Part shown: positions 1-64,000 of the stretch, piece by piece
How positions within the stretch are numbered: position 1 is the stretch's first letter
How the letters are laid out: each line of letters starts with the position of its first letter
Assembly: GCA_963711155.1 (NCBI GenBank)
Contig: CAVQDB010000004.1
Location: 336,486-400,485 of the forward strand
Origin: an uncultured Armatimonadetes bacterium
GTDB taxonomy: Bacteria; Armatimonadota; UBA5829
Reading direction: 5' to 3'
Length of the DNA stretch: 64,000 nt
Notes under the pieces: generated by a model
Told to the model about the DNA's origin: nothing
Seen by the model: the letters and a program-made list of their open reading frames with translations, nothing else
Database searches by the model: none
Made by a program: the position numbers and the translations under genes

Positions 1-1982
1 TGCGCGCGCTCCACTCGGCATGGAACGTATCAGACTGAGCCTCATTTGAGAAGTCGTCGGAGTAGATGCCCTTCTTGGTCTGAGCGTCTCGGTTCTGCAG
101 GTCGTTGTTCATCTGGTACTGCGCGTCGTTGTACTTCAGGTCCTCGATGTCCTGGATGATCGCGGTGGATCTGGTCCATCGTGATCCGCGTGAGGCCGAA
201 GTTGTGGACGGTCATCTCGACCGAGTTGGCCGGGCAGTCGACGCTGGCGAGAGCGAGGCTGCCTTCGGGCACAACAGGCAGCTTCGGGAAGTCCGACGCC
301 GCACCCTCTAGCCGCTTTATCTCCCCAGCCGTGGCGTAGATGATGTCCTTGCGACCGAGGTAGTAGTCGTAATCGATACTGCAGTTCGAGCCGTTGACGG
401 GATCACTGCCCACGCCGGTCTTGCCGAAGTTGATGATGCTCGCGTTGCCGGTGGCCATCTCCGGCACGGGCTGCGAGAGTCCGCTCGAGTTGGAGGCTGG
501 CGGATTTGAGGCTGTGGTGTCATCCGCGCCGTCGTCAATGTATGACGTGACCGCCGAGCCGACTTCTTTGAGCCTCCTGAAGCTCGTGCGTCCTGAGTTG
601 GGAGACGCGCGGTATATGCGATAGCCGGTTGCGCCAGTGATCGGCCGCCAGGAAATGAGGTTGACCTCGCCGGCACCGGTTTGACGCGAGACGACGCGGC
701 CGCTCAGGTATTCGGTTTCGCCCGACGCCGACAGTGCTGTGACTGTATAGAAGTATTCGCCTGCGGCGGCGTACCCTGCCTGGCCGAACCAACCGCCGTC
801 GACGTAGTCCGTGCCCTTGACGCATCTGCTTCACGTATGTCCAGCGGACAGTGTAGGTCGTGCCGATTGCGGGCTCGCTGCCCGTGCCAATCCAATCGAC
901 ATAGTTGCCGGACTGCTGCCAGTCGGTGCCCTCGACGAAGTCAGTCGCGCCCTGGCTGACCTCCAGGATGTCAACGACCGGGTTCGGCGCGAGCAGGTCC
1001 TCGCCGCCGCCGACCGATCCGCGCGTGATGTTGGAGACTATCTCGACTATTGCCTCCACTTGCGTGGTTTGCTTGAGCGGTCCGCAGTTCAGGGCATAGC
1101 TGCGCTGGCCGGTGACGTAAGTCTTCTGCTCGCCGCGAACGCTCTTGGTCGCGATGGACTTCGGTACGATCGTAGTGGTCGGCAGGTCCTTCTGAAGACG
1201 GAATCCCTGGATGTAAGCACGGCCGGCGTTGGTGATCGCCTTCACGCTCACGCCGTCATCTGAGCCGATGAAGCTGTCGAAGCCTTTGACGAGATAGCTG
1301 CCCGCCTGGTCGTATGTCCGCTCGGCAAGGTTGGAGAGCAGTGAGTTGAGCCCCTCGGAGGCTGCAAAGGAAAGCTGGTCCTCGGTGATGGACGCGACCG
1401 TGATGCGATTGCCGGGCAGCGTGCCCAGGAAGTCGCTGAGGTAGATGCTGGATTTCTCCTGCACCGTCGGCCGTCACGTCGCCCGGTCTCGCGGTCGAAC
1501 TTGTATATCGCGACGACCTTGCGTTCGGTTACGTTGTTGGGCAGGTTCTCGCCGCTCGTTTCGTGGTCCTTAAGCGAAAGGACCCACTTCTCCCGCTCTG
1601 CTGTCGGCTCCCCGGTCGCAGGGTTGATGAGCCCGGCATCTTGATTGTAGCCGTAGTTGTACTTGAGGAGTTCGATGTAGACGTAATCGAAGCCAGAGGT
1701 TTTCGCCGGATCGTACGTAAGAACTGCTCCAGGGATAGCCTCGATATGCCCGTCGATATAGGTGACGCCGGCCGAGATCGTGAGGACGTTTGCCGCGACC
1801 GACACGAGCAGGCCGGAGATGATCGCGCCTTCCTTGAAGAGCAGGTCGGTGATCTTCTTTTGCTCGTGAATCGCGATATCCTGCTGCTCGTTAAGCTCCG
1901 AATCCAGCAGGTCGCGATCTTGATGGTATCTCACCCGTTTGTAGTTTCTGGACGGGCCGAATGTGTCCCTGGAGATTGTCAT
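1..1982 (-). CDS. Tail-fibre / distal baseplate protein (N-terminus resembles DUF4815 family); 3' end runs off the window; at least 3 apparent frameshifts
   Basis: Track ORFs 1248..1982, 535..1464 and 42..467 read as one protein. MTISRDTFGPSRNYKRVRYHQDRDLLDSELNEQQDI... continues into ...SIYLSDFLGTLPGNRITVASITEDQL... and then ...ATGNASIINFGKTGVGSDPVNGSNCSIDYDYYLG. Each piece turns into Arg/Pro-rich nonsense exactly where the next frame becomes sensible (near 1490, 830 and 180). It is the last gene of the baseplate/fibre operon. Confidence 0.55.
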
Positions 1983-1992
1983 CTTCTCCTCC

Positions 1993-2526
1993 TCATATCT
2001 TGATGACCCCGACGAGTTCGACGCGCGTGTCGGAGGTCTTGTTGAAGTCGGGGATGTTCTTCACTTCGTAGAGATAACCCGGGGCAAGCACCTGCCCGTC
2101 CGGGTTGGTCGCGTCATGGAACACACCGCCTGCGGCATAGTCAGACTGCAGCCCATCGACGTAGGCCACGTTGCCGCCGAAGAAGCCATATTCCCGGATC
2201 GTGATACCGTTTGCCTCGCCCTCCTCGAACCGGAAGAAGACGCCAATGATATTGGTCTGCTCAGTGGTCTCGGAGTAATGGATGCCGTTTACCACAAGTA
2301 CACCTTCTGGATCCTCGACAAGAAACGTGCGCTTGTAGTGCTTTTTGCGGGCGCACTCATGCGTGAGGGCCGTCTGCTCTATCGTAGGCGCTGGCGGGTT
2401 CAGCGGATCGGCAAATGTGGCGTCGCCGTCGCCTATGGCGCAGTGCGTTATCCCATCGATTGGGTCGCCCATCAGCAGCCGCGCCGTGAGGACCCGACCG
2501 CTGGTTGTTATGAGTCCTAGGGACAT
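1993..2526 (-). CDS. Tail-collar fibre-like protein
   Basis: Intact 177-aa ORF. The N-terminus MSLGLITTSGRVLTARLLMGDPIDGITHCAIGDGDATFADPLNP resembles the phage tail-collar fibre N-terminal domain (P2 gpH-like / DUF3751) as I recall it. It sits in the fibre module. Confidence 0.5.
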   Translation of the reverse strand: MSLGLITTSGRVLTARLLMGDPIDGITHCAIGDGDATFADPLNPPAPTIEQTALTHECARKKHYKRTFLVEDPEGVLVVNGIHYSETTEQTNIIGVFFRFEEGEANGITIREYGFFGGNVAYVDGLQSDYAAGGVFHDATNPDGQVLAPGYLYEVKNIPDFNKTSDTRVELVGVIKI

Positions 2527-2535
2527 TGTTTTCTC

Positions 2536-3119
2536 CTACACTTGTATCACGTGGCTCTCCCGGAAGAGATAGACGTAGATTCTTTGCTTAACGTCGGTGT
2601 CCGACATCATCCGATGCCACACCACCTGAGCACAATCCGACGACCTTTCCGTCGCCTGAAAGACTGCGGTGCTGGCGTCCGGCCCGACGCATACCGGTCT
2701 GTTGATGATCAAGTCGAGGTCGGAACTTATATCCAAAGGCCGAACCACTAGCGACCGCACATCCAGTGCAAGACTCGCTTGCCCGGTCACAGCCGCTCGT
2801 AGGTCGGCCGTGACCTCCAAGCTTCTGACCACTTCGGCCGACACATCGACCGTTCGGGCAATGGTTCGAACGCTGCTCGTAGCCTCCGGCAACTCAAACA
2901 CTGCCGCCTTGTTGCGCAAGCCAAGCGTCCGGTGCGTGGGGATCAGCAGACCCCGAGTGAATGCTAGAGCAGTCTTCCTTCCCTTACGAACCGCCACGTC
3001 TCAGCCTTCCACGGATGGGATATGCCCGGCCCACGACCTTGGCCAGGGACCTGCGCACCGGCACAAGGTTCCCCTTGGTAACCAACACATCCGCTTTCTT
3101 GCTTGGTTTCGTCGCCATG
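2536..3119 (-). CDS. Hypothetical virion protein (1 apparent frameshift near 2995)
   Basis: ATG at 3119 follows GGAGTAGAAC. MATKPSKKADVLVTKGNLVPVRRSLAKVVGRAYPIRGRL hits a stop and continues in track ORF 2536..2997 (VAVRKGRKTALAFTRGLLIPTHR...). Confidence 0.4.
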
Positions 3120-3121
3120 TT

Positions 3122-4109
3122 CTACTCCTTCACCGCGCACCAGCCGGAGCCGGAGATGTTGAATATTCTATAAGTGCTGGAACCGAGATCGAGAATGTCC
3201 TCGCTATCACCCGCCGCCGTGCCTATTGCATAGACCTCGATGATCTCTCCCCGGAGTTCCTCGTAGGCAGATGAGTTCATTGCGGCAAGCCAGGGGAACA
3301 TCGCGACCATGCCGTAGCGCAAGTCGGGATCGCAATAGACGTTCATGCCGCCGTGCGCAGCACCGCAGCTGCCGTTCTGACCGGAAGAGCTTTGCCATCC
3401 ATCGAACCTGCTCAGCGCGTAGAACGTTCCTGGGCTTTGAGTTCTGCCGACGATGACCGGCTGCGGGTCCTCGCCCACTTTCGCGCCGCTCGCATAGCCG
3501 TTGACCAGGTTCGCGACGGTGATGGTGTTGGGCGTGGATTCCGTATCCCTGGCCGTGATCTGCACCCGCTCGATGTTCGCGTTGTCCTTGATCATATAAT
3601 AGGTGCCGGCCGTGAACAGCGAGGCGTCGTTCACCTGGATGACGACGTTGCTTCCCGCCGTGACTGCAGCCTGCGTAATCGCCACGGCTCCAGACCAGAA
3701 GCGCTTGATGAGACCGCAGTAGTGGGCGTAGTATGTCGAGGCGAGCTTCGTCACTATGAATATGTGGTCCAGGTCAGCGTATATCCAGTAGAGAAACGCG
3801 ATGTTATCACGCGTGGCAAAGGCGGTGTATTGGGCGTAGAAGGCATCCTTTACCGGAGTATGCGTCGTCGGGTTCCAATATAGAGCGGCCCGCACCGAGA
3901 TGATATCGGTATAGGAGTCGTTCAGGAACTGAAGGTAGATGTCTCTCATTGCCGGACTCGCCGCTGGAACTGACCACGAAATATGGCTGCGCCAGGCCCA
4001 TCTGGTCGTCATGCAGCGTCCATCCGCACATCGAGACCAGGAAGTCCTTAAGCTTCGCATGCATATCGGCCGTATTGTTTGCTGTCCCTGTTGTGCTGTG
4101 ATACGCCAT
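3122..4109 (-). CDS. Hypothetical fibre-module protein (1 apparent frameshift near 3950)
   Basis: ORF 3807..4109 (MAYHSTTGTANNTADMHAKLKDFLVSMCGWTLHDD..., RBS GGAGAACGAA) joins the sensible C-terminal two thirds of ORF 3122..4198 (...DIYLQFLNDSYTDIISVRAALYWNP...AVKE). Confidence 0.45.
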
Positions 4110-4118
4110 TTCGTTCTC

Positions 4119-4712
4119 CTACAGGATGGGATACTCGGTGCCGAGAATTCGCAACCGGACGTCGGTCTTGTTCTGCACAGGTGTTCCGGCAGGCACACTC
4201 ATCCGACGCCAGAATGACAGCTTGGTCGCGTGGGGTTTGTCACCGAGGATGAGCTGCGCGCCGGGCGTTGCCGAGTCGAGTTCGACCTGTGTCGCGGCAA
4301 GCGTGCACCAGGAAGACTCGTCGTCGCCGGCGGCATCGAGCACCTGCACGACAAGCCCGGTGTAGTCGTAGCCCGAGTAGACTTTGGTGCCGGAGCTGTG
4401 GCCGGTCGGAGTCGTGCCGCCGTAGCCGCGCTCGACGGTTAGGTCGGTCGTGCCTCCGCCGCTCAGGACTCTCATCTGCTCACTGCCGATGATGATCGCT
4501 TCTTCGTTCGTGAAGCGCGGCTCGGAGAGCTGAACACCGGTCTGAGACGAGTTCATTGCAGCGGCAAGAGCGGTCTGCTCATTCGCGACGAATAGCTCGC
4601 GGTCCTTGGACTCGCCATCAGTACCGTTGTAGATGTCCGAGTCCGGGTTGGCCATCGTGCCCTCGGATATCTGGTCGGTGAGATCCGTGTCTGTATATAA
4701 ATGTATGGACAT
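4119..4712 (-). CDS. Hypothetical fibre/baseplate-associated protein
   Basis: Intact 197-aa ORF, tightly packed between neighbouring genes on the same strand. No family recognised. Confidence 0.5.
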   Translation of the reverse strand: MSIHLYTDTDLTDQISEGTMANPDSDIYNGTDGESKDRELFVANEQTALAAAMNSSQTGVQLSEPRFTNEEAIIIGSEQMRVLSGGGTTDLTVERGYGGTTPTGHSSGTKVYSGYDYTGLVVQVLDAAGDDESSWCTLAATQVELDSATPGAQLILGDKPHATKLSFWRRMSVPAGTPVQNKTDVRLRILGTEYPIL

Positions 4713-4721
4713 GGCGTTCTC

Positions 4722-5768
4722 CTAGTCGGTCGGCCACTGCAGGACCGTATAAAGATTGGCAGCCCCGGTGAATCCTGCCTGAGCGAACGAGTACAAGTCT
4801 CGCTGTTTGAAGAGCACGTGGCAGGCAGGTTGCGCGTGATTGAACCTTGCCCTATTGAGAAGCTGCTTGCAGGTGCGCAAAGCGGTCCTCACGGGTCCGT
4901 GATATGATCCAGTGTTCACCTCGCATGTGAACACCGCCTTACCCTCGCTTATCCAGAGGTTCGCAAGGGCCTGGGAGTTGAGTGATCCACCGTTGAGTTT
5001 GAAGCAGGGAGTTCGCTTCAGCCACCGCAATACGCGCGTGCCGGCGCGCTCGATGTCCTGCATCAGGGTCGAATGGCAGGAGATCTGCCAGGCTCCCCAG
5101 GTCTTCTCCTTGTATGTGAGTTTGTAACCCGAGTTGAGCCGGTTGTGCCTGACCACGAACGTCTCGTGCAGGTGGCACATCATCACCATCTCAACTAGTC
5201 TGGCGAGCGTGGCCGTGAATGTGTCCACCCCTTCGAATGAACGCAGCCATTGCAGGAAGAAAGTCTTCACGCCTGCCGGGTGGTGCGGCGCGAGCGCCTG
5301 GCGCAGGCCAGGAACCAGGTTGTCGCATTCGACGCGATAGACTCCGAGGCTGTGGATGCGGCCGGGAAGCTTCGCTTCATTTACACGCGACCTCTTGTTG
5401 AGCCGGAGCGCTGGACGGAATGTCTCATCTGTCTTGCCTGCCCAGCCTATGTTGGTGAGTGAGCGCTCGATGGCTGGAATGCTGCCTTTGCGGCGATAGG
5501 ACTCTATCGCTTCCCGAATCTCCCGCCGCTGCGTGTCCGGATCGCGGGTGGGATCGAAGGAATATCCGACAACGGCCGAAAGCAAGGGGATGAACCTGAC
5601 ATCGCACCGGTCGATATCGAAGATGTCCGGCAGTCGGTCGATGAGATCCTTGAGTTCGTCAAGAGTGATCGCCGGCACGCGTAGGAACGCCTGGAGATCA
5701 CCGGTCGTGTCCTGCTCGCGGTAGATTGGCGGGAGGAGATCCAAGAGCTTGTCTTCGAAGTACGCCAT
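4722..5768 (-). CDS. Phage tail protein I (P2 gpI-like baseplate protein)
   Basis: MAYFEDKLLDLLPPIYREQDTTGDLQAFL...DRCDVRFIPLLSAVVGYSFDP...REIREAIESYRRKGSIPAIERSL matches the Tail_P2_I pattern (LLP..., wdpd, kR.li...hr.kGT). The ATG at 5768 overlaps the reconstructed stop of gene J (TGATG). The order is W-J-I, as in P2. Confidence 0.75.
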   Translation of the reverse strand: MAYFEDKLLDLLPPIYREQDTTGDLQAFLRVPAITLDELKDLIDRLPDIFDIDRCDVRFIPLLSAVVGYSFDPTRDPDTQRREIREAIESYRRKGSIPAIERSLTNIGWAGKTDETFRPALRLNKRSRVNEAKLPGRIHSLGVYRVECDNLVPGLRQALAPHHPAGVKTFFLQWLRSFEGVDTFTATLARLVEMVMMCHLHETFVVRHNRLNSGYKLTYKEKTWGAWQISCHSTLMQDIERAGTRVLRWLKRTPCFKLNGGSLNSQALANLWISEGKAVFTCEVNTGSYHGPVRTALRTCKQLLNRARFNHAQPACHVLFKQRDLYSFAQAGFTGAANLYTVLQWPTD

Positions 5769-7245
5769 CAGGTCGTCCTCCGAATGTCGAGAGTCACCTC
5801 GCCCAGCGCCGCGATCTGCCCCGGCTTCAGTCTCGATATCAGCCTGGGGCGCGAACATCGTTACATGGCTCACGCCCTGGATGCCGTCGATGCAGTGAGA
5901 CGATGTCGGAGAAGTACACCGGCTGACCGAATGTCAGCTTGTCGAACGAGAAGAAGGCCTGAACCGCTTGTTCGATCCGCCGGCGCACCGCTTCTGTGTC
6001 CTCGGTCTGATACACGTAGACTTCCGCGTCGATATTGATCGGGCGATAGCACGGGTCGAACAGGTTCACCTCGATAGTGATCACTTTGCGAGACTCAATG
6101 AACTCGGCAAGCTGCTGCTTCAGAAGCGGCGAAGGCAGACCGCCGCCGTTCGGCGCGACAGCCATGTTGACCTGGTAGTAGCGGATGTTGGCGCAGTCGT
6201 TTGCATCCATTACCTGAGCCTTGGCGACCCCAGGGAAGCCCTCGGCGAGAGCCTTGTAGTCGTCCTTCGTGACCGCCTTCCAGAGCGACCGCAGTTCCGC
6301 CGGAGCCTGCAGCTTCGCGTGATCGAGTGTTTCTCTGTCACAGCCGTTTGTTGCCGGGATTGGATTGGTAACTCGAACCTGCACGATCTGCCCGTCGTGG
6401 TACAGGGGAGTCAGAATGTCGGTCACAAGGTTCGTGCCGATGTTGCCAGCAGAGCCGAGAGTCTCAAGATACTCGACGGTGATCGTATCACCCGTAGGCG
6501 GGACTGCTCCATGGATGCCGTCGCCGAAGATGATCCATGTAACGTCCAAGCCGTCAGTCTCGGCCTGGAAGTGCTTTGAGTCCGGCGCGCTGTCGATGAA
6601 GAACCGAGTCTCTTCCCAGTTGGAGTCCCCAACGCGCACGCGCACACTTCCCTGAGCGATGCTGGTAGAGGTAAGCGCGAATCGCTGATTGCAGTCCCCG
6701 GTGGCTTCGAACTCCTCGCTCTTGCGGCTGCCCTGCCGGGCACCGACATCGACCGATAGATGGCCGCGAGGAATCACAGCGTCCTCGACTGTTTCGAACT
6801 CGACGTCGCCATCATCTAGATTTGCCCTGCACGCTGTGTCGGCGGGAATGGTGATATCTGAGCCGAGCGCGGTCGGGAGACTGAAACGCAGCGCGGTTGT
6901 CGCCGCAACCGGAGTGTCCAACCTGTAGTTGATAAGTTTGCAGAGATTGATGACGTTCTGCCGCTGGCGGGCTGTCGGCAGAAATGCCTCGGCGGCCTGA
7001 GCATCGAGATAGTACGCGAGCATATCCCCAACGCCGCAGAATAGCTCCAGCAGCACCACGCCGAGGTCGGACTCATTGAAGTCAGTCCAGCGGTCGGTTA
7101 GCTGCGGCACCCGGGCAAGCAGTTCCTGCCTGAGCGACTCATAGTCCTTGTTCGAGTATGAGATGCTCGCTCTACCCAACGGCCACTCTCCTTGCCTCGC
7201 TGTCGAACGATTCAGCCAGTTCCTCGCGGCAGAACGGCCAGACAA
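5768..7245 (-). CDS. Baseplate J-like protein (P2 gpJ / T4 gp6 family); 2 apparent frameshifts in the last ~120 nt; start uncertain (TTG 7245 or TTG 7179)
   Basis: ...ISYSNKDYESLRQELLARVPQLTDRWTDFNESDLGVVLLELFCGVGDMLAYYLDAQAAEAF... is typical of Baseplate_J. The tail is reconstructed as ...YFSDIVSLIDGIQGVSHVTMFAPQADIETEAGQIAALGEVTLDIRRTT. Confidence 0.8.
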
Positions 7246-7627
7246 GGTTGCCCTCGACCTGCGTGTCTATCACTCGATAGGAAATCCGCACCGGCAGCGC
7301 GTTCGCGTCCGTCACCTCCGGCGACTCATCAAACGAGACATCCGTGACCGTCACCCGCTTCTCCCAACGTTCGATTGCGTCGGTGATGTAGTGCCGCAGC
7401 AGTCCCTTGAGCACGTGGCTATTGGGCTCGAAGACCAGGTCACGCACGTGAGCGCCGAACTCGGGGTTCATTAACCGCTCCCCGGGGCGCGTGCCGAGTA
7501 TCTGCAGGATGCTCTCGTGGATGTGCGCGTGGTCCATCGATGTGATGGTCGATACCTGTGCGCCGCCGGATCGCCGTTGAAATGCGAACGGAAACCGAAG
7601 CCCTCTGCCGAGGAAGTCAGTGCTCAT
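7172..7627 (-). CDS. Baseplate wedge protein W (GPW/gp25 family)
   Basis: MSTDFLGRGLRFPFAFQ...IHESILQILGTRPGERLMNPEFGAHVRDLVFEPN...AIERWEKRVTV carries the classic GPW_gp25 motifs. Confidence 0.85.
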   Translation of the reverse strand: MSTDFLGRGLRFPFAFQRRSGGAQVSTITSMDHAHIHESILQILGTRPGERLMNPEFGAHVRDLVFEPNSHVLKGLLRHYITDAIERWEKRVTVTDVSFDESPEVTDANALPVRISYRVIDTQVEGNLVWPFCREELAESFDSEARRVAVG

Positions 7628-8379
7628 CAGTCAGGCTCCTCGCATTCGAAGCATGTTGGGCCATTGTTGGGATTGCTTTCACCGCCCGAATCCTCCGGAA
7701 ACCTGAACACAAGATCCAGCCCGCTTGAGAGCATGAGATGGATTGTTCCGTCGGACTCGATCATCCCGGCATGCCCGCTCCCAAGCGCTCGGAAGCTCTT
7801 CGCACCGCCGGAGATGCTGCGCGCCTGCACCTCTTCCCCGATGCCATAGATACGCGATAGGCCGAGCACGTCTATCGTGCCGCTCGGGTTCGCAACGGCG
7901 ACAGCCTTCTCGGATTGGTAGACATCGATGCGTGTCCCATCGGGCAACACGACCGTATACCTGCCCGGCGATGCAAGGACCGGCTCGACGCCGTCCGGCA
8001 GGCCCTCTATGCCGGCAGCCTCGTGCGTCACTTTGAATGCGTCGGAAACTAGCGATAGCTCACGGCCATCCGGAAGTGTCACTTTGCCACCAACCGGGGT
8101 GCCGACCGATACGGGCGTTCCGCCGTCGTCGATCACGCTCATCTGCCCGTCAGGGAACACCCGCAGGAACGCGCCGTCGGAGAACGCAAAGAGCCTGCCG
8201 CCGTCCGGCAGGTCGCGCATTGTCGTCCCGGCCGGCATCGACTCGAACGGGTGATAGTCGACAGGCACCGGCTCCTCGACCTGCCTGATGTACTCCTGCG
8301 CGCTCTGGGCGTGCGCGTCCAGTATCCGCTGAGCCTCAAGCCTCATCTCCTCCGAGAGGGCAAAGGTCTGCTCCATCAT
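7627..8379 (-). CDS. Hypothetical baseplate-module protein
   Basis: Intact 250-aa ORF (MMEQTFALSEEMRLEAQRILD...). Its start is coupled to the upstream gene and its stop overlaps the gene W start. It contains repeated PDG-containing segments. Confidence 0.5.
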   Translation of the reverse strand: MMEQTFALSEEMRLEAQRILDAHAQSAQEYIRQVEEPVPVDYHPFESMPAGTTMRDLPDGGRLFAFSDGAFLRVFPDGQMSVIDDGGTPVSVGTPVGGKVTLPDGRELSLVSDAFKVTHEAAGIEGLPDGVEPVLASPGRYTVVLPDGTRIDVYQSEKAVAVANPSGTIDVLGLSRIYGIGEEVQARSISGGAKSFRALGSGHAGMIESDGTIHLMLSSGLDLVFRFPEDSGGESNPNNGPTCFECEEPD

Positions 8380-8542
8380 GACGCGTATCGCATGCAGATC
8401 GTCTCGAATCCGCCAAGATATGGCGTGCCGGTCCGGTAATGCACGAGCCCTTGTGGAGGACTTCGGCCAGAGCCATCAGCTCGTAGTGGTTCTCCGAGGA
8501 GCTTGTTTGTTCCACTATCAGGGGAATCTCGACCAGAACCAT
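8376..8542 (-). CDS. Small hypothetical protein (1 apparent frameshift near 8425)
   Basis: MVLVEIPLIVEQTSSSENHYELMALAEVLHKGSCITG then shifts to ...TPYLGGFETICMRYAS, whose TGA overlaps the ATGATG start of the next gene. Confidence 0.3.
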
Positions 8543-8554
8543 AGGTCCTCCCGG

Positions 8555-8839
8555 CTACGCCACCTCTATCTCGGCGGCCACGACTTCGACCTGCACGTAG
8601 CGAACACTCGTCTTTGCCTCGGAATCATAGACCAGGATCATCGTCGCGCCGGCAACGTGCCGAGCATGCACCCGACCGTTCGGGATGACATCAGCGATCC
8701 ACGGCTGCACGCTCTCGAACACCGGCTCGCCGCCTAGGTCGCCCCGGATCGAAAGAGGGATTATCACGTCCATCGCGTCCTGAGTGACCTTTATAGACTT
8801 GGGATAGACATCCCAGTACGGAACCTGCGTTTCTGCCAT
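8555..8839 (-). CDS. Hypothetical protein
   Basis: Intact 94-aa ORF in the operon, directly downstream of the PAAR gene. Confidence 0.4.
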   Translation of the reverse strand: MAETQVPYWDVYPKSIKVTQDAMDVIIPLSIRGDLGGEPVFESVQPWIADVIPNGRVHARHVAGATMILVYDSEAKTSVRYVQVEVVAAEIEVA

Positions 8840-8847
8840 CTGCTACC

Positions 8848-9114
8848 TCAGCTATCGATTGTGTTCAGACTGCCGCCGACAATCACCGCGCCGCAGCCGG
8901 TTATGTCGCCCATCCTCGCGTTGGGCCTGCCGTCAGTGGTCGTGTTCAGACTGCCGGTGACGATGGGCGTCACGCCGTGATGCGGCATTGGGCAGACGTG
9001 CATGTCACCCATCCGCGCTGCCGGTCTGCCGTTCACCATCGTTGTAAGCGAGCCGGTGATGATCGTTCCGCCGTGACTGGACATATCTCCGAGCCTTGCC
9101 TGCGGTCTTGCCAT
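8848..9114 (-). CDS. PAAR-domain spike-tip protein
   Basis: MARPQARLGDMSSHGGTIITGSLTTMVNGRPAARMGDMHVCPMPHHGVTPIVTGSLNTTTDGRPNARMGDITGCGAVIVGGSLNTIDS contains three PAAR-like repeats (GD...G.I..GS..V..NG.PAAR.GD). Confidence 0.85.
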   Translation of the reverse strand: MARPQARLGDMSSHGGTIITGSLTTMVNGRPAARMGDMHVCPMPHHGVTPIVTGSLNTTTDGRPNARMGDITGCGAVIVGGSLNTIDS

Positions 9115-9116
9115 CG

Positions 9117-9494
9117 TCAGTGCCTCGCGAAGTAGTTGATGATCGAGCTGATGACGCCGCTCAGGATCCCGCCGACAGCGACCATGAGGCCGACGACTTT
9201 CCACATCGTCTCGACACCGACCTTGCCTTCGAGGTCCTTGTGCAGGCCCTTGATCTCGTCAGCGTGCCGCTCGAGCTCGTCGTTGATTCCCCGAACGATA
9301 AGGTCGACGTTCTCCTTGTCGCTCTTCTTCTCGATCTCCCGCTCGATGCGCTCAAGCCGGCCCTGGATGTCGCGCCGATGCTCCTCAAGGATCGTGCGAA
9401 ACTCCGCGCGCCAGGCGTCGAAGGTCTTCGCAAGAAGCCTCTCGCTCTCGACCCAGCCGCACTTGCCCGGTCCCTGGCATTCGTTCTCAGCCAC
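9117..9494 (-). CDS. Hypothetical coiled-coil protein with C-terminal TM helix
   Basis: GTG start after GGAGGAAAAGAGA. VAENECQGPGKCGWVESERLL...RLERIEREIEKK...WKVVGLMVAVGGILSGVISSIINYFARH. Confidence 0.45.
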   Translation of the reverse strand: MAENECQGPGKCGWVESERLLAKTFDAWRAEFRTILEEHRRDIQGRLERIEREIEKKSDKENVDLIVRGINDELERHADEIKGLHKDLEGKVGVETMWKVVGLMVAVGGILSGVISSIINYFARH

Positions 9495-9513
9495 TCTCTT
9501 TTCCTCCACTTCC

Positions 9514-10619
9514 TCACGGGTTGATGAGCACCTTTCCGCTGGAGCGGACGATGACATGTCCCATCGCCCCGTCCATCGTGAGCTTGCTTCCCGCCTTGTC
9601 CGTCACCTGAATACGCTCTCTGCCGGATGCCGCGCTCAGCACAAGAGCCTGCCCGGCCTTGTCTGTCAGCCGAACCTGCTCCTTGCCGGCCGCGGAGCAT
9701 ATCTGAATCTCCTGAGTCCCGCCCAGGCCCCAGAGATGGATGGTCTCGTGGCCCTTGGTGGTGTCGATCAGTATCTTCTGCCAGCGGGAGCGCGTCTTGT
9801 CCGACGACTGGATGTGAATCTTCTCCTTGTCCTGCCACGCTTCAAGCCGCAGGAACTGCCGGCAGGCGTCCGTTACCTGAACAAACGCTTTGTTGCCTTT
9901 GATATCGCGCGCGATATCGATCTGTTGACCGCCCGGACCAGCACCCGCTTCGCCGTCTGTTTGGCCTGCTTCAAAATCGTGCGTCCCACGCCGCCGAGTA
10001 TTCTCACTCTGAACCTCCGCCTTGACCGGACAGTGCATGTGCAGGATCTGCCCGGCCCGGTCGATGATCTTCAGGAACTCCTCTTCATCGCGATCATCCA
10101 TCACGATGGTGTGGCCGGTCTCGGTCTTGACCAGCACCTTCCGACGCGGGCAGTAGTAAGGCGGGTGAGCGTGATACTTGCGATGCTCAAGGTTGTCCGC
10201 CGCAGTCCGACGCATGCTCCGCCTTGTCCTCGCAGTCCCGGCACGTCGCCGAGGAGCACAGCCGCTTCGACTTCCTCGGGCTGTTCGCCCGGGTTGCTCA
10301 TCGCGAGCCATACGCCGGTCCAGATGGGATACTGCGGATCGCCGCCCTCAAACTCCGCCCAGACGCTTGCGCCCTCTTCGGGCACAAGGAACATGCCGAT
10401 GTCATCGTTGCCGCCGTAGGGAAAGCACGGCCACGCCCAGTCCGACCAGTTCTCCTTGCCGACCCCGAGTACTGCAGGCACTTCCAACCTACATCTGCCC
10501 AGTCGCTCGGGGTCGTTGTTATCACGCACGAAGGCGCGGTACTTGCCGTACCATTTGTCTTTGTAGCGCTCTTCGTGCTGCTGGTCCTGGAACTCAAGCA
10601 TGGCCTGCCCTAGCTGCAA
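9514..10619 (-). CDS. Baseplate central spike (gpV / gp5 / VgrG-like OB-fold); at least 2 apparent frameshifts (10200-10270)
   Basis: ...YRAFVRDNNDPERLGRCRLEVPAVLGVGKENWSDWAWPCFPYGGNDDIGMFLVPEEGASVWAEFEGGDPQYPIWTGVW is the Phage_base_V signature. The C-terminal beta-helix-like part lies in ORF 9514..10311 (...KVLVKTETGHTIVMDD...HVIVRSSGKVLINP). A Cys-rich linker (CSSATCRDCEDKAEHASDCGG) sits in a third frame. Confidence 0.85.
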
Positions 10620-10924
10620 CCCCGAAAGACTTCCTTCAGGAACCGGACTACCGCGCTCTGCGGAGTCTTCTTCGGGTCGGCCTTGGCGACGGAGTTCTGA
10701 ATGGCGTCCTTTGCCGCTGCCGAAAGGTCGGCCTCAGCCTGCGCGACTCTGCTCTTGATCTCGCCCGCGCCGATGCGCTCGATGATCCCGGTAACGGTAT
10801 CAAGCGCCGCCGACTTGGCCTTGCCCCAGGCCGTGAGCTTGATGACTGCGATAAGCGAGACAAGGAACGCAGCCACGACCTCCCGGTTCTCGACGACTGT
10901 CTTGATGATCTGATCCAAATGCAC
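10610..10924 (-). CDS. Hypothetical small protein (one hydrophobic helix)
   Basis: Intact 104-aa ORF (MHLDQIIKTVVENREVVAAFLVSLIAVIKLTAWGK...) between gpD and the spike gene. Confidence 0.4.
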   Translation of the reverse strand: MHLDQIIKTVVENREVVAAFLVSLIAVIKLTAWGKAKSAALDTVTGIIERIGAGEIKSRVAQAEADLSAAAKDAIQNSVAKADPKKTPQSAVVRFLKEVFRGCS

Positions 10925-10939
10925 TGATTTGCCTCCTCG

Positions 10940-12276
10940 TTAGTTGCTGATGATCCGACCGGTGTTGGCGTCGATTCGGACCATCTTCGGCTTGGGCTTC
11001 ACTGGCCGCGCCTGCGTTGATCGCTTGGCATCCGACGCGCGCTTCGCCGACTTGGCCGCCTGCCGCTTCGGGTGTCGCGGAGCTTCCTGCTTGTTCTGCT
11101 TGCCCTTGACCTCGGTCGCCTTGCCTCCCGCGCCCTTGCCGAGAGCATTGCGCTTGAGCTTGAGCTCGCACGAGTAGCCGTCCTGGAAGACGTGCCGCAC
11201 GGAAGTGCAGTAGTAGGTCCCTGAGAACTTCCTGCCGACGCCCCTGACCTCGATGTTCTGCTTTGCCACAAGAGCTCGGGATGCCGATGGTCATGGCCGT
11301 CGCTTCGACCTGCTTCATCTCGGCGTTCTTGAACTGGCTCTCGGCCTTGTCCTGAGCCGGCTCCTGCCGAGGCTCTTCGTGAAACGACTCCGAGCGCTCC
11401 GATGCTCGGCACGATCTTGCCGGACTCCTGCTTCCTGAACTTGCCTTCGCCCGTGCTGCCATCGACGAGATATGTCTTCTTGCCGAGAGACGCCCGATCC
11501 GGCGTCGTGGCGTTGTTCGCCTTGTGCTCGACGGGCTTCTTCTTGCGCGGGTCGACGCCGACCGCTTTCGTCTCGGTCCCCGCGCCCTTCACCGACTGCG
11601 ACTGCGTGGACGGCTTGAACGAGCGCAGCACGCCCTCACGGTCGGTGAAGTACTCCAGCACAAGGGCGGGCCTCGCGGCGAGTCCGCGCGGGTGAAAGTG
11701 CAGCTCGTCGTCCTGAACGTAGAACACATATCCCGTCACCCCTTTGCCGTCGCGGTCCCTGGACTTCGCGGCCAGCTCCTTCAGGAACTGCGCGTCCGAC
11801 TTGTTCGCCTGGACAACCCGCAGATGCCGGCCGACCGTCTTCGTCACGACCGGCGTCAGCCCGTGTTCGCGGGCGATCTGCTCGGCGATCTCGGAGTAGA
11901 GAATCCCTGGAGCCGGCTTCTGCCAGACCCGCTGGATCTGCTTGCCCGCGAGCTTGTGGCCCTTGTCGTAAGCCTTGAGCTGGATAGTCGGGTCGCCGCC
12001 ATCCGGGAAGTCGTAATCTATCTCCTTGATGACGGCGACCTTCTTTAGTGAGAGGTCATCGGCATACCCGAAGCGGGCGACGATCTCGTTGCCTTCCTGG
12101 AACAGCGGATCGTCCACGAACTGCAAATACCGGTCGGTGATAGAGACCTCCATCACGTCGAGTTCCTCCTCGTTGTCCTCGAAGACGAACGAGGTGATCT
12201 CGTGCGTGATGTCCTTTGACAGCCTCCTGCCCTCGATCTCTATCAGGAATGTGGGCTGATATACGTCTAGCTCCAC
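10940..12276 (-). CDS. Phage late control D-like protein (gpD / baseplate hub family); at least 2 apparent frameshifts (11280-11420)
   Basis: VELDVYQPTFLIEIEGRRLSKDITHEITSFVFEDNEEELDVMEVSITDRYLQFVDDPLFQEGNEIVARFGY... and C-terminal ...NIEVRGVGRKFSGTYYCTSVRHVFQDGYSCELKLKRN match the Phage_GPD pattern. The probable start is GTG 12276; the track ORF starts at 12312 inside the promoter motif. Confidence 0.8.
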
Positions 12277-12309
12277 TCGACCCGCCTCGGGTGGTCGAAC
12301 GACCTCTCC

Positions 12310-12344
12310 CATTGATTACTTACCGGGGAAGCGGGGAAGTGTCG
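12310..12344 (-). promoter_or_regulatory. Copy A of a 5-copy conserved promoter-like motif
   Basis: Minus strand reads CGACACTT-N12-GGTAAGTAATCAATG, directly upstream of gpD. See the other copies at 30399, 39862, 44332 and 47467. Confidence 0.55.
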
Positions 12345-12518
12345 AGGACTGCCACTAAGCATGTGAAAACTGGACTGCGGACTCGCAGATGCATCTTGGG
12401 ACAGAGAGGAGCGATTGGCCAATACAGGTGGGGGTATGGAAATGGGTGACGTGAGACTTGCTGAGCGTCAGGCCAAAACGTAGGCAGTTAGCGTTTCGGC
12501 TTGCAGGAATCACCGTGT

Positions 12519-13843
12519 CTACGCTTCGGGATAGAGACGGACAGCAAGCCCAAGGTGTGCGCCAACATACTCGACAAAGTCTTTGGTCGGCATATCAAAT
12601 CCACCGTCCGTGACGATAAGCAATTCATTAACACCGGCGTTCTTGGCCGGTCCCTCAATGATCTCAATCAACGGCCTGGCATTTGTCCCATCGTCCAAAG
12701 CTAGACCGGTATAGGTGTCGTGGCCGTCCTGCAACCATTTATGGAAGCCGGTCATGCACTGTGCGCTACCAGCGAAGCAAACAAAATCGTCTATGCATCC
12801 ATGGTCTTCGCCTTTTTCCAGAAGCTCGGATCGCAATGAACTGAGAGCACTAGGCAGAGAGTCACTGAAGCTACTTGACAAATCGATACAGACCAACCTG
12901 TTCAGTAGTGACGGGTGGAGTTGCTCCAGCTTGTCCAGTAGCAATCCAAGCCCTCCACCGCCCGGATGGCAGTCGTAAATGAGAAACGCACCTCGGCGAA
13001 TTCAACTGGATTTTCCAGCCCAAGGCCACTCTTGTCGAAATACTCAGCAACAAGAGAGAGGTCAGCCCCAAAGCTAGTCTTGTAACGCTCTGCTGTTTCC
13101 TTGTAGTCAGATAGCGTATACCCGCCCGCTTCGGAATGCTTGGGGTCCAGACTCCACATAGCTTTCGCGTCAACAGATGGGCCGGACAGCAGCGATATGT
13201 CGGGCATGTTTCCCGACGACCTATAGAGCTGATAGAAGAGGTAGTAGCTTTGGCTGCGCCCGTGGACTACAGCGCACGGTTGTGAGCTTCGAGCGTACGA
13301 AAGCGACCACTGAAAAGGCAGACTGCCTCCACGTTGTTGTGTTTGGAGCAACTCGACTTTGTATCCTTGTCTGCGCAGCCATTGAACGACCGTTAGAAGC
13401 ATCCATATTTCGTACAACTGCGGACGAGTTGACCAGATGTCCAAACGGATAAGGTCCTCCAGCTGGCTCTCTCGTTGAGCTAGGTTGCCGAGCAAGAAGG
13501 CATCTTCAAGGAATCTGTCAAGCAGAGATGGAAACGCCTTCGAAGTGCATCTGGCGATATCAGACTCGGAAAGCTCCCCGCGATCAGCATGTCGTGAGCC
13601 GCGACGACCTGTGCGCAAGGGCTTGTTTAAGGTTCTTTCCGCAACACTGACGAGCTCGTGAGCATCACGAAGGATGAGAGTGAGCATTTGTGGTCGTAAT
13701 CCGGTCGGAATGGCCTCGATCTTATCTATCAGTGCAGCAACCTTGCTGACCAGATGAGCGAGAACACTCTGGGCGCGTTCATCGGATCTATCTCTGTAGT
13801 CGTAGACCGTTTCGCGTCGTATATACGAATCCACGACGTTCAA
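12519..13843 (-). CDS. PD-(D/E)xK nuclease-like (McrC/DUF2357-like core) fused to a vWA domain; 1 apparent frameshift near 12950
   Basis: Nuclease-like core: LYEIWMLLTVVQWLRRQGYKVEL...GNMPDISLL...AMWSLDPKHSE (PD...D-x-K). After the frameshift, ORF 12519..12944 shows a vWA MIDAS-like signature: VCIDLSSSFS (DxSxS) ... LLIVTDGGFD. The region is visibly lower in GC than its neighbours. Confidence 0.5.
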
Positions 13844-13912
13844 ACGTCGGCTAGAGCGGGGCTCCGCATCTTCAAGAAGACTCCTCCATATCGGACGGAA
13901 GCTCCGCCAGCG

Positions 13913-14305
13913 TTAATGAACGTCCTGTAGCTCCGCATCCAACCTCGACCAATCACTTACTGATGCCATATCGCTGAGCAGGCCGATTGTTTGTTGAGAT
14001 AGATCGAGATCCACTGCGTCTCCGCTCGCGGTAGGGTCTTTCAGCATGAAGATGCACCCTGTAGTTCTAATTGCTATGCCGAAAGACTCGAGCGCGGAGA
14101 ACACCTGCTGCAGCATCCGTAGGGTTGGGTCGGCGGCAATCAGCACCAGCCGAACCACCTCATATCTTGGGAGGGAAGAGAGTGTATCTGCGAGTTGTGT
14201 CGGATTGGAGTCGTCAGGTAGCCCGCACGCAGCAGCGATTCTCTGGCGCTCGTGTGAGTCGATCAATGACAAAAACCTGCGAGTTGAGATTGCGAAATCG
14301 TCCAT
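13913..14305 (-). CDS. Hypothetical protein (first gene of the low-GC cassette)
   Basis: Intact 130-aa ORF (MDDFAISTRRFLSLIDSHERQRIAAACGLPDDSNP...). No family recognised. Confidence 0.4.
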   Translation of the reverse strand: MDDFAISTRRFLSLIDSHERQRIAAACGLPDDSNPTQLADTLSSLPRYEVVRLVLIAADPTLRMLQQVFSALESFGIAIRTTGCIFMLKDPTASGDAVDLDLSQQTIGLLSDMASVSDWSRLDAELQDVH

Positions 14306-14525
14306 CTAGTAGGCGACCATATAGGTTGATAGTCCGGTGCAATTGACAGCTAGCCGTTGAGTCCCGACATGAGTCAATGACGACTCCTCCGCCACTGGGC
14401 AAGCCGAATCCTTCATTCTGCACTCTGCGTTTGCGTCGGGCCTGTGCCGAGGCAAGCCAAGAATTTGCGATTCTCGACCCACGCATTCCCGTATGCAACA
14501 CCTGCTTAGTCCGTGTCCCACGTGT

Positions 14526-14816
14526 TCACACGAGCAGGCGCATTTGCACGAGTTCGGCCGACGCTACTCTCAGCACCATCCCCACCTCCAACTCCAGCGG
14601 AGAGAAGATGTCGTTGTAGTCGCAGATCACCCACCACAGATCAGCGCGGCCGAGGTAGCGGTAGGCGATGAGGTCGATCCGGTCGCCCTCGACCACGGTG
14701 TGGAAGACATCATCGGGCTGAGGCGAGGTGTCGATGCGAGGCCGCGTGCCCAGGAACTCCTCCTGCCCATCGACGTAGAGCACGCACGTTGCGTATCTGG
14801 AATCCGGCCCTATCAT
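14526..14816 (-). CDS. Tail protein X (P2 gpX-like, LysM-like fold)
   Basis: ...HTVVEGDRIDLIAYRYLGRADLWWVICDYNDIFSPLELEVGMVLRV matches the Phage_tail_X/LysM pattern. An ATGA overlap joins it to the upstream gene. Confidence 0.75.
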   Translation of the reverse strand: MIGPDSRYATCVLYVDGQEEFLGTRPRIDTSPQPDDVFHTVVEGDRIDLIAYRYLGRADLWWVICDYNDIFSPLELEVGMVLRVASAELVQMRLLV

Positions 14817-15285
14817 CTGCGCACCTCCGTGTAGCTGACTGACTTCTGCACTATCTCCTCAAGCGTCATCTCCACCTCCGCGTGCTGCGGCAGAAGGCTT
14901 CTCGGAGTCGAACATGTGGAAGTAGCGCGCCCGCACCTGGCGCACGATGCAGAGCACGCCCGGATAGAGGTCGCCGAGGAAGAAGAGCACCTTGTGCGGG
15001 GCGTTCTTGAGCATGGTCTTCGTCGTGCTGCGGGTAGAGAAGCGACTGCAGCCAGGCAACTTTCTGCTTCACAGGTCCCTTGAAGAACACGAGCTTGAAC
15101 GCGATCTTCCGCGCTTCGCCCGCCACATACTGATACCTCGGGTGGCTCATGCCCGGAATCTTTATCGTGGCGAAGTCGGTGCTCTTCTCGTCGGATACCT
15201 CGTCCGGGTTGTACTGGAACTCCAGCGACTCGCGCGTCACCACATCCACGAGATAGCCGGTCGTCTTCTTCAGATCGAGGCGCAA
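14813..15285 (-). CDS. Contractile-tail tube-like / tube-initiator protein (partner of gpX); 2 apparent frameshifts (near 15060 and 14890)
   Basis: TTG start at 15285. (M)RLDLKKTTGYLVDVVTRESLEFQYNPDEVSDEKSTDFATIKIPGMSHPRYQYVAGEARKIAFKLVFF... follows the FQ(Y/F)NP pattern seen in CIS tube-family proteins encoded before LysM/X genes. Confidence 0.5.
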
Positions 15286-15616
15286 AGCCGCACCTCCCGG
15301 ATCTCGACGATGCGCTTCCCAAGCAGCCGGGCGTGCGCGATCTCCCGGCGCATGCCATCTGAATATCCCATCGCCGACGTAGACCCAGACCTCATCGCAG
15401 ACTTCCATGAACCGCAGACCCAGGGATATTCCGAGCTCGCGCTGCGCCGGATCGTCGTCATCAAGGAACCTGCGTGTAGAGCAGGTGCGGAGCGAACGGC
15501 GCATATCCGGCCTCGACAGCCATCCGGCAGAGAGCCAGCGCGGTCTCGACGTTGCGCTCGATGTCACCGACGTATCTGCTGCAGATGAAGACCCGCCTCG
15601 CCTCAGGCCGACTCAT
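15270..15616 (-). CDS. Nucleoside 2-deoxyribosyltransferase-like fold protein (DUF4406/DUF1937-like); 2 apparent frameshifts
   Basis: MSRPEARRVFICSRYVGDIERNVETALALCRMAVEAGYAPFAPHLLYT...LDDDDPAQRELGISLGLRFMEVCDEVWVYVGDGISDGMRREIAHARLLGKRIVEI was reconstructed from three frames. The pattern recalls NDT-like phage proteins. Confidence 0.45.
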
Positions 15617-18600
15617 AGTTCTTGACCTTCTGCTCCCGCATATCTTTGTAGACCGACCGAGCAATCTGCCGGCCATCGAGCTTCGTGGTCACGCTCACCT
15701 CGATTGGCCGCTCGGAGAGTCCATCGAGCTTCGCCAGTATCGCTTCAAGAAGCGGTCGCAGATCGTCGGAACGAGCGGCGATGCCAGAAGCCTGCTCGGA
15801 CGCAAGAGACCCGCGCGTGACTGCCAAGGAGCCTTGATCTGTCAGCTGCTCTGCCGGCTGGTTGCGCGGCGGCGATGCTGGGCACAGCGCCTGCGACAAC
15901 CGGCGTGAGCGCGAGCGTGGCCGCCAGAGCGCTCGCCGGCAGTCCGACGTTCAGCAGGCTTCTCGCTGCTCCCAGGCTGCCGTGAAGCGCCCGGGCAGGC
16001 AGTTCCGACGCGCGAGAGATGCCCGCGCTGAACGCCTCAAGCATCGCCGCGCCGCTTCGGGTAAGCGTAGAAAGCGGACCCTCCTGCGCATCCGAGAATG
16101 GCAGAAGTCTTCTCAGCCGCGACAGCGCCGACCTTGCCGCCTCATACGGAGCGGCGACAGCCGAGCGGATACCGCTGGCGATGGTGGTCATGACAGATCG
16201 GCCGCTTTGGAATGCCGCCGACACCAGGCTCGACGAACTGGAGAGGATGTAGGAGAACGCGTTCGATGCCGCTCCGCGCACGGTAGACCATGCGGCAGAC
16301 GCTCCGCTTGCCAGCGCGCTGAACGGCGCTCGCAGCCAGCCCGCGGCATTGGATGCCATTGAGGTGATGCTCGACCAAGCCGATGCGGCCGATCCCCTGA
16401 CACGCGACCAGACGGACCCAGCGAAGCTGCCTATCTGTGAGAATGCTCCCGAGACAGTGGAAACGAGGCCCGACCCAAGGGCACGCAGTTCGTCCCAGAC
16501 CCAGCTTGCCGCGTTAAGCATGCTTCTGAACACCGCGCTCAGGACCTGACCGGGGAGCGAGATGAGAGACTGCATTCCCTGGGCGAGAGTGCGCAGGATC
16601 GCCGCACCGGAAGCCGTGAGAGTTGAGAGCGGTCCCTCCTGGGCATCGGAGAATGGCAGCAGCCTTCGAAGCCAACCCAGCGCTCGCTTCAGCACCTCGA
16701 ACGGATATGTCACCGCCGACCAGATTCCCTGGCCGAGCGTTATGAGTATTCGCTTGCCCGCCTCGGCGAAGTTGATCTGCCCGGAGATGAGCGAGCGGAT
16801 CGTGCCGAAGACGCTGAGTGATGGTGCTGACGACCGGCAAGCTCGAGAGATGCGGCCAGGAGCGAGTTGCCGGCCGACCTGAAGAAGCCACCAACGCCGG
16901 AGAACGCGTTCCGGAGCCAGTTCCACGTCGCGGATGCGACATCCCGAACCCACAGGAACGGAGTGGACAGGAAACCGAAGATTGCGCCGCCTATTGCCTT
17001 CAGCCCATCGACCACTGAGATGTCGCCGGTGATCATCCGCCAGACTGTGTACGCGACGCGGCCTACAGTAAGCAGCGCTTGGACGATCATGCGCAGCGGA
17101 AGCGAGAAGCGATAGACGTATGGAGCGGCGGCAACCAGCGCCGTGACGATGGTCTTCCCGAACCACACGACAGCCTGGACGACTGCCGCCACAATCCGGA
17201 TCACCCAGGAGAGCGGGTAGACGATGAACTTGATGATGTAGGCTGCGACCTGCGCGATGATGCCGAGGATCGTGCCGAGAGTCTGGCCGAAGCTCTTGAA
17301 CGAGGATGCATCCACGGCGGTAGTCGCCAACCCGAAAGCCGCGAAGACTGAGCCGAGCGCCTTACCCAGTTCGCCGAACGCTCCCATCAGCGCACGCACC
17401 GCTGGTTCCAGGATCGCCCGGATCTTGCCGAAGACAGAAGAGAACGCCTCCCACAGCCCTGACAGAAACTGTCGCACCCGGTAGTAGACCTGGAACACAG
17501 TTGTGACGAACTTGAGCAAGCCCGCTGCCTGCAGCTTCTGGGCGAGTTCCGCCGACATCTGTCCCGTTCCGCCCGAGAGCGACCCGATGAGCGCTCGGAC
17601 TCCCTGGAAGACAAGGCTTATACGATTCCACACGCCGAGGACGACATCCCGGATTCCGGCGAAGTTTGTCTCCCAGGCTTTCTTCAGCGCGATCACCGCG
17701 ATTACAACCGCCGCGATGACAGCAACCACCGGCCAGAAAGAGGCCGACACTGCCGATCCCACGCCGGCAAGCATCGGTCCCAGCGCCGCGATTCCGGCCT
17801 TGACTGCCGGCAGCACGATGCCGACCGTCCCCAAACCTGCGGTCACACTGCCCACCACGACCAGCGCCGCGCCGAGGGCCGCACACAGAGTCAGCACGAC
17901 CCGAGTCACACCCGGCGTCGATCTCGCCATGTCCTGTAGGTGCAGAATGAACCTGCGACACGCCCTGAAAGAGCGGGATCACCACAGGCAGCAGCGTACG
18001 CCCGAGGATTTCGGCCAGGTTGGCAAGCTGCTGCTTCACAAGCCCATACTGCGAGCCGATGTCCAGGTTCATTGCCTGGGCCATCTTCTCGCGTGACGAC
18101 GGTTCCAGACTTCATCGCCTGCTCGACGGACTTGATATTGCCCTCGAGCTGGTCCATCCCCATCGACATCTGAAGCAGGAACCGCACTGCCTCGTCCGAG
18201 CCGAATGCTTTCTTGAGCTGGAGTTGAGCCTCGGCGTTCGAGAGGTCGGGAAAGCCGCGCTTGAGTTCTTGCAGGATCGGGATGATGCCCTTGAGCCGTC
18301 CCTGGGTGTCGGTGAACGAGAGTCCCAGTTCCTGACCGGCCTTGGCAACCTGCATCATGAATGCCTTGTATAGCGTGCCTGCTTCCGAGCCCGGCATTGT
18401 TGTCTGAAGCTGACCGAGGATCGCGATCTGCTCTTCAAGAGGCACGTTGGATGCGGCGGCGATTGCGCCGATGTTCTTGATGGCCTCGGCCATCTGCGGA
18501 CCGGTGGTCTTGAACTGGGCGACGGTCTGAGCGAGCGCGCCTGAGAACATCTTCGCCCAGTCGATGTCGGACATGTCCTTGGCGAGCGGCTTGAAGATGC

Positions 18601-19086
18601 CGTATCCCGTGGTGAATGTTTCCACCATCTCCTGCGTGGTGGCTTTCGTGGCCTTGGCCGTAAGCGCCGCCATTGCCGCGAACGTGCCGACCGCCTGATC
18701 CGAGAGGCTGGCAAGAGCGGACTTCACATCGTAGGCAGCGGATATGAACTCGGCTTTGTTGGTGCCGGCCCACTGGTTGGTGAACGACTCGGCGGCGTCC
18801 TCCATTGCCCGGAAGTCCTTGACGCCAACTGATGCCAGTTCGCCCAGAGCCTTCTGCGTGGCGGCAGTAGACGCGACAAGACCGGCAGGAATCGCCAGAA
18901 GAGCAAGGCCTGCGCCGGTCATCATCGTGCCTTTCTCGATGAGACCGAGGTTGCGGGTCATGTTGTCACTGGCGGCTTCGACCGACGCATCCAGAGTCTG
19001 CATCGATGACTGGATACGCGTGGCGTTCTGAGTGAACGCGTCCTTGAGGCTGAAACGATTATGCCGAGGCCGAGGTCACTCATCAT
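15603..19086 (-). CDS. Tail tape measure protein; at least 5 apparent frameshifts
   Basis: The N-terminal third (...FTNQWAGTNKAEFISAAYDVKSAL...IAILGQLQTTMPGSEAGTLYKAFMMQ...LKKAFGSDEAVRFLL) is a canonical TMP core. It is followed by a long Ala/Gly/Ser-rich TM-like and helical region. An internal duplication, LRRLLPFSDAQEGPLSTLT(A/R)SGAA, occurs at about 16037-16130 and 16591-16685. The gene sits directly after the chaperone gene (ATGA overlap at 19083-19086). Confidence 0.9.
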
Positions 19087-19259
19087 TTCCGATTGCGCTC
19101 CAGTTCCTGGCGCTCGAAGTCGAGCTGCCGCTCAAGTGCGTCGACGAAATCCTGCCGCGTCCTGATCGGCAGCTTTGCGACCTCGGCATACTCCCAGTGA
19201 AGCCCTCCGTAGGCGAGGAAGAAGGCGTCCTTCAGGAGCGAACTCCGGGGAATAAAAAA
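19083..19259 (-). CDS. -1 frameshift extension of the tail assembly chaperone (gpGT/E+E' analogue)
   Basis: The -1 frame is open from 19310 to 19083 and encodes ...FFIPRSSLLKDAFFLAYGGLHWEYAEVAKLPIRTRQDFVDALERQLDFERQELERNRK. It ends in an ATGA overlap with the TMP start. Confidence 0.6.
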   Translation of the reverse strand, partial: FFIPRSSLLKDAFFLAYGGLHWEYAEVAKLPIRTRQDFVDALERQLDFERQELERNRK

Positions 19260-19911
19260 GCGGGTTCGGCCTCCAGCTTCGTGCGGATTCGCGCGCCGCA
19301 GGAGTCGCACTCACACTCGATATTGGTGTCGATTCCAGCATCCACGCGGAGCATCTCAGCCCGCAGCGCGCTCCGGTCCCGCATCGACATCTCCGCGAGC
19401 GCTTTCTTCGAGGGAGCGGTGCCGTCTATCTCCAGAATGCGGATCATCATTGCGGCGGAGATGTTCGGCTCCTGCATCTGAGCCAGCCGCTTCTCTTTGT
19501 TGCCGTCGAGGTGGACGAACTTCACCTTCTCGCCGGAACCTGGCAGCGTGAAGGCGAACTCGCGCTCTTCGCCATAGGGCGTGACCGGAAGATCGTTGAG
19601 GTTCACGACGACATGGTTCTTCGCTCGGCAAGCCGTGTTCGGAGCAGACCGGGTCGAGTTCGACCTCGTCGCCGAGCGATACCTGTCGCAGCCGCACAAG
19701 CGTGAAGAGCCGGTCGCCGGAGAGCATGTTCAGCATGTCGCTCGACCGCCGGCTCGTCGCTGTCGCCCAGCCGGAGGATGCAGTTCGCAAGCACACGGTT
19801 GACGGCGTCGCCGCTTCGGATCAGCCGCTGATTGGTAAGCAGTTCCTCCTCCGCGCCGGTCATCTCCCGAAGCTCTATCTCAGGCCCGCTGGGCAGTTCG
19901 AATGTATACAT
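19232..19911 (-). CDS. Tail assembly chaperone, 0-frame product (gpG/gpE analogue); 2 apparent frameshifts near 19750 and 19620
   Basis: MYTFELPSGPEIELREMTGAEEELLTNQRLIRSGDAVNRVLANCILRLGD...DMLNMLSGDRLFTLVRLRQVSLGDEVEL...IECECDSCGARIRTKLEAEPAFLFPGVRS. RBS GGAGG. It occupies the position immediately upstream of the tape measure gene. Confidence 0.65.
19253..19259 (-). promoter_or_regulatory. Programmed -1 ribosomal frameshift slippery heptamer T_TTT_TTA
   Basis: Minus strand reads GCT TTT TTA in the chaperone 0 frame, an X_XXY_YYZ heptamer. Five nt downstream is GGAG-TTCG-CTCC, a small UUCG-tetraloop hairpin. Confidence 0.6.
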
Positions 19912-20380
19912 GCTCGCCTCCTAAATCCAGTACCTGGTAGCAGATCGTGATCTTCTCGATGGTGTTGTCGGAGCTTCCGCCTTCGAGGTCGTCATACTCA
20001 AGCGACTTCACCCAGGCCCCGACAAGCGTCCATCTGCGCGTCTCGTTGCCCGCGCGGTCGTAGCGGACGATGTCGATATCGCGCATATACTCTTCCGGCA
20101 GTGTGCCGACGCCAGCGTTCACATCGGCCTGGATGCGGACCCAGTCGCGGGCAGCCTCGTCCGAGCCGTCAGCGAGCACGCCCTTCTCAAGGGTGACATC
20201 TCCGAACTTCATTCGGCCGGCGACCTTCTGGTCGAACATCGAACCTGCCGGCGCGAACGCGACTTCCTCGAACTCGGTCTTCGGCTCCTGGCCTTTCTTG
20301 AACAGAGCCACGTCAAACCCGTTCACCTCGATGGCGAACTGCCAGTTCTGATATAGGCTCTGAGGCATCATCACTTCCAT
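19880..20380 (-). CDS. Tail tube protein (T4 gp19-like / contractile tail tube family)
   Basis: ...WQFAIEVNGFDVALFKKGQEPKTEFEEVAFAPAGSMFDQKVAGRMKFGDVTLEKGVL...RWTLVGAWVKSLEYDDLEGGSSDNTIEKITICYQ. The 3' end may be frameshifted: the alternative end YQYWI-stop lies just before the chaperone RBS. Confidence 0.85.
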   Translation of the reverse strand: MEVMMPQSLYQNWQFAIEVNGFDVALFKKGQEPKTEFEEVAFAPAGSMFDQKVAGRMKFGDVTLEKGVLADGSDEAARDWVRIQADVNAGVGTLPEEYMRDIDIVRYDRAGNETRRWTLVGAWVKSLEYDDLEGGSSDNTIEKITICYQVLDLGGEHVYIRTAQRA

Positions 20381-20501
20381 AGTTTCACCTCTTGCGGTTT
20401 CAGTTGACTGATTCTGTCGTGTGCGATATGCTTATGTCAGATGACTTGCCTGTCCCAACTATGTGGCGCAGGTGTCACGCGCTGGTTTGCCCGAAGCCAC
20501 T

Positions 20502-21138
20502 ATGAAGATTAGCCGTTTTCTATGCATAGCCATGCTGCTCCTAGCCGCTGTCGTCGCGTACCCAAGGATGTATGCCGGCACGCTTCTCGTAAAGTACGAC
20601 CTGCTCTTCTGGGACTCCCGGGGTGCCGGCTATGTGCCGACCACCGTTGCCTTAGGTGCTAAGCTGCTCAGTTGTTCCCTCGCCCTTGTGGCACTTGCTA
20701 TGCTGTTCAAGGATCGCACCAGGCGATTGGCGTGGGCCCTCATATTGCCAGTATCCTTATTGTCTCTACTCAGCATTTCTGCGCCGTCGAGCCACGATTT
20801 GTCGCATGTGATCGACCAGGGCGAGAGGCTGGTAGCCCAGATAGACTCCTATCACAAACGAGAAGGCAAGTATCCATCCAGCCTAGAGGCTATTCGCAAC
20901 GTCCCCAAGACAGGTCTCGCGAGAGAAGCGCAGGTTTTACTATGCCACGGCTCAGAGCAACGCCAACGACCGAGGGCCATGGTTTCCTAACACGAGAGCA
21001 TATCTCGGAAGATCACCCTATGTTATCTGCGTTCCGCTGGTCCCAGGTGGGACGCTAGTATACCGTCCGAACAGCGATTACTCCGATTTGCCTGGACACG
21101 CTCAACGCGATGGCTGGTTCTCCACCTCCAGGGACTAG
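20502..21138 (+). CDS. Membrane protein, moron between the sheath and tube genes (1 apparent frameshift near 20935)
   Basis: MKISRFLCIAMLLLAAVVAYPRMYAG... has 3-4 hydrophobic helices, then ...QIDSYHKREGKYPSSLEAIRNVPKTGLAREAQ shifts to FYYATAQSNANDRGPWFPNTRAYLGRSPYVICVPLVPGGTLVYRPNSDYSDL. It lies on the opposite strand to all flanking genes, and the region is lower in GC. Confidence 0.45.
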
Positions 21139-21143
21139 ATAGG

Positions 21144-22991
21144 TCAAAAGATCTCAGAAAAATCCGCGCCGGTCGCAGTGAGGATGAAGTTGAGCTCAAC
21201 GAACTCGGCGGTCTTGGTGGGCTTCACGAACACCCGGCAGACCATCTGGTTCTGGTCGATCATCTGAGGCGTATTCGTCTCCTCGTCGCACTGGACGCGG
21301 TAGTCGTAGAACCCGCCCTTGCTCTTGATGCCCTGCAGGAACGGGGTGATGAGTCGAACCAGCGCCCGCCACGTCTGTGAGTTGTTCGGCTCGAATACCA
21401 CGAACCGCGCCGACTGAGAGATTGCCTCTTCGACATACATCATCAGCCGGCGCACGTTGATGCGGTCGAGCGCCGAGGACTGGGACTGCAGCGTCTTCTG
21501 TCCCCAGATGTTGACGCCGGTGTCGGGAAAGCTGGCGATGACGTTGATGCCCTCGGAGTAGAGTGCATCTCGCTCGCCCCGGCTGGTCTTATAGGCAAGC
21601 GAGAGCACGTTGAAGATGCGCCCCCGGTCAATGCCCGCCGGCGCATACCACACATCTGTCTTCTGATCCGACCGCGCGATGCACCCTGCGACCGCTCCGG
21701 TCGGAGGCACGAGCTTGCTTTTCCCTGTCAGCGGGTCGGATATCTCGATCCAGGGATAGTAGAGCGCTGCATAGGACGAGTCGAATGCAGCGTGGGTGTA
21801 TGAGCCCTTGCCTTTGCGGAAGTCGATCACCTCAAGCGGCTCAAGGTGGATAGGCGGCTCGGCGATGAATAGCAGATCCTTACGGCTCTCAGCGTAGGCG
21901 GTTCCGCCCGCGATGACCTGCGCAGTTGTAACGCCCGGCACGAGCAGGATGTTCAGCGCATCGATCTCATCGAACGCCGAGAAGCCCGTGTGCTGGGAGG
22001 AGTCGCCGACGTAGTCGGCATCGGTCAGGCCGGTGCTTCCATCATCGCCTGCTGCAAGCGAGAACGTTCCGGCGGCGGGGCGATTCTGAGCCGCATTTGC
22101 CGTCGCCGACAGATCATCGACCGTGATATACTCGGACACTTCATTGATGACGATCTCCACGTGATTCGGCTTCGACTCGTCCATCGAGAGATTCCTGAAT
22201 ACTTCGACAGTCTCGCCCTTCAGCCGGACCATGAGGTCGAACTCGTTCGCCGGGTCCTGCGTGCCGTCGGTGATCTGGATGGAGAGTGCATCACCCCACT
22301 TGCCCTCGTCAATGGCGCTTACGCTCAGCGTGTCCTGCGGGTCCTGCCCGCTGGCGAGATGCGTCACAGCTACAGGCGCGACTATGCCGGAATCCGTGGA
22401 TGTCGCCTGAACCAAAGCCGACGCCTCCGTGCTCCCGGTGACTGCAGTGACCACCTGACCTGCGGTGCTAGTAGCACTGCCCTCGCTGTCCGTTGCCAGA
22501 TGAACCGTGATCGCCTGGTCGGTTACCTCAACCGAAAGCGGAGTGTCGTTTCCCGATGCGACCAAGGCGACGGTGATGGAGTTGCCCGCCGCGCCGGGGG
22601 TCTTCGCGGTCCAGACGATCCTGTCGGTGCCCTGGGTTCCGGTTGTGGCTGTCGCGGCGGCACCGCTTCGGTCCTTGAGCGCCACGGCCGCTTTTTTGGC
22701 AGCGAGAGTCGCCTTGTCGGCAGGATCGGTATAATGCGCCACGCGGTTCACGTAGAGCACCTGGCCGCCGTTATCGAAGAACGCACGGGCCGCGTACGCG
22801 AGGTATCCGTCAGCGATATAGGAGCCGAACCTGCGCACGAACTGCTCCCAGCTCGTCACCAACACCGGTTTGTTGATGGGGCCTTTCTCCGCGATCCCGA
22901 TCATGCCGCAGGCAGACGTCGATATCTGCTTCACGTAATAGCTGAAGTCGGTTTCGCGAGTATAGACTCCGGGCGAGAGATACGATGTCAT
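21144..22991 (-). CDS. Contractile tail sheath protein
   Basis: Intact 615-aa ORF. MTSYLSPGVYTRETDFSYYVKQISTSACGMIGIAEKGPINKPVLVTSWEQFVRRFG... and C-terminal ...DVWYAPAGIDRGRI...INVIASFPDTGVNIWGQKTL... are hallmark sheath motifs. Confidence 0.95.
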   Translation of the reverse strand: MTSYLSPGVYTRETDFSYYVKQISTSACGMIGIAEKGPINKPVLVTSWEQFVRRFGSYIADGYLAYAARAFFDNGGQVLYVNRVAHYTDPADKATLAAKKAAVALKDRSGAAATATTGTQGTDRIVWTAKTPGAAGNSITVALVASGNDTPLSVEVTDQAITVHLATDSEGSATSTAGQVVTAVTGSTEASALVQATSTDSGIVAPVAVTHLASGQDPQDTLSVSAIDEGKWGDALSIQITDGTQDPANEFDLMVRLKGETVEVFRNLSMDESKPNHVEIVINEVSEYITVDDLSATANAAQNRPAAGTFSLAAGDDGSTGLTDADYVGDSSQHTGFSAFDEIDALNILLVPGVTTAQVIAGGTAYAESRKDLLFIAEPPIHLEPLEVIDFRKGKGSYTHAAFDSSYAALYYPWIEISDPLTGKSKLVPPTGAVAGCIARSDQKTDVWYAPAGIDRGRIFNVLSLAYKTSRGERDALYSEGINVIASFPDTGVNIWGQKTLQSQSSALDRINVRRLMMYVEEAISQSARFVVFEPNNSQTWRALVRLITPFLQGIKSKGGFYDYRVQCDEETNTPQMIDQNQMVCRVFVKPTKTAEFVELNFILTATGADFSEIF

Positions 22992-23031
22992 TTGGTTTTT
23001 CCTTTCTTCGAGCTTGCCTGCGGTTCAGGGG

Positions 23032-23271
23032 CTAGCTCGGGCTCTGCGGCTGTTCGCTACTGCTTTCAATGCCCAAAGCATGATCGATCCCTTCGCCGAA
23101 CTTGCCCATCAGCGACACAAGCCCGCGGGCGGCGGCGAGTTGAATCTCCTGGGAGATGCTCTGAGCGAGTATATCCCTGCACTCGCGCGCCGTGAGATGC
23201 AGCCCTTCGCCGTCCGTCGCCAGGTGAAGCGCAAGCGGCTGAAAGAGCAGGTTCTTGATGCTTATCTTCAT
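23032..23271 (-). CDS. Small hypothetical protein
   Basis: MKISIKNLLFQPLALHLATDGEGLHLTARECRDILAQSISQEIQLAAARGLVSLMGKFGE... lies on the same strand as the operon. The overlapping plus-strand ORF 23014..23334 looks like a shadow ORF. Confidence 0.35.
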   Translation of the reverse strand: MKISIKNLLFQPLALHLATDGEGLHLTARECRDILAQSISQEIQLAAARGLVSLMGKFGEGIDHALGIESSSEQPQSPS

Positions 23272-23284
23272 CAGGTGCACTCCT

Positions 23285-23805
23285 TACATGCTCAGTTCCA
23301 GTCTCAGCCCGGTCGCGAGCTTGCCGCTGGCTGACGCGGCCGTCGTAGACGGGGCAATCCTCGATCCGGCACTTGCCGGCCGCCTGCCGCAGGTTCGATA
23401 GGTTCACCCGCTTCAGCCCACCGAGCGGCGTTAGCTCCGTGACGTTCAGCGTTCCGTGATCCCCAACCTCAAGCACCGGGTGAAGCTGATAGAACCGCGC
23501 CACCCGCTCCGTCAGGTCGAGCAGACTCGCCTTCCTTGCCGGTCGTGACGATCACGTCGAACTCCAAGTGATACAGCCTCGGGTGCCTGCGCTCTTCGAA
23601 AGTCAGATCGCTCTGGCTCTTCCTGATCTGCCTTGCTGGTGTTCTTCGGGCCTGGTCTTCGATCAGTGTCGGACCCTGCAGGATGACACTCGGCGTCTTC
23701 GTCACCTCGAACACATCGTCAGCCGCCACCAGGACAGCGCTCTCGTCGATCTCTAGTCTTCGCGAGGCGAATGAACGTCTCGACGACTTCCCGAATCAGC
23801 TCCAA
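23285..23805 (-). CDS. Putative neck / tail-terminator protein; about 3 apparent frameshifts
   Basis: Reconstructed as (M)ELIREVVETFIRLAKT / LEIDESAVLVAADDVFEVTKTPSVILQGPTLIED...RHPRLYHLEFDVIVTTGKEGESA / LLDLTERVARFYQLHPVLEVGDHGTLNVTELTPLGGLKRVNLSNLRQAAGKCRIEDCPVYDGRVS / ASGKLATGLRLELSM. It sits between the head-completion genes and the sheath. Confidence 0.35.
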
Positions 23806-23815
23806 TCCTCGACCT

Positions 23816-24304
23816 CACCTCAGCACCGAGAGCAGAGCGTCGTGGTAGTTCCGCATCACCTGGTCCCGGTATTTCTCCATCGTCGGATGCAGGAACGGCC
23901 TCGGCGGGATGACGATCACCGCGCCGCTCAGGGTGGTTGATCGTCGCGCCGAACTCCATAATCGCCCCGATATTCGCGGCGCTCTCGCCGCCTTTGTAGA
24001 AGCTCGTCCGCAGCAGCCCCACGAACGCCCGGTCGGACATTATCTTCTGAGTGATCGAGTTCACCAGAAAACCGGTGTCGATGAGCGCCTTACTCGACCC
24101 TTTGCGGTCGATTGTCACCTGCGCAAGCGGCGCGAACTGCTTTCCACCCGGAGCCTGGTCCCGTATCCCCCGCTTTATCTCACGGACCAATAGCAGCGCG
24201 TTCTTGATCGTCGCCTGCCGAATCGCGAGGGCAAGCCGCTGACCGGGGTTGTTGCAGAGCAGCTCCTTTGCCCTCTCCCAGTCGCCAAACCGCCTAATCG
24301 CCAT
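23816..24304 (-). CDS. Virion morphogenesis / tail-completion protein (Mu gpG-like or HK97 gp10-like); 1 apparent frameshift near 23930
   Basis: MAIRRFGDWERAKELL...VTIDRKGSSKALIDTGFLVNSITQKIMSDRAFVGL... (the l.dtG.L..Si motif), then ...GATINHP / GAVIVIPPRPFLHPTMEKYRDQVMRNYHDALLSVLR. Confidence 0.6.
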
Positions 24305-24657
24305 GCAGCACCACCAACTCAAGCACCTTGTGCGTCACCACTCCGAAGAGCGACTGCGGCGCAACGGTCTGCACACGAAAGTCTCGACTCTCGAAACGAA
24401 CACGATCCTCCACGCGAACATCCAGCTCAGGCAGAACACTTGCGACCGCATCGGCCTTCTGCGCAATGTCTGCTGGCGGAGCCTCTGAAAGCTCCAGCGC
24501 GAATGTGCAGACCTCCGCAAACGTCCCCTCGTCGGCGCCATACAGGTTCTCACCTGACTGCTTTCTCAGCAGCGTTGCCGATTGACCCGATGCAGTGATG
24601 AGATCTCCTGACCTCGGCAGCCGCAGCCACTTTCTCCGAATCAGTGAGTATGGCCAT
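24294..24657 (-). CDS. Head-tail joining protein (Phage_H_T_join-like); 1 apparent frameshift near 24600
   Basis: MAILTDSEKVAAAAEV / GDLITASGQSATLLRKQSGENLYGADEGTFAEVCTFALELSEAPP...VRVEDRVRFESRDFRVQTVAPQSLFGVVTHKVLELVVLHGD. Confidence 0.55.
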
Positions 24658-25117
24658 GGTGATCGTGATGGTGATGCCGACCCTGCTCGAATATGACAGG
24701 CCTGAGCGGCTTCGGCGTGAAGATGTAGCCATCATCGACTGCCGCATCCGGCTTGATCTCCCGAAGCCGCTCGTGATAGGTCGCCGTCAGGTCACTCTCC
24801 AGTTTCGCCCAGTTCTGCGGCTGGCTCGTCTTGTCCACCCGCTTGTCGCCCGATGAAAACGAGAACGAATTAGCGGTCGCGATGCGCATGAACCGGCAAG
24901 CTTCAATCTGAGCCTGCAGGAGCAGCATCTCAAGTGCTTCGCCCTGCGGCTCCGGCATCACCTCGCCAATGCTGACCGACATCTCCACACCGAGGTCGCG
25001 ACCGACCGGGGAGACGCTCTTCAGGATGCAGCGCTTGAGCACTTCGTCTTTGAACGTCTCCGCGTTCGGGTCGGCAAGATCGGCGCGCAGCAGTCCGACC
25101 AGATCACTTAGGGGCAT
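24641..25117 (-). CDS. Putative head-tail connector/adaptor with His-rich C-terminus
   Basis: MPLSDLVGLLRADLADPNAETFKDEVLKRCILKSVSPVGRDLG... resembles gp6-like connector N-termini. It ends in ...FEQGRHHHHDHHGHTH. Confidence 0.4.
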   Translation of the reverse strand: MPLSDLVGLLRADLADPNAETFKDEVLKRCILKSVSPVGRDLGVEMSVSIGEVMPEPQGEALEMLLLQAQIEACRFMRIATANSFSFSSGDKRVDKTSQPQNWAKLESDLTATYHERLREIKPDAAVDDGYIFTPKPLRPVIFEQGRHHHHDHHGHTH

Positions 25118-25496
25118 CTTCCGTCCCCAGGAGCTGACCCTGGCCCGCTTCACCCGGCTGCTCCGGCTTCTGCTCCGGGTCGCCATCGGGAGCCTGAGGC
25201 TGCTCGCCTTCTGCGGGCTGGACCTTGCTCTTCTTGGCTGTCTCCTTGTTGCCTGCGGCATCGGCGGCAGTCTTGCCTTTGGGTTTGCTCTCGGCTGTGG
25301 TGGCCGTCTTGTTGTCGGCTTTGGCATCAGGCTTTGCTGCAGCCGCCTTCTCGGTGCAGGCGAGCAGACCATCATCAATGGCCTTCCGCGCCTGTGGTGT
25401 GAGTGCATCCAGATCGACCGACTCGCCCGGCGCAAGCTTGAGCCCAGCGTCGGCAATGATGAGAATCCCCGGTCGGACGTTCTTTATCTTGACCAA
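25104..25496 (-). CDS. Hypothetical head protein with K/A/E/P-rich disordered tail
   Basis: Intact 130-aa ORF (MVKIKNVRPGILIIADAGLKLAPGESVDLDALTPQARKAIDDGLL...) directly downstream of the capsid gene. Confidence 0.45.
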   Translation of the reverse strand: MVKIKNVRPGILIIADAGLKLAPGESVDLDALTPQARKAIDDGLLACTEKAAAAKPDAKADNKTATTAESKPKGKTAADAAGNKETAKKSKVQPAEGEQPQAPDGDPEQKPEQPGEAGQGQLLGTEDAPK

Positions 25497-25506
25497 TGTG
25501 CGCCTC

Positions 25507-26357
25507 CTAAGCCAGTATCCGGATCTTGGCGAGAATGTCGGGCCGCGTGACGCCTTGGCCGACTTCCGACCACACGAGCCAGCCCGTCTTGAACCGGGTC
25601 TTCTGCTCGATGGGATCGGTCTTGAGCGACTCGCGGACCGGGAACTTCCCGATCTCCTCGTCAGGAACGAGAATGATCTCGTTCATCTCGGCGGACGCGG
25701 TCAGCAGAATGCCGCCGGTGCCGTAGTTCTTGATGACGCCCTTGGTCCGCAGTTCGGCCCTGGTCTCCGGGTCGAGGTCCCAGTCGCGCATGTCGTTGAA
25801 CCGCCGACCGCGCATCACGATGTACTTCACCGTGAGTTCCAGGTCCTCGATGATGGAGATTGCCTCGTTCAGCGCGTCGTCGGTGAGCTTCCCGCCCGTG
25901 ACCTCAATGGTGTTCGCGGCGGGGATGGCGGCGGAGATGACCGTGATAGTGCGCTTGTCCATCTCCTTGCGTATCTCGCGCAGCGGCCGATGTCTGGATG
26001 TCCATCAGCGTTCCGATGTTGCCGTGCTTCAGGACCGAGATATCGACCATCGGCGCGGAGTGGATCCTGTGGGTCGGGAACTCGATCTTCATCCTGTCCG
26101 AGTTCCTGCTCCCGAGCTTCGCCCTCGTTGCTTATCCAGTAAGCCTTGACCTTGGGCTTCTTCTGGTAGATCGGCCGCTCGCCTTTGGGCAGGTCGTGCT
26201 GAGTCAGGAGCAGCGAGGTGATCTCCTTGCGCTTTATCTCCTGCTCAATCGGGTCGGCGATGGCTGCGGCAAGGGCGCGCATGCCCTCGGGGGACTCCAG
26301 GGCCTCGCTCATCAGGCGGGCCATCGCGTCCATGTATTCCTGGCTGTGCACGTTCAC
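25507..26357 (-). CDS. Major capsid protein (HK97-fold, small encapsulin-like type); at least 2 apparent frameshifts (near 26090 and 25960)
   Basis: Three track ORFs (25869..26357, 25904..26092, 25507..25962) join up: ...IYQKKPKVKAYWISNEGEA.../...KIEFPTHRIHSAPMVDISVLKHGNIGTLMDIQ.../...TVKYIVMRGRRFNDMRDWDLDPETRAELRTKGVIKNYGTGGILLTASAEMN...GWLVWSEVGQGVTRPDILAKIRILA. The gene follows the protease, scaffold and decoration genes. Confidence 0.7.
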
Positions 26358-26382
26358 TTGTGTCTGGTTCCACTGGCCCCTC

Positions 26383-26746
26383 CTAGATGAGCAGGCGGAA
26401 CTTGAGTTCCCCGCCCGATATCGAGATAGCCCTAGCGATGACCAGGTCTCCGGCTCCCGACTCCGGCGGTGAGCTTGCCGTTCGCCGAGACCTTCAGGTC
26501 GTCGTTCGGGTTGATGGTGCCCTCGAAGACATCCGTTTCGTAGATGCCGCCCATGCAGAAGATGCCGGGCATCTCCCCGTTCTTGTAGTCCTTGATGAGG
26601 ACGCCAAAGGACTTCACGGCCGGGTCGGTGTTGACGGCGAAGAGGTCATTGCCGACCAGCTTCACAACCTGGCCGAGCTTGCCTTCGCCCTGCATATAGC
26701 CATCGCCGTATGCGGTGCCGCGATGGCTCGGATTCATATATGGCAC
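26383..26746 (-). CDS. Head decoration-like protein (DUF2190-like); 1 apparent frameshift near 26450
   Basis: MPYMNPSHRGTAYGDGYMQGEGKLGQVVKLVGNDLFAVNTDPAVKSFGVLIKDYKNGEMPGIFCMGGIYETDVFEG...GKLTAGVGS / GDLVIARAISISGGELKFRLLI. Confidence 0.55.
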
Positions 26747-26788
26747 GTTGCTTCCTCCTGGATTGATGGTGTTGCATGGGTGAGCAGG

Positions 26789-27380
26789 CTACGACTTGCC
26801 GGCAGTCGCCCCGATCCGGTCCTGGTATGCGGCCATGAAGCCCGCCTTGAGCTTGTCCTCAAGGCTCGTCTTCGTGTCGTCCACGTCAAGCGGCCGCACA
26901 CCGGCGTCGGTTCGAAGCTGCTTGTCGCCGCCCTTCGAGTCGGCCTTGGACTTGTTGGCGTCGTCGCCGTCTTTGTCTGTCGCTCGCCCTTTTCAGGGCA
27001 GCCGGGCTTTCGCTGAGATAGCCCGATCATAGGTTGCCTCGGCGGCGGCGAATGCGTCGTCGGAGAGGCCGGCGAGCCGGCTGAGTTCCTTCTCGCGCTC
27101 CTCGTCCGAAGCGAACGTCATGCCGCCCTTCTCAAGCTTCTGTATCAGCTTCTGGGCACGAGCCTTGTTCGCGGCAGCCTTGCTCTGCGCCTCAAGTTCT
27201 TGAACTGTGCTTCTGCAGATCCGGCGACCTGCTGCTTGAGCTGCTTGTTCTCGTCCTCAAGCTCCTTTATGCGGGCCTTGTCGTCCGCGGGCGGCAGCGC
27301 CTCCGCCGCCCGGAGCGTCCTTTCTTGGCAGCATCCTCGTGCTGCTCGTCTGTCGCTGTCTCTCGTCTTCCACTGGATGT
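26789..27380 (-). CDS. Scaffolding protein (coiled-coil); several apparent frameshifts or an in-frame stop; boundaries approximate
   Basis: Reconstruction: ...LPPADDKARIKELEDENKQLKQQVAGSAEAQFKNL / EAQSKAAANKARAQKLIQKLEKGGMTFASDEEREKELSRLAGLSDDAFAAAEATYDRAISAK... / ...DKDGDDANKSKADSKGGDKQLRTDAGVRPLDVDDTKTSLEDKLKAGFMAAYQDRIGATAGKS. Confidence 0.5.
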
Positions 27381-27975
27381 CCTCCTGAAGATGTCTGGGT
27401 TGCCTGCTGCGAGGCGACCTGGGTTATCCGTGCGTTCTCGTCGGCGCCTTTGCGGTCCAGAAGACCAAGCCCGGTGAACGTGACGCCGTGCAGGATCTCG
27501 AACACCGGCTTGCCCTGGAACTCGCCGCCCTTGTACTTGCGGAGATGGGTGCAGTAGTCGTTCTTGGAGGCGACGGTCTTGCCGCAGATGGAGCACTCGC
27601 CCATCTCGTAGTCGCACTCCATCGAGACCTGGCTGATGATGCCGCGCTTCATGAGCTTGTAGGCAAGAGCCGCCGCCGGCGCTTCAGCCACATAGAGCTC
27701 GCCCACGCACTCGACGCGCCCGCCGGTCTCGTCCTCGATGAACTCGGAGTTGATGATCCCGCCGACGATATCCGTCAGGTCCTGCGAGTGCTTGAGGTCG
27801 ATCTTCTTGTTGATCGCCGTGGTGTAGCGAGCCGCCAGCTCGTCGGCGGTGAAGTGGTCGCCGTTCTTGTTCGTGCCCGCGCGGCACATTATGAAGCTGA
27901 ACTGCGGCTCGCCCGCATTCGGGTTCAGATCGAGAGCGGAAGCGGAAAGCCCGTCGCCCTCGGCTATAGCTCACC
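27380..27975 (-). CDS. Putative prohead (capsid maturation) protease; start unresolved
   Basis: ...ALDLNPNAGEPQFSFIMCRAGTNKNGDHFTADELAARYTTAINKKIDLKHSQDLTDIVGGI...QVSMECDYEMGECSICGKTVASKNDYCTHLRKYKGGEF.... The NKNGD.F...EL...D..H pattern and the position before the scaffold suggest an XkdF-like prohead protease. Confidence 0.45.
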
Positions 27976-29164
27976 TCGACCGGGATGGACGTGTGGCAGT
28001 TGGCCGGCAGCGCAGCCGCAGCGGCCTTGGGCGCACCCTTGCCATTCGAGGCGACGAAGAGCAATTCGCGGCCGTGCTTGCCCTCGCTCTCCTTGCCGAG
28101 GACAATGCCATACTCGACATCCATCCCCCGGACGCGCACGTTGCCGAAGCGCTGCGAGAAGATGTCGCGGATCTCGTTTCGGTCGGGAATGCCTTGTCGC
28201 GGTAGGAGAGAATGACGGTCCCGTACTTGCCGCGGGCCTCCGACGCCAGGTTCTCTATGAGCGAGCGGATGCTGTCGCGGTCGTAGTGGGTCCGCGACTT
28301 GTAGCTGCGGCGGTTGTCGCTGAGCAGCTCCTTGTCCGCCCAGCGGTTCATCAAGCCCCTCGACGAAGTGCAGCGAATACTCGTAGTCGTTGTTCGAGAA
28401 CTGGGTGATGTAGGGCGGGTCGAGATACAGCACATCCCCGCCGAACTTGCGCACCGCCTCGACCGCGTCGCCGTGGAACGCCTTGCACTCCTGGCCGTTG
28501 TCGAAGACCAGCTTGTTGAGCTGGCTCGCATATCGCTTGAAGCTCTCGACCATGCTGGAGACTGGGAATGCTGGTGAGCTGGCTTTCCTTGAATCCGCCG
28601 GCCTCTGTCTCAGTCGGCGTCAGCTCCATGTCGGCCTTGAGGTTGAGTCTTCGAGCGATGGAACTGGCCGTAGAGGCACTTGGCCTTCACGGTGTTGCCG
28701 AGCGCCGCGAGCGCCAGGTCTTTCTTGTAGCCGGGCAGCTTCTGGATATTCGCCCACACCTGATCGAGCCACGCGAGCACCTTCTTGGTGTAGTAGTAGC
28801 CGTGGAAGTTGTCGACGATGAACGTGCCGGCGTCGGCGTTGGGCGCGAGGATCTTCTCGATATCCTCGTCGGTCAGAGTCTCGTGGGAGTTCTCGACCAC
28901 GGCCCGGGCGATGTGATAGGGATAGAGCAGCAGGTCGTTCGCGATGACTTTCAGGCCCTTGCGCTTGAAGTGGTAGGCGACGTTCGCGCCACCGGAGAAC
29001 GCATCGACGATGGTCTTCGCCTCTTTCGGCACCTGCCGCTCGATCCAGCCGAGCATCATGTATTTGTTGCCCATGAAGCCGGTGACGCGGACCGGGTCCT
29101 CGCCGGCCTGGCAGCTCAGAAGCTCCAGTTCGTCGGCAAGAGGCGCATCCGCCAGGGCCTGCAT
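27976..29164 (-). CDS. DNA N6-adenine methyltransferase, D12/Dam-like class, copy B; about 3 apparent frameshifts
   Basis: ATG 29164 follows GAGGAGAAC. MQALADAP...VTGFMGNKYMMLGWIERQVPKEAKTIVDAFSGGANVAYHFKRKGLKVIANDLL... then ...DVLYLDPPYITQFSNNDYEYSLHFVEGL... and ...GTVILSYRDK...ELLFVASNG. The motif order is YxGxK, DxFxGxxxV, DPPY. Confidence 0.7.
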
Positions 29165-30357
29165 GTTCTCCTCGATGCGCAGGGTCACTTCCGGTGAATG
29201 GCCGTCCTCATCTGCCTGAGCAGACTTGCCGCCCTTGGTGCAGACGAACAGCCGCTCTATGGCAACCGAGTTCTCGCAATGCTTCGCGGAAATGCGATAC
29301 TGGTGCTCCTGCGACTGCATCCGGCTGGACATGCCGTTTGCCGAGATGATGTCTTTCATCTCCCCCTCGTTCGGGTAGGCGTGGTCGCGGTAGGAGATGA
29401 GCCAGTTCGGGATGTGCTTCGCGTTGGCGAGGAACGTGCCGAAGAACTCGCCGGCGTTCGCCTTGGTGACCGTCTTGTGGTCGGTCTCGTAGTGGTGGGT
29501 CTTGGAGTCCGCCACGATCTTCAGCCCGTCCCAGTAGGTCATCAGGCCTTCGACGAAGTGATAGGCCTTCTCGTAGTTGGTCGTCGAGAACTCGGTCGCG
29601 TAGGGCGGGTCGAAGTAGGCGAGGTCCACCTTGGCATCGGCCAGCAGCGTCGTTCATGTCCTTGCAGGTCGCCTTGCACTCCTTGCCGTTGTCGAAGACG
29701 AGCGCGTTGATGCGCGCGACGTTGTTCGCGAACCGCTCCTTGAACTCGTCGGGGGTGTCCTGCCGCTTGCCGTAATCGGTCGAAGAGGAGAAGTGGCCGA
29801 AGCCGCCTTTGCCGGACATGCACGTCTTGCCGAGGGCGAAGAGCGCGATGTCCTTCTTGAACCCGGAGAGCGCGTCGACGTTCGCGCGGATGGTGTCGAT
29901 GACCTTGTGGACGCCGTCGGCGAAGAAGAGGCCCTTGAAGTTGTCCCGGACGAACGTGCCGGCCTTGGGGTTGTCGGCAAGCAGCGCGTCGAGTTCCTCC
30001 TGGGCTGATGCGAACGCTGCCGTTCTCGATGATGGCCCGGGCGGCGTGGTGGGAGTAGTGCAGCCGGTCGTTGGCGACGACGCGCAGGCCCTTGGTCTTG
30101 TACATATACGCGACGACCGCCGAGCCGCAGAACGCGTCAAGCACGCTCGCGACTCCCTCCGGCGTGTGCTTCCAGATCCAGTCAACGAGCTTCTGCTTCG
30201 AGCCTATGTAGTTGGTGATGTATTTCGGACGCTCATCCGGCGGCAGTTCCTCGGTGACAAGCTCCGCGCCCTGGGCGATAAGGTCTTCCAGGTAGCAGGA
30301 AGCATCCGTCTCCAGCAGGAACGCCAGCCGATCAAGGTCCGTGGCGAAAAGCTCCAT
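29165..30357 (-). CDS. DNA N6-adenine methyltransferase, D12/Dam-like class, copy A; about 2 apparent frameshifts; no in-frame stop before copy B
   Basis: MELFATDLDRLAFLLE...PKYITNYIGSKQKLVDWIWKHTPEGVASVLDAFCGSAVVAYMYKTKGLRVVANDRL... then ...FDNGKECKA... and DLAYFDPPYATEFSTTNYEKAYHFVEGL...WLISYRDHAYP...IERLFVCTKGG. Confidence 0.7.
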
Positions 30358-30398
30358 CCATCTCTCCGGCTGCAGGGGCCAATGCAGACTGGCTCTTC

Positions 30399-30434
30399 CA
30401 ATGGTTACTTACCGGAGGAAATCAGGAAGTGTAG
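30399..30434 (-). promoter_or_regulatory. Copy B of the conserved promoter-like motif
   Basis: Minus strand reads CTACACTT-N13-GGTAAGTAACCATTG. It lies 41 nt upstream of the methyltransferase A start codon. Confidence 0.55.
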
Positions 30435-30576
30435 AGGGCACCATTGAGTGCGTGAGGGCCGACCATGGAGTCCTAGCCTCATCCATTCCGCATGTCCATG
30501 TCACGCGTGTGTTTGACAGAAGGCAGTTGCTGGCTGAAATTCTCTACCATTCAGCCTTGGATAACAGGGGGAGTAT

Positions 30577-31209
30577 GTGAGCGTTGATATCGCATCAAGA
30601 ATAGTGCAGCTTATCAAGCTTCCTTTCAGGCATCTGTGGATCATCGCTATCGCGTCCGGTGTGCTCCTGTTCTCGCCAGCGAGGATGCTACACAGATTGA
30701 GAATGGCTGAGTTCGTCGGCGCATATGGCACTTGGGTCGCTGTGGTGTTTCTGCTGTCTGCAGTATCGATTCTCGTGAACTCATTTCACTGGGCTTGGCA
30801 AGCCCGCGCCCGTAGTTCTAAGCGGGCTAGTTTCGAGTTCGGACGGCTGCCGGTCCCTCTCAGGAGGTTGTCGCATCAGGAGAAGGGTGTCCTGCGGGAG
30901 TTCTTCATACAGGGGCAAAATACTTTGCGGCTACCGATTGATAATCCGGCCGTCACGGGCCTTCTGCGAAACGGCATTTTGGTTCAGCTCGATAGCCTCT
31001 GTGAGGGTTCCCTCGCGGGGCTCCTGGCACCGGTGTCTATTGCTGATGGGCTCTCAGACTTATTGGTGGCCAGCCACATTGATCTTCCTTGTGAGCCCGT
31101 CTCCGATGCCGACAGGGACTATGTGCTGAACAATCGTCCGGACTTTCTGCCAGAGATCGAGCATCATAACGAGATCTTCCACACGTCGTGGCGCCGGTCG
31201 ACGTTCTAG
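30577..31209 (+). CDS. SieB-like superinfection-exclusion membrane protein (by resemblance)
   Basis: GTG start after GGGGGAG. There are two N-terminal TM helices (HLWIIAIASGVLLF, WVAVVFLLSAVSILV), then LSHQEKGVLREFFIQGQNTLRLPIDNPAVTGLLRNGILV, which matches my recollection of the SieB family (PF14163) core. Upstream, TTGACA (30513-30518) plus N16 plus TGAAAT forms a promoter-like pair. The region is low in GC. Confidence 0.45.
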   Translation: MSVDIASRIVQLIKLPFRHLWIIAIASGVLLFSPARMLHRLRMAEFVGAYGTWVAVVFLLSAVSILVNSFHWAWQARARSSKRASFEFGRLPVPLRRLSHQEKGVLREFFIQGQNTLRLPIDNPAVTGLLRNGILVQLDSLCEGSLAGLLAPVSIADGLSDLLVASHIDLPCEPVSDADRDYVLNNRPDFLPEIEHHNEIFHTSWRRSTF

Positions 31210-31294
31210 CTGATTCGATTAGAAGCCGCTTAGTCGTGGCAAACCACGTGAGCGGATCTGGTTACGCCCTATTTGCTAAGATGAGAGATCTGAC

Positions 31295-32451
31295 ATGCTT
31301 TTCTGTGCAAGCGAACGCAGAATGATAGTGTTACGTGTGCCAAATCCCAGAGCATACCGACGGGGTCGGCTGGCTCTCTTTGTCACACTGACCCTTCTGA
31401 CAGTCTTGATGTGTGTGCCTAATGTTGAGGCAAGAAATCTGGGTTCGCACGTGGTAACCGACGTTATTGATGGAATGACACTATGCGTTCAGGCCTCGGC
31501 CAAGTCAGACTCATTGGTGTGAGGTCCCCTGCTCAGAGCGACGATATCAGAATGCCAGAGTCTGTGCTCAACAGAGCAGGATCGGTCTTGCAGGTACTGG
31601 CAGTGAAAAGAACTGTAATCGTTGAGACTGACATTCGAGAGAGAGACAACGAAGGGTGTCTACTGGCATACGTATGGCTCGATGATGGTTCATTGCTCAA
31701 TGCTGTCGTGATTAGATCAGGTTATGCGATTGCGATCCCGTGTCCACCCAACATCAAGTATGGATCCAAGCTGCAGAGAATGCAGATTGATGCCATAGAC
31801 CACGGGAGGGGAATATGGGAAGAACCACCGGCTTTGCTGTCCAATCGACCGTTCTGGCCCGTCTTGCCTAAGTCGTGGATGGTGACTATTCCGCTGCTTG
31901 CCGTATCACTGTTGTTGCTGATCAGGACCTATGAACTGATTGGCACGTTGTTGTGGCTTGCATGCAAGAGCAAGACATGCAAAGTGGACTATGACGGGTA
32001 CATCAGAGATTTGCGACTCCAGATGCAGATAGCAAACCAGCCTGTCACTACAAGTGGCGTGCCTACATTTCGTGAGGGGCTGAGAGAAGTTCAGAGGTGG
32101 GCAGGTCGCAGGATTCAGGAACTTGATGCGCGTTACCGTCGACCTGAATCTCGAGTAATGAGATTTGTGAAGAGGACCTGTGGGCAAGCTGGCGCCAATA
32201 TGGCGTATAGGTGGCTTAACTTGATGCTTCTCACAGCAATGCTTGCAGCACTTGTCTCGGACGATTCCGTGATGACGGCGTCGGTGGTGTTCCTGGCTAT
32301 GTTTGCATTTGCTACAGGCGGTCTAGTTCAGATCGCCCATCTGATCGCTTCCCGAATGGTACAGATTCGACCACGCTCGCGACAAAGCCAATGCAGCCAA
32401 TATGTCAGTGCAGATGGGGCTTCCTCCCGAGATGGGAGAAGCGACCGCTAG
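31295..32451 (+). CDS. Exported SNase-fold (thermonuclease-like) domain with degenerate catalytic residues, followed by a multi-TM region; 1 apparent frameshift near 31490
   Basis: Signal-peptide-like N-terminus (RRGRLALFVTLTLLTVLMCVPNVEA). SNase core: HVVTDVIDGMTLCVQ / GLGQVRLIGVRSPAQ...NEGCLLAYVWLDDGSLLNAVVIRSGYAIA...GRGIWE. Compared with staphylococcal nuclease, IDGDT becomes IDGMT, VDTPE becomes VRSPA, and YGRGLAY becomes EGCLLAY. Hydrophobic helices then follow (WMVTIPLLAVSLLLL, LNLMLLTAMLAAL, VVFLAMFAFATGGL). Confidence 0.6.
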
Positions 32452-32773
32452 ACGAAAGGATGTGGTTAGTGAGTTCGTTACGGTGTTCCTCGTCACGTTT
32501 GGAGTCTTGGTTCTAGGCTATGGAGGCATATACGCCGGCCTTAGCAAGGTAGGCATAGGTGGAAGTGCATTTCACGGACTGGCAATCGACCAGAGTCCGT
32601 TTGCTCAGTTGTTGTACTTCAGTATCGTCACGATTGCCACTCTGGGATACGGTGACATCGCACCGTCAAGCTTCTTGGCTAGGCTAGCAGTGTCCTCAGA
32701 AGTCCTGTGCAGCTTCGCGCTAATAGTCTTGCTTGTCGCAGTAGTCTCGTTGACCTCACAAACGGACGAATAG
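32402..32773 (+). CDS. Miniature 2-TM potassium channel pore protein (may be the frameshifted C-terminus of the previous ORF)
   Basis: TM1 FVTVFLVTFGVLVLGYGGIY, pore helix plus selectivity filter LLYFSIVTIATLGYGDIAP (TxGYGD), TM2 LAVSSEVLCSFALIVLLVAVVSL. Confidence 0.75.
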   Translation: MSVQMGLPPEMGEATARRKDVVSEFVTVFLVTFGVLVLGYGGIYAGLSKVGIGGSAFHGLAIDQSPFAQLLYFSIVTIATLGYGDIAPSSFLARLAVSSEVLCSFALIVLLVAVVSLTSQTDE

Positions 32774-32858
32774 CGCATAGTGAATAGCTGTTGGGCACTC
32801 TGTGTTCTGGTCGATTCCAGAGTAGTCTCCGGCGAACTCCTCCCAGTTGTGCCTTGGC

Positions 32859-33209
32859 TCAAGACTGCATTGATATGAGAAGTGTCGCGATAACTTGATA
32901 TATGCATTCCTTTGCCGTCGCGAACTCCTCCGTCTCCACAATCTCTCCTCGCATCCCACGATACGGCGACATCGTCGCCTGGTGATACTCCAGGAAATCC
33001 TCCGGCAGCGATTTGATGTCGTTCTCCACCAGCCGGTTGATGACCCAGTCCGCGTCTTCCTGGAACTCCTCATTGCCAGGCAGGTATTCCATCACGATAT
33101 CCAGCCCCGGCCCAGGACCTTGCACCCAGACGCCGATGGGCTCGTAGTGCGGGTTCGTGTCCCGGTCACGAAGCGCATACTCGATCATGTATCGCAGCTT
33201 CATTGCCAC
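32859..33209 (-). CDS. Hypothetical protein (candidate immunity/accessory to the MuF polyvalent protein)
   Basis: Intact 116-aa acidic ORF (MAMKLRYMIEYALRDRDTNPHYEPIGVWVQGPGPGLDIVMEYLPGNEEFQED...). It overlaps the end of the upstream gene. Confidence 0.45.
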   Translation of the reverse strand: MAMKLRYMIEYALRDRDTNPHYEPIGVWVQGPGPGLDIVMEYLPGNEEFQEDADWVINRLVENDIKSLPEDFLEYHQATMSPYRGMRGEIVETEEFATAKECIYQVIATLLISMQS

Positions 33210-33677
33210 GCCTCCGCGATGCTCGCGTGCTCCTCAAGAAGCTGCGCGTCGATCTGCTCGAACATCGCCTTGTTCTCGGCTTTGTATGCCTGCCAGTCTT
33301 TCCAGTCGGCGCAGAGCGCGAGGTCCTGAGTCGGGAACAGCAGTTCCATGTGGTAGCGCCGGCCGAGGTCGTCTGTGAGGTCGAGAAGATATGTATCGTC
33401 CTGGCTCCAATCGACGACCTTGATAGTGTGGGCGTACTGCCAGCCGTTATTGTAGCCCGCCGACTTGAAGAGGAGCCAGAAATCAGTCTTGGTGACATTG
33501 CCCGCGGCATCGAAGTGCGGCGCGACGCGCGTGACAGTGTAGCTATCGATCAGCCCGAACTCAAGCGGTTCGTCAGTGCCTTCCCGCATCGTCCATCCAG
33601 GAGCCGTCCTCGTTGAATGGATCGAAGAGCGCCTGCAGCCTCGACTTTTCGCTCGCAATGAAATCCGCTATGCTCAT
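33200..33677 (-). CDS. Hypothetical protein (candidate immunity/accessory); 1 apparent frameshift near 33590
   Basis: MSIADFIASEKSRLQALFDPFNEDGSWMD / ...REGTDEPLEFGLIDSYTVTRVAPHFDAAGNVTKTDFWLLFKSAGYNNGWQYAHTIKVVDWSQDDTYLLDL.... Its ATG forms an ATGA overlap with the stop of the giant upstream gene. Confidence 0.45.
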
Positions 33678-36600
33678 CTGTCTATCACTATCTCCTCGAT
33701 TCTGCGCCCATCCGGCAATACTGATATGCCGTGTTTCCTGAACACCGCAAGGACCTTCTCTCGCTCGGTCTGACCCCGGACGACGATGCACTCCAGGTTG
33801 TCCAGCAGCGTGACGGAGTACTTGAGGATGGTCTCATTGCTGGAGTTGCGGGAGAATGCTCTTCCACGTCCCGGGTCGGCCCCACGGTTTTGAGAGACGA
33901 AGTCGTCCTTCACTTTGCCGTAGCAGTCGTGGTTATAGCTTATCGCGTCCATCCGTCGCAGAAGCTGCTTCTTGAAGTAGAGCCCGGGTTCACCCGAGGA
34001 TGCCGTGGGTAGCTTCTTGATGCGGGTGAAGACGTAGGTCGCCCCGCCGCTGTTCATGTCCTCCGCAGGGGACATGCCACCCGGCGTTATCCCAGCTCGA
34101 AGCTTCTCGACCGTGCTTATCATCGCTCCGTTGTCTCCAAGCGCCGTGTCAAGGAACGAGCTTACGCTTTCGCCGTTCGTGAGATGGTGATGCAGGCCGT
34201 AGCCTTTCATCTCGCGCTCCAGATCGGCGTCCGAGATGTCGAAGCGGTATTGCTGCCGATAGCCTCCCGCGATCTTGCTGTCCTTGAACCCCCGCTGATA
34301 CTCGCCTATTGGATCATAGCCAGGCAGTCTTCGTGATGTCAGTAACACCCAGCCGCTTCTCCCAGTACCGATCGCATCGCTTGAACCTGCTCGGCCTTGG
34401 AGGCGTTCCTGGCGTCGAGGTCGGAGATCATCTTCGTGTACTCCGGCTCACGGTCGGTCTTGGCGATATAGGCCGCCTTGCCAAGATACATCAGTTCAGA
34501 GTCCTCGGCAGTCGAAACTGTGGCATTCACTCCAAGCTCTGTCGATATGCTCAAGCGCCTTGTCGAGGGTCTTCGGGTCTGGACGATCTGGCAGAACAAG
34601 CTCGAACTCGCCCTGCTGCGCATAATGGTTCTTGTCCGACCACGGTCTATACACGGCGGTGATGCCGTCGCCAAAGTCGATTTCATACTGCTCACCGTCG
34701 CGCATCGACCGGCCCTTGAACAGCGCGGTGTTGTCCGCACCCTCTTTCTCGACCGCGAGTTCGCCCTTGCTGATCGTCCGCTTGGTCATCAACACCTTGG
34801 ACTTGCGGACGGTGAAGTCCAGTTCCTTAGCTTTGCTCTTGGGCGACGGGTATCTCTTCAGATACGCTTCGAAGACGCCGGATATCCGTTGGCGCTCCTG
34901 TGCCGCCTGCTGAACCTTTTCGATCCATCCGATGTAGTTCGCTGCCATCTCTCGCACGTCAGGATCATCGGACTTCGCGAGCTTGCGCAGCGCCTCCAGG
35001 TGCTTCGCAGCCTTGTCGATGTGTGGCCTGGTTGTAGCCTCCATCCTGAGCATGGTGGTTGATCGTCTTCACCGCCGCGAGGATATCGCCAGAGAAGCTG
35101 TCTTCCGACAAGGGCTGGCCGACCTTGGGGACGGTGGTCTGGCGGTCGGCTTTCCTGAGCTGCGGCAGGATCTTCGGCTCAGCCTCCGGCCGGATCTTCA
35201 TCTTGATCACCGTGCGCTGCTGCCCGTTGATGGTCTCGGTGAAGATGAGCGCATTCTGGTCCTCGATGTCGCTCTCATCGATTGGCAGAGTCTTTCCCTG
35301 CCAGCCCAGCCGCCGCACGTCTTCCAGCAGATCTTCCTCGGCCTTACCGATTCTGCCTTTGACCGGCGCCTCGACCACGTCCTCGAACCTGAACCCCGGC
35401 TTGCCTAGGACATCGGCGTAGAACCCCTCGAAGTCCGTGCGCAGGCTGTGCTTGCGCGCAAGCGCCAGTTCGTAGAAACGCCTTTCTCTTTGCCTCGCTG
35501 CTGCCGAACCTGCCCTCCGACATACGGCCGTATCAGCGCGAGGTAGTCATCGTCGGATATCCGCTCGACCTCGCGGATGTAGCGCAGCGTGACGGACGGA
35601 TCGACCGCCACCTTGCCCTGCTTCGCGGCGCGAAAGAGCGTGTTGTAGAACGGCTCACTCTCGCCGCAGACGCCGTTGGGATGGTAATCGATGGAGAGCT
35701 TGTCCTCTCCCAGGAACTTGAAGAGCTGGCCCTTGTCGATGCCGTAGACCTTGCCGTCCTTGGCGCGCAGGAACTGCTTGGAGTGCCCATCGTGGTTGGA
35801 GATGAGCCAGTCAATCACGTGCTCGCGCTGAACCTGCGCGATCTCGTCGCGCTGAGAGTTCGGTGACGTCGATAGCTGAGAAGTCGTGTTCCTTGGCGAG
35901 ACCGGTCTTCGCCACTTCTGGATCGAGCCCGTGCGGCCGTTGAGGCGGATCGTTCTGACTTCGATGGCATCCGGATCGATCAGCCTGCCAATCTTGTAGG
36001 CGGCCTCCTCGCCATGCGCGATGAACTCATCCGACGCTTTGCCGCGGCTTGAAGAGCCACTTGTCGCCGTTCTCGTCCAGCCAGAACTCCTTCTCGTGCG
36101 CGCCGCCGACATTGGCTTTGCCGTCATACTTGAACTTCTCAGGCTTGCCATGCTCTGCCCAGGCCGCATCGACGGCGTCGAACTCCGATCCCTTCTTCGC
36201 GAATGTGTTCGGGGACGCGGATGTGACTGGCTGTGAGAGTGGCTGTGGCTCTGTCGGCTTGGCTGTTGGGCTGGGCAGCTTTGCCCGGCGTCGCGAGATG
36301 CTTCTCGGCCCACTTGGCGTGCTTCGCCTCGATACTCGCCTGCGCCGCCGACACCTTCGTCGGATCAGTCTCCGTGAACAGGGTAGTCAGTTCGTCTTTC
36401 GATGCCCACTGCCAGTGCTTGACCTTGGTCTGCTTCGCAAGGTCCTTGAGCTCGCCCGACTTCATCGCCGCGACCTGCTGCTGGAACGTGTGCTTCTTGA
36501 GCGCGATCTCCTTGGCGTGTTCCTGGAGCACCGACGCCGGCAGCCCGGAGTCCTTTGCGAGTTCCGCTTCGGCAGCCTTTACTGAATCGAGGAACGATGA

Positions 36601-38260
36601 GTACTGCGTCGGGAGAGGACGGCATTACTATCTGCGATGTGGCGTCCTTGAGAGCTTGCTCGGCTTTCTTCAGCGCCTCTTGCTTCGCCGCATCGAGGGC
36701 CTGCTGCTTGGCTTGGTCAGCCATCTGCTGGCCGGCCGCTTTCTCCAGAGCCTTGGCGAGCTGCTCCTTGTTCTTGAGCGGAGGAATGCCGTACTTCTGC
36801 TTCGCGGCGATCAGGGTCTTGCCGGAGTAGTTGTAATGGTCTATGTGCGGCTCAAGACCGTCCAGCATCTCGATGACTTCAGACTTGGTGAGGTTCAGTG
36901 ACACGCCGTGCTGCTTGGCCATGTCCTTGAGCTGGACCATAGTCAAGCTGGAGAGGTCGGTCTGAGGGGCGGCGTTCTTCGCGGCCTCTTCCAGTGCCTT
37001 GGCCTGCTTGATCACCGCCTGCTTCTCGGCAAGGAGTAGGCCAGTTCGTCCTTGCTTCGCAGCGCTGCGATGTTGTACTGCTTGATCTTTGCCTGGAGCG
37101 CTTTGCCAGCCAGATCGCCGTGGTGGATTCCAGGTTCTGCCAGGTCGAGGAGCTTGATGAAGTCGGACTTCGTGCGGGCGACGGCTATGCCGTTCTGCTT
37201 CGCGAGTGTTTGAAGCTGCTTGACGGTGAGAGTGCCGAGGTCCGCGATCTGCCCGGACTCGAATGCGCCTTTGAGCTTCTTCTCTTCTTCGGCTTTCTGT
37301 TGTGCCTGTAGTTCAGTCGCCTGGGGAGGAAGGATACAGGCGCTCTGGCCAGGCGCAGCGGTCGCGCCGAGATCACCGCCACAAATGACCAGCGGCCATG
37401 CGACCACGCTGGTGCACCGGCAGTTGGGATGCGCGGGCTGGCTGGGGAAGCGGTCGGTGTCGAAGACCTTGCCATCGAAGCCGCCGCAGACCGGGCACAT
37501 CCGCTCGTCTTCCATCGCCACCCATTCGAGTTTCTGCACGCCGACCTGCTGGTGGAACTTGATGCGGCCCTGGTTGTGAGCGCGCAGGACCTCGGTGCGG
37601 GCGATCATCTCCATCCGGTACTGCGCCTTGGTGAACACCTTGCCGCCAGCGTTGCGGAACGACTCCTTGTCCTCGATCACCGTCCCGAGGTCGCGCACGA
37701 TGTCCTCGACACCCTTGCCCGTGGCGATACCAGACAGGATCGTGCGCTTGATGCCGGCCTCAAGCTCACGATGCACGTCGCCCGCGAGCACCAGGTTGTA
37801 GTTGGCCATGAAGTCGAGCGCGTCGGTGTCGATGAGCGTGAACGCCGATGGTCGTGAGCTTGTCGATCCCGTCCGGCGTGAGATCACGGTAGAACGGCAT
37901 CTGCGCAGTCGCGAACTCCTCGATCCCTCGATAGACACCCTTGCGGAAAGCCGCCCGCGAACTGCTGCGGAACATCAGGGTCTGGTCCTTGCGCAGTGTC
38001 CTCATCGCGTCCCGGATCTCGGCGTCGAGCTTCTCCAGGCCCTTCAGCGCCGCGAGCTTGTTGTCGGGAAGCGAACCGAGGCTCTTGTAGTTAAGCAGCG
38101 CCTTGTGAACCTGTTCCTGCGCGGACTTGAGGGACTGCGTGAGCTGATGCGCGACCTGCTCCGAATAGAGGTCGCGGGCAAGCAGGCTCTTCAGTGTGGC
38201 TTCGCGGATTGCCTGAGCCTGAGAGGTCGTGTCGGCGATGGCGCACATCGGTGCCTGCAT
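33674..38260 (-). CDS. Giant MuF-domain polyvalent virion protein (~1500 aa): MuF/SPP1-gp7 head-morphogenesis domain, HeH/SAP-like repeats, kinase-like domain and unknown C-terminal domains; at least 10 apparent frameshifts
   Basis: At least 9 consecutive track ORFs (37766..38260, 37012..37938, 36365..37015, 36139..36531, 35405..36313, 34965..35378, 34496..35053, 34339..34740, 33674..34348) each become sensible where the previous one degenerates. I found no convincing internal start or stop signal between them. The MuF signature is ...YRMEMIARTEVLRAHNQGRIKF...WVAMEDERMCPVCGGFDGKVF...PAHPNCRC. Confidence 0.65.
35430..36200 (-). other. Atypical kinase-like domain (PI3/4-kinase / HipA-like catalytic-loop pattern) inside the polyvalent protein
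   Basis: My own translation of the minus strand at 36041-36120 gives KANVGGAHEKEFWLDENGDKWLFKP. Downstream lie HVIDWLISNHDGHSKQFLRAKDGKVYGIDKGQLFKF (D-x-H-x-K-Q ... IDKG). This is a motif-level resemblance only. Confidence 0.35.
36370..37270 (-). repeat. Array of HeH/SAP/Rho-N-like helix-extension-helix repeats (coding)
   Basis: LTVKQLQTLAKQNGIAVARTKSDFIKLLD; LAGKALQAKIKQYNIAALRSKDELAYLL; LTMVQLKDMAKQHGVSLNLTKSEVIEMLDGL; GKTLIAAKQKYGIPPLKNKEQLAKAL; GELKDLAKQTKVKHWQWASKDELTTLF. Confidence 0.6.
37330..38260 (-). other. MuF / SPP1 gp7 head-morphogenesis domain of the polyvalent protein
   Basis: HPNCRC motif, ARTE...A.N.G motif, and position immediately after the portal gene. Confidence 0.8.
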
Positions 38261-38271
38261 TGCTTGCGCCC

Positions 38272-39856
38272 TCAGACTCTCTTGTGTTCAAAGAAGCGGC
38301 AGGCGGGGGAGTCGAACGTGGTCTCGGCCTGCGTGACGCCGCACTTGTTCTGCTCGTCACCGAAGAAGCCGCACGAGTCGCACATTTCGATCGCGTAGTG
38401 CAGCGCCGCCTGTGCTTGAGCCGGCTTGTTCTTTGCCGGATCGAGGCCGAGCATCTCCTGCGCGGCTTCGATGCCCATGATCCCGGCCACGACCATATCG
38501 ACAATCGGCTTGACCTGCTTCTCGTCCAGCAGGTCCACGGACTTGCCCTCGCTGCGCCGATGCGCTTCCTCCACATCCGGGTCGAGGTCCATCTTGAGCT
38601 GCAGGCTTGAGCGGCTTATGAGCTTGCGGTCGTATAGCTCGATCAGGAGCTTCTTGAAGTCCACCGCGTCCGTGGGATCGAGGTCGTTGAAGACGAACTG
38701 CACGCTCTTGTCCTGGTGCCCGGACATCTCCAGCCAGTCGGCGAATATCCAGTCGAGGATCGTCCGTCGCCGCGTGCTTTATCTCCCGGATCATGATGAG
38801 CATCTTCTGCATACTCACCGACGCCGTTGCGAAGTTTGGGCCGTCGCCGGCGACGAGTGAGCGCGAAAGACCCAGCGCGACGACGATGTCTTCCTTGACC
38901 TCCCGCACTTTCTCCTCGACGTTGAGGACCTGCCCCTCGGTGCCGTGGGTCTCGACCGTCACGTAGAACGGCACGACCAGGCCGCTCTTGAGGTCCATCT
39001 TGTTGACCATGTCGCGGACCTGTTCGAGCATCTTCTGGTCGGGCATCACCATCTTCTGCCCGTATGCCCCGCCGACTTTGAGGAGCCGGAACGGTGTCGC
39101 CCAGCGCTTCGCGATGGCCTTCTCCGCGCGGCGATAGTCCCGCAGAAGCTCGATGGACTCGAACGCCGGCAGGACCAGGGAGTTACCGCGAGGAGAGAAC
39201 GATGGGGCATCCCACTTGAGGTGCAGAGTCTGCTCGACCGGCAGCTTCAGACCGTCGCCTGTGGCCGGGCTGTCTTCGGGGAATTGCTGCACCTCGACGA
39301 GCTGGCCTTGGGCATACTTCACCTTGATCGAGACCGGGTTCACGCACGTGACTTCCTCGATGTCCTTGCCGTCCTTGGTGTATCGTTTGAACCCGACCGC
39401 GTCGCCCTTGACGAGCAGTTGGAGGATCATGTCCTTCACGAACTCGGAAACATCGAGCCGGTCGGCAAGATCGTTCGCCTCCTCCTTCACGGTGTCATCG
39501 TCGCTGGTGATCTTGATCTCGTCGCCCACCGCGAACGTGCGCCAGGAGTTGATGCAGTTCTTGACCAGCGGCTCCTCGACATAGTACTCCCAGGCTTTCT
39601 TCGCCCGGTCTTCCCAGGTCTTCGGGATCGCGCACTCGTCGGCATGGAGCTTCGCAAAGGTCGACGAGTCCAGCATAGCCGCAGTAGCCAGCGGCGCGAC
39701 GATGATGCCCTGCGCTTCGTTCGCGGCGGTGTCGACAACGCCAGCCGATCTGTTTGCAGTTCTCCTTGGACGGGGCTTTCGACTCTCGCTCTCCACGCTG
39801 ACCTCGATCCTTACGGGGTCGGAGCGCGCACGCGGCGATGTGGCCGCGAGATGCAC
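38272..39856 (-). CDS. Portal protein; 1 apparent frameshift near 38760; start uncertain (alternative ATG at 39676)
   Basis: ...WEDRAKKAWEYYVEEPLVKNCINSWRTFAVGDEIKI...LHLKWDAPSFSPRGNSLVLPAFESIELLRDYRRAEKAIAKRWATPFRLLKVGG...FATASVSMQKMLIMIREIKHAAT / ILDWIFADWLEMSGHQDKSVQFVFNDLD.... The gene order is terL, portal, MuF. The C-terminus carries a Cys cluster, CDSCGFFGDEQNKCGV...PACRFF. Confidence 0.8.
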
Positions 39857-39861
39857 GCTCT

Positions 39862-39897
39862 CACTGATTACTTACCGGGGCCGGCGACGAACTGTAG
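39862..39897 (-). promoter_or_regulatory. Copy C of the conserved promoter-like motif
   Basis: Minus strand reads CTACAGTT-N13-GGTAAGTAATCAGTG, upstream of the portal gene. Confidence 0.55.
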
Positions 39898-40099
39898 GCT
39901 CCGCCGTGTGCTACCTTTACGATGCCGGCAATACTGCCGGGTTTGCTGTTCGTTCACGCTGAGAGCACTGCGGCCACGTCATCATTCCCCGCTCAAAATA
40001 CTGGTATTTACCGAATCATATAAGTAGCACTCCACGTGGCACAAACATGATGGCAGGAGAATGCGGCAAGCGCCCTGACTAAGCGTGGAGGTGGCAAGC

Positions 40100-40336
40100 A
40101 TGAGACGGTTCAATACGATGTGGATTTACGCGGCAGGCGCGACGGCTTCAGCGTTCGTGTTCAGATTCACTGATTGCCCCGACTCGTTCTTCGCCTGCCT
40201 ATCGGTCGCGCTCGCCGTGGATGCCATCACCAGCATGCTGAGGATGTGCGACAGACTGCTCGACCCGCCCGTGGGCATCTTCGTCGCATTCGGCCTGCAC
40301 GGGAATAACTTCAACCATTTGCCGCACATGCCTTGA
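40100..40336 (+). CDS. Small hydrophobic protein, first gene of a 2-gene plus-strand cassette
   Basis: ATG follows GGAGGTGGCAAGC. MRRFNTMWIYAAGATASAFVFRFTDCPDSFFACLSVALAVDAITSMLRMCDRLLDPPVGIFVAFGLHG.... Confidence 0.4.
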   Translation: MRRFNTMWIYAAGATASAFVFRFTDCPDSFFACLSVALAVDAITSMLRMCDRLLDPPVGIFVAFGLHGNNFNHLPHMP

Positions 40337-40409
40337 CTTCACCTGCCGAACAGAGTTTGAATGCACCCCGCGCTTCGGCGCAGACTCGCGACAAAGGAGA
40401 AGATCAGCA

Positions 40410-40724
40410 ATGAAAGACCCGATGGAGTATCAGGGAGTATTAGGGCAGGCAATCGTGGCAAGGCGGGAGAAGCTCGGCTACAGCCGCGATAAGCTCGCCA
40501 GGATCATCGGAGTAGACACGGACTATGTGGCCTTTGTGGAAGACGGCAAGAACGATCTGGAGCTTTCCGAGATGATCGTCATAGCCAGAGCATTGCGCAT
40601 TCCACTATCGACGCTTCTTGCGGTTGCGGAGTCGGGGCTGCCGGAGAACATAGCGAACGCCGATCAGAAGAAAATCGGGTCCGTCAGCACCGGCATCACG
40701 CAGACCGTCTCCTCGCTCACCTGA
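40410..40724 (+). CDS. XRE-family helix-turn-helix regulator
   Basis: LGQAIVARREKLGYSRDKLARIIGVDTDYVAFVEDGKNDLELSEMIVIARALRIPLSTLL is a classic HTH_3 pattern. Its 3' end converges on and overlaps the terL 3' end. Confidence 0.8.
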   Translation: MKDPMEYQGVLGQAIVARREKLGYSRDKLARIIGVDTDYVAFVEDGKNDLELSEMIVIARALRIPLSTLLAVAESGLPENIANADQKKIGSVSTGITQTVSSLT

Positions 40725-42196
40725 TCGAGGCTTCGCTGCTCCCGCACGAGCATCGCGCAGCGGACGGCGTCGATGATGTGGTCGTTGCCTTTGGAGTAGA
40801 TCACGTTGCCGTTCGAGAGCGTGTAGGTGTGGGTCGTGAACTGGTCTTCTATCTCCAGGTCGTCAGAGGGCAGTATCATCTGCCTGCGCTGCAGAGCGCC
40901 ATTGATGAGGCTGGTCATCAGTTCCTTGGTGCGCTTCTTCACCTCCTGGCCTTCACGCACCGCAAGAGTCGTCATGCCGCCGAAGTCGTAGCCGTGCAGC
41001 CGGCCTTCGAGTTGCAGCAGCTTGTACTTGTCGAGCGTCAGGAGTTCCTGCACGACCGCAAGACCGTTCCCGCCGTTGTCCACGCCAATCCCGACCGGCG
41101 TGAAGTACCTCTCCAGCAGGGATATGACTTGGGCGATGTGTGGATAGGACACGTGCTCCAGATGGATGCGCAGGACAAGCTTCACGACCGAGCGATCCCC
41201 GACCTCTATCTCCTGGAACACGACGATCTCCGTCGGGTCGTTCGTGTAGCCCAGGTCGCCGCCTATCCAGAACATGCCGACCTGCGGCATCAGGTTCAGG
41301 AGCATCTCCAGCCGGTCGTATGACTCCTCCTCGGTCTCGCAGTCGCGCAGTTCCTCGCCGGTTATCGTGACCTTCTGATACTCCAGCAGCTCCTGGCGGC
41401 ACAGGTTCAGATGCTCGATGTTGAATGCGCCATAGGAGGGCTTGCCGTGTTCGCCGGCGACCTCGTGCTGCCAGCCGGAAGTGTCACGTCCCCCATAGAA
41501 CTCCAGAAGCTCGCTCTCACGATGATCGGTCCAGTTCGGATTGAGCCACGAGGGCCACCTGAACACTTTGAACTGCGAGGACAGAGTGAGCCGGTAGTAG
41601 GTCGTGTTCCGCAGGCCGTTGGGCGTGGAGTAGATGCGCAGCTTGCCGCCAGCCTTGAGGCACTGCCGCAGCGCCTTCCACGCCTTCTCCGTGAGCCACG
41701 CGCCCTCGTCCACCCAGACGCGATCAACGTGCAGCGACCGAAAAGCGTCGCCGTAGGCTCCGGCAGGTCGGAAGTAGAGGATAGCGCCGTTGGTGAACTC
41801 CACCCGGAAGTAGGGCTTGCGGTGGATCTTGACCTTCCCGTACTTCGTGATAGCGACGCTGGCCATTAGATCGGGATTGGAATCGAGCTGGAACTCCATC
41901 TCCTCGATAAGCGTGTCCAGATGTCCCTGGTGCGGAGCGGCGATAAGCCCCTGTCCTCCGCGAGTCGTGAAGGCAAAGTGCATCGCGTCAGTGGTAAGCA
42001 CGATGCTCTTGCCGACATCGCGGCCGTCGAGGTGGACGATGTTCTTGCTGTCGCAGTGCATGTCCTCGACCTGGTGCGGCCAGTACGATCGGTCGGAACC
42101 GTCCCGGTTGCGCAGATAGGTCTGACCCCACATCACCGGGTCCTGCAGGGAAAGCGCGATCCGCATCTCCTCGGAAGTGACGTTGCTCACTGACAT
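40664..42196 (-). CDS. Terminase large subunit
   Basis: MSVSNVTSEEMRIALSLQDPVMWGQTYLRNRDGSDRSYWPHQVEDMHCDSKNIVHLDGRDVGKSIVL (Walker A-like) ...HVDRVWVDEGAWL (Walker B-like) ...FWIGGDLGYTNDPTEIVV...GIGVDNGGNG... (RNaseH-like nuclease). The ORF is intact. The track ORF extends to 42769, but the upstream part is low-complexity nonsense. Confidence 0.9.
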   Translation of the reverse strand: MSVSNVTSEEMRIALSLQDPVMWGQTYLRNRDGSDRSYWPHQVEDMHCDSKNIVHLDGRDVGKSIVLTTDAMHFAFTTRGGQGLIAAPHQGHLDTLIEEMEFQLDSNPDLMASVAITKYGKVKIHRKPYFRVEFTNGAILYFRPAGAYGDAFRSLHVDRVWVDEGAWLTEKAWKALRQCLKAGGKLRIYSTPNGLRNTTYYRLTLSSQFKVFRWPSWLNPNWTDHRESELLEFYGGRDTSGWQHEVAGEHGKPSYGAFNIEHLNLCRQELLEYQKVTITGEELRDCETEEESYDRLEMLLNLMPQVGMFWIGGDLGYTNDPTEIVVFQEIEVGDRSVVKLVLRIHLEHVSYPHIAQVISLLERYFTPVGIGVDNGGNGLAVVQELLTLDKYKLLQLEGRLHGYDFGGMTTLAVREGQEVKKRTKELMTSLINGALQRRQMILPSDDLEIEDQFTTHTYTLSNGNVIYSKGNDHIIDAVRCAMLVREQRSLDQVSEETVCVMPVLTDPIFF

Positions 42197-42301
42197 GCGC
42201 CTCCGAACATTCTCTGCGAATAATGTGGCATTCGGCCTTGACTTTCTTGCCTGGTCCAAGCGTGAATGTGAATGCAAGACACAATCACTGGAGGTAGTGA
42301 A

Positions 42302-42655
42302 ATGGCAGAAAAGACTCTTCACGAAGCTATCCAGGAACACCTTGAGCACCTCAAGGCCCTGGGCAAGACCGAACGCACGCTTTACACTTACGGGATGGAC
42401 CTGCAGCAGGTCGAGGCGTTCTTCAAACCGGACAGGAAGCTCCGCTCGATCCTGACCCCGCACGTCGGGAGCTTCCTCAAGTCGGACGCGCTGCTGAAGA
42501 TGCGCGGCGACAAGGATCGCTCGGAGATCACGGTCAAGAAGACGATCCGCGTCTTCCGCACGTTCCTCGTGTGGGCAAAGGAGCAGGGCTACATCGACAA
42601 GCTCCCGCTGCCGAAGGACACGCCGATGGGCACGCAGCCTGAAGAACGGGAGTGA
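42302..42655 (+). CDS. Stand-alone phage-integrase N-terminal SAM-like (core-binding) domain protein
   Basis: RBS GGAGGTAGTGAA. MAEKTLHEAIQEHLEHLKALGKTERTLYTYGMDLQQVEAFF...TVKKTIRVFRTFLVWAKEQGYIDKLPLP. No catalytic domain follows in this ORF. Confidence 0.65.
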   Translation: MAEKTLHEAIQEHLEHLKALGKTERTLYTYGMDLQQVEAFFKPDRKLRSILTPHVGSFLKSDALLKMRGDKDRSEITVKKTIRVFRTFLVWAKEQGYIDKLPLPKDTPMGTQPEERE

Positions 42656-42736
42656 GGTGCAGGATGCCGGCGAACACACCGACGATCCGGCTGCTGCCGA
42701 GTAACGATCTCGCAGCAGTCGCTGGAAGCATTTGCC

Positions 42737-43600
42737 GTGAGGCTCCGAGCGCAGGGGCGCTCGGAGCACACGGTCTCTTCGTATCTCAGAGACCTGCGCC
42801 TGTTCGTGCGAGTCCTTAGCGACCAGTATCCCAGCGCGTCACTCCCCGATATCACGCCGGCGATGATAGACGCCGTGCTCACCGATCCATCAGTGACGCA
42901 CTCGCAGGATGGATCGCAGCGCTCGCCGGCGACAATGCATCGCTTCAAGGCGTCGGTCCGTTCGTTCTTTGCATGGGCAGTCGAGGCTGGTCTTGTGGAA
43001 TCCAATCCGGCGAAGTCGATCACCACGAAACGGCTAGCGCGCAGGCCCCCGGAGTTCCTGACCGAGGCCGAGAAGCGCAGGCTCCTCAAGGAGCTTCGCG
43101 ACAGGACGAATCCACTCGCCAAGCGCGACCGCATCATCTTCGAGCTGTTCCTCGGCACCGGCATTCGCCTCTCTGAACTAGTGAACCTGGACATCGACGA
43201 CGTCGACCTCGACGGCAAGCACATTCGCATCCTGGGCAAAGGCAGCATCCCGCAGGTGAAGTTCATCAAGTCGTCCCTGCGCACCGTGCTGCGAGCCTAC
43301 CTCGCTGACCGCCGGCGCACCGCCACTGGCGAATGCCCTGCGCTCTTCCTTTCCTCACGCGGAACACGATTATGCCAGCGGCAGATCGCGCTGCGACTCA
43401 CGCATTGGCTCGGCCGCGCCGGCATCGCCAGGAAGATCACCCCGCACGGCCTGCGGCACACATTCGCGACGCACCTCTACGCGAAGACCTCCGACCTGCT
43501 TCTGGTCAAGCGCGCCCTGGATCACCGCGACATCTCCACGACCGAAATCTACACACACCTCGCCGACGAGGCCCTCGAAGAAGCTATCGAGCGGCTCTAA
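42737..43600 (+). CDS. Tyrosine recombinase / integrase (XerC/D-like)
   Basis: LRAQGRSEHTVSSYLRDLRLF...GTGIRLSELVNLDIDDVDL...ITPHGLRHTFATHLY...LDHRDISTTEIYTHL supplies the R, H-x-x-R and H-Y catalytic residues. The true start may lie upstream (ATG 42664 in another frame). Confidence 0.9.
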   Translation: MRLRAQGRSEHTVSSYLRDLRLFVRVLSDQYPSASLPDITPAMIDAVLTDPSVTHSQDGSQRSPATMHRFKASVRSFFAWAVEAGLVESNPAKSITTKRLARRPPEFLTEAEKRRLLKELRDRTNPLAKRDRIIFELFLGTGIRLSELVNLDIDDVDLDGKHIRILGKGSIPQVKFIKSSLRTVLRAYLADRRRTATGECPALFLSSRGTRLCQRQIALRLTHWLGRAGIARKITPHGLRHTFATHLYAKTSDLLLVKRALDHRDISTTEIYTHLADEALEEAIERL

Positions 43601-44262
43601 TCCGACACCCATTGCTGCGGCTGGAGCATTCGAGCAGATCCCGACTTCGCATAACACGTCTTATCTGAACTCCGATTTCTGCCGAGCCGAGAATCCACGC
43701 GTGGATCGCGCCGGTCGGCAGCAGCCGCGCCGGTGTTATGCGAAGTCATTCCTGCGTTTTCTCCGCGAACTCGCTCGGACTGATCGGATGACTTGGCTTC
43801 TGACTCCCTCAGCTTCTCAAGAAGCGCGGTCGCCCACTCAGCGGGCGTCGTCTCCGGTCCCTTCGGCTCCTCACCCTCCCGCGCTATCTTGGTTGCCTTC
43901 AGGTCCTTGAGGTGGCAGCGGATCATCCGGTCCAGCTTCTCGGCCGCATCCCAGTCGCCCGCCAACTGCGCTCGCCCCAGCTTCAGGAAGTAGACCGCCA
44001 CCAACTCCACCTGCATGAAGTCCGAGCTCTTGTTGAACACGAAGTCCTCGTGCAGTTGGGCAATGATGGCGGCGAAGAGTGGCCGCTCTTCTTCCGAGAG
44101 AAAGCGATCCGCGTAGATGCCGTGCCGAAGGGCGTTCGTGTTATTCTCTGGCGCGCCAGGACCCTGTTTGACCTCGGCGTTCCTGTGCCAGCGCTCGAGG
44201 CGCTTGGTATCCTCCGAGCCTACGCCCGATGATGGATCGTGGATGTGTTCTGAGTCGACCAT
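43597..44262 (-). CDS. Possible terminase small subunit-like protein
   Basis: MVDSEHIHDPSSGVGSEDTKRLERWHRNAEVKQGPGAPENNTNALRHGIYADRFLSEEERPLF.... The GAP.(G)N.NAL(K/R)HG.Y motif recurs in proteins annotated as small terminase. It is the first gene after promoter-like copy D. The C-terminal ~50 aa look low-quality, possibly frameshifted. Confidence 0.4.
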   Translation of the reverse strand: MVDSEHIHDPSSGVGSEDTKRLERWHRNAEVKQGPGAPENNTNALRHGIYADRFLSEEERPLFAAIIAQLHEDFVFNKSSDFMQVELVAVYFLKLGRAQLAGDWDAAEKLDRMIRCHLKDLKATKIAREGEEPKGPETTPAEWATALLEKLRESEAKSSDQSERVRGENAGMTSHNTGAAAADRRDPRVDSRLGRNRSSDKTCYAKSGSARMLQPQQWVSD

Positions 44263-44331
44263 AATTGTTTGCGCAGTCCGGAGATGGGCATGGAAGGCGA
44301 ATTTTGCCTTGCATATACGCCGATAGGTTCC

Positions 44332-44367
44332 CACTGATTACTTACCGGCGCATTCCGAGAAGTGTAG
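44332..44367 (-). promoter_or_regulatory. Copy D of the conserved promoter-like motif
   Basis: Minus strand reads CTACACTT-N13-GGTAAGTAATCAGTG, about 70 nt upstream of the ATG at 44262. Confidence 0.55.
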
Positions 44368-44387
44368 TACTTTCGCGTATATGTTTT

Positions 44388-44883
44388 TCAGAAATCGGTT
44401 CGCTTGAGCCAAGGTTGAGGCACGTTCGGGTTATAGAGGCGGTTGGGCTTGCCGTGCTCGTGCAGGTAGACGATCTCGATGTATGCACGCTGTGACCTCT
44501 CCAACCTGCCGAGCGCCTGAAAGGAAGCAGACCAGGCCATACTCCTGTCCATAGGGAAACGGATATCGCCCTCGGTTCTGATAGAGACCCGCTTCAGTCC
44601 ATCCCAACTGCATCGCCTCCTCGCGAATCGCATCCACTTGCGCGACAGCTTCCGGTGCGACGGACAGCGTAGAGGGCAAACAGCCATCTCTTGGAAACAG
44701 ATGCTCAGTCGACGGCGTCGGAGCGCTCGCCTCCTGAAGCTCCTGCATGATCGCCGCCTTGTTCTCGAGCGCCAAGGTGCGGATGTCGTCGGTGATGGCC
44801 GACCTCGGCTCAAGCCAGAGGATGTTCCCCGACCGGACGGATGCCCGAATGCCGTGCTTGGCGAGCGTCTCCAGGTATGGCAT
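44388..44883 (-). CDS. Hypothetical protein downstream of the primase (1 apparent frameshift near 44510)
   Basis: MPYLETLAKHGIRASVRSGNILWLEPRSAITDDIRTLALENKAAIMQEL... then ...QEYGLVCFL / QALGRLERSQRAYIEIVYLHEHGKPNRLYNPNVPQPWLKRTDF. Confidence 0.4.
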
Positions 44884-47277
44884 CAGAACGCCTCCCCGTC
44901 GGACCAGTCCAGGTCGTTCTCAGCCTCACCGGAATCGGCGGGTTGATGATGTTGATCTTGTTGACCTGGTTCATGTAGATTTCTCATGCATGAGGTATTT
45001 GCGCATGAATCGTTTTCCTCATGCGCGCATGAGGAATTCTCATGATCTAGGTCAACAAGGTCAATAAGGTCAACTTGACCTTCAGACCTGCGGTCGGCAA
45101 GTCCCACCCCACGCCACCACTTGTACCCCTTCGCACCAGTATATGTCTCACAGTTGCCGCGCTCGCCCATCCGCAGGCCGAACCAGCGCTGCGACAGTGG
45201 CCTCTCGCCAGCCTGCTCGGCCCACTCGCAGTAAGCCTGGAACAGGTCCTTTGCCGACACACGTGCCTGGGGTTGGAAGACACACGACTCCGAGAGAAAG
45301 CCGCCCAGCACATCCATATCCTGCTGCAGCTTGCCCGTGGCTGCCTTGACCGCCTTTGCCGCAGGCAGAGCATTGCGCTGCCACTCCAGGCAGCCTCTGA
45401 GCACCCAAGCGAGGATTCCGGGATACTCTTCTCGCAGCTTCTCGGGAAGTGTCTTGTCTTTGTATGGACCAACCGGCGAGTCGGGATCATGGAACTCGAC
45501 GGTGAACGGGATCAGCCGAATTCTGCGCCAGATCCCTTTCTCCTGGCCGTGGATGACCGGCACGTGGTTGCACGCCAGCCAGAGCTTGAAGACCGGAATG
45601 AACTCGAAATACTCCTGATAGAGGAACCTTGCCGTTATCGCATCCTGCCCAGTCAGTTCCTTCACGAGTGCCTCTGCCAGCCTCTTGCCGGCGCTGGTCT
45701 CGATGGCCGAGACGAACCGCGCGCCTCTCAGGCGGGCGACGTCGTTGCTTGCGCTGCCCGCCTGCTTCTCGAGGATCGCGTCGGTAGATGTCTTCTGACC
45801 ATAGTCGCCGAAGATGTCGCGCAGGACGTTGACGAATGTGCTCTTGCCGTTGGAGCCGGAGCCGTGCAGGATGAAGAACACCTGCTCCCTGCGTGTCGCC
45901 GGTGAGCGTGTAGCCGCAGGCAGCCTGAACGAAACCGATAAGCTCCTCGTCTTGGTTGAAGATGTCCGCGAGGAACCGTTCCCAAGTGGGGCAGGGTGCG
46001 TCGCTGTCAAACTCGACGGGGCTGAGCTTGGTTATCATGTCCTCGCGTCGGTGGGGTCTGAGCTGACCGGAGCAGAGGTCGAGGGTACCGTTGGTGCAGT
46101 TGAACAACCAGGGATCGGAGTCCATGTCCGAATACAGCACCGGCACGCCGCATTCCGACTGAGCCTGAAGAAGCATCGCAACAACTCGGCCGTTGTTGCC
46201 TGACGCGATGGTATGCTTCTCGAACTCCTTCGCTGCGGCAAGCGCCGCCTTGTCGGCATCTGCTTCCGCCTTCTCGCGAGCTTCCTGGGCACGCACCAGC
46301 ATTGCGTCAATGGTGCGCTTCGCCATCCGCACGACTTCGCCAGTCTGATCCTCAGCCCAATGCCTGCCGTCCCACGTGTACCATCGCCCGCGGTCACAGC
46401 AGTAGCGGATGGAGTCACCGTGAGCTGACACGAGCCGGCGGGCGTTGCCGATGTCGTTGAGCTGTTCACCATCGATGCCGACAGGAGCATCGGGGTCTCC
46501 TCCGGGCATCCAATCGGGCGCTTCACTCACGATCCGGCGAATGTCCTCGGCTGTCCCGCCAGCCTCTATCCAATCCGTCACATCGCCCTTTGGCTGCAGG
46601 TTCGGAAGCTCCACGACCCGAATCCGTGCCGCAAGGCCGTCGAGGCTGGTCGCGACCTTATCGGCATGGCCCCTGCCAGGCAAGTCATTGTCGGGCAGGA
46701 TGACGACGTCCGCGCCGGCGAGCTGCTGGGAATAGGGTTTCAGCCACTTGCCGGCTCCGCCCGGATTGCACGTTGCCGTGAGTCCCAGTCGCTCAAGGGT
46801 CAGTGCGTCCTTCTCGCCCTCGACGACATAAACGATCCGACCTTGGGCGATTGCTGCCTTGACCTGTGGGAGCCGGAAGAGGTATCTCGTTACGCCCTTG
46901 ATGTTCCAGACCCACTTGGTGCCATTCGCCGTGACCTCACGCCGGCGCTGGCTGAAGCCCTTGGGCCGGAATCGCACAACTTGATACGCGAGCTTGCCTT
47001 GAGCGTCGGTGTAGTCGTAGGTGGCGACGATCCTACGCCCTGTGTCAGCGGATGATTGCTGCTGACCGGCAGGGAACAGATTCTGCATCTTGAGGCCGAC
47101 CGCGTGCAGGATGTCCTTGAGCTCACATCCGGCGTGGCAGTGGAGCAGTATCTTGCCGTCTTCCTGAACGCTAATGCTCAGGCTGGCGACCTTATCATCA
47201 TGCGCCGGGCACTTCGCCTGCCAGCCGTTCGGAGTCTTCTTCGCGCCTGGGAATCTGGATAGTACGTCGTCGATCAC
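44883..47277 (-). CDS. Bifunctional DNA primase / helicase (zinc-finger + Toprim + D5_N/P4-type NTPase); 1 apparent frameshift near 45890
   Basis: GTG start after GAGGGTGG. WQAKCPAHDDKVASLSISVQEDGKILLHCHAGC (Zn finger); IVYVVEGEKDALTLERLGL...VVILPDNDLPGRGHA (Toprim); after the frameshift, FFILHGSGSNGKSTFVNVL (Walker A) ...KLWLACNHVP...WRRIRLIPF. Confidence 0.9.
44942..45080. repeat. Iteron/palindrome cluster: candidate replication origin embedded in the primase 3' coding end
   Basis: Left: GTTGATGAT GTTGATCTT GTTGACCTG (44942-44968). Centre: perfect palindromes CTCATGCATGAG (44983-44994) and CCTCATGCGCGCATGAGG (45017-45034), plus a further CTCATG at 45039. Right: GGTCAACAA GGTCAATAA GGTCAACTT GACC (45050-45080), the inverted complement of the left set. 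Confidence 0.6.
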
Positions 47278-47466
47278 GGGTAGCCACCCTCATCAGTGGA
47301 GCAGCTCACCCCACGACTCCTGCAGCCGGCACAGACGAGAGGAAAGGCTCGACACGTTCCGCGAAGATGGGTCGAAAGCAGTTACCACTGCAACCAGAGC
47401 GAACCAAGTGTCGAGCCTCCATTCCGAAAAGTGCTGTGCTGGCGTGCGAGTGGAAGAGGTTCCACT

Positions 47467-47502
47467 CACTGATTACTTACCGCTACAGGGCACGAAGTGT
47501 AG
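47467..47502 (-). promoter_or_regulatory. Copy E of the conserved promoter-like motif
   Basis: Minus strand reads CTACACTT-N13-GGTAAGTAATCAGTG, about 190 nt upstream of the primase start. Confidence 0.55.
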
Positions 47503-47688
47503 GGAAGCGGTGCAGCCGACAGAGGCTAAAGACACATACGTATGCACATTGACAGTCTTGACCAGCCTGTCACAACACTTTACGCGCGTTCCCCGCAAAT
47601 GCCGCAGGATGTAGTCACACACGAAGATGGCATGATCCATGTACAACACCACTGAGTGCCTGGCCGATCAGGGAAAAGAGGTGCCAAG

Positions 47689-48918
47689 ATGCAGTGCTAC
47701 AATTCGCTGTGTTTTTCACACCCTGATGTGCTGGAAGCGATCTCGCCGAAATGGTTGGTCCGCTTCCTTGAGCCTCACTCGGCCTTTCTGGAATCCAAAG
47801 GCCTCAATCTACCTTCCTCCGATGAAGACTGCGACAGTATGGACCTCGACAGGCTTCTGAGTATCCTGATGACTCCCGACCCCGAGATGCCCAGGGACCT
47901 CGTCGAGTCGCTCTACCACCTGCATGAGATGGGAAACCCCGAGGCTATGGATTCCCTGCTCGATGACGCCGAGTCGCGAGGAATCCCAATCGACGATGAG
48001 TCAGACCCCACTCCCCACGACGTCGCGATCCAGATGTGGCTGCACGACAGTCATCTAGTGAAGCATCATCATGCCGAGAGAACGGTGGGCAAACCTTACA
48101 CGTTCGTCTACTTCCAGGGTTCGGTGGATCGAGCCTCCGGTCTCTGGACGCCCGACGACCGGGTCATACAGGCTCTTGAAAGCGACCTCGCGGAATGGTT
48201 CGAGAAGAGGAAACGCGGCCCATACTCGATGGTCCAGTTCTATGCGCGCGAAGACTGCATGCGGTTCGTCGTAGGCCATGGCCAACCAGCCAGGCGAGAA
48301 GGGTGTGTTTGCGGGCACCGGCACGGCACTGAGTTCTACCATCCTGAGCAGTACGACCTTGTGATCTACAGACCGAGCACGGGTGAGTTGCAGGTCCACG
48401 CGAGCACTTCGGCTGAGACGAAGACCTACAGCAGGCTGTTCGGCCGGCACCTTTTCGGCAACGACGACCACTTCTCCGGCGCACGGAAATACACTCTCGA
48501 TCCCCTGAAGAGGGACGGCCAGAAGGCTCTGGTCTGTCTGGACGTCCATGGGATGGAATCCGTTCGAGTGACAGAGATCCAATATGAGCTGGGCGGACCG
48601 CACGGCGGCAGCGAGATTTGCAGAGCTGATGATGTGCTGGCTCTCATGAGTGAGCGCCATGAAGCCATACCGGAAGAAGCCCGGATCACCGAGGCAGGCT
48701 TCGCCGTCGCTTTCAGCGATTCGCGCACGCCGAGGACAGTGGTTCTCGAACCATCCGATACCGCTGGCTACGAGCGTGCCGGCGACGGCGACCGCGTCGG
48801 CCGGTGGTTGGCAATGCGGGGCTTTGCGCTCTTCAGCTATCTCCTTTTGACGCTTTCGACCTCATGGTTCTTGCAGATGCTGCAAGACGCGGACGAAGTG
48901 CTTTGTGCCGTGACCTGA
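47689..48918 (+). CDS. Hypothetical protein (409 aa), no family recognised
   Basis: Intact ORF. ATG follows AAGAGGTGCCAAG. MQCYNSLCFSHPDVLEAISPKWLVRFLEPHSAFLESKGLNLP.... It is divergent from the primase operon. Confidence 0.55.
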   Translation: MQCYNSLCFSHPDVLEAISPKWLVRFLEPHSAFLESKGLNLPSSDEDCDSMDLDRLLSILMTPDPEMPRDLVESLYHLHEMGNPEAMDSLLDDAESRGIPIDDESDPTPHDVAIQMWLHDSHLVKHHHAERTVGKPYTFVYFQGSVDRASGLWTPDDRVIQALESDLAEWFEKRKRGPYSMVQFYAREDCMRFVVGHGQPARREGCVCGHRHGTEFYHPEQYDLVIYRPSTGELQVHASTSAETKTYSRLFGRHLFGNDDHFSGARKYTLDPLKRDGQKALVCLDVHGMESVRVTEIQYELGGPHGGSEICRADDVLALMSERHEAIPEEARITEAGFAVAFSDSRTPRTVVLEPSDTAGYERAGDGDRVGRWLAMRGFALFSYLLLTLSTSWFLQMLQDADEVLCAVT

Positions 48919-48937
48919 TCCGAAAAGCGGGCAAGAG

Positions 48938-50008
48938 ATGGACTTGGTGCGCTTCTGGTCTGCGTGCGAGACTCTCATCGGCCCGGCCGCTGTCGAGGCC
49001 GAGTGGAAACAGCACGCGGGCGACAATTACGAAGCCGCCAGAGTATTCCTACGACCCCTTCAGGACCCAGCCACGAGCTACCCATGTTCCCGCGAGCCCC
49101 GCTGCGCATGCTGCCATCGGATCGTAAGGCACGATGATGGCAGCATAGTCGCCGTCTGTCGCTGCCAACCCCGCCGCTGCGATACCATTCAGCTTGCCGA
49201 AGCGGACATCGTCGTGTACGAGCTGAACCGGACGGCGCTATTTGCTGCGGTTGCGGATGTCATGTCCCTCCAGCCGGCACAACCCGATGTTCCCTCTCTA
49301 CCGTGGGCAACTCGCGTCGGCTTCGACTCTCCCTGCGCTGGATACCGTTTTCCGGTTTATCTGATCATCACGCCCCGACGGGACAGGTTGACAAGCGCGG
49401 TGTGCTCACTTACCGCAACCAACGCCTGCCCGTTCATCGTGATCGCCCCGACGAACCGGCAGTGCGAGCCGGGCTGCCTTGAACTGCTCGCTGCTCGAAA
49501 GTCTTTGTTCCTCACCATCTCCGATATCCTGAGCATCGACGGAAGCGGAGTGCCCGCCGCCAGTGAGCAATGCGTGAGGCTCCTGAGCGAGTTCCACCTT
49601 GCTATCCTCCCCGCGCTGCAGCCAAACTCCGCCGAAGCCAACCCGGTGGCGTTCTTCGCGACTCCACCGAATGCCGCTTGGAACGATGTGCATATCCGCT
49701 TCCTCGACGGCCACACGGTCTCGGTCAGTGTCAGCGACAAGGTCGGGGTCTACACCTACTCCCAGATGGGCATGTCCAAACGCAACTCAGGCACGCCGAC
49801 CGCGCAGTGGAAGCTGCTTGAGGCATTTGCGAAAGGCCGCGGCGTCTTCGACTGGAAGAGCGAACACGCCGACCGCCATCAGAAAAAGCAGAAGCAACTC
49901 CTTGCCAAAGCCCTCTGCGAGTTCTTCCGCATCGATGGCGACCCATTCCGATACGTTGAAGAGCTGAAAGGCTGGGAAGCCCACTTCGACATAGAGCCCT
50001 CCAGCTAG
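48938..50008 (+). CDS. Hypothetical Cys-rich protein (356 aa), no family recognised
   Basis: Intact ORF, 19 nt after the previous gene. It contains CSREPRCACCHRIVRHDDGSIVAVCRCQPRRC. Confidence 0.55.
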   Translation: MDLVRFWSACETLIGPAAVEAEWKQHAGDNYEAARVFLRPLQDPATSYPCSREPRCACCHRIVRHDDGSIVAVCRCQPRRCDTIQLAEADIVVYELNRTALFAAVADVMSLQPAQPDVPSLPWATRVGFDSPCAGYRFPVYLIITPRRDRLTSAVCSLTATNACPFIVIAPTNRQCEPGCLELLAARKSLFLTISDILSIDGSGVPAASEQCVRLLSEFHLAILPALQPNSAEANPVAFFATPPNAAWNDVHIRFLDGHTVSVSVSDKVGVYTYSQMGMSKRNSGTPTAQWKLLEAFAKGRGVFDWKSEHADRHQKKQKQLLAKALCEFFRIDGDPFRYVEELKGWEAHFDIEPSS

Positions 50009-50198
50009 CCTCCTAGCACCTCTCCAGGGAACTTTTCGCACCCGCTGAAATTCGACCCCATCTTTTTTTCACGCCTCGGAAACAACTGATTCCACGCTCA
50101 GAATGTCCTCATCAGCCCATCAACGGCCGCCCGGCCATCCCTCCTCCGAGCGAAATTTCGCCATGTGAGGTTGACAGACTCGAAGCGAGGGATTCCGG

Positions 50199-50787
50199 AT
50201 GGGCATTCCCAGAAACATACCCGGTCTGAACAGCCAGACCATCAACCTCATAAAGCACAAGGCGTGGGGCCTGATAGGCACCATCGGATTCACGGCCTCC
50301 GACCGTGACGACATCGAGCAGGAACTGGCCATTGACGTCCTGCAGCGACTGCCCAGATTCGACCCCGAACGCGCGCAGCTCGCGACCTTCATCGTCCGCA
50401 TAATCGACAACAAGATCGCCTCGATCATCGAGGCGCCGAAAGAGCCGCTTCTACGACTTCCGGCTCCATGCCCATTCGCTCAATGAACTCACCCAGGACG
50501 CCGACGGCTGGATCATCGAGCGCGGCGACGAGATCGACGAGGACGATTACCTTCAGCGCGTCGGCTGGCGCTGTCACCCGGCGCAGGACCTCCTGAACCT
50601 CAAAGCCGATATCGCGCGAATTCTCCCAACCCTCCCACCCGAACTGCGCGATCTGTGCTTCCGGCTCCAGACCCAGAACGTCACCGACATCTCCGCCGAG
50701 ACCGGCGTTTCGCGATACCGCATCTACACGGAGATCCGCAGGATTCGACAAGCCTTCGAACAGGCCGGGCTAAGGGATTACCTTTGA
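50199..50787 (+). CDS. ECF-type (group 4) sigma-70 family factor; 1 apparent frameshift near 50435
   Basis: Region 2: DRDDIEQELAIDVLQRLPRFDPERAQLATFIVRIIDNKIASIIEA / RKSRFYDF.... Region 4: LPPELRDLCFRLQTQNVTDISAETGVSRYRIYTEIRRIRQAFEQAG. A TTGACA box lies at 50171. Confidence 0.75.
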
Positions 50788-50825
50788 CCGTCACCGGACG
50801 GCACGAGAAGAAAGCGAGGTCAACA

Positions 50826-51032
50826 ATGAAAGGCAAAATGCAAGGTGTTTCTCACGCAGTGAACGAGGCGCTATTCGAGGTGGCGCTCATCCTTGCCACC
50901 GGATTATTCCGGGCACGGCAGCGAGCACTCCCGATGCCGGCAGATGCCGGCTTCTCCGAGACAGGGCTTGACTGTCCGCAAAAACCGAGCGTTCATACAA
51001 TGACGCTGGCAGCGCGAGGTGGGCAACTATGA
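50826..51032 (+). CDS. Small single-TM protein, translationally coupled to the endolysin (holin-like or anti-sigma candidate)
   Basis: RBS GAGG. MKGKMQGVSHAVNEALFEVALILATGLFRARQR.... Its stop overlaps the endolysin ATG (ATGA). Confidence 0.3.
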   Translation: MKGKMQGVSHAVNEALFEVALILATGLFRARQRALPMPADAGFSETGLDCPQKPSVHTMTLAARGGQL

Positions 51033-51442
51033 GCGCCTCACGCGTCGGTCTCGATCCTGAGTTTGCGAAGAAGCTTGCGCTGTTCGAGAAGAAGCTCGCC
51101 TCCAACGGCATCAAGGTGATCCTTACTGCCGGCTACAGGTCCATTCAGGAGCAGAACGGTCTGTACGCTCAGGGACGAACAAAGCCGGGCAAGAAGGTGA
51201 CCAATGCGCGCGGCGGAGAGAGCTGGCACAACTTCGGCCTTGCCGGCGACTACGCGTTCGTGATCAACGGCAAGGTCACCTGGAACGGCCCGTGGCCAAC
51301 GTTCGGCAGGATAGCCCGCGAGTGCGGGCTCGAGTGGGGCGGCGACTTCAAGACGATACTCGACCGCCCGCACGTGCAGTGGACGCGCGGCAAGACGCTC
51401 GCGCAGATGCGCCAGGCCGCCCAAACAAAGAAGACGTGCTGA
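51029..51442 (+). CDS. Peptidase M15 (VanY / L-Ala-D-Glu peptidase-like) endolysin
   Basis: ...ILTAGYRSIQEQNGLYAQGRTKPGKKVTNARGGESWHNFGLAGDYAF...GLEWGGDFKTILDRPHVQW carries the S.H..G.A.D and D.pH zinc-ligand motifs. Confidence 0.8.
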   Translation: MSASRVGLDPEFAKKLALFEKKLASNGIKVILTAGYRSIQEQNGLYAQGRTKPGKKVTNARGGESWHNFGLAGDYAFVINGKVTWNGPWPTFGRIARECGLEWGGDFKTILDRPHVQWTRGKTLAQMRQAAQTKKTC

Positions 51443-51525
51443 ACGGTCTTTCTCTGCACGGCACTTGATTTCCTTGTGGTTGTGAGTGATGAATGGTCAT
51501 CAGGAACTACCACCAAGGAGGCATA

Positions 51526-51994
51526 ATGGCCGACTCTGTTGTGAAGCAGGTTGCGAGCCTGCCCAAACTCAAATACGAAGAGCTCAAGGCTATGTACGTG
51601 GCGCTCTACGGCAAGGAGCCTCCTGCCTACAATCGGGACCTGATCATCAAGCGTCTGGCCTATCGCCTGCAGGAGATTGCCTATGGCGGTCTGCCTGAGC
51701 GGGTGTTGCGCCGGCTTGATGAAGTGCTGGTCGAGAATGGCTATGACGAGAACGCGATGCCAATGGGCGTGTCCAAAGCGCAAGCGCAAAGTGATGAAAG
51801 ACCACCCGTGATCGGCACGGTGCTCGTGCGCGAGTGGCGCGGCGAGACGATATGAGGTCACCACCCTCCGAGATGGCTTTGAGTTTCAGGGGCGCAGGTA
51901 TCGCAGCCTCTCGGCTATTGCCGCCGCGATCACGGGTGCGCACCAGAGCGGTGTCGCGTTCTTCGGTCTGAAGCCTGCGAGGAGGAAGCAGTGA
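51526..51994 (+). CDS. DUF2924-family protein (recombinase-associated); 1 apparent frameshift near 51850
   Basis: RBS AAGGAGG. MADSVVKQVASLPKLKYEELKAMYVALYGKEPPAYNRDLIIKRLAYRLQEIAYGGLP...LVREWRGET / YEVTTLRDGFEFQGRRYRSLSAIAAAITGAHQSGVAFFGLKPARRKQ. A GTGA overlap joins it to the recombinase start. Confidence 0.7.
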
Positions 51995-53352
51995 TAACAC
52001 GAGATGCGCCGGCAGTCCGCACTCTTCGTTGCGCGGTCTACACTCGGAAGAGCACCGAAAAGGGCCTGGAGCAGGACTTCAACTCACTCGACGCCCAGCG
52101 CGAGGCGTGTGAGGCATACATCGCGAGCCAGAAGCACGAGGGCTGGGTCTGCCTGCGCGAGCAATACGACGATGGCGGCTTCAGCGGCGGCAACATGGAC
52201 AGGCCGGCACTGCAGAGGCTGATCGCCGATATCGAGAAGGGGAGGGTGGATGCGGTCATAGTCTACAAGATCGACCGCATCTCCCGCTCGCTCTTGGATT
52301 TCGCCAAGCTGATGGAGCTTTTCGAGCAGCACAAGGTGGCCTTCACGTCCATCACGCAGCAGTTCTCCACAACCACGGCTATGGGCAGGCTCACCCTCAA
52401 CATCCTCCTGAGCTTCGCCGAGTTCGAGCGCGCCATCGCCTCCGAGCGTGTCCGCGACAAGATCGCCGGAGCCAAGAAGCGCGGCAAGTACCTGGGCGGC
52501 ACACCGGCTTACGGCTATGACGTCGACTACAACGACAAGCGGTTGGTCGTCAATCCGAAAGAGGCCGACACCATCCGCTGGCTGTTCAGGCGATACCTCG
52601 CGACCAACTCGCTTGTCGGCATCGCCAAGGAACTCAATGCCAAGGGCATCACGACCAAGTCCTGGACGACAAAGAGAGGCAACTACCGCCAGGGCAGCCT
52701 GTGGACCGCTCAGCATGTGTACCGGGCACTCAACAACAAGATATTCCTGGGACTCGTCGAGCATGAGGGTGAGGTATACCCTGGCGAACAGGAAGCCATC
52801 ATCGACCAGAAGCTCTGGGACGATGTGCAGAGGGTTCTGGCATCGGGCCTGGGCAGGCAGCGACGCCAGCCGACACACGAGACCAACGCGCTGCTGCACA
52901 AGCTGATCCGCTGCGGTCACTGCGGCAAGGCGATGACCAACAGCTACACGAGGAAGAACGGCAAGGTCTATCGCTACTATGTCTGCGGCACCGCCGCCAA
53001 GCTCGGCTATGACGCCTGCCCGATCAGGACAGTCCCGGCCGGCGATATCGAGAACGCAGTGCTGGATCACCTGCGCGCGATTCTCCGCTCACCCGAACTC
53101 GTCGCCCAGACGTTCCGCGCGATGCAGACTCAAGCCGCCAGCGATCCCGACCTGCCGATAGCCGGCCTCACTGAACAAGACGTCGCCGAGTCACTGAACA
53201 CTCTGGACCCGGTATGGAGCGAGCTATATCCCGCCGAGCAATACCGGATCATGCGCGCCTTGGTCGACCACGTGATCGTCACCGAAGGCGGCATCGACAT
53301 CACGCTACGCGCCGACGGCCTCTACTCCGTCGCGTGCGAACTCAGAGAATAG
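51991..53352 (+). CDS. Large serine recombinase (resolvase/invertase N-domain + recombinase + zinc-ribbon domains)
   Basis: RCAVYTRKSTEKGLEQDFNSLDAQREACEAYI...YDDGGFSGGNMDRPALQRLIADIEKGRVDAVIVYKIDRISRSL...MGRLTLNILLSFAEFERAIASERVRDKI...YGYD...LIRCGHCGKAMTNSY...YYVCG. The ORF is intact. Confidence 0.9.
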   Translation: MITRDAPAVRTLRCAVYTRKSTEKGLEQDFNSLDAQREACEAYIASQKHEGWVCLREQYDDGGFSGGNMDRPALQRLIADIEKGRVDAVIVYKIDRISRSLLDFAKLMELFEQHKVAFTSITQQFSTTTAMGRLTLNILLSFAEFERAIASERVRDKIAGAKKRGKYLGGTPAYGYDVDYNDKRLVVNPKEADTIRWLFRRYLATNSLVGIAKELNAKGITTKSWTTKRGNYRQGSLWTAQHVYRALNNKIFLGLVEHEGEVYPGEQEAIIDQKLWDDVQRVLASGLGRQRRQPTHETNALLHKLIRCGHCGKAMTNSYTRKNGKVYRYYVCGTAAKLGYDACPIRTVPAGDIENAVLDHLRAILRSPELVAQTFRAMQTQAASDPDLPIAGLTEQDVAESLNTLDPVWSELYPAEQYRIMRALVDHVIVTEGGIDITLRADGLYSVACELRE

Positions 53353-53369
53353 GAGAGCAACGAACACGC

Positions 53370-53803
53370 ATGGCAGTGCAACTCATAGAATCCCCGGATG
53401 GACCGAGAATCCACATTCCGCTCAACCTGAAGCGCACGAGCGGCCGCAAGCGGATCGTCTTCCGTGAGGACCCAGAGTCGACAGCGGCCGAGAACACACA
53501 CTGCACCGCGTACCGCAACGCAATGCTCATCGCCATCGCCCGAGGCTTTCAGGTGGAGGAAGCTACTGGACGAAGGCAGATACATGTCCATCCGCCAGAT
53601 GGCGGACGATCTCGGCGTCGCTCGCTCCTTATATGTCCCGACTTATCCGACTGTCGCTTCTCGCCCCGGACATCATCGAGGCAATTGTCGACGGCCGCGA
53701 GCCGGATGGGATGTCGATTGAGAGGCTGCGAGGGCAGATGCCGTTGGTCTGGGAGGAGCAAGAGCGGGTGTTGGGGATGCCGGCCCCGGATGCCGTAGGA
53801 TAG
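53370..53803 (+). CDS. Recombinase-associated HTH-like protein (third member of the DUF2924/recombinase triad); 2-3 apparent frameshifts
   Basis: MAVQLIESPDGPRIHIPLNLKRTSGRKRIVF...NAMLIAIARGF / RWRKLLDEGRYMSIRQMADDLGVARS / ...LIRLSLLAPDIIEAIVDGREPDGMSIERLRGQMPLVWEEQERVLGMPAPDAVG, assembled from three frames. Confidence 0.5.
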
Positions 53804-53848
53804 GAAGCAGTGCAACCTTGCGCCACTGAGGCTGCACTGCTCTAGAGA

Positions 53849-53986
53849 CTACTTGCCTCTTTTCGATGGCCGCTGAGACAACGCGCTACCTGCCGCAGTC
53901 TTGCTGGCCTTTCCCGTGCTGCCACTCTTTAGAACTTTGGAGGCTGCACTGGCTGCCTTTGCACTGGTCACTTTTCCTCCAGCCAT
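53849..53986 (-). CDS. Small basic Lys/Ala/Ser-rich protein (45 aa), not in the ORF track
   Basis: My own translation: MAGGKVTSAKAASAASKVLKSGSTGKASKTAAGSALSQRPSKRGK, preceded by GGTGAGGGAAAA. Confidence 0.3.
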   Translation of the reverse strand: MAGGKVTSAKAASAASKVLKSGSTGKASKTAAGSALSQRPSKRGK

Positions 53987-54068
53987 TTTTCCCTCACCAC
54001 CTTCCAACAGGATGACTCAGAGTCGGGTGCCCGACCGAGTAGAACAACTTGGGCCTTGTAAACGGCAC

Positions 54069-54098
54069 TTGACGCAGACCTGTCGGAAGTAGTATACT
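54069..54098 (+). promoter_or_regulatory. Sigma70-like promoter of the XRE/ImmA/R-M operon, with a palindromic AGTATACT box
   Basis: TTGACG (54069-54074), an 18-nt spacer, then TATACT (54093-54098). The -10 sits inside the 8-bp palindrome AGTATACT (54091-54098). A second AGTATAC lies at 54149-54155, just before the XRE start. Confidence 0.45.
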
Positions 54099-54170
54099 AC
54101 TATTCGGGTGAGTCCGTCAACATTACTGGACTGCTCATTGTAGCCATTAGTATACACGGTGGTAGTAGAA

Positions 54171-54585
54171 ATGCGAAATGCCAATTCTGGCGAAGACACG
54201 AGCGCACTGGGCGCGCGGATAACCGGAGCGCGAACGGCGAAGGGCATCTCTGTGGCTCAGCTTGCTGACTTAGCCGGAGTATCCAAAGCATACATGCACC
54301 AGATTGAGAACGGCGAATGCAAGCGCCCGTCTGCACAAGTCATGTTTGACATAGCCAACGTTCTCGGAACGAGCGTCGGATACATTCTCGGCCGGGTACC
54401 CGATAATCCTGAGCCTGGAAAAGTCTAGAATTCCTGCCAGTCTGCAGGAGTTTGCCGATTCCCAGCCGGAACTCGTGGAAGATGAGATTGAGATGCTCGC
54501 CAGAATTCGTCATCGCGGAGATCAGCCGAAGACCGCTAAAGACTGGGAGTATCTCTGGGAGTCGATCAAGAGGTCTGTGAAGTAA
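54171..54585 (+). CDS. XRE-family HTH regulator; 1 apparent frameshift near 54420
   Basis: LGARITGARTAKGISVAQLADLAGVSKAYMHQIENGECKRPSAQVMFDIANVLGTSVGYILG (HTH_3), then ...PEPGK / SRIPASLQEFADSQPELVEDEIEMLARIRHRGDQPKTAKDWEYLWESIKRSVK. The stop lies 3 nt before the ImmA ATG. Confidence 0.8.
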
Positions 54586-54588
54586 CTC

Positions 54589-55485
54589 ATGGTGAATTAC
54601 GACCGGGTTATTGGAAGTGGCGGCCGTGTCTACTACAGCCAGATCGCTAGGGCTCTCGTAGACACGACCGGCATGCCGGATCCGGTTGCGGCAGTTGAGC
54701 ACTTGTCGAGTCAGCTGCTGCGGGAAGCCGATGTTGCGAGTCCGCCAATTGCTCTAGAGATGCTTGCTTCATTCCAGGGTGTCACGGCAATCAAGCTCGT
54801 TGATATGCCTGGGTCAGGTAGGATTGTGCCTAGAGGAGGCGGGAGCCTGGAAGTTCATCTCCGGATTGGCGATTCGCCAGGCCGTCGCAACTTCTCATTG
54901 GGGCACGAGATCGGTCACACCCTAATGCCTGGCTATCGGGCTCACCCGGAAGAAAAGCATGACCTTTATACAGGAGAGTTTGCCGAGAAGAACGAGGAGG
55001 AGTACTTCTGCGATATTGCGGCACGAAGTCTGCTGTTGCCGGAGGAGTTGTTTCGGTCGGTATGTACCGGCATGAGTCCATCGATTAATGGCCTACTCAT
55101 GTTAGCGGAGCAGTTTCAATGCTCTCTTGAAGCGGTTGCCCTGAGGATCGACCAGTCACGTGTCTGGCCGTGCATTCCTATCGTATGGGAACTGCAGCTG
55201 AAGCCTACACAGGTGAAGACGAAGAACGATTTGGCTCTACCTGGATTTGAGGAGTTGAGTATTCCGCAAGAGGAGTATCGAGTGAAATTCCACGCGGGAC
55301 GCGGTGCGCATGTATTCTTCCCGGCATTCAAGCATATTGGCAAAGACTGCCCTATGGTGCTTGGATGTATGCAGGAAACCAGCTTCAAGGGAAAGTGCTT
55401 GCTGCCAGCTTCCAAGAAGGACGTTGAGTGCTATGCTGAGGCAGTCGCTGTGCCTTACCGGGATAGAATCTTGTCCAGCGACTAA
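54589..55485 (+). CDS. ImmA/IrrE-family (M78) zinc metallopeptidase with a ~130-aa C-terminal extension
   Basis: RRNFSLGHEIGHTLMPGY (HExxH) ...EEYFCDIAARSLLLPEELF...LAEQFQCSLEAVALRI. The ORF is intact. Confidence 0.85.
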   Translation: MVNYDRVIGSGGRVYYSQIARALVDTTGMPDPVAAVEHLSSQLLREADVASPPIALEMLASFQGVTAIKLVDMPGSGRIVPRGGGSLEVHLRIGDSPGRRNFSLGHEIGHTLMPGYRAHPEEKHDLYTGEFAEKNEEEYFCDIAARSLLLPEELFRSVCTGMSPSINGLLMLAEQFQCSLEAVALRIDQSRVWPCIPIVWELQLKPTQVKTKNDLALPGFEELSIPQEEYRVKFHAGRGAHVFFPAFKHIGKDCPMVLGCMQETSFKGKCLLPASKKDVECYAEAVAVPYRDRILSSD

Positions 55486-55521
55486 GGATCATCTCACTAG
55501 CATTTGTGTGAGGACCAAAGG

Positions 55522-56301
55522 ATGGATATTACAAAGCTCATAGATAGTTTGGAGACGGTTTTCTACGAGGTTTTTGGGCTCCTTGTTCCGGCTGCATGTT
55601 TGTGTGCTCTTATGCTTCCATTCTTGCCGACAGCATACTGGTCTGATGCCGTTCGGCTGGAGCCTGCAGGTCCGCAGTACGTAGCTGTCGTTGTGCTGTT
55701 GTACATCCTTGGCGTGTTCCTAAATGCTGCTCGCAAGACGGAAGCAGCAGTGCTTGCGGCAATCGGACGATTCGTGAAAAGGGGCAAGAGCGAGAAAGAG
55801 ACAGGCACCGATCCAGCTTCTGCATATCCAGATCGCAACATCTACAGAGCTGCGCGCGACCAGATTGCTGCTCACTTCGGAATGCCTGCTGATGCTCTAT
55901 CCGATCTAGAAGTATTCAACCTATGCTTGAGTGTAGCTGGCGACAGAGCTGTAGCATATCGGAAGTTCGTATCCTTACGTGACATGATGCGAGGGATGGG
56001 TTTCGCTGTGACCGTTGCGGTAGTGGCGACGCTGACCAGACTCACTACATCCCCTTCCACGGCTTTGAGCATCGCACCATTCGCCAAGCTCACCGGTGTC
56101 CATCTGGCAGGAACCCTCAATAGTCTTGGTGGCGGCAGGCTTTTCTACGCTGGGATGCTTGTTGTATTGGTGGTTGCCAAGTGGGCGTTTTTCGGGCGTG
56201 AGAAACGGTACGAGGGCATTGGGCGCAGGATCATCTACCCGCTCGCACTGCAGGCATTAAGAAGTGCTCCAGGCTCACAAGAGAAAAGAGAGGAAAGCTA
56301 A
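55522..56301 (+). CDS. Multi-pass membrane protein of unknown function
   Basis: MDITKLIDSLETVFYEVFGLLVPAACLCALMLPFL...YVAVVVLLYILGVFL...GFAVTVAVVATL...LFYAGMLVVLVVAKWAFF. Its stop overlaps the next ATG (TAATG). Confidence 0.6.
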   Translation: MDITKLIDSLETVFYEVFGLLVPAACLCALMLPFLPTAYWSDAVRLEPAGPQYVAVVVLLYILGVFLNAARKTEAAVLAAIGRFVKRGKSEKETGTDPASAYPDRNIYRAARDQIAAHFGMPADALSDLEVFNLCLSVAGDRAVAYRKFVSLRDMMRGMGFAVTVAVVATLTRLTTSPSTALSIAPFAKLTGVHLAGTLNSLGGGRLFYAGMLVVLVVAKWAFFGREKRYEGIGRRIIYPLALQALRSAPGSQEKREES

Positions 56302-57158
56302 TGGTAGGTAAGCTGGAAGCGGTTGTTTTCGATGTTGGACATGGTGCTTGTATCCTGATCCGAACACCGAACGAGCGAACAGTTTTGATCGATCCTGGAT
56401 GCACCGATAAGTTCAGCCCTTCGGATCATCTTTTCACCGAATGGAAGACGACAAGTGTCGACATGATGGTTGTGACTCATCCACACGGCGACCACATCAA
56501 CGACATGGTCAATGTGGACCTGTATATGCATGTCGATTCTCTTCTGCGGAACAAGACTATGCCAGAGAGCATGATCTGTTCCGGTGGCGACAAGGCACCT
56601 GAAGCCGACCGGACATACTTAGTGAAGTATCACCGGAAGTACACGAGTAAGCGCGACTGGCAGGTTTCGATGATGAACCCGGATTACAATGGGGGCGTGA
56701 CGGTTCTGTCTGGAACCCTGGACTATGATCCGCGAACCCCCCTGAGCGCCAATAATCTCAGTCAGGTGATCAGGTTTCGATATGGGTGCTTGGACCTTCT
56801 TTGTCCAGGGGACATTGAACCAGCGGGTGTTGCTTTGCTCGCTGAAAAAAGTCCCAAACTTCTGGCTGCCGATGACGCAGCCTTGGAGTATCGCGTGATG
56901 ATCGCTCCACATCATGGCAGAGACTCTGCCGCTTCATCTGATCTCATAAAGCTTTTCAATCCTCACCTGGCCGTAATTTGTGATGAACACGGTGTGAAGA
57001 CCACCAACGACGACTTCTACCGATATCACTGCACTGGCCTGAGAGTGTATCGGAAGAGCACAGACACTGTAGAAGAGAAGTGCGTGCTTACAACCAAAAC
57101 AAACGACTATGTCTACCTCAGGGCAGACGATCAAAACCTCCTCGTGCAGGTACCGTAG
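56301..57158 (+). CDS. MBL-fold metallo-hydrolase (ComEC/Rec2-related beta-lactamase-fold type)
   Basis: AVVFDVGHGACILIRTPNERTVLIDPG...MMVVTHPHGDHIND (HxHxDH) ...LLCPGDIE...MIAPHHGRDSA. The ORF is intact and ends 13 nt before hsdM. Confidence 0.8.
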   Translation: MVGKLEAVVFDVGHGACILIRTPNERTVLIDPGCTDKFSPSDHLFTEWKTTSVDMMVVTHPHGDHINDMVNVDLYMHVDSLLRNKTMPESMICSGGDKAPEADRTYLVKYHRKYTSKRDWQVSMMNPDYNGGVTVLSGTLDYDPRTPLSANNLSQVIRFRYGCLDLLCPGDIEPAGVALLAEKSPKLLAADDAALEYRVMIAPHHGRDSAASSDLIKLFNPHLAVICDEHGVKTTNDDFYRYHCTGLRVYRKSTDTVEEKCVLTTKTNDYVYLRADDQNLLVQVP

Positions 57159-57171
57159 CCAAGGAAGAGAT

Positions 57172-59190
57172 ATGCCAAGACTTACACAACAAAAACTCGA
57201 GGCCCATCTGATGGGCGCGGCGAATATCTTGCGCGGGCGAACTGCCGGGCAGGACTACAAGACGTATATACTGACCCTGATGTTCTTCAAGCGTCTCTCG
57301 GACCAGTGGGACTATGAGGCTGAGGAGAAGATTCGGGAGATGGAGGCGCAGCGGGGCGAGCCATTTACGGATGCCCAGCGGAACGCGCTGCTGGCTACCG
57401 GCAACGTCCATCGGTTCACCATACCGGATGAATGTCATTGGCGGGATGTTCTCCGGCACTCCGAGAACATCGGTGAATGGCTTACCAAGGCGACAAAGGG
57501 CATCGCGACCGCGAATCCCGAGCTTATCGGCGTGTTCACGGTCGATTGGAACCAGCCCGCTCCCGATGGTCAGGGCAAGCTGATAGCCAATCCCGTCGTA
57601 AGCGCGCTGGTGCAGCACTTCAACGAGCTGAATTTGTCCAGCGAGAACGTCGAGCCCGATCTTCTTGGCCGCGCCTATGAATACCTTATCAAGTACTTTG
57701 CCGACGACGCCGGCGCGAAGGCGGGCGAGTTCTTTACGCCACCCGAGGTCGTCGATATTCTCATCCGCTGCCTTGAGCCTCAGCCTGGAGAGACGGTCTA
57801 TGACCCGACATGTGGCTCCGGCGGCATGCTTGTGCATTCGGCGGACTTTCTGAAGGAGCACGGATACAGGCCGGACCAGGTTCAATACTTCGGTCAGGAG
57901 ATGAACTGGTCTACCTACGCCATCGCCAGAATCAATATGATCCTGCACGGGCTTGAGGCAAAGATACGCGGCGGCAAGAGCACGCTCACCGATCCTCAGT
58001 TCCTGAAGGATGACGGCAGTATAGATCAGTTTGATGTGGTCATCGCCAATTTCCCATTCTCTGATGAGGTCTGGTGGCTGCCAGAAGATCAGCGGACGGA
58101 CGACCAGGTCAAGAAAGCCAAGAAGCAGATGAGCAAGGACGGCTTCCGTGACCCGTATAACCGGTTCACTTTCGGCAGGCCGCCGGCGAGCAACGGTGAC
58201 TTTGCGTTCATACAGCACATCATCGCCAGCGCCAAGAAAGACGGCAGGTGCGGCGTCGTGTGCCCGCAGGGGGTGCTGTTCCGTGGCCAGCCAGAAATCG
58301 AGGAAGAGACCGAGGAACTGGACAAGAACGGCAACCCAAAGATTCGGCGGCGCAAGGCGGATGATGAGTATCTGATCCGCAAGGGCATGTTGGACGCCCG
58401 GATGATCGACTCCATTATAAGCCTGCCTCTTAATGTGTTCTATGGAGCCGGTGTGCCCGCGTGCTTGCTGATTCTCAACAAGAACCGTGCTAAACGCGAG
58501 GATAAGGTGCTCTTGGTATATGCGGCGCGGCATTACCAGGAGCTTTCCGCCCAGAACAAGCTCCGTCCGCAGGACATAATGCGCATTTTGGTCCATTACC
58601 ACGCCTATGGTGACCCCGCGAAGGCCGCGCCGCTTGTGGAGTATCATCGCGACAGACTACACGGCATAGTGACTACTAATGAGGAAGAGGATGTCGCCAG
58701 GGTGTGGACCGAGTATGAGGAATTTGCCGCGAAGCTCGGTGAGTTCGAAGATGAGTTGGCCAAGGTAGACTCTCAGATCGCGGCGGAATCACGCAAGACT
58801 GAGCGAGCCAAACTCGAAAAGACAAAGGCACGGCTGGAAAAGCAGGCGGACAGGCCCAGAAAGAAGCTGGAGGAGCGTGACGACCGCATATCAGAGACTC
58901 GCAAGCGTGCCGAGGAAGAGCGCCAGGCGATACATGCCGTCGGCGCGGAGTTGATAGCCCTATACAATGATCCGGCGGAACTGGCGAAGCACGCCCGCGT
59001 TGTGGATATGGAAGAAATCGACGAAAACGAGCACAACCTCAACATCCCTCGTTACGTGGACACCTTTGAGCCGGAAGAGCCGATTGATGTGAATAAGGCT
59101 CTGGCTGAGTTGGACACTGCCGAGGACGAACGGCTGAAGGCAGATACCCATCTGCGGAAGCTGCTTGCGGAGGTAGGGTATGCAGGTTGA
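57172..59190 (+). CDS. hsdM: Type I restriction-modification system, methyltransferase subunit
   Basis: MPRLTQQKLEAHLMGAANILRGR...DYKTYILTLMFFKRLSD (HsdM_N); GEFFTPPEVVDILIRCLEP...VYDPTCGSGGMLV; DVVIANFPFS (an NPPF-type motif, here NFPF). A long C-terminal coiled coil follows. The ORF is intact. Confidence 0.92.
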   Translation: MPRLTQQKLEAHLMGAANILRGRTAGQDYKTYILTLMFFKRLSDQWDYEAEEKIREMEAQRGEPFTDAQRNALLATGNVHRFTIPDECHWRDVLRHSENIGEWLTKATKGIATANPELIGVFTVDWNQPAPDGQGKLIANPVVSALVQHFNELNLSSENVEPDLLGRAYEYLIKYFADDAGAKAGEFFTPPEVVDILIRCLEPQPGETVYDPTCGSGGMLVHSADFLKEHGYRPDQVQYFGQEMNWSTYAIARINMILHGLEAKIRGGKSTLTDPQFLKDDGSIDQFDVVIANFPFSDEVWWLPEDQRTDDQVKKAKKQMSKDGFRDPYNRFTFGRPPASNGDFAFIQHIIASAKKDGRCGVVCPQGVLFRGQPEIEEETEELDKNGNPKIRRRKADDEYLIRKGMLDARMIDSIISLPLNVFYGAGVPACLLILNKNRAKREDKVLLVYAARHYQELSAQNKLRPQDIMRILVHYHAYGDPAKAAPLVEYHRDRLHGIVTTNEEEDVARVWTEYEEFAAKLGEFEDELAKVDSQIAAESRKTERAKLEKTKARLEKQADRPRKKLEERDDRISETRKRAEEERQAIHAVGAELIALYNDPAELAKHARVVDMEEIDENEHNLNIPRYVDTFEPEEPIDVNKALAELDTAEDERLKADTHLRKLLAEVGYAG

Positions 59191-60452
59191 GTGTTTTCCG
59201 AATGTGCCCAGCGATTGGGAGCAACGGCTGTTTAGCAAGCTTGCGGATGTAAACCCCCGCTATCCGATCCAGAAGGACCACGAGTATCCATTTGTTGAGA
59301 TGGCTGCAGTCGAGGAAGACTTCGGTGGCATCTCCGGTTTCGACAGGCGGAGAGCCGAATCCTCGGGACTGGCCAAGTTCGCTCTCCACGACACGATATT
59401 CGGCAAGATCACGCCGTGCGCTGAAAACGGGAAAGTGGCATACGTTGATCGCCTGCCAGGTGACTACGGCTTGGGCTCCACGGAGTTTATAGTGCTGTTC
59501 TCCGAAGAACGGCTGCGATTCCAGATACCTGTATGCCCTTGCTTGCTCGAATCCGGTGTTGGGACGCGCGATCTCTAGGATGGAGGGCTCGACCGGGCGC
59601 TTGCGTGTGAAGGAAGACACTTTCACGAAATGGCTTTTGGTACCATGTCCCCCGCTCCCGAGCAGGCCTCGATAGCGCGCATCCTGGACGCGGCAGACAG
59701 CGCCATCGATTCCACTCACAAGGCCATTGAGAAAGCTCAGAGGGTGAAGAAGGCGCTGATGCAGAAGCTGCTGGGAGATGCCCACTTGCCCGTCCGCAAA
59801 ATGGGAGCGTTCATTGCGGACATTAGCTATGGCACCTCCAAGGCGTCCAATGACAGGACGCACGGATACCCTACTCTTCGGATTCCGAATGTGGTGGGTG
59901 ACACGATTGACACAACCGATCTAACATACGTTGAGGTATCAGGTTCTGAGCGGCGGAAGTATAGCCTATATCCCGGTGACCTTCTTCTGGTGCGCACGAA
60001 TGGCAATCCTTCATACATTGGTCGCTCCGCAGTCTTCTCGCACAAGGACAATGAAACTTGGCTTTACGCATCATACCTGATTCGGGTTCGATTCTCAGAC
60101 GAGTTGCGGCCTAAGTTTGTCGATGAGTTCCTTAAGTCCGAGCGTGGTCGCAGGGAGTTGTTCCGAAGAGTCACGACATCAGCCGGCAATTACAATATAA
60201 ACACCCAGAGCATCAAAGCAATACCAGTGCCGCTGTTCGATCCCGATCAACAGGATCGAATTGTGGGTTTGACGGATGCCGCGAATGAAGAGCTAAGAAC
60301 ACTGGCAAAGCAGGAGTCTGTGTTGCTACAGTCTCAAGCGCGGCCTCATGCAAGACCTTCTCACAGGCAAGGTGCGAACTGCGGCAATCGCCGAGAGAAT
60401 CCTCGCAGGCGCGGAACCGGCGCTAGCGGAGATCGGAGGGGTGAAGCCTTGA
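59180..60452 (+). CDS. hsdS: Type I R-M specificity subunit; about 3 apparent frameshifts (near 59495, 59655 and 60330)
   Basis: TRD1: ...LAKFALHDTIFGKITPCAENGKVAYVDRLPGDYGLGSTEFIVL. Central helix: PEQASIARILDAADSAIDSTHKAIEKAQRVKKALMQKLL. TRD2: ...TLRIPNVVGDTIDTTDLTYV...GDLLLVRTNGNPSYIGRSAVF.... Tail: LKRGLMQDLLTGKVR. Confidence 0.85.
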
Positions 60453-63400
60453 CCGAGCAAGGATATGTGGAGAAGCCCATACTGGAATGGCTCGCAGGGA
60501 ATTTGGATGATCCCACCGACCTCGGGATGGGCTGGACCTATCGCTCTCCTGAGATGATGGAGTCCTACGGCAGGAACATCACCGATCCGCTCGTAGAGGC
60601 CATCCTCATTCCCGCCATAATGCGGATCAACGACAGCGTGAACACCGAGGATCAGGCACGGAAAGTCATCAGCGTGTTTCGCAGAATAATGGCCGCGCCC
60701 GATTTGCTGACCGCGAACAGGGAAACCCTGTCTGCGCTCGCCGATGGCATTTCTGTGGTTCTGAGCCCCGGCGAGGACGCGACGACAGTTAGGCTGATCG
60801 AGTCCGATCCCTGCAAGCGTGACCTCAACGATTTCACCGTGACCAACCAGTACCCAGTGAAGGGCACGAAGACCTGTAAGGCGGATACTGTGCTGCTGGT
60901 GAATGGCATACCGGTAGTGGTCGCCGAGTACAAGAGCTATATATCCAGCTCGCACGATTGGACCGAAGGGGTACGGCAGGTGCACAGATACCAGCGCGAA
61001 GCTCCGGCGCTCCTGGCCACGAACATATTCTGCGTGGCGGCGGATGAGCAGGAATTCCGCTATGGCGCGGTGGCGTTCGCGCCGGATTCCGAGAAGGCGA
61101 TCAGTGCCCAGATGGAGTACTGGAACCCCTGGCTCAGCCAGTATCCCAAGACGGAACTATACTGGACACTGCCAGAAGGAGAACGTGACGACGACAAAGT
61201 GCGCGCGGCGGCCCACGGCCTGCTGCTGCCGGGCAATGTGATCGACTTCATCGAGAACTTCGTCGTGTTCGAGACCAGCAAAGGCAAGACCGTTAAGAAG
61301 ATCGCCCGGTATCAGCAATTCGAAGCCGCGAACGACATTGTGGACCGGGTGCTCGATGGCAGCCACAAGACCGGCCTTATCTGGCACACGCAAGGGTCAG
61401 GCAAGAGCCTCACGATGGTTTATGCCGGTTATAAGCTACGCCGGCAGACCGCGCTGGACAATCCCACAGTGTACATAGTTGTCGACCGCACGGACCTCAA
61501 GACCCAGATAGCCGATGAGTTCGAGTACCGTGATTACCCAAACGTGGTGAAGGCGATGGGCGTGCGAGATCTGAAGAGCAAGATCGCCGGGGACAGGCGG
61601 GAGACAATCGTCACTACCATCCAGTGCTTCCAGGCAATGAACGATCTTCAGCCGAACCTGCGCCACAACATCATCATGATGATAGACGAAGCTCACAGGA
61701 GCCAGAAAGGCGGCTCTGGCTTGCGCGGCGGGCGCGATCAGGCGGCAAGCTTCGCCATGACGATGCGCGCCAAGATGCCGCACGCATTCCGCTTCGGCTT
61801 TACCGGCACCCCGATTGATCGCACGATGGTCAACACTCACCGAGAGTTCGGCCCGATCGTCGATGGGGAGCAGGAGAGGTATCTCAGCTACTATGGCATT
61901 CGACAATCCATCACCGACGGAGCCACGCTGGAAGTCCACTACAAGCCGAGTTACATCCCCGTCAGGGTAGACGAAAAGCCGCTCAACGTATCGTTCGAGC
62001 AGATGTGCACGGAAATGGAGCTTGAGGACGAGGAAGAGAAAGACTTCTTGCAGCGCAAAGAGGCCCGATGGAAGGCGCTGGTCAAGGATAGCCGACGCAT
62101 CAAAGAGGTGATTTCGCACATGGTGGAGCATTTCCTTGAGCATCCTGATCCCAATGGGTTCAAGGCGCAACTTGTCACCATCGACCGCGAAGCGTGCTCC
62201 ATGTATAAGGACGAGATCGACGCCCAACTAACGGCGGCGGGTTATCCGGCACAGTGGTCGGATGTCGATTATCTCGGAGGGCCAGAATGACCCACCGGAA
62301 CTTGAGCGGTTCCATTACTCGAAAGAGAAGACCGAGGACATCATCACCCGCTTCAAATTGACGCCGGCGCAGTTCGAGAAATACAACCGGGAAAAGCACG
62401 GAGAAGACAGATCCAAGTGGGAGACTCCGCTCAAGATTCTCATTGTCTGCGACAAGCTGCTCACCGGCTTCGACGCCCCGATTGAGCAGGTGATGTATCT
62501 GGACAAGCCTCTGCGCGACCATAATCTGCTTCAAGCAATTGCGCGCACGAATCGACCGTTCCCCGAGATGGGCAAGCGCGACGGCTTGATCGTGGACTAC
62601 TTCGGCGTGTTCAACGACCTTGAGAAGGCGCTCAACTTCGACAAGAGCATCCGCGAGGAAGCCGTTATCGACTGGGACAAGCTCCGCGAAGAGGTGCCGA
62701 TTCAGGTCGGACAGTGCATGGGGTTCTTTCACGGCATCAAGAAGGAAGATACCCGCCAGTGCCTGCTGGAATGTCTGCGCAGGCTTGCCGACGAGGAGCG
62801 GGCTCGACAGTTTGAAACGCAGTTCAAAAGGTTGGAAGTGCTCTGGGAAGCGTTGTCGCCGGATGAGTGTCTGTATGACTACCGGTTCGACTACGCCTGG
62901 CTGTGCGGCATCTACATCGCACACCGTCGGCGGAATCGGCGGGCGCTGGCGTCACACGAGGAACTGGCGGCAAAGACTCGCGAGCTTATCCGGCAGCATA
63001 CAACGTTCATGGACATAGCCGAGGATGTGCCTGTCTACAGGATCGACCAGGATTACCTGGTCAAGGTGACGGAACTGAAGTCACCTCAGGACCGCGCTGC
63101 CGAGTTGCAGAAAGCACTGGAGCGGGAACTGGTGGAAGGTGGGGGATTCCTCTATAAGCTACTGGGCGAGCGTCTGAAGAAAGCCATCGACAAGAAGGAG
63201 GCCGACGATCAGGCTGCGCTCAGGTTCATCGAAGAGGCCGAGGCCATAGTTGCTGAGATCAACGAGGCCAAACAAGAACCTGCCCGCCTTGGCCTGACTG
63301 GCACAGGTGAGTTCGAGGTGTTCCAGGTGATCCACGAGTTTGCGGCGGACAAGGACGAGCAGTTGTGCGTCAGAGCGGCGAAATCCATGCCGGATCAGCT

Positions 63401-63587
63401 CAGCAAGAAACAGCTCATGCCGAAAGGTTGGGCCAATACAGTCGGTGGACGGCAGAACGTAAGCCTCGCCCTACAGGTGGCATCGTGGGACCAGGAGTTC
63501 GAGAAACTGAATCTCTGCCCGACCGACCAGGCAGATCCCCCGTTCCTGCAAGCCGCTGTTGAGGAACTGGCGAGGGTTTCTGAATGA
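60449..63587 (+). CDS. hsdR: Type I R-M restriction/helicase subunit; 1 apparent frameshift near 62270
   Basis: TTG start after GGAGGGG, overlapping the hsdS stop. (M)TEQGYVEKPILEWLAGN...; nuclease region ...KADTVLLVNGIPVVVAEYKS; helicase motifs IWHTQGSGKSLTM, MMIDEAHRSQ, FGFTGTP; after the frameshift, ...ILIVCDKLLTGFDAP...LLQAIARTNR. Confidence 0.9.
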
Positions 63588-64000
63588 ACTTGCTCACGGA
63601 CGACAAACGATGTGTGGAGCTAGGCGGCAGGCAAGTCGAGTATGGCATCCGTCACTCACGACAGGCGAAGCGTCTACGGATAAGAGTGAACCCCGGTGGC
63701 GTTGAGGTAGTGCTTCCGAAGGGCAAAGACGCTCAGCAGGCAGACGATTTCGTCGTAAACAACGCAGCGTGGGTATTGGACCAGATCGAGTATATCAACC
63801 GCAGGGGTAGCATTCTGAGACCGAAACCGGATAGCGACCTGCGGACAATCCTGTTCTACGGACTTGAGACGCCGGTGAGGGTGACGGAAGAAGAGTCTAA
63901 CAGGCGTTTCGGAATCGTGCAACAGGTTAGGAAGCACATCAGAGTGCGTGTCCCCAATGGCGGGAGCATCGACCCTAACCGCTCATTAGAGTCCTGGCTT
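63584..64000 (+). CDS. YgjP-like / DUF45 (M48-type) metal-dependent hydrolase, 5' part (runs off the window)
   Basis: My own translation: MNLLTDDKRCVELGGRQVEYGIRHSRQAKRLRIRVNPGGVEVVLPKGKDAQQADDFVVNNAAWVLDQIEYINRR.... An ATGA overlap joins it to the hsdR stop. This family frequently accompanies type I R-M operons. Confidence 0.65.
   Translation, partial: MNLLTDDKRCVELGGRQVEYGIRHSRQAKRLRIRVNPGGVEVVLPKGKDAQQADDFVVNNAAWVLDQIEYINRRGSILRPKPDSDLRTILFYGLETPVRVTEEESNRRFGIVQQVRKHIRVRVPNGGSIDPNRSLESWL

Follow-up and report, generated by a model that had tools for sequence, protein, structure and literature searches.

Several lytic phages bring a sigma factor that redirects the core polymerase, among them phiEco32 gp36, phage 7-11, SPO1 gp28 and gp33/34, and T4 gp55. 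The promoters of T4 gp55 and phiEco32 gp36 are essentially -10-only. Cellular ECF (group 4) sigma factors, such as E. coli RpoE, B. subtilis SigW and M. tuberculosis SigH/SigL, have sigma-2 and sigma-4 domains, and the two boxes of their promoters, AAC-cored at -35 and CGT-cored at -10, are separated by about 16-17 nt. The RinA, ArpU and LtrC families, P2 Ogr and Mu C are activators that use host sigma, usually at one or few promoters; the site from which such a regulator switches on packaging and morphogenesis lies shortly before terS (PMC3152322, PMC3753634). The sigma factors gp28, gp34 and gp55 have been reviewed as essential (PMC9429907), and phage-encoded sigma factors typically have few promoters, which are well conserved (Guzina and Djordjevic, PMC4331800).

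In the 64,000-nt stretch of DNA analysed here (the window), a prophage carries five copies of a two-box motif together with a sigma gene. As with the lytic-phage sigmas, the candidate promoters, here predicted from sequence, are few, strongly conserved, located at operon heads and off the host consensus. Unlike those systems, this is a temperate, integrated myovirus-type prophage of an uncultured lineage, in which replication and excision genes are apparently controlled besides late genes, and the candidate promoter is bipartite with -35 and -10 boxes, unlike that of T4 gp55 or phiEco32 gp36. With the RinA-type activators it would share the principle of one phage regulator switching packaging and morphogenesis operons, but here there are a full two-domain sigma and five dispersed candidate promoters, replication genes included. 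No homologue of RinA, ArpU, LtrC, Ogr or Mu C was seen among the ORFs scanned.

The sites are non-random, intergenic and aligned with gene direction. Their consensus is C(T/G)ACA(C/G)TT-N12/13-GGTAAGTAA(T/C)CAnTG, with a block invariant in all five copies (C-GGTAAGTAA-y-CA-n-TG) preceded by an upstream box, (c)tACAsTTc, at a distance of 13 nt, or 12 nt in copy A. The spacer of 12-13 nt between the two conserved boxes is unconserved, as are the flanks. A search of the whole window with GGTAAGTAAYCA, allowing at most one mismatch, gave five matches, on the minus strand only (positions 12313, 30402, 39865, 44335 and 47470), against 0.12 expected by chance, and none of 100 shuffles attained five. 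When both strands were scanned with a position-weight model, the downstream boxes of the five sites scored 31-36 bits, and the runner-up, which has no upstream box, scored below 8 bits. Relaxed regular expressions revealed no additional bipartite or weaker copies in the window. None of the five copies lies in a called gene, with about 20% of the window non-coding; the chance of intergenic placement together with common orientation is ~1e-5. An exact-pattern scan of one genome per species returned 14 matches, all single, in low-GC genomes and without the extended block; these are chance matches. The motif variants share neither a dyad nor a direct-repeat symmetry. The sequence-only reading had listed five copies in one orientation, A (12344-12310) with N12 and B-E with N13, and all were read back as such. 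It had also reported none on the plus strand or before terL or the tube gene, with which the scans agree; the sheath gene and the flanking non-phage DNA likewise have no copy.

All five downstream genes were identified as had been proposed: D5/Toprim primase, terS-like, portal, a split DNA methyltransferase and a gpD-like tail protein. From the best-supported starts the motif lies 33, 41, 65, 69 or 189 nt upstream, close to the 35-190 nt first estimated. Copy E (47467-47502, minus strand, CTACACTT-N13-GGTAAGTAATCAGTG) precedes the primase gene (47277-45487) by 189 nt and is divergent from a presumed early operon on the plus strand that begins at 47689; its position is kept in relatives L051, L069 and L088. 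Copy D (44332-44367, minus strand, also CTACACTT-N13-GGTAAGTAATCAGTG) lies 69 nt ahead of the terS-like gene (44262-43597), which is followed by terL (42679-40664), and near-identical counterparts precede terS in L001/L017 and L069. Copy C (39862-39897, minus strand, CTACAGTT-N13-GGTAAGTAATCAGTG), 65 nt from the portal gene (39796-38357), heads the head-gene block, and its place is taken by variant copies in many portal relatives. Copy B (30399-30434, minus strand, CTACACTT-N13-GGTAAGTAACCATTG) is located 41 nt before the frameshifted DNA methyltransferase gene (30357-28610) and heads a block that extends from there through sheath, tube and tape measure; the methyltransferase is preceded by a motif copy in L018, L025, L030, L032, L036 and L049, and by a weaker variant in L017, L041, L023, L033 and L026. 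Copy A (12310-12344, minus strand, CGACACTT-N12-GGTAAGTAATCAATG) heads the baseplate and tail-fibre block, 33 nt from the gpD-like tail gene (12276-10999), which has a GTG start and a GAGG ribosome-binding site. Translation of a leaderless mRNA from the NTG at the 3' end of the motif (ATG, TTG or GTG) was considered and rejected, because this NTG opens long ORFs only in A and D, where starts further downstream are better supported (in A by the ribosome-binding site, in D by the L069 gene call and alignment).

The protein proposed to read the motif is encoded at 50199-50787 on the plus strand of the prophage, with the primase control region on one side and the recombinase on the other. A 1-nt insertion near 50436, on which the sequence-only reading was silent, splits the ORF: region 2 (50199-50486) and the region-4 helix-turn-helix (50437-50787) are read in different frames, the latter in +1. 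The insertion is one among several frameshifts in the window and is probably an assembly error; if real, the prophage would by itself be unable to use the sites. The repaired product is a two-domain sigma factor of 195 aa, with sigma-2 and sigma-4 only and no region 1.1 or 3, within the ~170-220 aa of ECF sigmas. Membership of the sigma-70 family is indicated by Pfam Sigma70_r2 (30.1 bits, threshold 24), by a match to phrog_1740 'RNA polymerase sigma factor' and by the fold, and the location in the prophage makes it a phage gene. TIGR02937 (sigma70-ECF) covers residues 35-186, corresponding to profile positions 27-161 of 165, with a score of 39.5 bits, under the NCBIfam cut-off of 42.9; thus the protein is a divergent ECF-like sigma, not a certified family member. 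An AlphaFold model (mean pLDDT 76.7) shows sigma-2 and sigma-4 as helical blocks, with a linker of low confidence between them (residues 84-92). Its best PDB fold matches are all sigma factors, mostly ECF (SigH, SigL, AlgU, RpoE, SigW), with whole-chain TM-scores to the solved ECF sigmas of only ~0.3. Homologues (n=105) are nearly all ~195 aa and are named ECF or sigma-24 in the source. In domain make-up and length the protein resembles cellular ECF sigmas. Unlike those, it has no recognisable anti-sigma among the neighbouring proteins in domain searches, and no motif copy upstream of its own gene as an autoregulated promoter; no copy adjoins the sigma gene in the window, and in most relatives the motif lies just downstream of it.

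The sigma gene belongs to a presumed early operon (47689-53352, plus strand) that carries no motif copy. Ahead of it are two conserved proteins, p409 and p356 (47689-48918 and 48938-50008), without family or PDB sequence matches; behind it, on the same strand, are an M15/VanY peptidase (51029-51442), a DUF2924 protein (51526-51855) and a large serine recombinase (51991-53352). No canonical early promoter was found in the divergent region 47503-47689, and a tRNA scan found nothing. Sigma gave no match by tblastn against 50,697 GenBank phage records, nor did 20 kb of the window in a near-identity search against GenBank phages, and the sole match of the portal there was Bacillus phage G (23% identity). 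For a protein encoded in the flanking host DNA, an exact look-up found no record. Judging by these searches, there is no cultured relative from which to borrow annotation.

Relatives of the sigma occur in prophages of several phyla. Counting of 10-mer repeats in these was too noisy for de novo motif finding, and fixed positions were inspected instead: upstream of portal, terS and methyltransferase, and downstream of sigma. Across a large family of uncultured prophages the motif accompanies sigma, with matching variants. The motif of the relatives has the build CCGACA or CCGTCA, ~16 nt, then GGTAnGT or GGGTAGGT. The sigma protein was the only query by which 42 loci were retrieved, and in ~38 of them such a motif follows 5-25 nt after the sigma stop codon; other operon heads in sigma-carrying relatives bear further copies. 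Gene order is the same in the close relatives L051/L017 and L069, with copies before primase, terS and portal. CCGACA-type instances are intergenic in 51 of 53 cases, the median distance to an ORF in the same direction being 90 nt, and CCGTCA-type instances number 23 against 0 in a reversed-sequence control. Dispersed copies within one phage have a common, phage-specific -10 variant: GGTAAGTAAYCA in the window, AGTAAATAAC in L018/L088, GGTAGATAAC in L029-31 and L035, and, twice each, CCGGGTAGTTAACCAATAG in L102 and CCGGGTAGGTCTACAG in L062. The -35 form CCGACA goes with the region-4 helix PR[G/Y/A/F/Q/S]x[I/V/L]Y and CCGTCA with PRTTL[H/N]D, a correspondence that phylogeny confounds and that does not hold in L090, L091 and L093. 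Among related phages sigma and motif co-occur and co-vary, the co-variation being phylogeny-confounded. Relatives without an inserted cassette also carry these candidate promoters. The sites had been read as points where transcription restarts after a gap or an inserted cassette; their position at operon heads stands, but they are not bound to a cassette, and are thus regular operon heads rather than restart points only.

The motif is conserved, low in copy number, located at operon heads, oriented with the genes and unlike the housekeeping consensus. A sigma-70 consensus scan of 39000-52000 found nothing at copies C, D and E, and the candidate -10 hexamers GTAAGT and TAAGTA, read directly, each match TATAAT at 2 of 6 positions; TTGACA-N16-18-TATAAT, with A2 and T6 in the -10 box, does not describe the sites. 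A canonical TTGACC-N17-TATAAT stands before the LexA-like repressor of the Chloracidobacterium prophage L072, which suggests that the host of L072, at least, uses the ordinary sigma-70 consensus. A (G/T)AC core at -35 stands 15-16 nt from a CGGTA core at -10, a geometry that would fit a cellular ECF promoter. The SigW promoter (TGAAAC-N16-CGTA) is close to this two-box build, and the RpoE -10 box (GTCAAA) to the core GTAAGT/GTAAAT. The -35 box lacks the AAC of ECF promoters, the -10 block is of unusual length, and the cores are not exactly AAC and CGT. The five sites are probably promoters for bacterial core RNA polymerase with the prophage's own ECF-like sigma. This reading, first made from the window, is now supported by the comparison with relatives, the phage-specific variants and the sigma-70 misfit.

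An unlikely alternative, and the best of those considered, is that the sites are host-sigma promoters served by a phage DNA-binding activator, as with P2 Ogr, Mu C, T4 MotA and staphylococcal RinA, the conserved boxes being activator sites rather than sigma contacts. Late operons are so controlled in many temperate phages, the downstream block exceeds a typical -10 element in length, and two conserved proteins without family matches adjoin sigma in the window. However, many phages with both motif and sigma lack p409 and p356, and the only regulatory-type protein constant with the motif, the integration module aside, is sigma itself. The absence of a sigma-70-like -10 or -35 and of symmetry kept across variants also argues against an activator, and the geometry (G/T)AC-N15/16-CGGTA suits a two-domain sigma.

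It is less probable still that an alternative sigma of the host, for example a host ECF, reads the sites while the phage sigma serves another purpose. The frameshift in the window's sigma gene would fit this. Against it, the motif follows the phage sigma in Chloracidobacterium, Desulfosarcina, Planctomycetota and Armatimonadetes hosts, the variants differ between phages with closely similar structural genes (portal 79-90% identical), and the flanking non-phage DNA is free of copies.

An RNA-level element (5' leader, antitermination or processing signal), of which the sequence-only reading had named the first two as its alternative to a promoter, could account for conservation that passes the -10-like box into CAnTG(G/A)G and for strong hairpins downstream of two of the five copies (C, z = -4.4; E, z = -2.0), but is highly improbable, as RNAalifold on nine copies plus ~60 nt gave no shared structure (-0.02 kcal/mol) and no covariation, in three of the five leaders folding is no stronger than in shuffled sequence, an Rfam scan gave no match, the upstream box and fixed spacing are unexplained at the RNA level, and the distance to the start codon ranges over 33-189 nt. 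A conserved 5' hairpin, significant in only two of five copies, was rejected, and the motif does not have the character of a structured leader, nut or put element or riboswitch.

For promoters read by the phage sigma, we infer binding, start sites and timing as follows. Upon induction, host RNA polymerase would transcribe the plus-strand operon, sigma included. Region 4 of the sigma would then read the upstream box, (C)C(G/T)ACA(C)TT, and region 2 the downstream box, CGGTAAGTAA, and transcription would begin a few bases on, within the conserved CAnTG(G/A)G purines. The whole minus strand may thereby be switched on as five units: primase; terS-terL; portal and head genes; methyltransferase, sheath, tube and tape measure; and gpD and baseplate. 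Since the motif also stands before primase and, in relatives, excision genes, the sigma would seem to act as a master switch of the lytic programme and not to be confined to late genes.

A wider proposal is more doubtful: that the module of a 195-aa sigma and the promoter behind its gene is possibly a master lytic switch with a cross-phylum code and orthogonal pairs, widespread among uncultured temperate phages. If so, it would drive replication, excision, packaging and morphogenesis, and its own promoter code would let phages move between hosts of different phyla, here Acidobacteriota, Planctomycetota, Desulfobacterota and Armatimonadota. Natural variants of the code (-35 CCGACA or CCGTCA; -10 GGTAAGTA, GGGTAGGT or TTTAGGAA), with the matching changes in the region-4 helix, would then be ready-made, mutually orthogonal sigma-promoter pairs. 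Natural pairs of differing specificity are of the type used as orthogonal parts in synthetic biology, and here the region-4 helix could be mapped against the -35 box through the A or T in CCG[A/T]CA, at the third position of the box. A phage sigma with its own promoters is a classical principle, so the result is useful, not surprising; what is new is its occurrence in an undescribed phage family. If the reading is correct, sequence would directly show how an uncultured prophage family that spans several poorly studied phyla programmes its transcription, with one sigma, a few promoters and five operons.

The bipartite motif consists of an upstream (-35-like) box containing ACACTT and a downstream (-10-like) box containing GGTAAGTA. 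The sequence-only reading had listed five copies in the window (A-E), and direct reading of the sites agrees with this exactly. A search of the window with the downstream box GGTAAGTAAYCA returned five occurrences at up to one mismatch, all on the minus strand, where 0.12 are expected by chance; none of 100 shuffles contained five. The motif is built as C(T/G)ACA(C/G)TT, a spacer of 13 nt (12 nt for copy A) and GGTAAGTAA(T/C)CA(A/T/G)TG, and conservation is limited to the two boxes, with variable spacer and flanks. In a position-weight scan of both strands, downstream-box scores are 31-36 bits at the five sites; no other site reaches 8 bits, and the runner-up lacks the upstream box. Two looser regular expressions found no further bipartite copies in the window. 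A lone GGTAAATA box with no -35 partner is seen at 39995-40039 on the minus strand. All five copies are outside called genes and run in the same direction as the genes that follow them: they lie 189 nt upstream of primase (copy E), 69 nt upstream of terS (D), 65 nt upstream of the portal gene (C), 41 nt upstream of the methyltransferase gene (B) and 33 nt upstream of gpD (A).

A myovirus-type prophage occupies the window from ~1 to 53,400. A crude gene map and family scans place its minus-strand genes in the order primase (47277-45487), terS-like gene (44262-43597), terL (42679-40664), portal (39796-38357), split DNA methyltransferase (30357-28610), sheath (22991-21144), tape measure and gpD-like tail protein (12276-10999). 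The plus-strand operon begins with two unknown proteins of 409 and 356 aa (p409, 47689-48918; p356, 48938-50008), for which no family, PHROG or PDB sequence match was found. They are directly upstream of the ECF-like sigma gene (50199-50787), which is followed by an M15 peptidase, a DUF2924 protein and a large serine recombinase (51991-53352). To the right of the prophage is a type I restriction-modification locus.

The motif had been proposed to mark points where transcription restarts after an intergenic gap or an inserted cassette. Opposite-strand cassettes are indeed found upstream of copies B and C. The plus-strand cassette just upstream of copy B (30703-32773) codes for SieB (superinfection exclusion), an SNase-like nuclease and a small protein with an ion-channel domain; it has a lower G+C content and resembles a moron or defence insert. 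The second cassette, between terL and copy C (40100-40724, plus strand), comprises an XRE-type helix-turn-helix protein (104 aa) and a 78-aa ORF, perhaps a toxin-antitoxin pair or a repressor. However, in the related locus L017 the portal copy lies six bases past the terL stop codon, with no cassette. Thus, the motif is placed at operon heads as a rule. A tyrosine recombinase gene (Phage_integrase plus SAM-like domain; 42737-43600, plus strand) lies between terS and terL, and is in the same position in the relative L069. With no promoter copy before terL itself, transcription of terL must cross this recombinase gene antisense.

The sigma gene is in two frames, with region 2 in one and a C-terminal helix-turn-helix in the +1 frame. 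Alignment with the relative L051 reveals one extra base, GAGGCG[C]CG at ~50436, and its removal gives a 195-aa protein that can be aligned over its full length to 105 homologues in the databases, almost all of them ~195 aa long. These are labelled ECF or sigma-24 by their sources, of which the named ones are Chloracidobacterium thermophilum, two species of Desulfosarcina, and MAGs of Planctomycetota, Armatimonadetes and Eisenbacteria. A Chloracidobacterium thermophilum prophage related to that of the window lies in GCA_001482745.2. No homologue was detectable in GenBank phage records. The protein is a divergent ECF-like sigma factor on both family and structure evidence. Pfam Sigma70_r2 is above threshold, the TIGR02937 sigma70-ECF alignment covers residues 35-186 but at 39.5 bits falls below the cut-off of 42.9, and PHROGs assigns the window protein as a sigma factor. 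The AlphaFold model (mean pLDDT 76.7) shows two blocks of helices with a linker of low confidence between them. Sigma factors, the majority of them ECF, make up all of its best PDB matches (best E-value 1.8e-4), with TM-scores of ~0.3 for the whole chain and 0.5-0.58 for single-domain matches.

Besides the 1-nt insertion in sigma (50430-50440), frameshifts seen by comparison with intact homologues affect primase (45487-46010; 596 aa, compared with 794 aa in L069), the split DNA methyltransferase (29542-29630), the DUF2924 gene (frame change, 51855-51991) and the flanking HsdR (split, 62262-62290). Since HsdR is not a phage gene, the suspected cause is assembly indels and not decay, although a decaying prophage is a possible alternative.

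Loci of relatives (L numbers) connect the motif with sigma. Sigma is 69% identical to that of the window on the contig carrying L001, L017 and L051, and 82% identical in L069. In both, gene order is unchanged and motif copies precede primase and terS; a portal copy is also present on the L051 contig. Relatives with 79-90% identical portals have two-box variants before the portal gene, CCGACACTT...AGTAAATAAC, CCGACGTTC...CCGGTAGATAAC and CAACACTT...GGTAAATATTGA, and the same kind of element at the methyltransferase site. Two of these contigs carry a sigma homologue in a separate locus (L018 with L088, and L031 with L076). The strongest evidence for linkage comes from the loci fetched by the sigma protein only, ~38 of 42 of which have a motif of the same build (CCGACA/CCGTCA, ~16 nt, GGTAnGT or GGGTAGGT, then a CAnTAG or CAGTGG stretch) 5-25 nt past the sigma stop codon, at the head of the next operon. 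Extra copies in relatives precede replication genes or DUF2924-recombinase genes. CCGACA-type instances number 53, with 51 intergenic and a median of 90 nt to a same-direction ORF, and there are 23 CCGTCA-type instances, compared with 0 in a reversed-sequence control.

In most of the family (L071-L078, L080-L089, L091-L093, L099, L101, L104-L114), the gene that follows sigma, which would be the first to be transcribed from the motif behind it, encodes a conserved ~104-aa protein starting M..KE(I/L)YRY.F. A conserved ~110-aa protein is found ahead of sigma in relatives. No homologue of either was detectable in the window.

Copies at unrelated positions in one phage share the same phage-specific downstream block, and the blocks differ between phages. 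This favours a phage-encoded over a host-encoded reader of the motif. Which -35 version is present depends on the sigma clade: CCGACA is paired with the region-4 helix PR[G/Y/A/F/Q/S]x[I/V/L]Y and CCGTCA with PRTTL[H/N]D. There are exceptions (L090, L091 and L093), and the pairing also tracks the tree; it is as expected for direct recognition, as supporting evidence and not proof. As p409 and p356 are missing from many phages that have sigma and the motif, sigma is the only regulatory-type protein always present. The p409/p356 pair is in the same place in the distant relatives L071, L072, L079, L084, L087, L088, L110 and L121.

Against an activator site, the motif variants have no conserved dyad or repeat symmetry. 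For an RNA element, two of the five leaders do fold better than shuffled sequence; however, the other three do not, there is no Rfam match, and nine copies have no shared structure. Host housekeeping (sigma-70) promoters are not indicated, as a consensus scan of 39000-52000 finds nothing at copies C, D or E. In the Chloracidobacterium prophage, a textbook TTGACC-N17-TATAAT precedes the repressor gene. The serine-recombinase module is also always present with the motif. However, att sites would not be expected as five copies inside the prophage, all in one orientation and at the heads of operons.

Other candidate regulatory elements are seen in the relatives and in the window. In L020, L022, L033 and L041, which have portals 80-90% identical to that of the window and keep a weak motif before the methyltransferase gene, a different element, TTGCCGATAACGGC...ATTGCCGTTG..TTGCCGATAA, lies ~100-150 nt upstream of the portal gene. 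Its GCCGATAA part resembles the sigma-28 -10 box, and the control element at the portal operon head appears to have been exchanged. The terS 5' leader in the window carries a small hairpin at ~44294-44310 on the minus strand (AAGGC-AAAATTC-GCCTT). The hairpin takes the form GAGGCG-CGAAA-CGCCTC in relatives (L018, L019, L021, L022 and L041), and is kept even in those without the motif before terS. Across these leaders, CCCATCTCCGG or CCCAACTCCG comes after it. Ahead of the LexA-like (S24 peptidase) repressor gene of the distant prophages L072 (~6140-6175) and L071 (~6020-6060), TTGACC-N17-TATAAT overlaps the palindrome CCTGATATCTATCAGG, which is probably the operator of this repressor. No LexA-like repressor was recognised in the window.

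For the proposed sigma-dependent promoters, we infer the following binding, start sites and timing. On induction, host polymerase would transcribe the plus-strand operon and sigma would accumulate. Region 4 of sigma would then contact (C)C(G/T)ACA while region 2 contacts CGGTAAGT, and transcription would begin a few bases further on, at the conserved purines, and so switch on the five minus-strand units. The ECF factor SigW recognizes TGAAAC-N16-CGTA, and the motif spacing, (G/T)AC-N15/16-CGGTA, is like that of such ECF promoters. Phage-sigma promoters are described as conserved and low-copy (PMC4331800), and the window motif agrees with this. A literature search found no papers on this sigma family or its motif. 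Sigma and the motif would work in the same way as classical systems of this kind, with SPO1 gp28 and gp34, T4 gp55 and phiEco32 gp36 as the phage sigmas. However, the phage here is temperate, its promoter is bipartite, most of the family has the promoter immediately after the sigma gene, and replication and excision genes seem to belong to the regulon. In the clade with sigmas 45-52% identical to that of the window, a motif copy heads a small-ORF-DUF2924-serine recombinase operon (L071 2806-2835, L074 380-409, L078 314-343, L092 381-410). If this copy acts there, prophage excision would also be under sigma control in that clade.

Follow-up and report, generated by a model that had tools for sequence, protein, structure and literature searches.

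A single interrupted gene for a predicted nuclease–vWA protein at a cargo hotspot between tail genes of an Armatimonadota prophage

An insert between two tail genes

The window analysed here is a 64,000 nt stretch from the genome of an uncultured member of the Armatimonadota (contig CAVQDB010000004.1), and all of the features described below lie on its minus strand. Within a tail module of this stretch, a 2,213 nt segment (12313–14525) with a GC content of 0.535 separates two tail genes, its flanks displaying values of 0.617 and 0.625, in agreement with the original prediction of approximately 2.2 kb of lower-GC DNA at this site. The left anchor (14526–14816) encodes a LysM/X-like tail (baseplate) protein of 96 aa (phrog_7145, E = 9.7e-21), for which the LysM (E = 0.0012) and Phage_tail_X (E = 0.0085) profiles both remain below threshold; the proteins encoded just before gpD at 66 related loci are 57–80 % identical to it. 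The right anchor (10940–12312) is a gpD-like tail protein gene (phrog_52, E = 1e-26 and 4e-10), present in three frames as a result of two frameshifts when compared with the intact genes of three related loci (L006, L007 and L009). As the gpD-like protein is 70–86 % identical to relatives in many phyla, an eCIS or tailocin was considered instead of a prophage, and was set aside.

The upstream edge of the insert is formed by a 220 nt spacer (14306–14525), which contains no recognised promoter or sigma-70-like site, and no repeat found elsewhere in the window. At the downstream edge, a bipartite promoter-like motif (cgACACTTCc, 10 nt, CGGTAAGTAATCA; 12313–12360) abuts the gpD ATG. There are five copies of CGGTAAGTAATCA at ≤1 mismatch, all on the minus strand, against a chance expectation of 0.49, and every copy has a TACACTTC-like box before it and a start codon (ATG, GTG or TTG) directly after it; the promoter-like copy proposed earlier beside the gpD start is thus confirmed. 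Since this motif directly precedes gpD, one late transcription unit appears to give way to another at the X–D junction. A search for direct repeats flanking the insert edges returned none.

One gene rather than two

The region 12519–14305 is a single accessory gene for a protein of ~600 aa, of which the 130, 313 and 141 aa ORFs are consecutive pieces. The first (13916–14305) encodes the N-terminal domain and aligns to residues 12–139 of P0005, an uninterrupted homologue of 611 aa. It is separated from the second by an in-frame TAA (13913–13915) at a variable linker position, with the same frame on both sides. The second piece (12998–13912) comprises the linker, a helical bundle with a β-hairpin, and a putative DUF524/McrC-type PD-(D/E)xK core, whilst the third (12519–12992; stop codon 12519–12521) encodes a short vWA domain. 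These latter two are divided by a frameshift site (12993–13000) in which 8 nt replace the 9 found in homologues, a net loss of one base; one tblastn segment ends at 13001 and the next frame resumes at 12992. The single frameshift proposed within the larger gene is therefore upheld, as is the presence of nuclease and vWA domains in one protein that is interrupted here.

The same cannot be said of the two-gene cassette with a 130 aa orphan that was originally described, because this ORF is in frame with the 313 aa ORF, with one TAA between them, and is homologous to the N-terminal domain of a single protein in more than 50 homologues. A genome search yields one continuous match with '1 TAA' inside, and at one related locus (L002) a single uninterrupted ORF of about 611 aa spans all three window ORFs. 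Amongst 1.84 billion representatives, phmmer recovers 144 relatives, about 40 of them aligned end to end at 565–631 aa, and a profile search recovers 64 proteins, 51 of which measure 575–631 aa; in all, more than 50 homologues are uninterrupted proteins of 575–631 aa. The 'orphan gene' is thus an artefact of one stop codon, and counsels caution, as gene splits in this assembly are mostly noise.

A true operon, in which the 130 aa protein (perhaps a regulator or antitoxin, expressed via termination and re-initiation) is encoded beside a separate nuclease–vWA protein, would account for the finding that the N-terminal domain is split off at three of the four closest loci, in each case inside a low-confidence linker, and that the member at L088 (on a 17.8 kb contig) is without this domain altogether. 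We consider it very unlikely, given that the domains are fused in more than 50 homologues, that the interruptions vary in position and kind between loci, and that the stop at L003 is a Q codon in near-identical sequence. In addition, a conserved peptide, RWRSFRPIWRSLL, comes after the TAA, and the first start codon occurs no earlier than 13843.

Interruptions of the window copy

The TAA and the 1 nt loss are most probably assembly errors, and at most very recent lesions. Despite consisting of only 5 contigs, the assembly has a completeness of 60.6 %, and its rpoB gene, when compared with that of a congener, falls into about nine frame segments with stops inside high-identity alignments. Because rpoB is split in this way, the breaks in the cassette are most likely sequencing noise, and the frameshift needs no biological explanation. 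Every one of the tail genes around the cassette contains 2–4 frameshifts. Programmed recoding at the TAA or the frameshift was also considered and rejected, as the lesions of the window copy, L003 and L004 agree neither in location nor in type, a near-identical sequence has a Q codon where L003 has its stop, and rpoB is broken likewise in the assembly.

It is rather unlikely, yet deserving of consideration, that the lesions are instead real, in which case the prophage would be carrying a pseudogene of this family, inactivated only recently, as dead cargo. Nuclease genes are often counter-selected, and an in-frame stop is less typical as an assembly error than an indel. Furthermore, interruptions occur in two of the three closest relatives as well: in L003 a stop codon takes the place of a Q that is present in the near-identical P0047, and L004 bears at least three frame changes, such that the gene could often be inactivated; residues 114–140 hold three of the six lesions. 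Set against this is that the essential rpoB displays the same kinds of lesion, including stops in high-identity alignments, that the number of lesions per kb is lower in the cassette than in the tail genes on either side, and that the window copy retains all of the invariant residues of the family. Even if it were a pseudogene, this would say nothing against the function of the family.

A putative DUF524/McrC-type nuclease core

The predicted nuclease residues of the window copy comprise LYEIW (13417–13403), MPD (13207–13199) and DPK (13147–13139), which place the putative catalytic positions at E 13411–13409, D 13201–13199, D 13147–13145 and K 13141–13139; further core positions are provided by an RYK/RYRD helix from 13087 and by E 13045–13043. 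Within alignments of 30 and 51 sequences, E301, P371-D372 and D390-x-K392 are invariant, and the window copy retains all of them. In PD-(D/E)xK nucleases the E belongs to the first core helix, PD to β2 and (D/E)xK to β3. E424 is likewise invariant, and these residues, with the RYRD helix, match motifs I–IV of DUF524, which has been described as having four motifs (E in the first helix, PD, D-A/P-K, and ..YRD in the second core helix) and extra β-strands after the first helix (PMC1913061). AF2 models display a core topology of alpha-beta(x6)-alpha-beta, with a pLDDT of about 90, in which helix 296–314 and six strands are followed by helix 401–415, carrying RYRD, and strand 419–424. A helical bundle with a hairpin precedes this core.

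PF04411 matches the window ORF at 14.4 bits (E = 0.041), below its gathering cut-off of 22.1 bits. Of the 30 members, 8 are matched as well, the best of them at E = 1e-4, and none reaches the gathering score. The top structure match in BFVD (E = 2.7e-4, probability 0.99) is annotated 'Restriction enzyme', whilst the only such structures matched in the PDB are EcoT38I (E = 0.05, probability 0.18) and Hjc. A Foldseek search using the model without its vWA domain gave no significant PDB match, Hjc being best (E = 0.31, probability 0.44), and a nuclease-core profile returned no match amongst PDB sequences. On the basis of motifs, topology and sub-threshold profile matches, the core is supported as a putative PD-(D/E)xK nuclease of the DUF524/McrC type. 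More distant proteins of 665–811 aa share only this core, and contain no Pfam domain.

The protein therefore resembles McrC/DUF524 (PF04411, PDDEXK_7) in its four signature motifs, its extra β-strands and the helical region before the nuclease. McrC nucleases are normally driven by a McrB-type GTPase, and DUF2357 (PF09823), which is N-terminal in McrC, binds McrB. Unlike McrC of McrBC Type IV restriction, the present family is without a McrB-like GTPase neighbour and without a detectable DUF2357, neither PF09823 nor PF10117 matching at E ≤ 0.1 in the window ORFs or the 30 members, and it has a C-terminal vWA domain as well as an unrelated N-terminal domain of about 125 aa. The McrC/DUF2357-type core proposed originally thus holds with respect to McrC/DUF524 motifs and extra strands, but not with respect to DUF2357. 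No gene for a McrB-like AAA+ GTPase exists in the window cassette or at eight other loci.

A short C-terminal vWA domain

As proposed from the primary sequence, the protein ends in a vWA domain that carries a full DxSxS…T…D MIDAS. In the window this consists of DLSSS (12884–12870), GT near 12689–12684 and TDG near 12611–12603, giving MIDAS positions of D 12884–12882, S 12878–12876, S 12872–12870, T near 12686–12684 and D near 12608–12606. Within the family, D478, S480, S482 and D568 are invariant, and T542 is conserved in at least 90 %. The fold is of the Rossmann-like α/β type, and Foldseek assigns a probability of 1.00 to matches with the vWA domains of CMG2, integrin I, factor B and ITIH1 (1shu, 8ft6, 1bho, 1q0p and 6fpy; about 134–160 aligned columns, target TM 0.4–0.5). 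At about 135 aa the domain is shorter than usual; Pfam VWA_2 matches only one of the 30 members, and the whole-family profile retrieves coiled-coil noise and a weak match to 3rag_A (vWA part) from PDB sequences.

Two known systems bear comparison with this architecture. As in the vWA-MoxR ternary conflict systems, a MIDAS vWA shares its polypeptide with a predicted REase-fold effector, and the genes nearby are reminiscent of defence islands. The effector of those systems lies C-terminal to the vWA via a vWA-L linker (Kaur, Burroughs, Iyer, Aravind 2020; PMC8195603), and the operon must also supply a MoxR AAA+ ATPase together with VMAP, iSTAND or TERNS3 as its third component (PMC8195603). Here, by contrast, the predicted nuclease comes before the vWA, and there is no conserved ATPase or third gene, with neither a MoxR ATPase nor VMAP, iSTAND or TERNS3 being found beside any of nine loci. 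The TerY-P triad, consisting of a TerY-like vWA, a PP2C phosphatase and a Ser/Thr kinase, is attached to CoCoNuT McrBC systems (PMC11090510). It shares with the present family a perfect DxSxS…T…D vWA, functionally linked in that case to a McrC-type nuclease system; in TerY-P, however, the vWA is a separate gene alongside kinase, phosphatase and McrB/McrC homologues, none of which are present here.

Family distribution and genomic neighbours

With regard to named defence systems, the window ORFs have no match in PADLOC-DB v2, and the 30 members produce one stray match (E = 0.025). Across Pfam, PHROGs, PADLOC and NCBIfam, the same sequences yield only the sub-threshold PF04411 matches and one VWA_2. 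The domain arrangement is absent from PADLOC, Pfam and NCBIfam, and was not found in the literature searched, so that the earlier impression of an architecture unlike that of any named system is substantiated by the lack of a model in these three collections.

Relatives of the family are missing from IMG/VR (2.9 million viral contigs), GenBank phages (50,697 genomes) and PLSDB plasmids, and the family therefore differs from the usual phage moron. The majority of homologues lie on chromosomes, at a distance from phage genes, and the gene was not found in 40 close relatives or in a sample of 400 further genomes of this phylum. A conserved neighbouring gene was sought across eight loci and none was common to them; the gene is thus sporadic and stand-alone, without a conserved partner. 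Individual members do neighbour TIR and RES (L087), CHAT and AAA_15/21 (L088), Dnd genes and an integrase (L099), an integrase (L100) or NACHT (L102), although this defence-island company, observed at eight loci, is anecdotal.

The X–D junction as a cargo hotspot

Relatives of this prophage lineage were located in a number of 117, and 80 of them were retrieved. In 45 of the 66 related modules the X-like and gpD-like genes are only about 10–160 nt apart. The notion that X and D are normally adjacent therefore holds for the present phage lineage, but not for P2, on whose map, to our knowledge, they are not adjacent. Whilst those 45 junctions are empty, the remaining 21 carry 0.65–2.9 kb of variable, lower-GC cargo that is unrelated between loci, in keeping with the moron-type position suggested for the window gene. 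PADLOC matches within this cargo comprise AbiLi and AbiLii, AbiEi, PDC-S01, and PDC-M41A and B, and other examples include a RelE/MqsA-type toxin–antitoxin pair, a GHKL–REase fusion, a non-specific endonuclease, a SUKH protein and an IS1595 element. Recognisable cargo at this site is mostly defence-type in related phages, and non-defence genes are represented by RecQ, an M24 peptidase and the IS element.

The junction fits the definition of a prophage antiviral hotspot derived from P2-like phages and P4 satellites (Rousset et al. 2022, PMC9122126). As in P2 and P4, a locus of ~1–5 kb lies between conserved phage genes, with high turnover and known defence cargo (PMC9122126). It differs in being sited inside the tail/baseplate module, from the LysM/X-like to the gpD-like gene, rather than at the cos-proximal old/tin site, and in belonging to a lineage found in Armatimonadota, Desulfobacterota, Planctomycetota, Acidobacteriota and other MAGs. 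If the assignment is correct, this would constitute a defence-cargo hotspot in the tail module of a prophage lineage spread over many uncultured phyla, and the highly conserved flanking genes could guide the search for new systems in metagenomes, as has been done for P2 and P4.

Proposed function

Residence inside a tail operon is the only feature in favour of a structural role in the virion or tail, or of a part in tail assembly, and we regard either as extremely improbable. The gene is absent from 45 of the 66 related tail modules and from all other occupied hotspots, has no PHROG match, and is without relatives in the 2.9 million viral contigs and 50,697 phage genomes; moreover, its GC content is below that of its flanks, and its homologues are mostly chromosomal and distant from phage genes.

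On balance, and with modest confidence, we favour a single cargo gene at a hotspot that most likely encodes a stand-alone anti-phage defence or superinfection-exclusion nuclease. Such a reading is plausible because the X–D junction in related modules carries AbiL, AbiEi, PDC-S01, PDC-M41 and toxin–antitoxin genes, and it gains some further contextual support from the neighbours of family members elsewhere. The gene would be cargo of a small, high-turnover hotspot in a myovirus-type prophage, between the LysM/X-like and gpD-like genes, and the prophage-expressed protein would act in anti-phage defence or superinfection exclusion. The vWA MIDAS may bind a protein ligand, which could come from a phage or be a second molecule of the protein itself, and this binding might control cutting of invading or replicating DNA by the predicted nuclease, which would work without a McrB-type GTPase. 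The nuclease activity, the gating role of the vWA and the defence function are each inferred. If true, a compact one-gene candidate would be added to the nuclease-based anti-phage systems, one in which a McrC-type nuclease works under vWA control and without its GTPase.

An active protein with a role other than defence is in our view unlikely; it might be a nuclease of the selfish or addictive kind, act against defence systems, or process DNA for its mobile element. vWA domains do occur in DNA-repair and transcription complexes, the fold search matched a chain of a nucleotide-excision-repair complex, two family members adjoin integrases (L099 and L100), and the hotspots also carry RecQ, the M24 peptidase and the IS element. 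Yet there is no conserved partner or target gene, the lack of relatives in phage and plasmid collections argues against a core mobile-element function, and the recognisable cargo at the same X–D site is mostly of the defence type.

Within the defence reading, a more specific and decidedly more tentative possibility is that of a single-protein immune module in which a McrC-type nuclease has swapped its McrB GTPase for a built-in vWA/MIDAS sensor, with MIDAS-switched cleavage and an N-terminal autoinhibitory or DNA-recognition module. DNA cleavage would be turned on when the MIDAS metal is bound by an acidic residue, supplied either by a phage protein or by a further molecule of the protein itself. 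For the N-terminal domain, there is no Pfam relative, and a PDB profile search gave nothing meaningful. The domain contains five to six helices plus a β-hairpin, and harbours an RTTG motif (14068–14057) in which R81-T82-T83-G84 are invariant in one alignment (A5), T82 and G84 being so in another (A2) as well. It may be autoinhibitory or serve in DNA recognition, and either role could explain its separation or loss.

An interrupted single gene between two tail genes

The low-GC insert occupies positions 12313–14525 (2,213 nt), with a GC content of 0.535 versus 0.617 and 0.625 for its flanks. Upstream lies a gene for a LysM/X-like baseplate protein (14526–14816, minus strand; phrog_7145, E 1e-20), whose LysM and Phage_tail_X scores fall slightly under their cut-offs; downstream is that for a gpD-like tail protein (10940–12312, minus strand; phrog_52). 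The physical observation of the original prediction, a low-GC insert between tail genes X and D, therefore holds.

Three minus-strand ORFs are called within the insert: an N-terminal piece of 130 aa (13913–14305), one of 313 aa (12902–13843) and one of 141 aa (12519–12944). The first two share a frame, and are separated by a lone TAA (13913–13915). The peptide directly following this codon, RWRSFRPIWRSLLEDAEP, is kept in homologues, and has no start codon ahead of the TTG at 13843. At the join of the 313 and 141 aa ORFs there is a net loss of one base: tblastn segments end at 13001 and restart at 12992, and between these positions 8 nt stand in place of the three codons found in homologues. 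The single frameshift proposed to connect the nuclease and vWA ORFs is thus confirmed.

A word-indexed search returned three relatives only; in one of these, the JGI metagenome contig L002, an unbroken ORF of ~611 aa spans all three window pieces. Exhaustive phmmer analysis with the L002 protein yields 144 representatives, with full-length alignments for ~40 of them (565–631 aa), and a profile search recovers 64 proteins, 51 of them 575–631 aa in length. Together with the uninterrupted L002 ORF, these homologues indicate that the family is real and conserved, that its usual form is a single protein of ~600 aa, and that the supposed orphan gene of 130 aa is its N-terminal domain. The two-gene cassette of the original prediction is accordingly an artefact.

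Origin of the interruptions

The genome assembly, G000, comprises five contigs, yet has a marker completeness of only 60.6 %. Compared with an intact rpoB of the same genus, its own copy (contig C5:1447869–1452267) runs through approximately nine successive frame segments, with stops within the alignments, and the tail genes around the cassette each carry two to four frameshifts relative to intact relatives. Because rpoB and the surrounding tail genes are similarly broken, the two lesions in the 1.8 kb cassette fall inside assembly noise; with so essential a gene in this state, any apparent frameshift or nonsense codon in G000 should be treated as such noise unless confirmed by reads. All family-invariant residues are intact in the window copy. 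That the lesions are real, and the window copy recently inactivated, is a doubtful reading, although the gene is likewise broken close to the same linker in two of its three closest relatives, with a stop at about residue 114 in L003 and a frameshift at about residue 122 in L004. The interruptions in the window, L003 and L004 differ in site and kind, and the L003 nonsense codon (L003:377–379) is a glutamine codon in the near-identical family protein P0047; both a conserved two-gene design and programmed recoding were rejected on these grounds, and the interruptions in L003 and L004 are, by this comparison, recent lesions.

The L004 frameshift follows the N-terminal domain (L004:~530), and its vWA domain (~1750–1870) seemingly holds a compensating frameshift pair, as inferred from garbled protein sequence. 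The member at L088 (L088:7932–9317, on a 17.8-kb contig) is without the N-terminal domain, the place of which is occupied by a gene on the opposite strand.

Predicted domain architecture

An AlphaFold2 model of the intact L002 protein, built from a 51-sequence alignment, has a mean pLDDT of 83 and a pTM of 0.76; a further model, covering pieces one and two as encoded in the window and taking the TAA as glutamine, has a pLDDT of 80. Residues 1–125 are predicted to fold into a domain of five or six helices plus a beta-hairpin, which contains an invariant RTTG and for which no relative was found in Pfam or the PDB. This is followed by a helical bundle with a beta-hairpin (~130–290), a nuclease core of alpha, six-beta, alpha, beta order (~290–430) and a short vWA domain (~470–595). 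Invariant in the core are E301 (RPQLYEvW), M-P-D372, D390-x-K392-H and E424, with an additional RYRD helix. DUF524 (PF04411), a McrC-like nuclease domain, has four motifs (E; PD; DAK; ..YRD) and extra strands (PMC1913061, PMC11090510), to which the modelled residues and strands correspond. Matches to PF04411 all lie under the Pfam cut-off (window ORF, E 0.041; 8 of 30 members, best 1e-4). Structure searches lend the nuclease assignment modest support, with a BFVD entry annotated "Restriction enzyme" (E 2.7e-4) and weak matches to EcoT38I and Hjc resolvase in the PDB. The vWA domain has a complete MIDAS (D478-x-S480-x-S482 and D568 invariant, T542 nearly so), and Foldseek gives a probability of 1.00 to solved vWA domains of CMG2, integrin I domains, factor B and ITIH1. 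Hence the nuclease and MIDAS motifs originally called both stand, but the DUF2357 assignment does not: neither a DUF2357 domain in the protein nor a McrB was found, and, although DUF524/McrC-like, the protein thus falls outside McrC proper.

The X–D junction as a hotspot

The gpD-like protein shares 70–86 % identity with relatives from MAGs and isolates across many phyla (loci L005–L084), including Armatimonadota, Desulfobacterota, Planctomycetota, Acidobacteriota, Chloroflexota, Nitrospirota, Gammaproteobacteria and others. For a phage tail gene, such cross-phylum conservation is unusually high. Several genomes hold two copies, and several Armatimonadota MAGs are among the closest relatives (79–86 %), a hint as to the host phylum. 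Amongst the 66 loci containing both anchor genes, the LysM/X-like and gpD-like genes are adjacent in 45, with 2–4 nt from LysM stop codon to gpD ATG in the closest empty relatives. The other 21 carry 0.65–2.9 kb of unrelated, mostly lower-GC cargo exactly at the junction. This cargo includes AbiLi and AbiLii (L071), AbiEi (L075), PDC-S01-type ATPases (L015 and three similar loci), PDC-M41A and B (L081), a non-specific endonuclease accompanied by a trypsin-like protease, a RelE/MqsA-type pair, a SUKH protein, an IS1595 element, a RecQ helicase and an M24 peptidase. L005, the closest relative with a filled site, encodes a 704-aa fusion of a GHKL ATPase (HATPase_c_3) and an HSDR_N-type nuclease (L005:3571–5682), which resembles a MORC-like defence candidate. 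Prophage antiviral hotspots are small loci of 1–5 kb with high turnover, flanked by two conserved phage genes (PMC9122126), a definition that the X–D junction fits. The nuclease–vWA gene itself is in none of the other occupied sites of this useful hotspot.

Immediately downstream of the cassette, as originally proposed, is a promoter-like element, which abuts the gpD ATG. It is bipartite, with an ACACTTC-like box ((C)TACACTTC-like), ~10–13 nt, CGGTAAGTAATCA and then directly ATG, GTG or TTG. Five copies with ≤1 mismatch occur in the prophage, versus 0.49 by chance, all on the minus strand (12313–12360, 30402–30450, 39865–39910, 44335–44380 and 47470–47515). The lack of a spacer before the start codon suggests that late prophage transcripts are leaderless or near-leaderless. 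Relatives with a gap before gpD have a similar GGTAA(A/G)TA element, such that the junction appears to separate late transcription units, an arrangement that would account for the tolerated insertions. The insert seems to have replaced an originally tightly coupled X-stop/D-start junction. At its N-terminus, the window gpD is ~11 codons longer than its relatives (12270–12312); the ancestral ATG position is GTA, and the new ATG lies against the promoter-like motif.

Family distribution and proposed function

With regard to its distribution, the family is rare and sporadic, and was not found in 40 close relatives of G000, 400 same-phylum genomes, 2.9 million IMG/VR contigs, GenBank phages or PLSDB plasmids. 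Source databases call its members "hypothetical protein" or leave the name blank, and neither PADLOC nor NCBIfam has a model for it, nor does any Pfam model match above threshold, in keeping with the earlier view of an architecture outside named systems. At eight other loci compared, the gene is stand-alone, with no neighbour common to them. Its company comprises TIR and RES (L087), CHAT proteases and an AAA_15/21 ATPase (L088), Dnd genes and an integrase (L099), a NACHT protein (L102), an integrase and a DUF3854 gene (L100), or a subtilase and AAA pair (L086). Neighbours are thus often defence-like or mobile, which over these eight loci is suggestive only.

The combination of vWA and REase is shared with vWA–MoxR ternary systems (PMC8195603), although the domain order is reversed here and no ATPase partner lies beside the gene, and with TerY-linked CoCoNuT systems (PMC11090510), from which it differs in having no kinase or phosphatase partner.

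We infer a nuclease-based conflict gene in a prophage hotspot, the window copy of which is read from poor sequence; a role in defence or exclusion is marginally favoured. Expressed from the prophage, and lacking the GTPase motor (McrB) on which McrC nucleases usually rely, the stand-alone nuclease would attack foreign DNA as it enters or replicates, with the vWA domain gating its activity. An acidic residue of the protein ligand typically completes the coordination of the MIDAS metal, as established for the vWA domains of integrins and CMG2; a phage protein, or a second copy of the nuclease–vWA protein, could therefore be the switch. The N-terminal RTTG domain may recognize DNA or keep the enzyme inactive.

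Elsewhere in the tail module, a nucleoside 2-deoxyribosyltransferase-like gene (15270–15690, minus strand) lies between the tape measure and tube-like genes (phrog_355), spread over three frames in the window. As it has the same position in L006, L007 and L009 (57–89 % identity per aligned segment), it is a fixed part of the module and no window-specific moron.

Follow-up and report, generated by a model that had tools for sequence, protein, structure and literature searches.

SieB proteins abort or exclude superinfecting phage, and P22 secures its own immunity through an internal in-frame product, Esc. The SN domains of Tudor-SN (SND1), for their part, are inactive and bind rather than cleave. 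With respect to ion channels, HalA of the Hailong system is described as a DNA-gated defence effector; it binds oligo-dA through a cytoplasmic crown domain and depends on the nucleotidyltransferase HalB (Tan et al. 2025, as summarised in PMC13434031 and PMC13586616). Depolarisation and K+ loss brought about by chlorovirus Kcv block infection by a second virus (PMC7019647), which makes Kcv the nearest precedent for a K+ channel in exclusion. Finally, the SNIPE nuclease is anchored in the membrane and destroys incoming phage DNA at the time of injection (PMC13434031).

The window analysed here, a single stretch of 64,000 nucleotides, carries a sieB-family gene followed by a disrupted coding region for a staphylococcal-nuclease (SNase) domain and a K+ channel (Table 1). 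The explanation that we prefer, and to which as a whole we give a probability of roughly 0.55, is that an accessory ("moron") spot in an integrated myovirus-like prophage houses two unrelated cargo genes: a stand-alone sieB and, on a later 1.7-kb insertion, a single SNase-channel gene broken by likely assembly errors.

Each part resembles a described system and departs from it. The sieB gene shares with SieB of P22 and lambda the family profile, the N-terminal membrane segments, a prophage location, an orientation away from the structural operons and, putatively, a promoter of its own, but it belongs to a distinct subfamily of ~205-210 aa and its PHROG match is weak. The SNase domain has the SNase (OB-type) fold of Staphylococcal nuclease (TM to target ~0.8); unlike the active nuclease and the thermonucleases, it has M, R, S, A and C at D21, D40, T41, E43 and R87, and by analogy with the SN domains of SND1 it would be expected to bind rather than cleave. 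It also differs from all its SNase homologues in being fused, or directly adjacent, to a channel. The features of HalA to which the locus is likened here are a tetrameric K-channel-like pore, a nucleic-acid-dependent anti-phage action and depolarisation as the outcome. Unlike HalA, the putative binding domain has an SNase fold and would lie on the outer face, Pfam shows neither pentapeptide repeats nor an NTase in the fused protein, no NTase partner lies beside it, the neighbours being sieB and phage structural genes, and the two channels have no sequence relationship beyond the generic pore. Kcv likewise supplies a virus-encoded K+ channel pore, but as a virion-membrane protein of 82-124 aa from eukaryotic viruses, whereas the pore in the window appears to be the end of a ~300-aa bacterial 5-TM channel in a prophage. 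Like SNIPE, the locus would tether a domain of a nuclease family to the membrane at the site of phage DNA passage through the envelope; the nuclease of SNIPE is active, cytoplasmic and C-terminal, while the SNase domain of the window is inactive and N-terminal, with a predicted extracytoplasmic position, and what holds it in the membrane is a channel and not a simple anchor. The original prediction knew of no described system with this composition; this calls for a qualification, for we found the SNase-channel fusion nowhere else, but HalA and Kcv had already been described (PMC13434031, PMC7019647).

The prophage locus and its sieB gene

The plus-strand ORFs form a low-GC island amid minus-strand genes, as had been noted from the sequence: GC is 0.49-0.55 over 30.4-32.9 kb versus 0.60-0.64 in the flanks, with minus-strand D12 methyltransferase genes to the left and minus-strand MuF-related genes to the right. 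The phage genes of the window comprise baseplate, sheath, tape measure, MuF, portal, terminase, primase and serine integrase. Megablast of 28-36 kb gave no match among GenBank phages, the window has no tRNA gene that might serve as a clue to an att site, and no credible terminator was found in 30.2-33.3 kb.

Table 1. Features of the sieB and SNase-channel region (window coordinates).
Feature	Position	Strand	Basis
Promoter-like site for sieB, TTGACA-N16-TGAAAT	30513..30540	+	Read directly; -35 conserved in relatives
sieB-family gene, 210 aa	30577..31209	+	Pfam PF14163, PHROG 6399, homologue alignment
Insertion, ~1.69 kb, GC 0.51, carrying the SNase-channel gene	31216..32903		blastn of L016-L020 against the window
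Piece 1: Sec-type signal peptide and first SNase strands (VTDVIDGMTLCV)	31295..31489	+	ORF 31295-31522, homologue alignment
Frame break 1, codon phase -1, as though a base had been lost	31485..31490	+	Three-frame translation
Piece 2: inactive SNase core, ~12-residue linker, TM0, ~100-aa cytoplasmic helical region, TMa/TMb hairpin	31489..32365	+	ORF 31483-32451
Interval with frame break 2, phase +1, within the cytoplasmic loop that precedes M1	32347..32430	+	Frameshift-aware alignment, three-frame translation
Piece 3: M1, pore helix, filter TIATLGYGD, M2	32366..32773	+	ORF 32402-32773, Ion_trans_2

The sieB ORF is intact, with a GTG start preceded by the SD sequence GGGGGAG. Its product matches the Pfam SieB profile (PF14163) with E=1.1e-22 and 80.6 bits (cutoff 26) over profile positions 3-128 of 147, although the match to PHROG 6399, "SieB superinfection exclusion", is weak (E=4e-4). 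Kyte-Doolittle maxima at residues 20-38 and 49-67 correspond to two N-terminal TM segments, for which the predicted layout adds a cytoplasmic domain; the earlier call of a SieB-type protein with two TM helices is thereby borne out. Sixteen homologues align over the full length and have in common the motifs LREFFIQxQNTLRLP and NRPDFxPEIExHxxxFH, and the relatives P0166 and P0172 also match PF14163, with 91 and 110 bits. The subfamily, marked by an extra conserved C-terminal motif, occurs in MAGs and genomes of Verrucomicrobiae, Bacteroidota, Desulfobacterota and Proteobacteria; the single GTDB scan used a pattern outside which the window's own sieB (EKGVLREFF) falls. A tblastn search against 50,697 GenBank phage records returned no match to sieB.

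Upstream of the gene, the -35 sequence GTTTGACAGA is invariant, and at an equal distance from sieB, in two related prophage lineages (L016 and L019) whose intergenic DNA has otherwise diverged and which carry TAGAAT or TACAAT as the -10 at the matching position. The -10 of the window lacks the A at position 2 and fails a consensus scan. The sigma70-like promoter that had been proposed is therefore present as a motif with a conserved -35 but falls short in its -10. The SieB protein presumably works by itself, being expressed in the lysogen and serving in exclusion or abortive infection.

An SNase domain with most catalytic residues replaced and a 5-TM channel

For the second cargo gene, Pfam SNase (PF00565) covers aa 7-113 of the 322-aa ORF with E=1.2e-10. 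The AF2 model of the domain has a pLDDT of 85, and above 90 at residues 48-175; it was built with a domain alignment, the mixed alignment of a whole-fusion run having scored the SNase part poorly. Foldseek matches this model to S. aureus nuclease (1stn, 4qb4; E~5e-9 to 1e-8, TM to target 0.77-0.84) and also to SND1 (4qmg). In sequence the domain is 31-41% identical to secreted bacterial thermonucleases with signal peptides, and the signal peptide of piece 1 is hydrophobic at 26-44, ending ...VEA before R.

The original prediction had read catalytic replacements from an alignment by eye, and correctly so: the canonical residues are present in 15/15 of the nearest homologues, whereas the window has D21M, D40R, T41S, E43A, Y85E and R87C, with R35 and D83 retained. 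In 32 columns at least 85% of 16 SNases agree; 27 of these columns are kept in the window, and four of the five changes are those at D21, D40, E43 and R87, a concentration on catalytic columns with a hypergeometric p of ~7e-4. Since these four residues are replaced, the domain is not an active member of the SNase family; with its fold kept and 4/5 active-site residues gone, it is indeed the pseudo-nuclease that had been surmised, and on its sequence we predict a binding module rather than a nuclease. That the substitutions might be frame artefacts was considered and rejected: at IDGMT, VRSPA and EGC the other frames do not encode DGDT, DTPE or YGR, so the replacements are real. As for location, hydropathy and the charge bias of the loop after TM0 (K+R 18 vs D+E 10) put the domain outside the membrane, in agreement with the extracytoplasmic position first predicted.

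The channel is equally recognisable. The pore matches Ion_trans_2 (PF07885) with E=4.7e-11 and 42.9 bits (cutoff 22.5) and has the filter TLGYGD, so that all three of the domain calls first made (SieB, SNase fold and K+ pore) are upheld by Pfam, and the latter two by Foldseek as well. Foldseek of the channel retrieves KirBac, Kv and Slo pores at a probability of ~1, with KirBac3.1 and Kir chimera pores at 1.0 and an rmsd of ~4 A over ~105-110 residues. AF2 gives pLDDT 75-97 for residues 190-490 of the fusion and 85-97 for the helices 389-421, 437-451 and 462-491, in that order M1, the pore helix and M2. With five TM segments, the predicted topology is the canonical one, M1-in and P-loop-out.

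Thirteen homologues of 260-340 aa (P0006, P0015, P0021, P0027, P0029, P0052, P0063, P0075, P0090, P0106, P0109, P0125, P0131) align with the channel over its whole length at 24-30% identity, beginning at "MVTIPLLAV" (nt ~31871). They share with it the motifs LLxLKLxE, FRWPxLML and RLxLG...FRR besides the pore. The invariant columns F, YFS, T, T, G, G and D are all kept and the near-invariant ones mostly so; in the filter, the window has L where 13/13 members have V (TLGYGD vs TVG[YF]GD). These relatives are stand-alone genes in chromosomal-looking contexts; only the window copy lies in a prophage, and it alone has an exported SNase domain ahead of it in the same frame. IMG/VR and GenBank phages contained no member of the family, IMG/VR giving pore-only matches, and none of the PADLOC defence models matched the channel part or the SieB-like part. 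A profile search for further members yielded only P0106 amid a flood of generic K+ channels.

One gene or several

As deposited, the SNase-channel coding region consists of three ORFs: 31295-31522 (75 aa), 31483-32451 (322 aa) and 32402-32773 (123 aa). The original prediction had treated 31295-32451 as a single ORF, but the 75-aa and 322-aa ORFs are in different frames, and the channel coding sequence is interrupted again between the 322-aa and 123-aa ORFs, making two breaks and not one. At break 1 the frames must be joined to match the spacing and pattern of the homologues, DGxT-h-x-V-xxx-G-x-h-RL; frame 0 reads NDT at the first SNase motif, and joining there matches the homologue spacing less well. 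The SNase homologues, as well as the NucI and SNc models, align unbroken across this point from residue ~28-53 to ~177. Break 2 was placed within 32347-32428 by a frameshift-aware alignment of 8 homologues to the DNA, frame 1 being open only from ~32345 and frame 0 ending at the stop at 32451; the 13 channel homologues run unbroken across the junction.

Because homologues align in a single stretch across both breaks, the region appears to have been one gene of about 494 aa. For the same reason the 123-aa ORF, first described as a complete miniature channel and alternatively as the frameshifted C-terminus of the preceding gene, is better taken as the latter: it reads as the C-terminal M1-P-M2 of a full-length, ~300-aa 5-TM K+ channel, from an unannotated cellular family, that begins in the 322-aa ORF. 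It seems very improbable that the frame breaks are real and that this ORF is expressed alone as a Kcv-like minimal channel. The ORF does have an ATG, a complete M1-P-M2 and an intact filter, and viral channels of 82-124 aa are reported to function (PMC7354518; PMC7019647). However, no SD precedes the ATG, the family alignment continues through the upstream 50 codons in the other frame, and an N-terminal module of 190 aa is present in 13/13 homologues.

What, then, are the breaks? Mapping an intact 914-aa ORF of a related prophage (L016) onto the window takes 12 frameshifts, and a 160-aa gene takes one more, so that the flanking genes show at least 13 frameshifts against an intact relative, at 75% aa identity and with 0 in-frame stops, or about one indel per 300 bp locally. 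Splits between frames also affect the genes for tape measure, primase-helicase, portal and methyltransferase. Elsewhere in the window there are long ORFs without a break, those of terminase (701 aa), sheath (615 aa), hsdM and hsdR, and the indel density is thus uneven; sieB and the 116-aa gene are intact too. Since the neighbouring phage genes have accumulated so many frameshifts and no nonsense codons, both breaks are, as far as the sequence tells, most likely assembly indel errors. Programmed frameshifting was rejected: break 1 (...ACA CTA TGC GTT CAG...) has no slippery heptamer X XXY YYZ, and a dozen similar breaks in the neighbours suggest a trivial cause.

The same facts bear on whether the locus could be a truly decayed pseudogene in a degrading prophage, its frameshifts real, its dead active site a product of the same decay, and nothing functional being made except possibly sieB. 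Two frame breaks within 1.5 kb, the many broken genes nearby, an ATG of piece 3 without recognisable SD and the defective -10 hexamer would all suit such decay. We nevertheless consider it unlikely, as the excess of frameshifts over nonsense codons at this level of identity is unlike neutral decay, the SNase substitutions sit on catalytic columns while most fold-conserved columns stay, the invariant columns of the channel family are kept, and sieB and the 116-aa gene have remained whole.

The fusion itself is a separate matter from the breaks. The C-terminal part of the SNase domain and the N-terminal half of the channel lie within one uninterrupted 322-aa ORF, and the point at which the channel homologues begin is exactly the end of the SNase domain. 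A stop could be masked by an undetected indel in the 25-codon linker, and the fusion would then be an artefact joining two adjacent genes, one for an exported SNase-like pseudo-nuclease and one for a 5-TM K+ channel starting at the ATG at ~31871. Consistent with this, the channel homologues start within a few residues of the "MVTIP" Met and the SNase homologues end ~12 residues earlier, while stops in the other frames (TAA at ~31860 in frame 2, and in frame 1 the TGA at ~31875 that overlaps the candidate ATG in ATGGTGA) lie exactly where an upstream gene would end; moreover, the local indel density is very high and no fused homologue was found. On the other hand, the last conserved SNase residue and the first conserved channel residue share one frame, and no stop separates them; a third and unobserved error would be required, and an SNase gene that might represent a precursor arrangement is upstream of the channel in 0/9 family loci. 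Two adjacent genes thus seem improbable to us. Among the top matches from 1.84 billion (1.84e9) representative proteins, where a fusion would outscore single-domain matches, there was no SNase-channel fusion; a word-indexed search of 5.8e9 clusters for close relatives of the fused protein gave only the window's own ORFs, and all three window proteins are singletons.

A later insertion and its possible function

Comparison with related prophages demonstrates the insertion directly. In blastn of five syntenic contigs (L016-L020) against the window, homology ends at 31212-31215 and picks up again at 32904; where the window has its additional segment, these prophages, among which are those nearest to the window in their sieB (81% and 72% aa identity), have sieB, only ~50 nt, and then the same downstream genes, with the SNase/channel gene absent. 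The insertion stands in place of the final ~10 codons of the 112/116-aa gene that follows, and the junction alignment revealed no obvious direct or inverted repeats of a mobile element at its edges. Because the five contigs have sieB alone, the SNase-channel gene is on the insertion and was acquired separately from, and later than, sieB.

The original prediction saw a three-gene cassette, to be doubted if its genes never co-occurred elsewhere, and in the available data they do not: no SNase/channel relative is near the sieB-family genes at any of 75 loci (440 kb of fetched flanks, many of the contigs being short), nor an SNase or SieB gene near the channel-family genes at any of nine. On this sequence comparison the arrangement is to be read as a juxtaposition and not a conserved module. 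That SieB, DNA sensor and K+ channel together form one dedicated defence system is extremely unlikely. In its favour, the genes are neighbours on one strand, they have a promoter-like site upstream in common, the search for terminators found none in between, and every product is a membrane protein; but sieB stands alone in the five syntenic relatives and 70 more distant loci, the SNase-channel gene arrived on a separate insertion of different GC, and channel-family members elsewhere do without SieB.

If, as we prefer, a single SNase-channel gene is intact in the organism, its restored product of ~494 aa would consist of a Sec signal peptide, an extracytoplasmic dead SNase domain, a short linker and a complete 5-TM K+ channel. 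The latter (TM0, cytoplasmic helices, the TMa/TMb hairpin and M1-P-M2 with TLGYGD) would tetramerise and conduct K+, and the outer SNase domain might tether or gate it. An external ligand, nucleic acid or a nucleotide being the obvious guess, could then change the membrane potential or the K+ content of the lysogen, and this in turn could affect a superinfecting phage.

A DNA-sensing, depolarising exclusion function, deduced from the domain content, is speculative. In its most explicit form, the periplasm-facing dead SNase domain would sense nucleic acid or nucleotides, for example phage DNA during injection, and directly gate the K+ channel, with efflux and depolarisation blocking genome entry or aborting the infection; we hold this to be decidedly improbable. 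Were it true, the DNA-gated Hailong channel would have a counterpart here that consists of one protein and senses on the outside. The SNase-channel architecture is read from error-ridden sequence, indeed from a single such contig, and its function is unproven. Provided that the repaired ORF is real, it would supply the first example of an extracytoplasmic, nuclease-derived domain on a K+ channel, and the first such channel carried as prophage cargo beside an exclusion gene. It would also be a simple candidate for ligand-gated membrane depolarisation in phage-phage competition and would provide a handle on a widespread but unannotated family of 5-TM K+ channels.

The low-GC island and its prophage setting

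The wider window is a myovirus-type prophage, with genes for baseplate J, Tail_P2_I, tape measure, sheath, MuF, portal and large terminase. It also encodes a large serine integrase and a primase-helicase of D5 type, and a type I restriction-modification system comes after it. Within it, GC content falls to 0.49-0.55 over 30.4-32.9 kb, compared with 0.60-0.64 on either side (by feature, 0.555 for sieB and 0.516 for the SNase-channel region versus 0.62 and 0.60 for the flanks). Genes on both sides of the island are on the minus strand, with fragments of D12-class adenine methyltransferases on the left and, on the right, genes of 116 and 152 aa together with MuF-related ones. The GC profile and ORF map thus bear out the low-GC, plus-strand island of the original prediction, but not the "three genes" placed there: we find four plus-strand ORFs (see table), and the supposed second gene, a single ORF at 31295-32451, spans two different frames. 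All three domain calls were matched by Pfam: SieB in the first ORF (E=1.1e-22, 80.6 bits), SNase at residues 7-113 of the 322-aa ORF (E=1.2e-10) and Ion_trans_2 in the 123-aa ORF (E=4.7e-11). The PHROGs are weakly concordant (SieB at 4e-4, a nuclease and a Kef-type K+ transporter).

ORFs of the island and frame-split regions elsewhere in the window
Feature	Position	Strand	Remarks
sieB-like ORF	30577-31209	+	210 aa
Signal peptide and first SNase strands ORF	31295-31522	+	75 aa, frame 1
SNase core and channel N-terminal half ORF	31483-32451	+	322 aa, frame 0
Channel pore ORF	32402-32773	+	123 aa, frame 1
Frame-split tape measure	15745-19003		
Frame-split primase-helicase	44883-47277		D5_N in one ORF, DUF5906/Pox_D5 in another
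Frame-split >914-aa and 152/160-aa gene region	33590-36430	-	versus L016
Further frame-split regions	38091-39856; 27684-30357		

One prophage end is marked by the large serine recombinase (among window 51991-53352, 54589-55485 and 57109-62290), which adjoins an IrrE/Peptidase_M78 gene and the restriction-modification system (hsdM of 693 aa; an hsdR-like ORF of 886 aa whose HSDR_N domain begins only at residue ~300); there are no tRNA genes in the window. The minus-strand region 27684-30357 seemingly holds two or three tandem D12-class N6-adenine DNA methyltransferase units, every one split between frames: the N-terminal MethyltransfD12 motif has two occurrences, with a third fragment still further to the left. 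Window 33674-37938 (minus) encodes a very large MuF-domain head protein with a long conserved C-terminal extension past the MuF domain; PHROG 6577, a 1066-position profile without assigned function, matches there in at least three separate ORFs.

The SNase-channel gene and its frame breaks

The three ORF pieces downstream of sieB were joined into a 494-aa query and compared by phmmer with 1.84e9 representative proteins. SNase proteins gave a single alignment, from query ~28-54 to ~177-185, spanning the first frame break at residue 65/66, as do the NCBIfam NucI model (53-177) and the PADLOC SNc model (52-179). A second group of proteins, 260-340 aa long, gave a single alignment over query ~193-491, spanning the second break at ~370. 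We place the first break at ~31485-31490, since no other join gives the homologues' DGxT-h-x-V-xxx-G-x-h-RL spacing, and when eight homologues were aligned to the DNA with frameshifts allowed, the second fell within 32347-32428. These alignments indicate that the SNase-channel region was one gene. Because homologues span the second break uninterrupted, the last ORF, originally read as a complete miniature K+ channel, is the pore-bearing end of a 5-TM channel of ~300 aa; the accompanying suggestion that it is the frameshifted C-terminus of the preceding gene agrees with this unbroken alignment. The original observation was therefore largely correct but mis-parsed: the reading frame breaks twice, and the channel is not a miniature one.

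How did these breaks arise? L016, one of five short contigs from related prophages, carries an unbroken ORF of more than 914 aa downstream of sieB. Frameshift-state alignment of its product with window 33.7-36.4 kb showed 12 frameshifts at 75% identity; in-frame stops were absent, and the 152/160-aa gene beside this MuF-associated gene has one further frameshift relative to L016. Thirteen indels, zero nonsense codons and a well-kept protein sequence argue for consensus indel errors, not evolutionary decay, and on this comparison the frame breaks are probably assembly errors and the SNase-channel gene is probably intact in the organism. Nevertheless, the fusion is a singleton read off an indel-ridden contig, and it is a live possibility either that the breaks are genuine and the locus is a pseudogene or that the SNase-like part and the channel are two genes. 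The tape measure, primase-helicase, portal and methyltransferase genes are also spread over overlapping frames, whereas terminase, sheath, hsdM and hsdR are unbroken; the indel density is thus uneven across the window. The related contigs are labelled contig_NNNN and come from MAG projects, a naming and origin consistent with long-read metagenome assembly. If assembly error is indeed the cause, the problem probably touches all ORF calls in the window.

A separate acquisition next to sieB

The closest sieB homologues (P0166 and P0167, 81% and 72% identity) lie on the same five contigs (L016-L020), which are syntenic with the window. Homology covers the methyltransferase start and sieB, ends at 31212-31215 and restarts at 32904, and in the contigs only ~50 nt separate sieB from a downstream 112-aa gene. 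This gap places the SNase-channel gene on a ~1.69-kb insertion specific to the window prophage, which has also taken the place of that gene's final ~10 codons. Just inside its left edge, in the interval between sieB and the SNase-channel gene, is an imperfect hairpin (31228-31262, CGCTTAGTCGTGG-CAAA-CCACGTGAGCG), which has no T-run and hence is not called a terminator.

Loci of the sieB family numbered 75 (440 kb in all), of which protein look-ups supplied 6, GTDB genomes 19, IMG/VR 3 and JGI metagenomes 47. When these were queried by tblastn with the window protein, six SNases and seven members of the channel family, no SNase or channel relatives turned up. Nine channel-family loci have chromosomal-looking surroundings that include LPS genes, TA pairs, a TMEM175 gene and an AAA_23 ATPase; an SNase or SieB gene is present in none. 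Nor does any protein among the top phmmer matches from the 1.84e9 representatives combine SNase and channel; a two-domain protein would have scored above the single-domain matches. Neither the sieB-like nor the channel protein has a tblastn match in GenBank phages or a matching PADLOC model. The conserved three-gene defence cassette originally proposed is consequently not supported by these searches. The sieB-family gene is a stand-alone moron. The gene beside it was acquired separately and, once restored, encodes an exported dead-SNase domain joined to a K+ channel.

The promoter assigned to the cassette (TTGACA-N16-TGAAAT, 30513-30540) fares less simply. It fails a promoter scan, its -10 lacking an A at position 2, but the scan of L016 finds TTGACA-N17-TAGAAT (11/12 matches) at an equal distance from sieB. 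Moreover, GTTTGACAGA is invariant across three lineages amid otherwise diverged intergenic DNA, with the -10 aligned with TAGAAT and TACAAT; this conservation supports a promoter-like site belonging to sieB.

At one channel-family locus (L003), the gene for an 822-aa AAA_23/SMC_N-type ATPase (751-3219) lies directly upstream of the channel gene P0006, on the same strand and 200 nt away; the two may be functionally paired, although the contig is only 4.6 kb long.

Domains, topology and possible function

The catalytic replacements first noted by eye are borne out when the SNase domain is aligned with its 15 nearest homologues and S. aureus nuclease: D21M, D40R, T41S, E43A, Y85E and R87C, with R35 and D83 kept. 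DGDT, D[TA]PE and GR are present in every one of these homologues. In at least 85% of comparators, 32 columns are conserved; the window domain keeps 27 of them, and D21, D40, E43 and R87 make up four of its five deviations (hypergeometric chance ~7e-4, our own arithmetic). A frame artefact was considered and rejected: the alternative frames do not contain the canonical motifs, so the substitutions are true. AF2 with the domain alignment gave pLDDT 85 (>90 over the SNase fold), and Foldseek matched the model to human SND1 as well as to structures of S. aureus nuclease (the latter at E~5e-9, TM to target ~0.8). The domain thus reads as a pseudo-nuclease, and selective loss of the active site while the fold is kept argues for a maintained, putative binding module.

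The channel matches its family end to end from MVTIPLLAV (nt ~31871) and keeps all invariant columns. In the family, the N-terminal TM (LLxLKLxE) precedes a cytoplasmic segment with WPxTR; FRWPxLML, a second hairpin helix and RLxLG..D..FRR come next, ahead of M1-P-M2 with TVG[YF]GD. These ~260-340-aa bacterial K+ channels (13 proteins; loci L001-L003, L014, L015, L041-L044) form an apparently undescribed family. Their ~190-aa N-terminal module (TM0, cytoplasmic helices, hairpin and RLxLG..D..FRR) is covered by no Pfam, NCBIfam or PADLOC model; in the window protein, AF2 models it with confidence. A positive n-region, a hydrophobic core (26-44) and VEA|R are present in the N-terminal piece. Hydrophobic segments and AF2 helices together give TM0 (195-225), TMa/TMb (308-321 and 327-358), M1 (389-421), the pore helix (437-451) and M2 (462-491). 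The 226-326 loop is net positive (K+R 18 versus D+E 10), which orients TM0 outside-to-inside and predicts, as originally proposed, an SNase domain on the outer face, with M1-P-M2 in canonical orientation. The channel half has pLDDT 75-97 and its pore model resembles KirBac, Kv and Slo structures.

Such a protein would perhaps assemble as a tetramer conducting K+, with outer domains that could bind a ligand (a nucleic acid or nucleotide is plausible) and could tether or gate the pore; membrane potential may then change, with consequences for an incoming phage. There are partial precedents. Hailong HalA is an ion-channel defence effector gated by DNA, but it has a cytoplasmic ligand and depends on a nucleotidyltransferase partner (PMC13434031, PMC13586616); depolarisation by chlorovirus Kcv blocks a second infection (PMC7019647); and SNIPE is an active, membrane-tethered nuclease at the injection site (PMC13434031). 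None of the three has homology to the window protein past a generic pore or fold. The interesting part left is a unique architecture, a K+ channel with a pseudo-nuclease ectodomain that the prophage carries as cargo.

SieB of P22 and lambda is a lysogen-expressed abortive or exclusion function, and by analogy the window sieB may act similarly. Its subfamily (~205-210 aa; alignment A4, loci L022-L040 and L045-L094) has a strongly conserved C-terminal NRPDFxPEIExHxxxFH, past the matched part of the Pfam SieB model, and occurs in Verrucomicrobiae, Flavobacteriia, Desulfobacterota, Pseudomonas, Vibrio and Salinicola genomes. P0168, a 337-aa member, is extended by 130 aa at its N-terminus.

Follow-up and report, generated by a model that had tools for sequence, protein, structure and literature searches.

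A MuF-family gene of a prophage head module encodes a giant protein with a predicted HipA/CtkA-like kinase and a candidate ADP-ribosyltransferase domain

Enzymes that are packaged in the phage head and injected with the phage DNA, such as T4 Alt, P1 DarB and the N4 virion RNA polymerase, act ahead of phage gene expression. To our knowledge, few of them have been studied. The MuF-family proteins SPP1 gp7 and Mu gpF are about 300-500 residues long, and MuF polymorphic toxins were reportedly described by Jamet et al. in 2017. The polyvalent proteins of Iyer, Burroughs, Anand, de Souza and Aravind (2017) are predicted to be injected with DNA, and the main text of that paper names MuF, Rho-N/SAP helix-extension-helix (HeH), protein kinase and ADP-ribosyltransferase (ART) domain types (PMC5512222). 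MuF-toxin fusions followed by small immunity genes, also named there, are an established theme (PMC5512222), and polyvalent proteins and MuF domains fused to ARTs or kinases are on record (PMC5512222, PMC9503650).

Here we describe a giant MuF-family gene at positions 33674-38260 on the minus strand of the window, the whole 64,000-nucleotide stretch of DNA analysed. Its product resembles SPP1 gp7 and Mu gpF in having an N-terminal domain with an HPNCRC motif and in being encoded directly after the portal gene, but adds about 1,200 residues of repeats and enzyme domains to such a protein. Like the polyvalent proteins, it is large, multidomain and encoded among virion genes, with MuF, HeH, kinase and probably ART domains, so that two or more domains of effector type lie in one head-module polypeptide. 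The first-pass annotation had suggested that this domain combination may be new. That was overstated, because polyvalent kinase, ART, MuF and HeH proteins were known in 2017, although the particular family and its C-terminal domain do appear to be uncharacterised. A fixed unit of kinase, middle region and C-terminal domain followed by two small genes is absent from the main text of PMC5512222, and it is from that main text only that the family is set apart.

The region had been read as a single track running from 38260 to 33674. It is one gene, but not one open reading frame in the window, where the track is broken into eight minus-strand pieces in three frames (37766-38260, 37012-37938, 36365-37015, 35405-36313, 34965-35378, 34496-35053, 34339-34740 and 33674-34348). 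Alignment with the locus of an intact metagenomic orthologue (P0001, 1,524 residues, encoded at 10001-14575 of locus L001), which shares 88% DNA identity with the window, resolves the breaks into 17 events, 14 insertions and 3 deletions, most of them +1 insertions and all of 1-2 nucleotides outside homopolymer runs. Correcting the sequence and re-translating it, as the first-pass annotation had proposed, yields 1,524 codons and a stop with zero in-frame stops, and the track does not fall apart into separate genes. The corrected protein is 92.7% identical to P0001 with a dN/dS of 0.07, and more than 80 further full-length homologues have about 1,510-1,535 residues each.

A real pseudogene in a decaying prophage, with biological frameshifts, would account for the high indel density in the giant gene (17 in 4.6 kb) and in the neighbouring methyltransferase gene, whereas the terminase gene has no indels in 1.5 kb and the adjoining type I restriction genes are also far sparser in them. 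Moreover, the frameshift is present in the public assembly itself, since a truncated product of gene A, the small gene downstream, is on record. However, the 1,524 codons hold no in-frame stop, the low dN/dS points the same way, and N/S for substitutions on the window branch is 0.08-0.19, not above the 0.17-0.21 on the branch of the intact orthologue. Selection is thus unrelaxed on the window branch, which argues that the breaks are sequencing or assembly errors. The indel spectrum also speaks against decay: insertions of one base outside homopolymers make up about 80% of the events and are typical of long-read consensus error, whereas bacterial pseudogenes show a deletion bias, the opposite of this insertion-rich spectrum. 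In addition, a diverged second copy of gene A is apparently present on the same contig, which favours consensus errors from mixed reads. We therefore rejected the pseudogene on the grounds of selection and indel spectrum and consider it very improbable; from these sequence comparisons we read the breaks as sequencing or assembly errors in a gene that is itself intact. A methylation motif as the cause of the indels was dropped because the insertion contexts share no common motif.

The giant gene lies in the head module of a prophage. The portal gene ends directly upstream, at a frame-corrected stop at about 38272, which agrees with the earlier placement, and the module runs from terminase through portal, giant gene, A, B and DNA methyltransferase to scaffold and major capsid protein. 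The order terminase-portal-giant gene-scaffold-major capsid protein is kept in L001 and about 70 further loci. The methyltransferase gene is the second giant gene of the module and encodes a 1,283-residue N6-adenine DNA methyltransferase. Among 50,697 phage records, megablast found no match to the region, and the capsid protein of the phage group is at most 30% identical to that of any cultured relative; by these comparisons, the group appears to be one with no close cultured relative. Near-identical copies of the head module are carried by bacteria that belong to different phyla, with copies 96-97% identical seen in Gammaproteobacteria, Desulfobacterota and Verrucomicrobiota.

The MuF/SPP1-gp7 head-morphogenesis domain spans residues 171-284 (37408-37749, minus strand), with the HPNCRC motif at 37414-37431. 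Both had been recognized from the sequence alone in the first pass, and the assignment is now backed by a curated profile: PF04233 (Phage_Mu_F) matches the spliced translation of the window with an E value of 3.7e-17 and 63.5 bits against a cut-off of 29.6, in a match that includes HPNCRC, and TIGR01641 matches the orthologue P0001 with 61.9 bits against a cut-off of 39.65. Next along the protein are five HeH (SAP/Rho-N-like) units at residues 341-377, 381-417, 436-472, 476-512 and 597-633 (36361-37239, minus strand). In the window the Rho_N and SAP profiles fall just below threshold (23.1 bits against 24.9 and 19 bits against 23.9, respectively), and both domains are recorded for several homologues of the giant protein. 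The proposed count of five nevertheless stands, because an HMM built from the window's own units recovers five, no more and no fewer, at matching positions in each of three independent homologues; in two homologues that are more distant, the second unit is only marginal (E 0.05).

Residues of about 700-960 (35373-36161, minus strand) form a protein-kinase-like domain of the HipA/CtkA type, with a Gly-loop GGAHEK (36090-36107), the lysine K737 (36048-36050), a catalytic loop DWLISNHDGH (35783-35812) and the aspartate D840 (35735-35737), all on the minus strand. Structure models were built on P0001, which is 92.7% identical to the window protein, from shallow alignments of 23-25 sequences. The AlphaFold2 model of this domain has a pLDDT of 89 and a pTM of 0.86 and predicts a bilobal kinase fold. 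Foldseek with this model against the PDB gave 753 matches at E<1e-3, nearly all of them kinases; the best solved match is Helicobacter pylori CtkA (3akk and 3akl, TM 0.50-0.55), and VPS34 is among the many others. Structure prediction, suggested in the first pass as a check, thus finds a kinase-like fold. Across 90 non-redundant homologues that are diverse in sequence (11-60% identity), conservation is 0.99 for G719, 1.0 for K737, 1.0 for D822 and 0.99 for D840.

The likeness to HipA and CtkA consists in the protein-kinase-like fold, a WLIxxxDGHxK(N/Q)F loop, the beta-3 lysine and the Mg-binding aspartate. Alignment with E. coli HipA by hhalign has a probability of 43-69% and covers only the catalytic loop and the C-lobe, where D822 stands opposite HipA D309. 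Three members of the family match HipA_C (PF07804) below its gathering cut-off of 30.5 bits (the window protein scores 16.5, P0142 23.7 and P0201 22.0), and Pfam finds no HipA N-terminal domain or HipB/HipS partner in the giant protein, A or B. The domain thus differs from HipA in being fused into a virion protein, in scoring below threshold for HipA_C and in having no HipA N-terminal domain. TIGR03843 (the SCO1664 family) gives a weak match of 16.6 bits against a cut-off of 172, and a profile search of the kinase segment against PDB sequences returned only chance matches. The first-pass comparison with PI3/PI4 kinases and HipA therefore holds in part: the quoted motifs, the confident model and the HipA-like catalytic loop uphold a kinase-like domain, whereas PF00454, the PI3/PI4 kinase profile, matches nothing in the giant protein at E<=0.1. 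[quoted passage not shown] As modelled, the domain is a predicted enzyme that is probably active.

The middle region (residues 963-1299; 34353-35366, minus strand) had been described as two helical regions. It is partly helical but not purely so: its model (AlphaFold2, pLDDT 84) mixes alpha/beta and helical parts, with, in order, a small alpha/beta unit containing an invariant GWQGK...DIEDQN, a helical bundle, a beta-rich unit and three helices. The region has no match in the PDB or Pfam and always accompanies the C-terminal domain. When the two were modelled together, Foldseek against viral predicted structures gave weak matches only (a ParB-like protein of phage CP-51 and uncharacterised giant-virus proteins); matches to Rio1 kinase, with a probability of about 0.1, were disregarded.

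The C-terminal domain (residues 1300-1524, about 225 residues; 33677-34352, minus strand) was left unassigned in the first pass, and by sequence it remains so. Ten diverse C-terminal domains match nothing in Pfam at E<=10, and 33 match none of the defence-system models in PADLOC. Profile searches against PDB sequences with the whole protein, with the middle region plus C-terminal domain and with a deep C-terminal alignment returned chance matches only (iota-carbonic anhydrase, de novo proteins and an integrase fragment). An hhalign comparison of the C-terminal alignment with an approximate PARP1 catalytic fragment found no similarity (probability 0.5%). The best solved match of the C-terminal model is DarT (7omy) and is weak (E 0.075, probability 0.84, TM 0.42), with nothing at E<1e-3. 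The strand order of the model is compatible with the six-strand ART core, and three conserved residues fall at the expected strand ends, as mapped from motifs and predicted secondary structure: H1354 (34187-34189) where strand 1 ends, Y1405 (34034-34036) where strand 2 begins and E1472 (33833-33835) where strand 5 begins, all on the minus strand of the DNA. Their conservation in 97 diverse homologues is 0.95, 0.99 and 1.0, respectively. The likeness to DarT and other H-Y-E ARTs lies in this best solved match and in the placement of the three residues, and ARTs packaged in the head as MuF fusions have been described. However, the sequence of the domain resembles neither DarT nor PARP nor any ART family in Pfam, and no macrodomain antitoxin is present. 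We tentatively propose, from the model, that it is a candidate H-Y-E ADP-ribosyltransferase. Phage T4 Alt would be a functional analogue, although it belongs to another ART class (R-S-E).

The unit of kinase, middle region and C-terminal domain occurs in 1,623 clusters at 50% identity. With few exceptions it forms the C-terminal end of a large protein, and in many of these proteins a MuF domain is detectable. All 120 homologues among the matches listed carry the same C-terminal unit, and the kinase lies immediately upstream of the middle region in 119 of 124 such proteins. The family, annotated merely as 'minor capsid protein', is present at 144 loci of a collection with one genome per species. 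Close relatives occur in cultured isolates of Desulfosarcina, Syntrophus, Ectothiorhodospira and Desulfofustis, and strains with a relative include Desulfosarcina alkanivorans PL12, Syntrophus buswellii DM-2 and Ectothiorhodospira shaposhnikovii DSM 243. In Pseudanabaena phage Pan1, gp15 combines the MuF domain with the first middle unit and the C-terminal domain. It lacks the kinase, Pan1 has neither A nor B, and the next gene resembles neither of them. The C-terminal domain can thus exist independently of A and B, and the relatives in cultured isolates and Pan1 open the predictions made here to direct test.

Two small genes follow the giant gene on the minus strand. Gene A (33200-33677, about 158 residues, with one +1 insertion at 33594) starts in an ATGA overlap with the stop of the giant gene (GACAGATGAGC, 33674-33677), and gene B (32859-33203, about 114 residues) starts in a second ATGA overlap with the stop of gene A (GGCAATGAAG, about 33200-33203). 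Both proteins are acidic (pI about 4.6), so the overlaps and the acidic small genes noted in the first pass are real. Of 81 loci, L001 included, 68 have gene A after the giant gene and 72 have gene B, the latter at 36-85% identity; both genes are also found in the distant loci L084 and L087, and B weakly in L086. This placement right behind the giant gene recurs in phages whose portal and capsid types differ, and, judged by this linkage, A and B are real partners of the giant gene. Both are conserved ORFans that match no known fold. Neither belongs to a family in Pfam, PHROGs or NCBIfam, a search of gene A against 5.8 billion proteins found hypothetical proteins only, and none of 267 giant homologues is fused to A or B.

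With moderate confidence, we interpret the locus as an intact gene of a temperate myovirus prophage, seemingly frameshifted through assembly errors, that encodes a 'polyvalent' head-internal effector. We infer that the N-terminal MuF/gp7 domain would bring the giant protein into the procapsid at the portal, that the five HeH repeats would keep it on the packaged double-stranded DNA and that it would leave the capsid along with the DNA at infection. Its two enzyme modules, a HipA/CtkA-like kinase of the Ser/Thr type and a C-terminal domain that is probably an NAD+-using ADP-ribosyltransferase, could then alter macromolecules of the host during the opening minutes of infection, whether to take the cell over or to counter its defences. 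The translationally coupled A and B would be dedicated partners, most likely inhibitors or chaperones that hold the enzyme modules quiet or loadable in the phage-producing cell.

The same gene layout might instead be that of a MuF polymorphic toxin directed at competitors or the host, with the kinase and ART-like part as the toxin and A and B as immunity proteins. Like such toxins, the giant protein has its MuF domain towards the N-terminus and a domain of enzyme or toxin type at the C-terminus, with small coupled genes downstream. These genes, A and B, encode small acidic proteins, are translationally coupled and are inherited together with the giant gene across phage lineages, and MuF-toxin fusions with small immunity genes are a known precedent. 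HipA-family kinases and DarT, moreover, are toxins of toxin-antitoxin systems. What is missing is polymorphism. The kinase-middle-C-terminal unit is kept in all homologues, across about 1,600 clusters, A and B are retained at 35-85% identity and are not swapped with the toxin or varied with the C-terminus, and Pan1 has the C-terminal domain without either gene. Because the C-terminal region is conserved rather than variable, the analogy with cognate immunity genes that the first pass had drawn from the layout does not fit, and we judge a polymorphic toxin to be clearly unlikely.

Such very strong conservation of an entire unit is out of the ordinary for an accessory anti-defence effector, and a core role in structure or assembly would account for it too. 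The giant protein would then be an internal head or ejection ('pilot') protein whose enzyme-like folds act on phage components, for example by altering capsid proteins or phage DNA, or are no longer catalytic, and A and B would be small head or assembly proteins. In keeping with such a role, the unit, A and B are as strongly conserved as the portal, terminase and capsid genes in hosts of many phyla, the genes sit inside the head module beside the giant DNA methyltransferase gene, and DarT, the best fold match, acts on DNA. However, the kinase catalytic residues and the H-Y-E set are invariant in very divergent homologues, which argues for active enzymes; the nearest structural relative, CtkA, is a mobile-element-encoded effector kinase that is translocated in a type IV secretion system-dependent manner; and the MuF-fusion precedents are injected effectors. 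We therefore hold a core structural protein to be unlikely, and the giant protein to be an uncharacterised variant of the polyvalent injected-effector theme and not a polymorphic toxin.

A bolder version of the injected-effector reading, which we put forward as speculative and rather doubtful, is that the kinase-middle-C-terminal unit together with A and B forms a self-contained three-gene injected effector cassette, so far unrecognised, that moves between unrelated head modules. The C-terminal domain would then found a new ART clade, A and B would be dedicated inhibitors, and the cassette, with the neighbouring methyltransferase, would aid the establishment of temperate myoviruses in hosts of different phyla. 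Such a cassette would explain the 96-97% identical copies in the three bacterial groups named above.

The giant gene thus represents a large conserved family that combines a predicted HipA/CtkA-like kinase and a possibly new ADP-ribosyltransferase with two small partners that we call obligatory. If host defence or core machinery is what these enzymes act on, this may be part of the reason why the prophage group is so unusually widespread.

The minus-strand interval 38260–33674 had been read in the first-pass annotation as a single track encoding one giant MuF-family head protein. As a single ORF this reading fails, because the ORF listing gives eight pieces of 133–308 aa in all three frames; as a single gene it holds. 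Three-frame translation of the interval gives coherent protein sequence that repeatedly switches frame. We used the C-terminal 877 aa of the hand-spliced pieces as a search query and obtained 234 homologues of the giant protein; among the matches listed, 89 of 120 are 1,480–1,560 aa long. The best homologue, P0001 (1,524 aa, with 86% identity to the rough splice), is encoded at locus L001, a metagenomic contig of 62.8 kb, in the order terminase, portal, P0001, 158-aa gene, 113-aa gene, 1,283-aa methyltransferase, scaffold and major capsid protein. L001 is collinear with the window over ~24.3–46.8 kb at 87–91% DNA identity. DNA alignment to L001 identifies 17 indel events in the giant gene, comprising 14 insertions and 3 deletions of 1–2 nt each, and none of the 17 lies in a homopolymer run. 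Their removal leaves 1,524 codons with zero internal stops, so that re-translation of the corrected sequence, a check that the first-pass annotation had proposed, reveals no genuine stops splitting the track.

The frameshifts could reflect either decay of the gene or errors in the sequence. The corrected protein is 92.7% identical to P0001 with a dN/dS of 0.07, and dN/dS is below 0.1 in every domain. The N/S ratio of substitutions specific to the window branch is 0.08–0.19, as compared with 0.17–0.21 on the intact L001 branch (three different outgroups). Because the near-neutral changes and stop codons expected of long-carried frameshifts are both absent, the pattern of substitution argues that the frameshifts are errors, not decay. 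An indel spectrum dominated by insertions is what long-read consensus error typically produces, whereas bacterial pseudogenes have the opposite tendency, towards deletion. Similar indels are frequent in the methyltransferase gene and sparse in those for the portal, integrase and primase. Their distribution is uneven: the giant gene has 17 and the window copy of the methyltransferase gene ~20 single-base events, the 1.5-kb terminase gene (40666–42200) is free of them, and few single-base insertions occur in the type I restriction genes (57000–64000) relative to the head-module region (24000–47000). A second copy of gene A, the small gene 3' of the giant gene, seems to be present on the window's own contig and is 62% identical. 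With a further, divergent copy of the cassette (the giant gene with small genes A and B) apparently carried by the same contig, it is plausible that mixed reads from repeated prophages gave rise to the indels. The portal gene (38272–39856, minus strand) has one +1 insertion at 38768, after which its C-terminus runs on in another frame to ~38272; when frame-corrected, it ends in the Cys-rich peptide CDSCGFFGDEQNKCGVTQAETTFDSPACRFFEHK, which may form a zinc ribbon.

Residues are numbered here on the corrected protein, whose numbering is identical to that of P0001. The MuF/SPP1-gp7 domain matches Phage_Mu_F at aa 171–284 (E 3.7e-17, HPNCRC motif included) and scores above the TIGR01641 cut-off. 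The five helix-extension-helix (HeH) repeats share the pattern LxxxxL(K/Q)xhAKxxxhxxxxx(T/S)K(S/D)(E/D)hhxxL, and a model built from the five units of the window detects five, no more and no fewer, at matching positions in each of three independent homologues; in two more distant homologues the same model scores the second unit as no better than marginal (E 0.05). Pfam Rho_N and SAP are slightly sub-threshold in the window protein and are recorded for several homologues.

The kinase-like domain (aa ~700–960) was borne out in silico by the per-domain structure prediction that had been suggested for it. The AlphaFold2 model of this segment of the orthologue is confident (pLDDT 89, pTM 0.86) and has a kinase-like fold, with 753 Foldseek matches in the PDB at E<1e-3, almost all of them protein kinases. 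The top match, over the full length, is CtkA, a Ser/Thr kinase of Helicobacter pylori (E 1e-6, TM 0.50–0.55); others include CK2, RIO, VPS34 and a macrolide phosphotransferase. The CtkA gene is carried on the tfs3 conjugative element, and CtkA activity needs the type IV secretion system of that element (PMC5536186). In the window protein, as in two distant relatives, Pfam HipA_C does not reach its cut-off. Alignment to E. coli HipA with hhalign (probability 43–69%) pairs EHVIDWLISNHDGHSKQF with FQVFQWLIGATDGHAKNF and sets D822 opposite HipA residue 309, which we take to be the catalytic Asp. The domain resembles both HipA and CtkA but is not a HipA_C member by the Pfam criterion. Across 90 non-redundant homologues (11–60% identity), G719 of the Gly loop, K737, D815, N820, D822, D840 and G842 are all kept. 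This set amounts to the least that an active kinase needs for catalysis, on which basis we regard the domain as probably an active phosphotransferase.

The middle region that follows (aa 963–1299; model pLDDT 84) consists of four parts in series, namely a small alpha/beta unit with an invariant GWQGK...DIEDQN, a helical bundle, a beta-rich unit and three helices, and has no likeness in Pfam or the PDB. The C-terminal domain (aa 1300–1524) was left unassigned by every sequence method tried, and a Foldseek search of its model against the PDB returned zero matches at E<1e-3. The best match to a solved structure is a weak one, to Thermus DarT, a DNA ADP-ribosyltransferase (E 0.075, probability 0.84, TM 0.42, 223 columns). 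The model has six strands in the canonical order. H1354, which closes a strand (LxHxLT), Y1405, which begins the next core strand (GGAxYxFTR), and E1472, which begins the fifth strand (NETI), are invariant in 97 homologues with 31–54% identity to the type found in the window, as are R1335, D1337, S1393, D1397, R1409, D1434, D1441 and R1455. This placement corresponds to the H-Y-E arrangement of one class of ADP-ribosyltransferases (ARTs), and the last two motifs compare with GxGxYFA and NEYI of PARPs. The model points tentatively, at roughly even odds, to an ADP-ribosyltransferase.

When HMMER was run over the full set of 1.84 billion representative proteins with a profile of the middle and C-terminal regions, 1,623 clusters matched at E<=1e-3, and at E<=1e-30 there were 532. 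Nearly every match runs end to end and lies at the C-terminal end of its protein, which is 1,000–3,181 aa long. Domain models that we built ourselves show a recurrent order of MuF, variable stretch, kinase, middle region and C-terminal domain, and after one iteration the kinase-like domain lies directly upstream of the middle region in 119 of 124 representatives. Individual distant members have an intein within the MuF domain (P0224, aa 284–610), a DUF3626 domain (P0126, aa 401–517, a 3,181-aa variant) or a very acidic, repetitive 600-aa tail behind the C-terminal domain (P0142, aa 1180–1783). Pseudanabaena phage Pan1 is the only cultured phage found with the C-terminal domain. Its gp15, a 927-aa 'head morphogenesis protein', joins MuF to the first middle unit and the C-terminal domain and has no kinase.

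Genes A (33200–33677, ~158 aa) and B (32859–33203, ~114 aa) are the coupled, acidic minus-strand genes that the first-pass annotation had described, each starting in an ATGA overlap with the preceding gene. Neither has a family in Pfam, PHROGs or NCBIfam, and the relatives of gene A are all 'hypothetical'. A follows the giant gene in 68 of 81 loci and B in 72 of 81 (L001 included). Both also follow it in a locus with a Mu-type portal and a lambda-E-type capsid (L084; A 1e-30, B 3e-27) and in one with an HK97-type capsid and a 3,181-aa giant (L087; A 2e-52, B 1e-38); a further locus, L086, has a weak B-like match. Since A and B stand behind the giant gene even in quite different head modules, the three genes travel together as a cassette, with A and B as true partners of the giant gene. 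The kinase-less Pan1 has neither A nor B, which hints that they belong with the kinase or with the remainder of the middle region, not with the C-terminal domain.

The cassette is part of a myovirus-type prophage with baseplate J (5839–7245), tail sheath (21144–22991), a head module (~24–42 kb) and an integrase and primase region (~42–47 kb). The replication region is flanked by two recombinases, a tyrosine integrase (~42700–43600, collinear with L001 3164–4096) and a large serine recombinase (51991–53352). A host-type type I restriction-modification system lies on the plus strand at 57–64 kb (57109–63587), with HsdM at 57109–59190 and HsdR at 59630–63587, the latter apparently divided between two ORFs that meet near 62270. 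A second giant head-module gene (~26800–30450, minus strand; L001 18190–22041, 1,283 aa) is situated between gene B on one side and the scaffold and capsid genes on the other, and its L001 product has an N-terminal D12-class N6-adenine DNA methyltransferase domain (E 2.5e-45). It recalls P1 DarB, which is packaged in the capsid. The interval from gene B to the methyltransferase holds a lower-GC island on the opposite strand (30577–32773, plus) with a SieB superinfection exclusion gene (30577–31209), a staphylococcal-nuclease-like gene (31483–32451) and an ion-channel-like gene (32402–32773); in this interval L001 differs from other loci.

In a one-genome-per-species collection, the head module matches 144 loci across many phyla and is syntenic in its entirety in the 80 retrieved (L002–L081). 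Full 17.6-kb loci that are 96–97% identical in DNA occur in the gammaproteobacterium Ectothiorhodospira shaposhnikovii, in Desulfobacterota including several isolates (Desulfosarcina alkanivorans, Desulfobulbus, Desulfofustis, Desulfocarbo), and in a Geobacteraceae and a Verrucomicrobiota MAG. A second clade, at 90–97% identity, includes Syntrophus buswellii, Anaerolinea, Zixibacteria, Phycisphaerae and Nitrospiraceae. Near-identical loci in different phyla, some of them on closed chromosomes of isolates, imply that the module has crossed between phyla very recently, provided that contamination or mis-binning does not account for some of the records. One Bryobacterales chromosome (OZ252029.1) has four copies of the module (L018, L022, L023, L028).

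The first-pass annotation had likened the giant gene to MuF polymorphic toxins, with the small genes as cognate immunity or chaperone proteins. That the conserved cassette contains nothing polymorphic weakens this reading. A structural or self-modifying role of the giant protein is a less likely alternative, favoured by conservation of the cassette on a par with that of the core head genes. The anatomy of the protein fits the polyvalent proteins of Iyer et al. 2017 (PMC5512222), large polypeptides associated with the virion in which MuF occurs alongside DNA-binding domains and enzymes that modify proteins, kinases and ARTs among them, and whose injection together with the DNA is predicted. On this polyvalent-protein model, MuF would direct incorporation of the giant protein at the portal, the HeH repeats would bind packaged DNA, both enzyme modules would act on host targets at entry, and A and B would restrain or chaperone the enzymes within the producing cell. 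The giant-protein family is an uncharacterised version of this known polyvalent theme, not a new kind of system.
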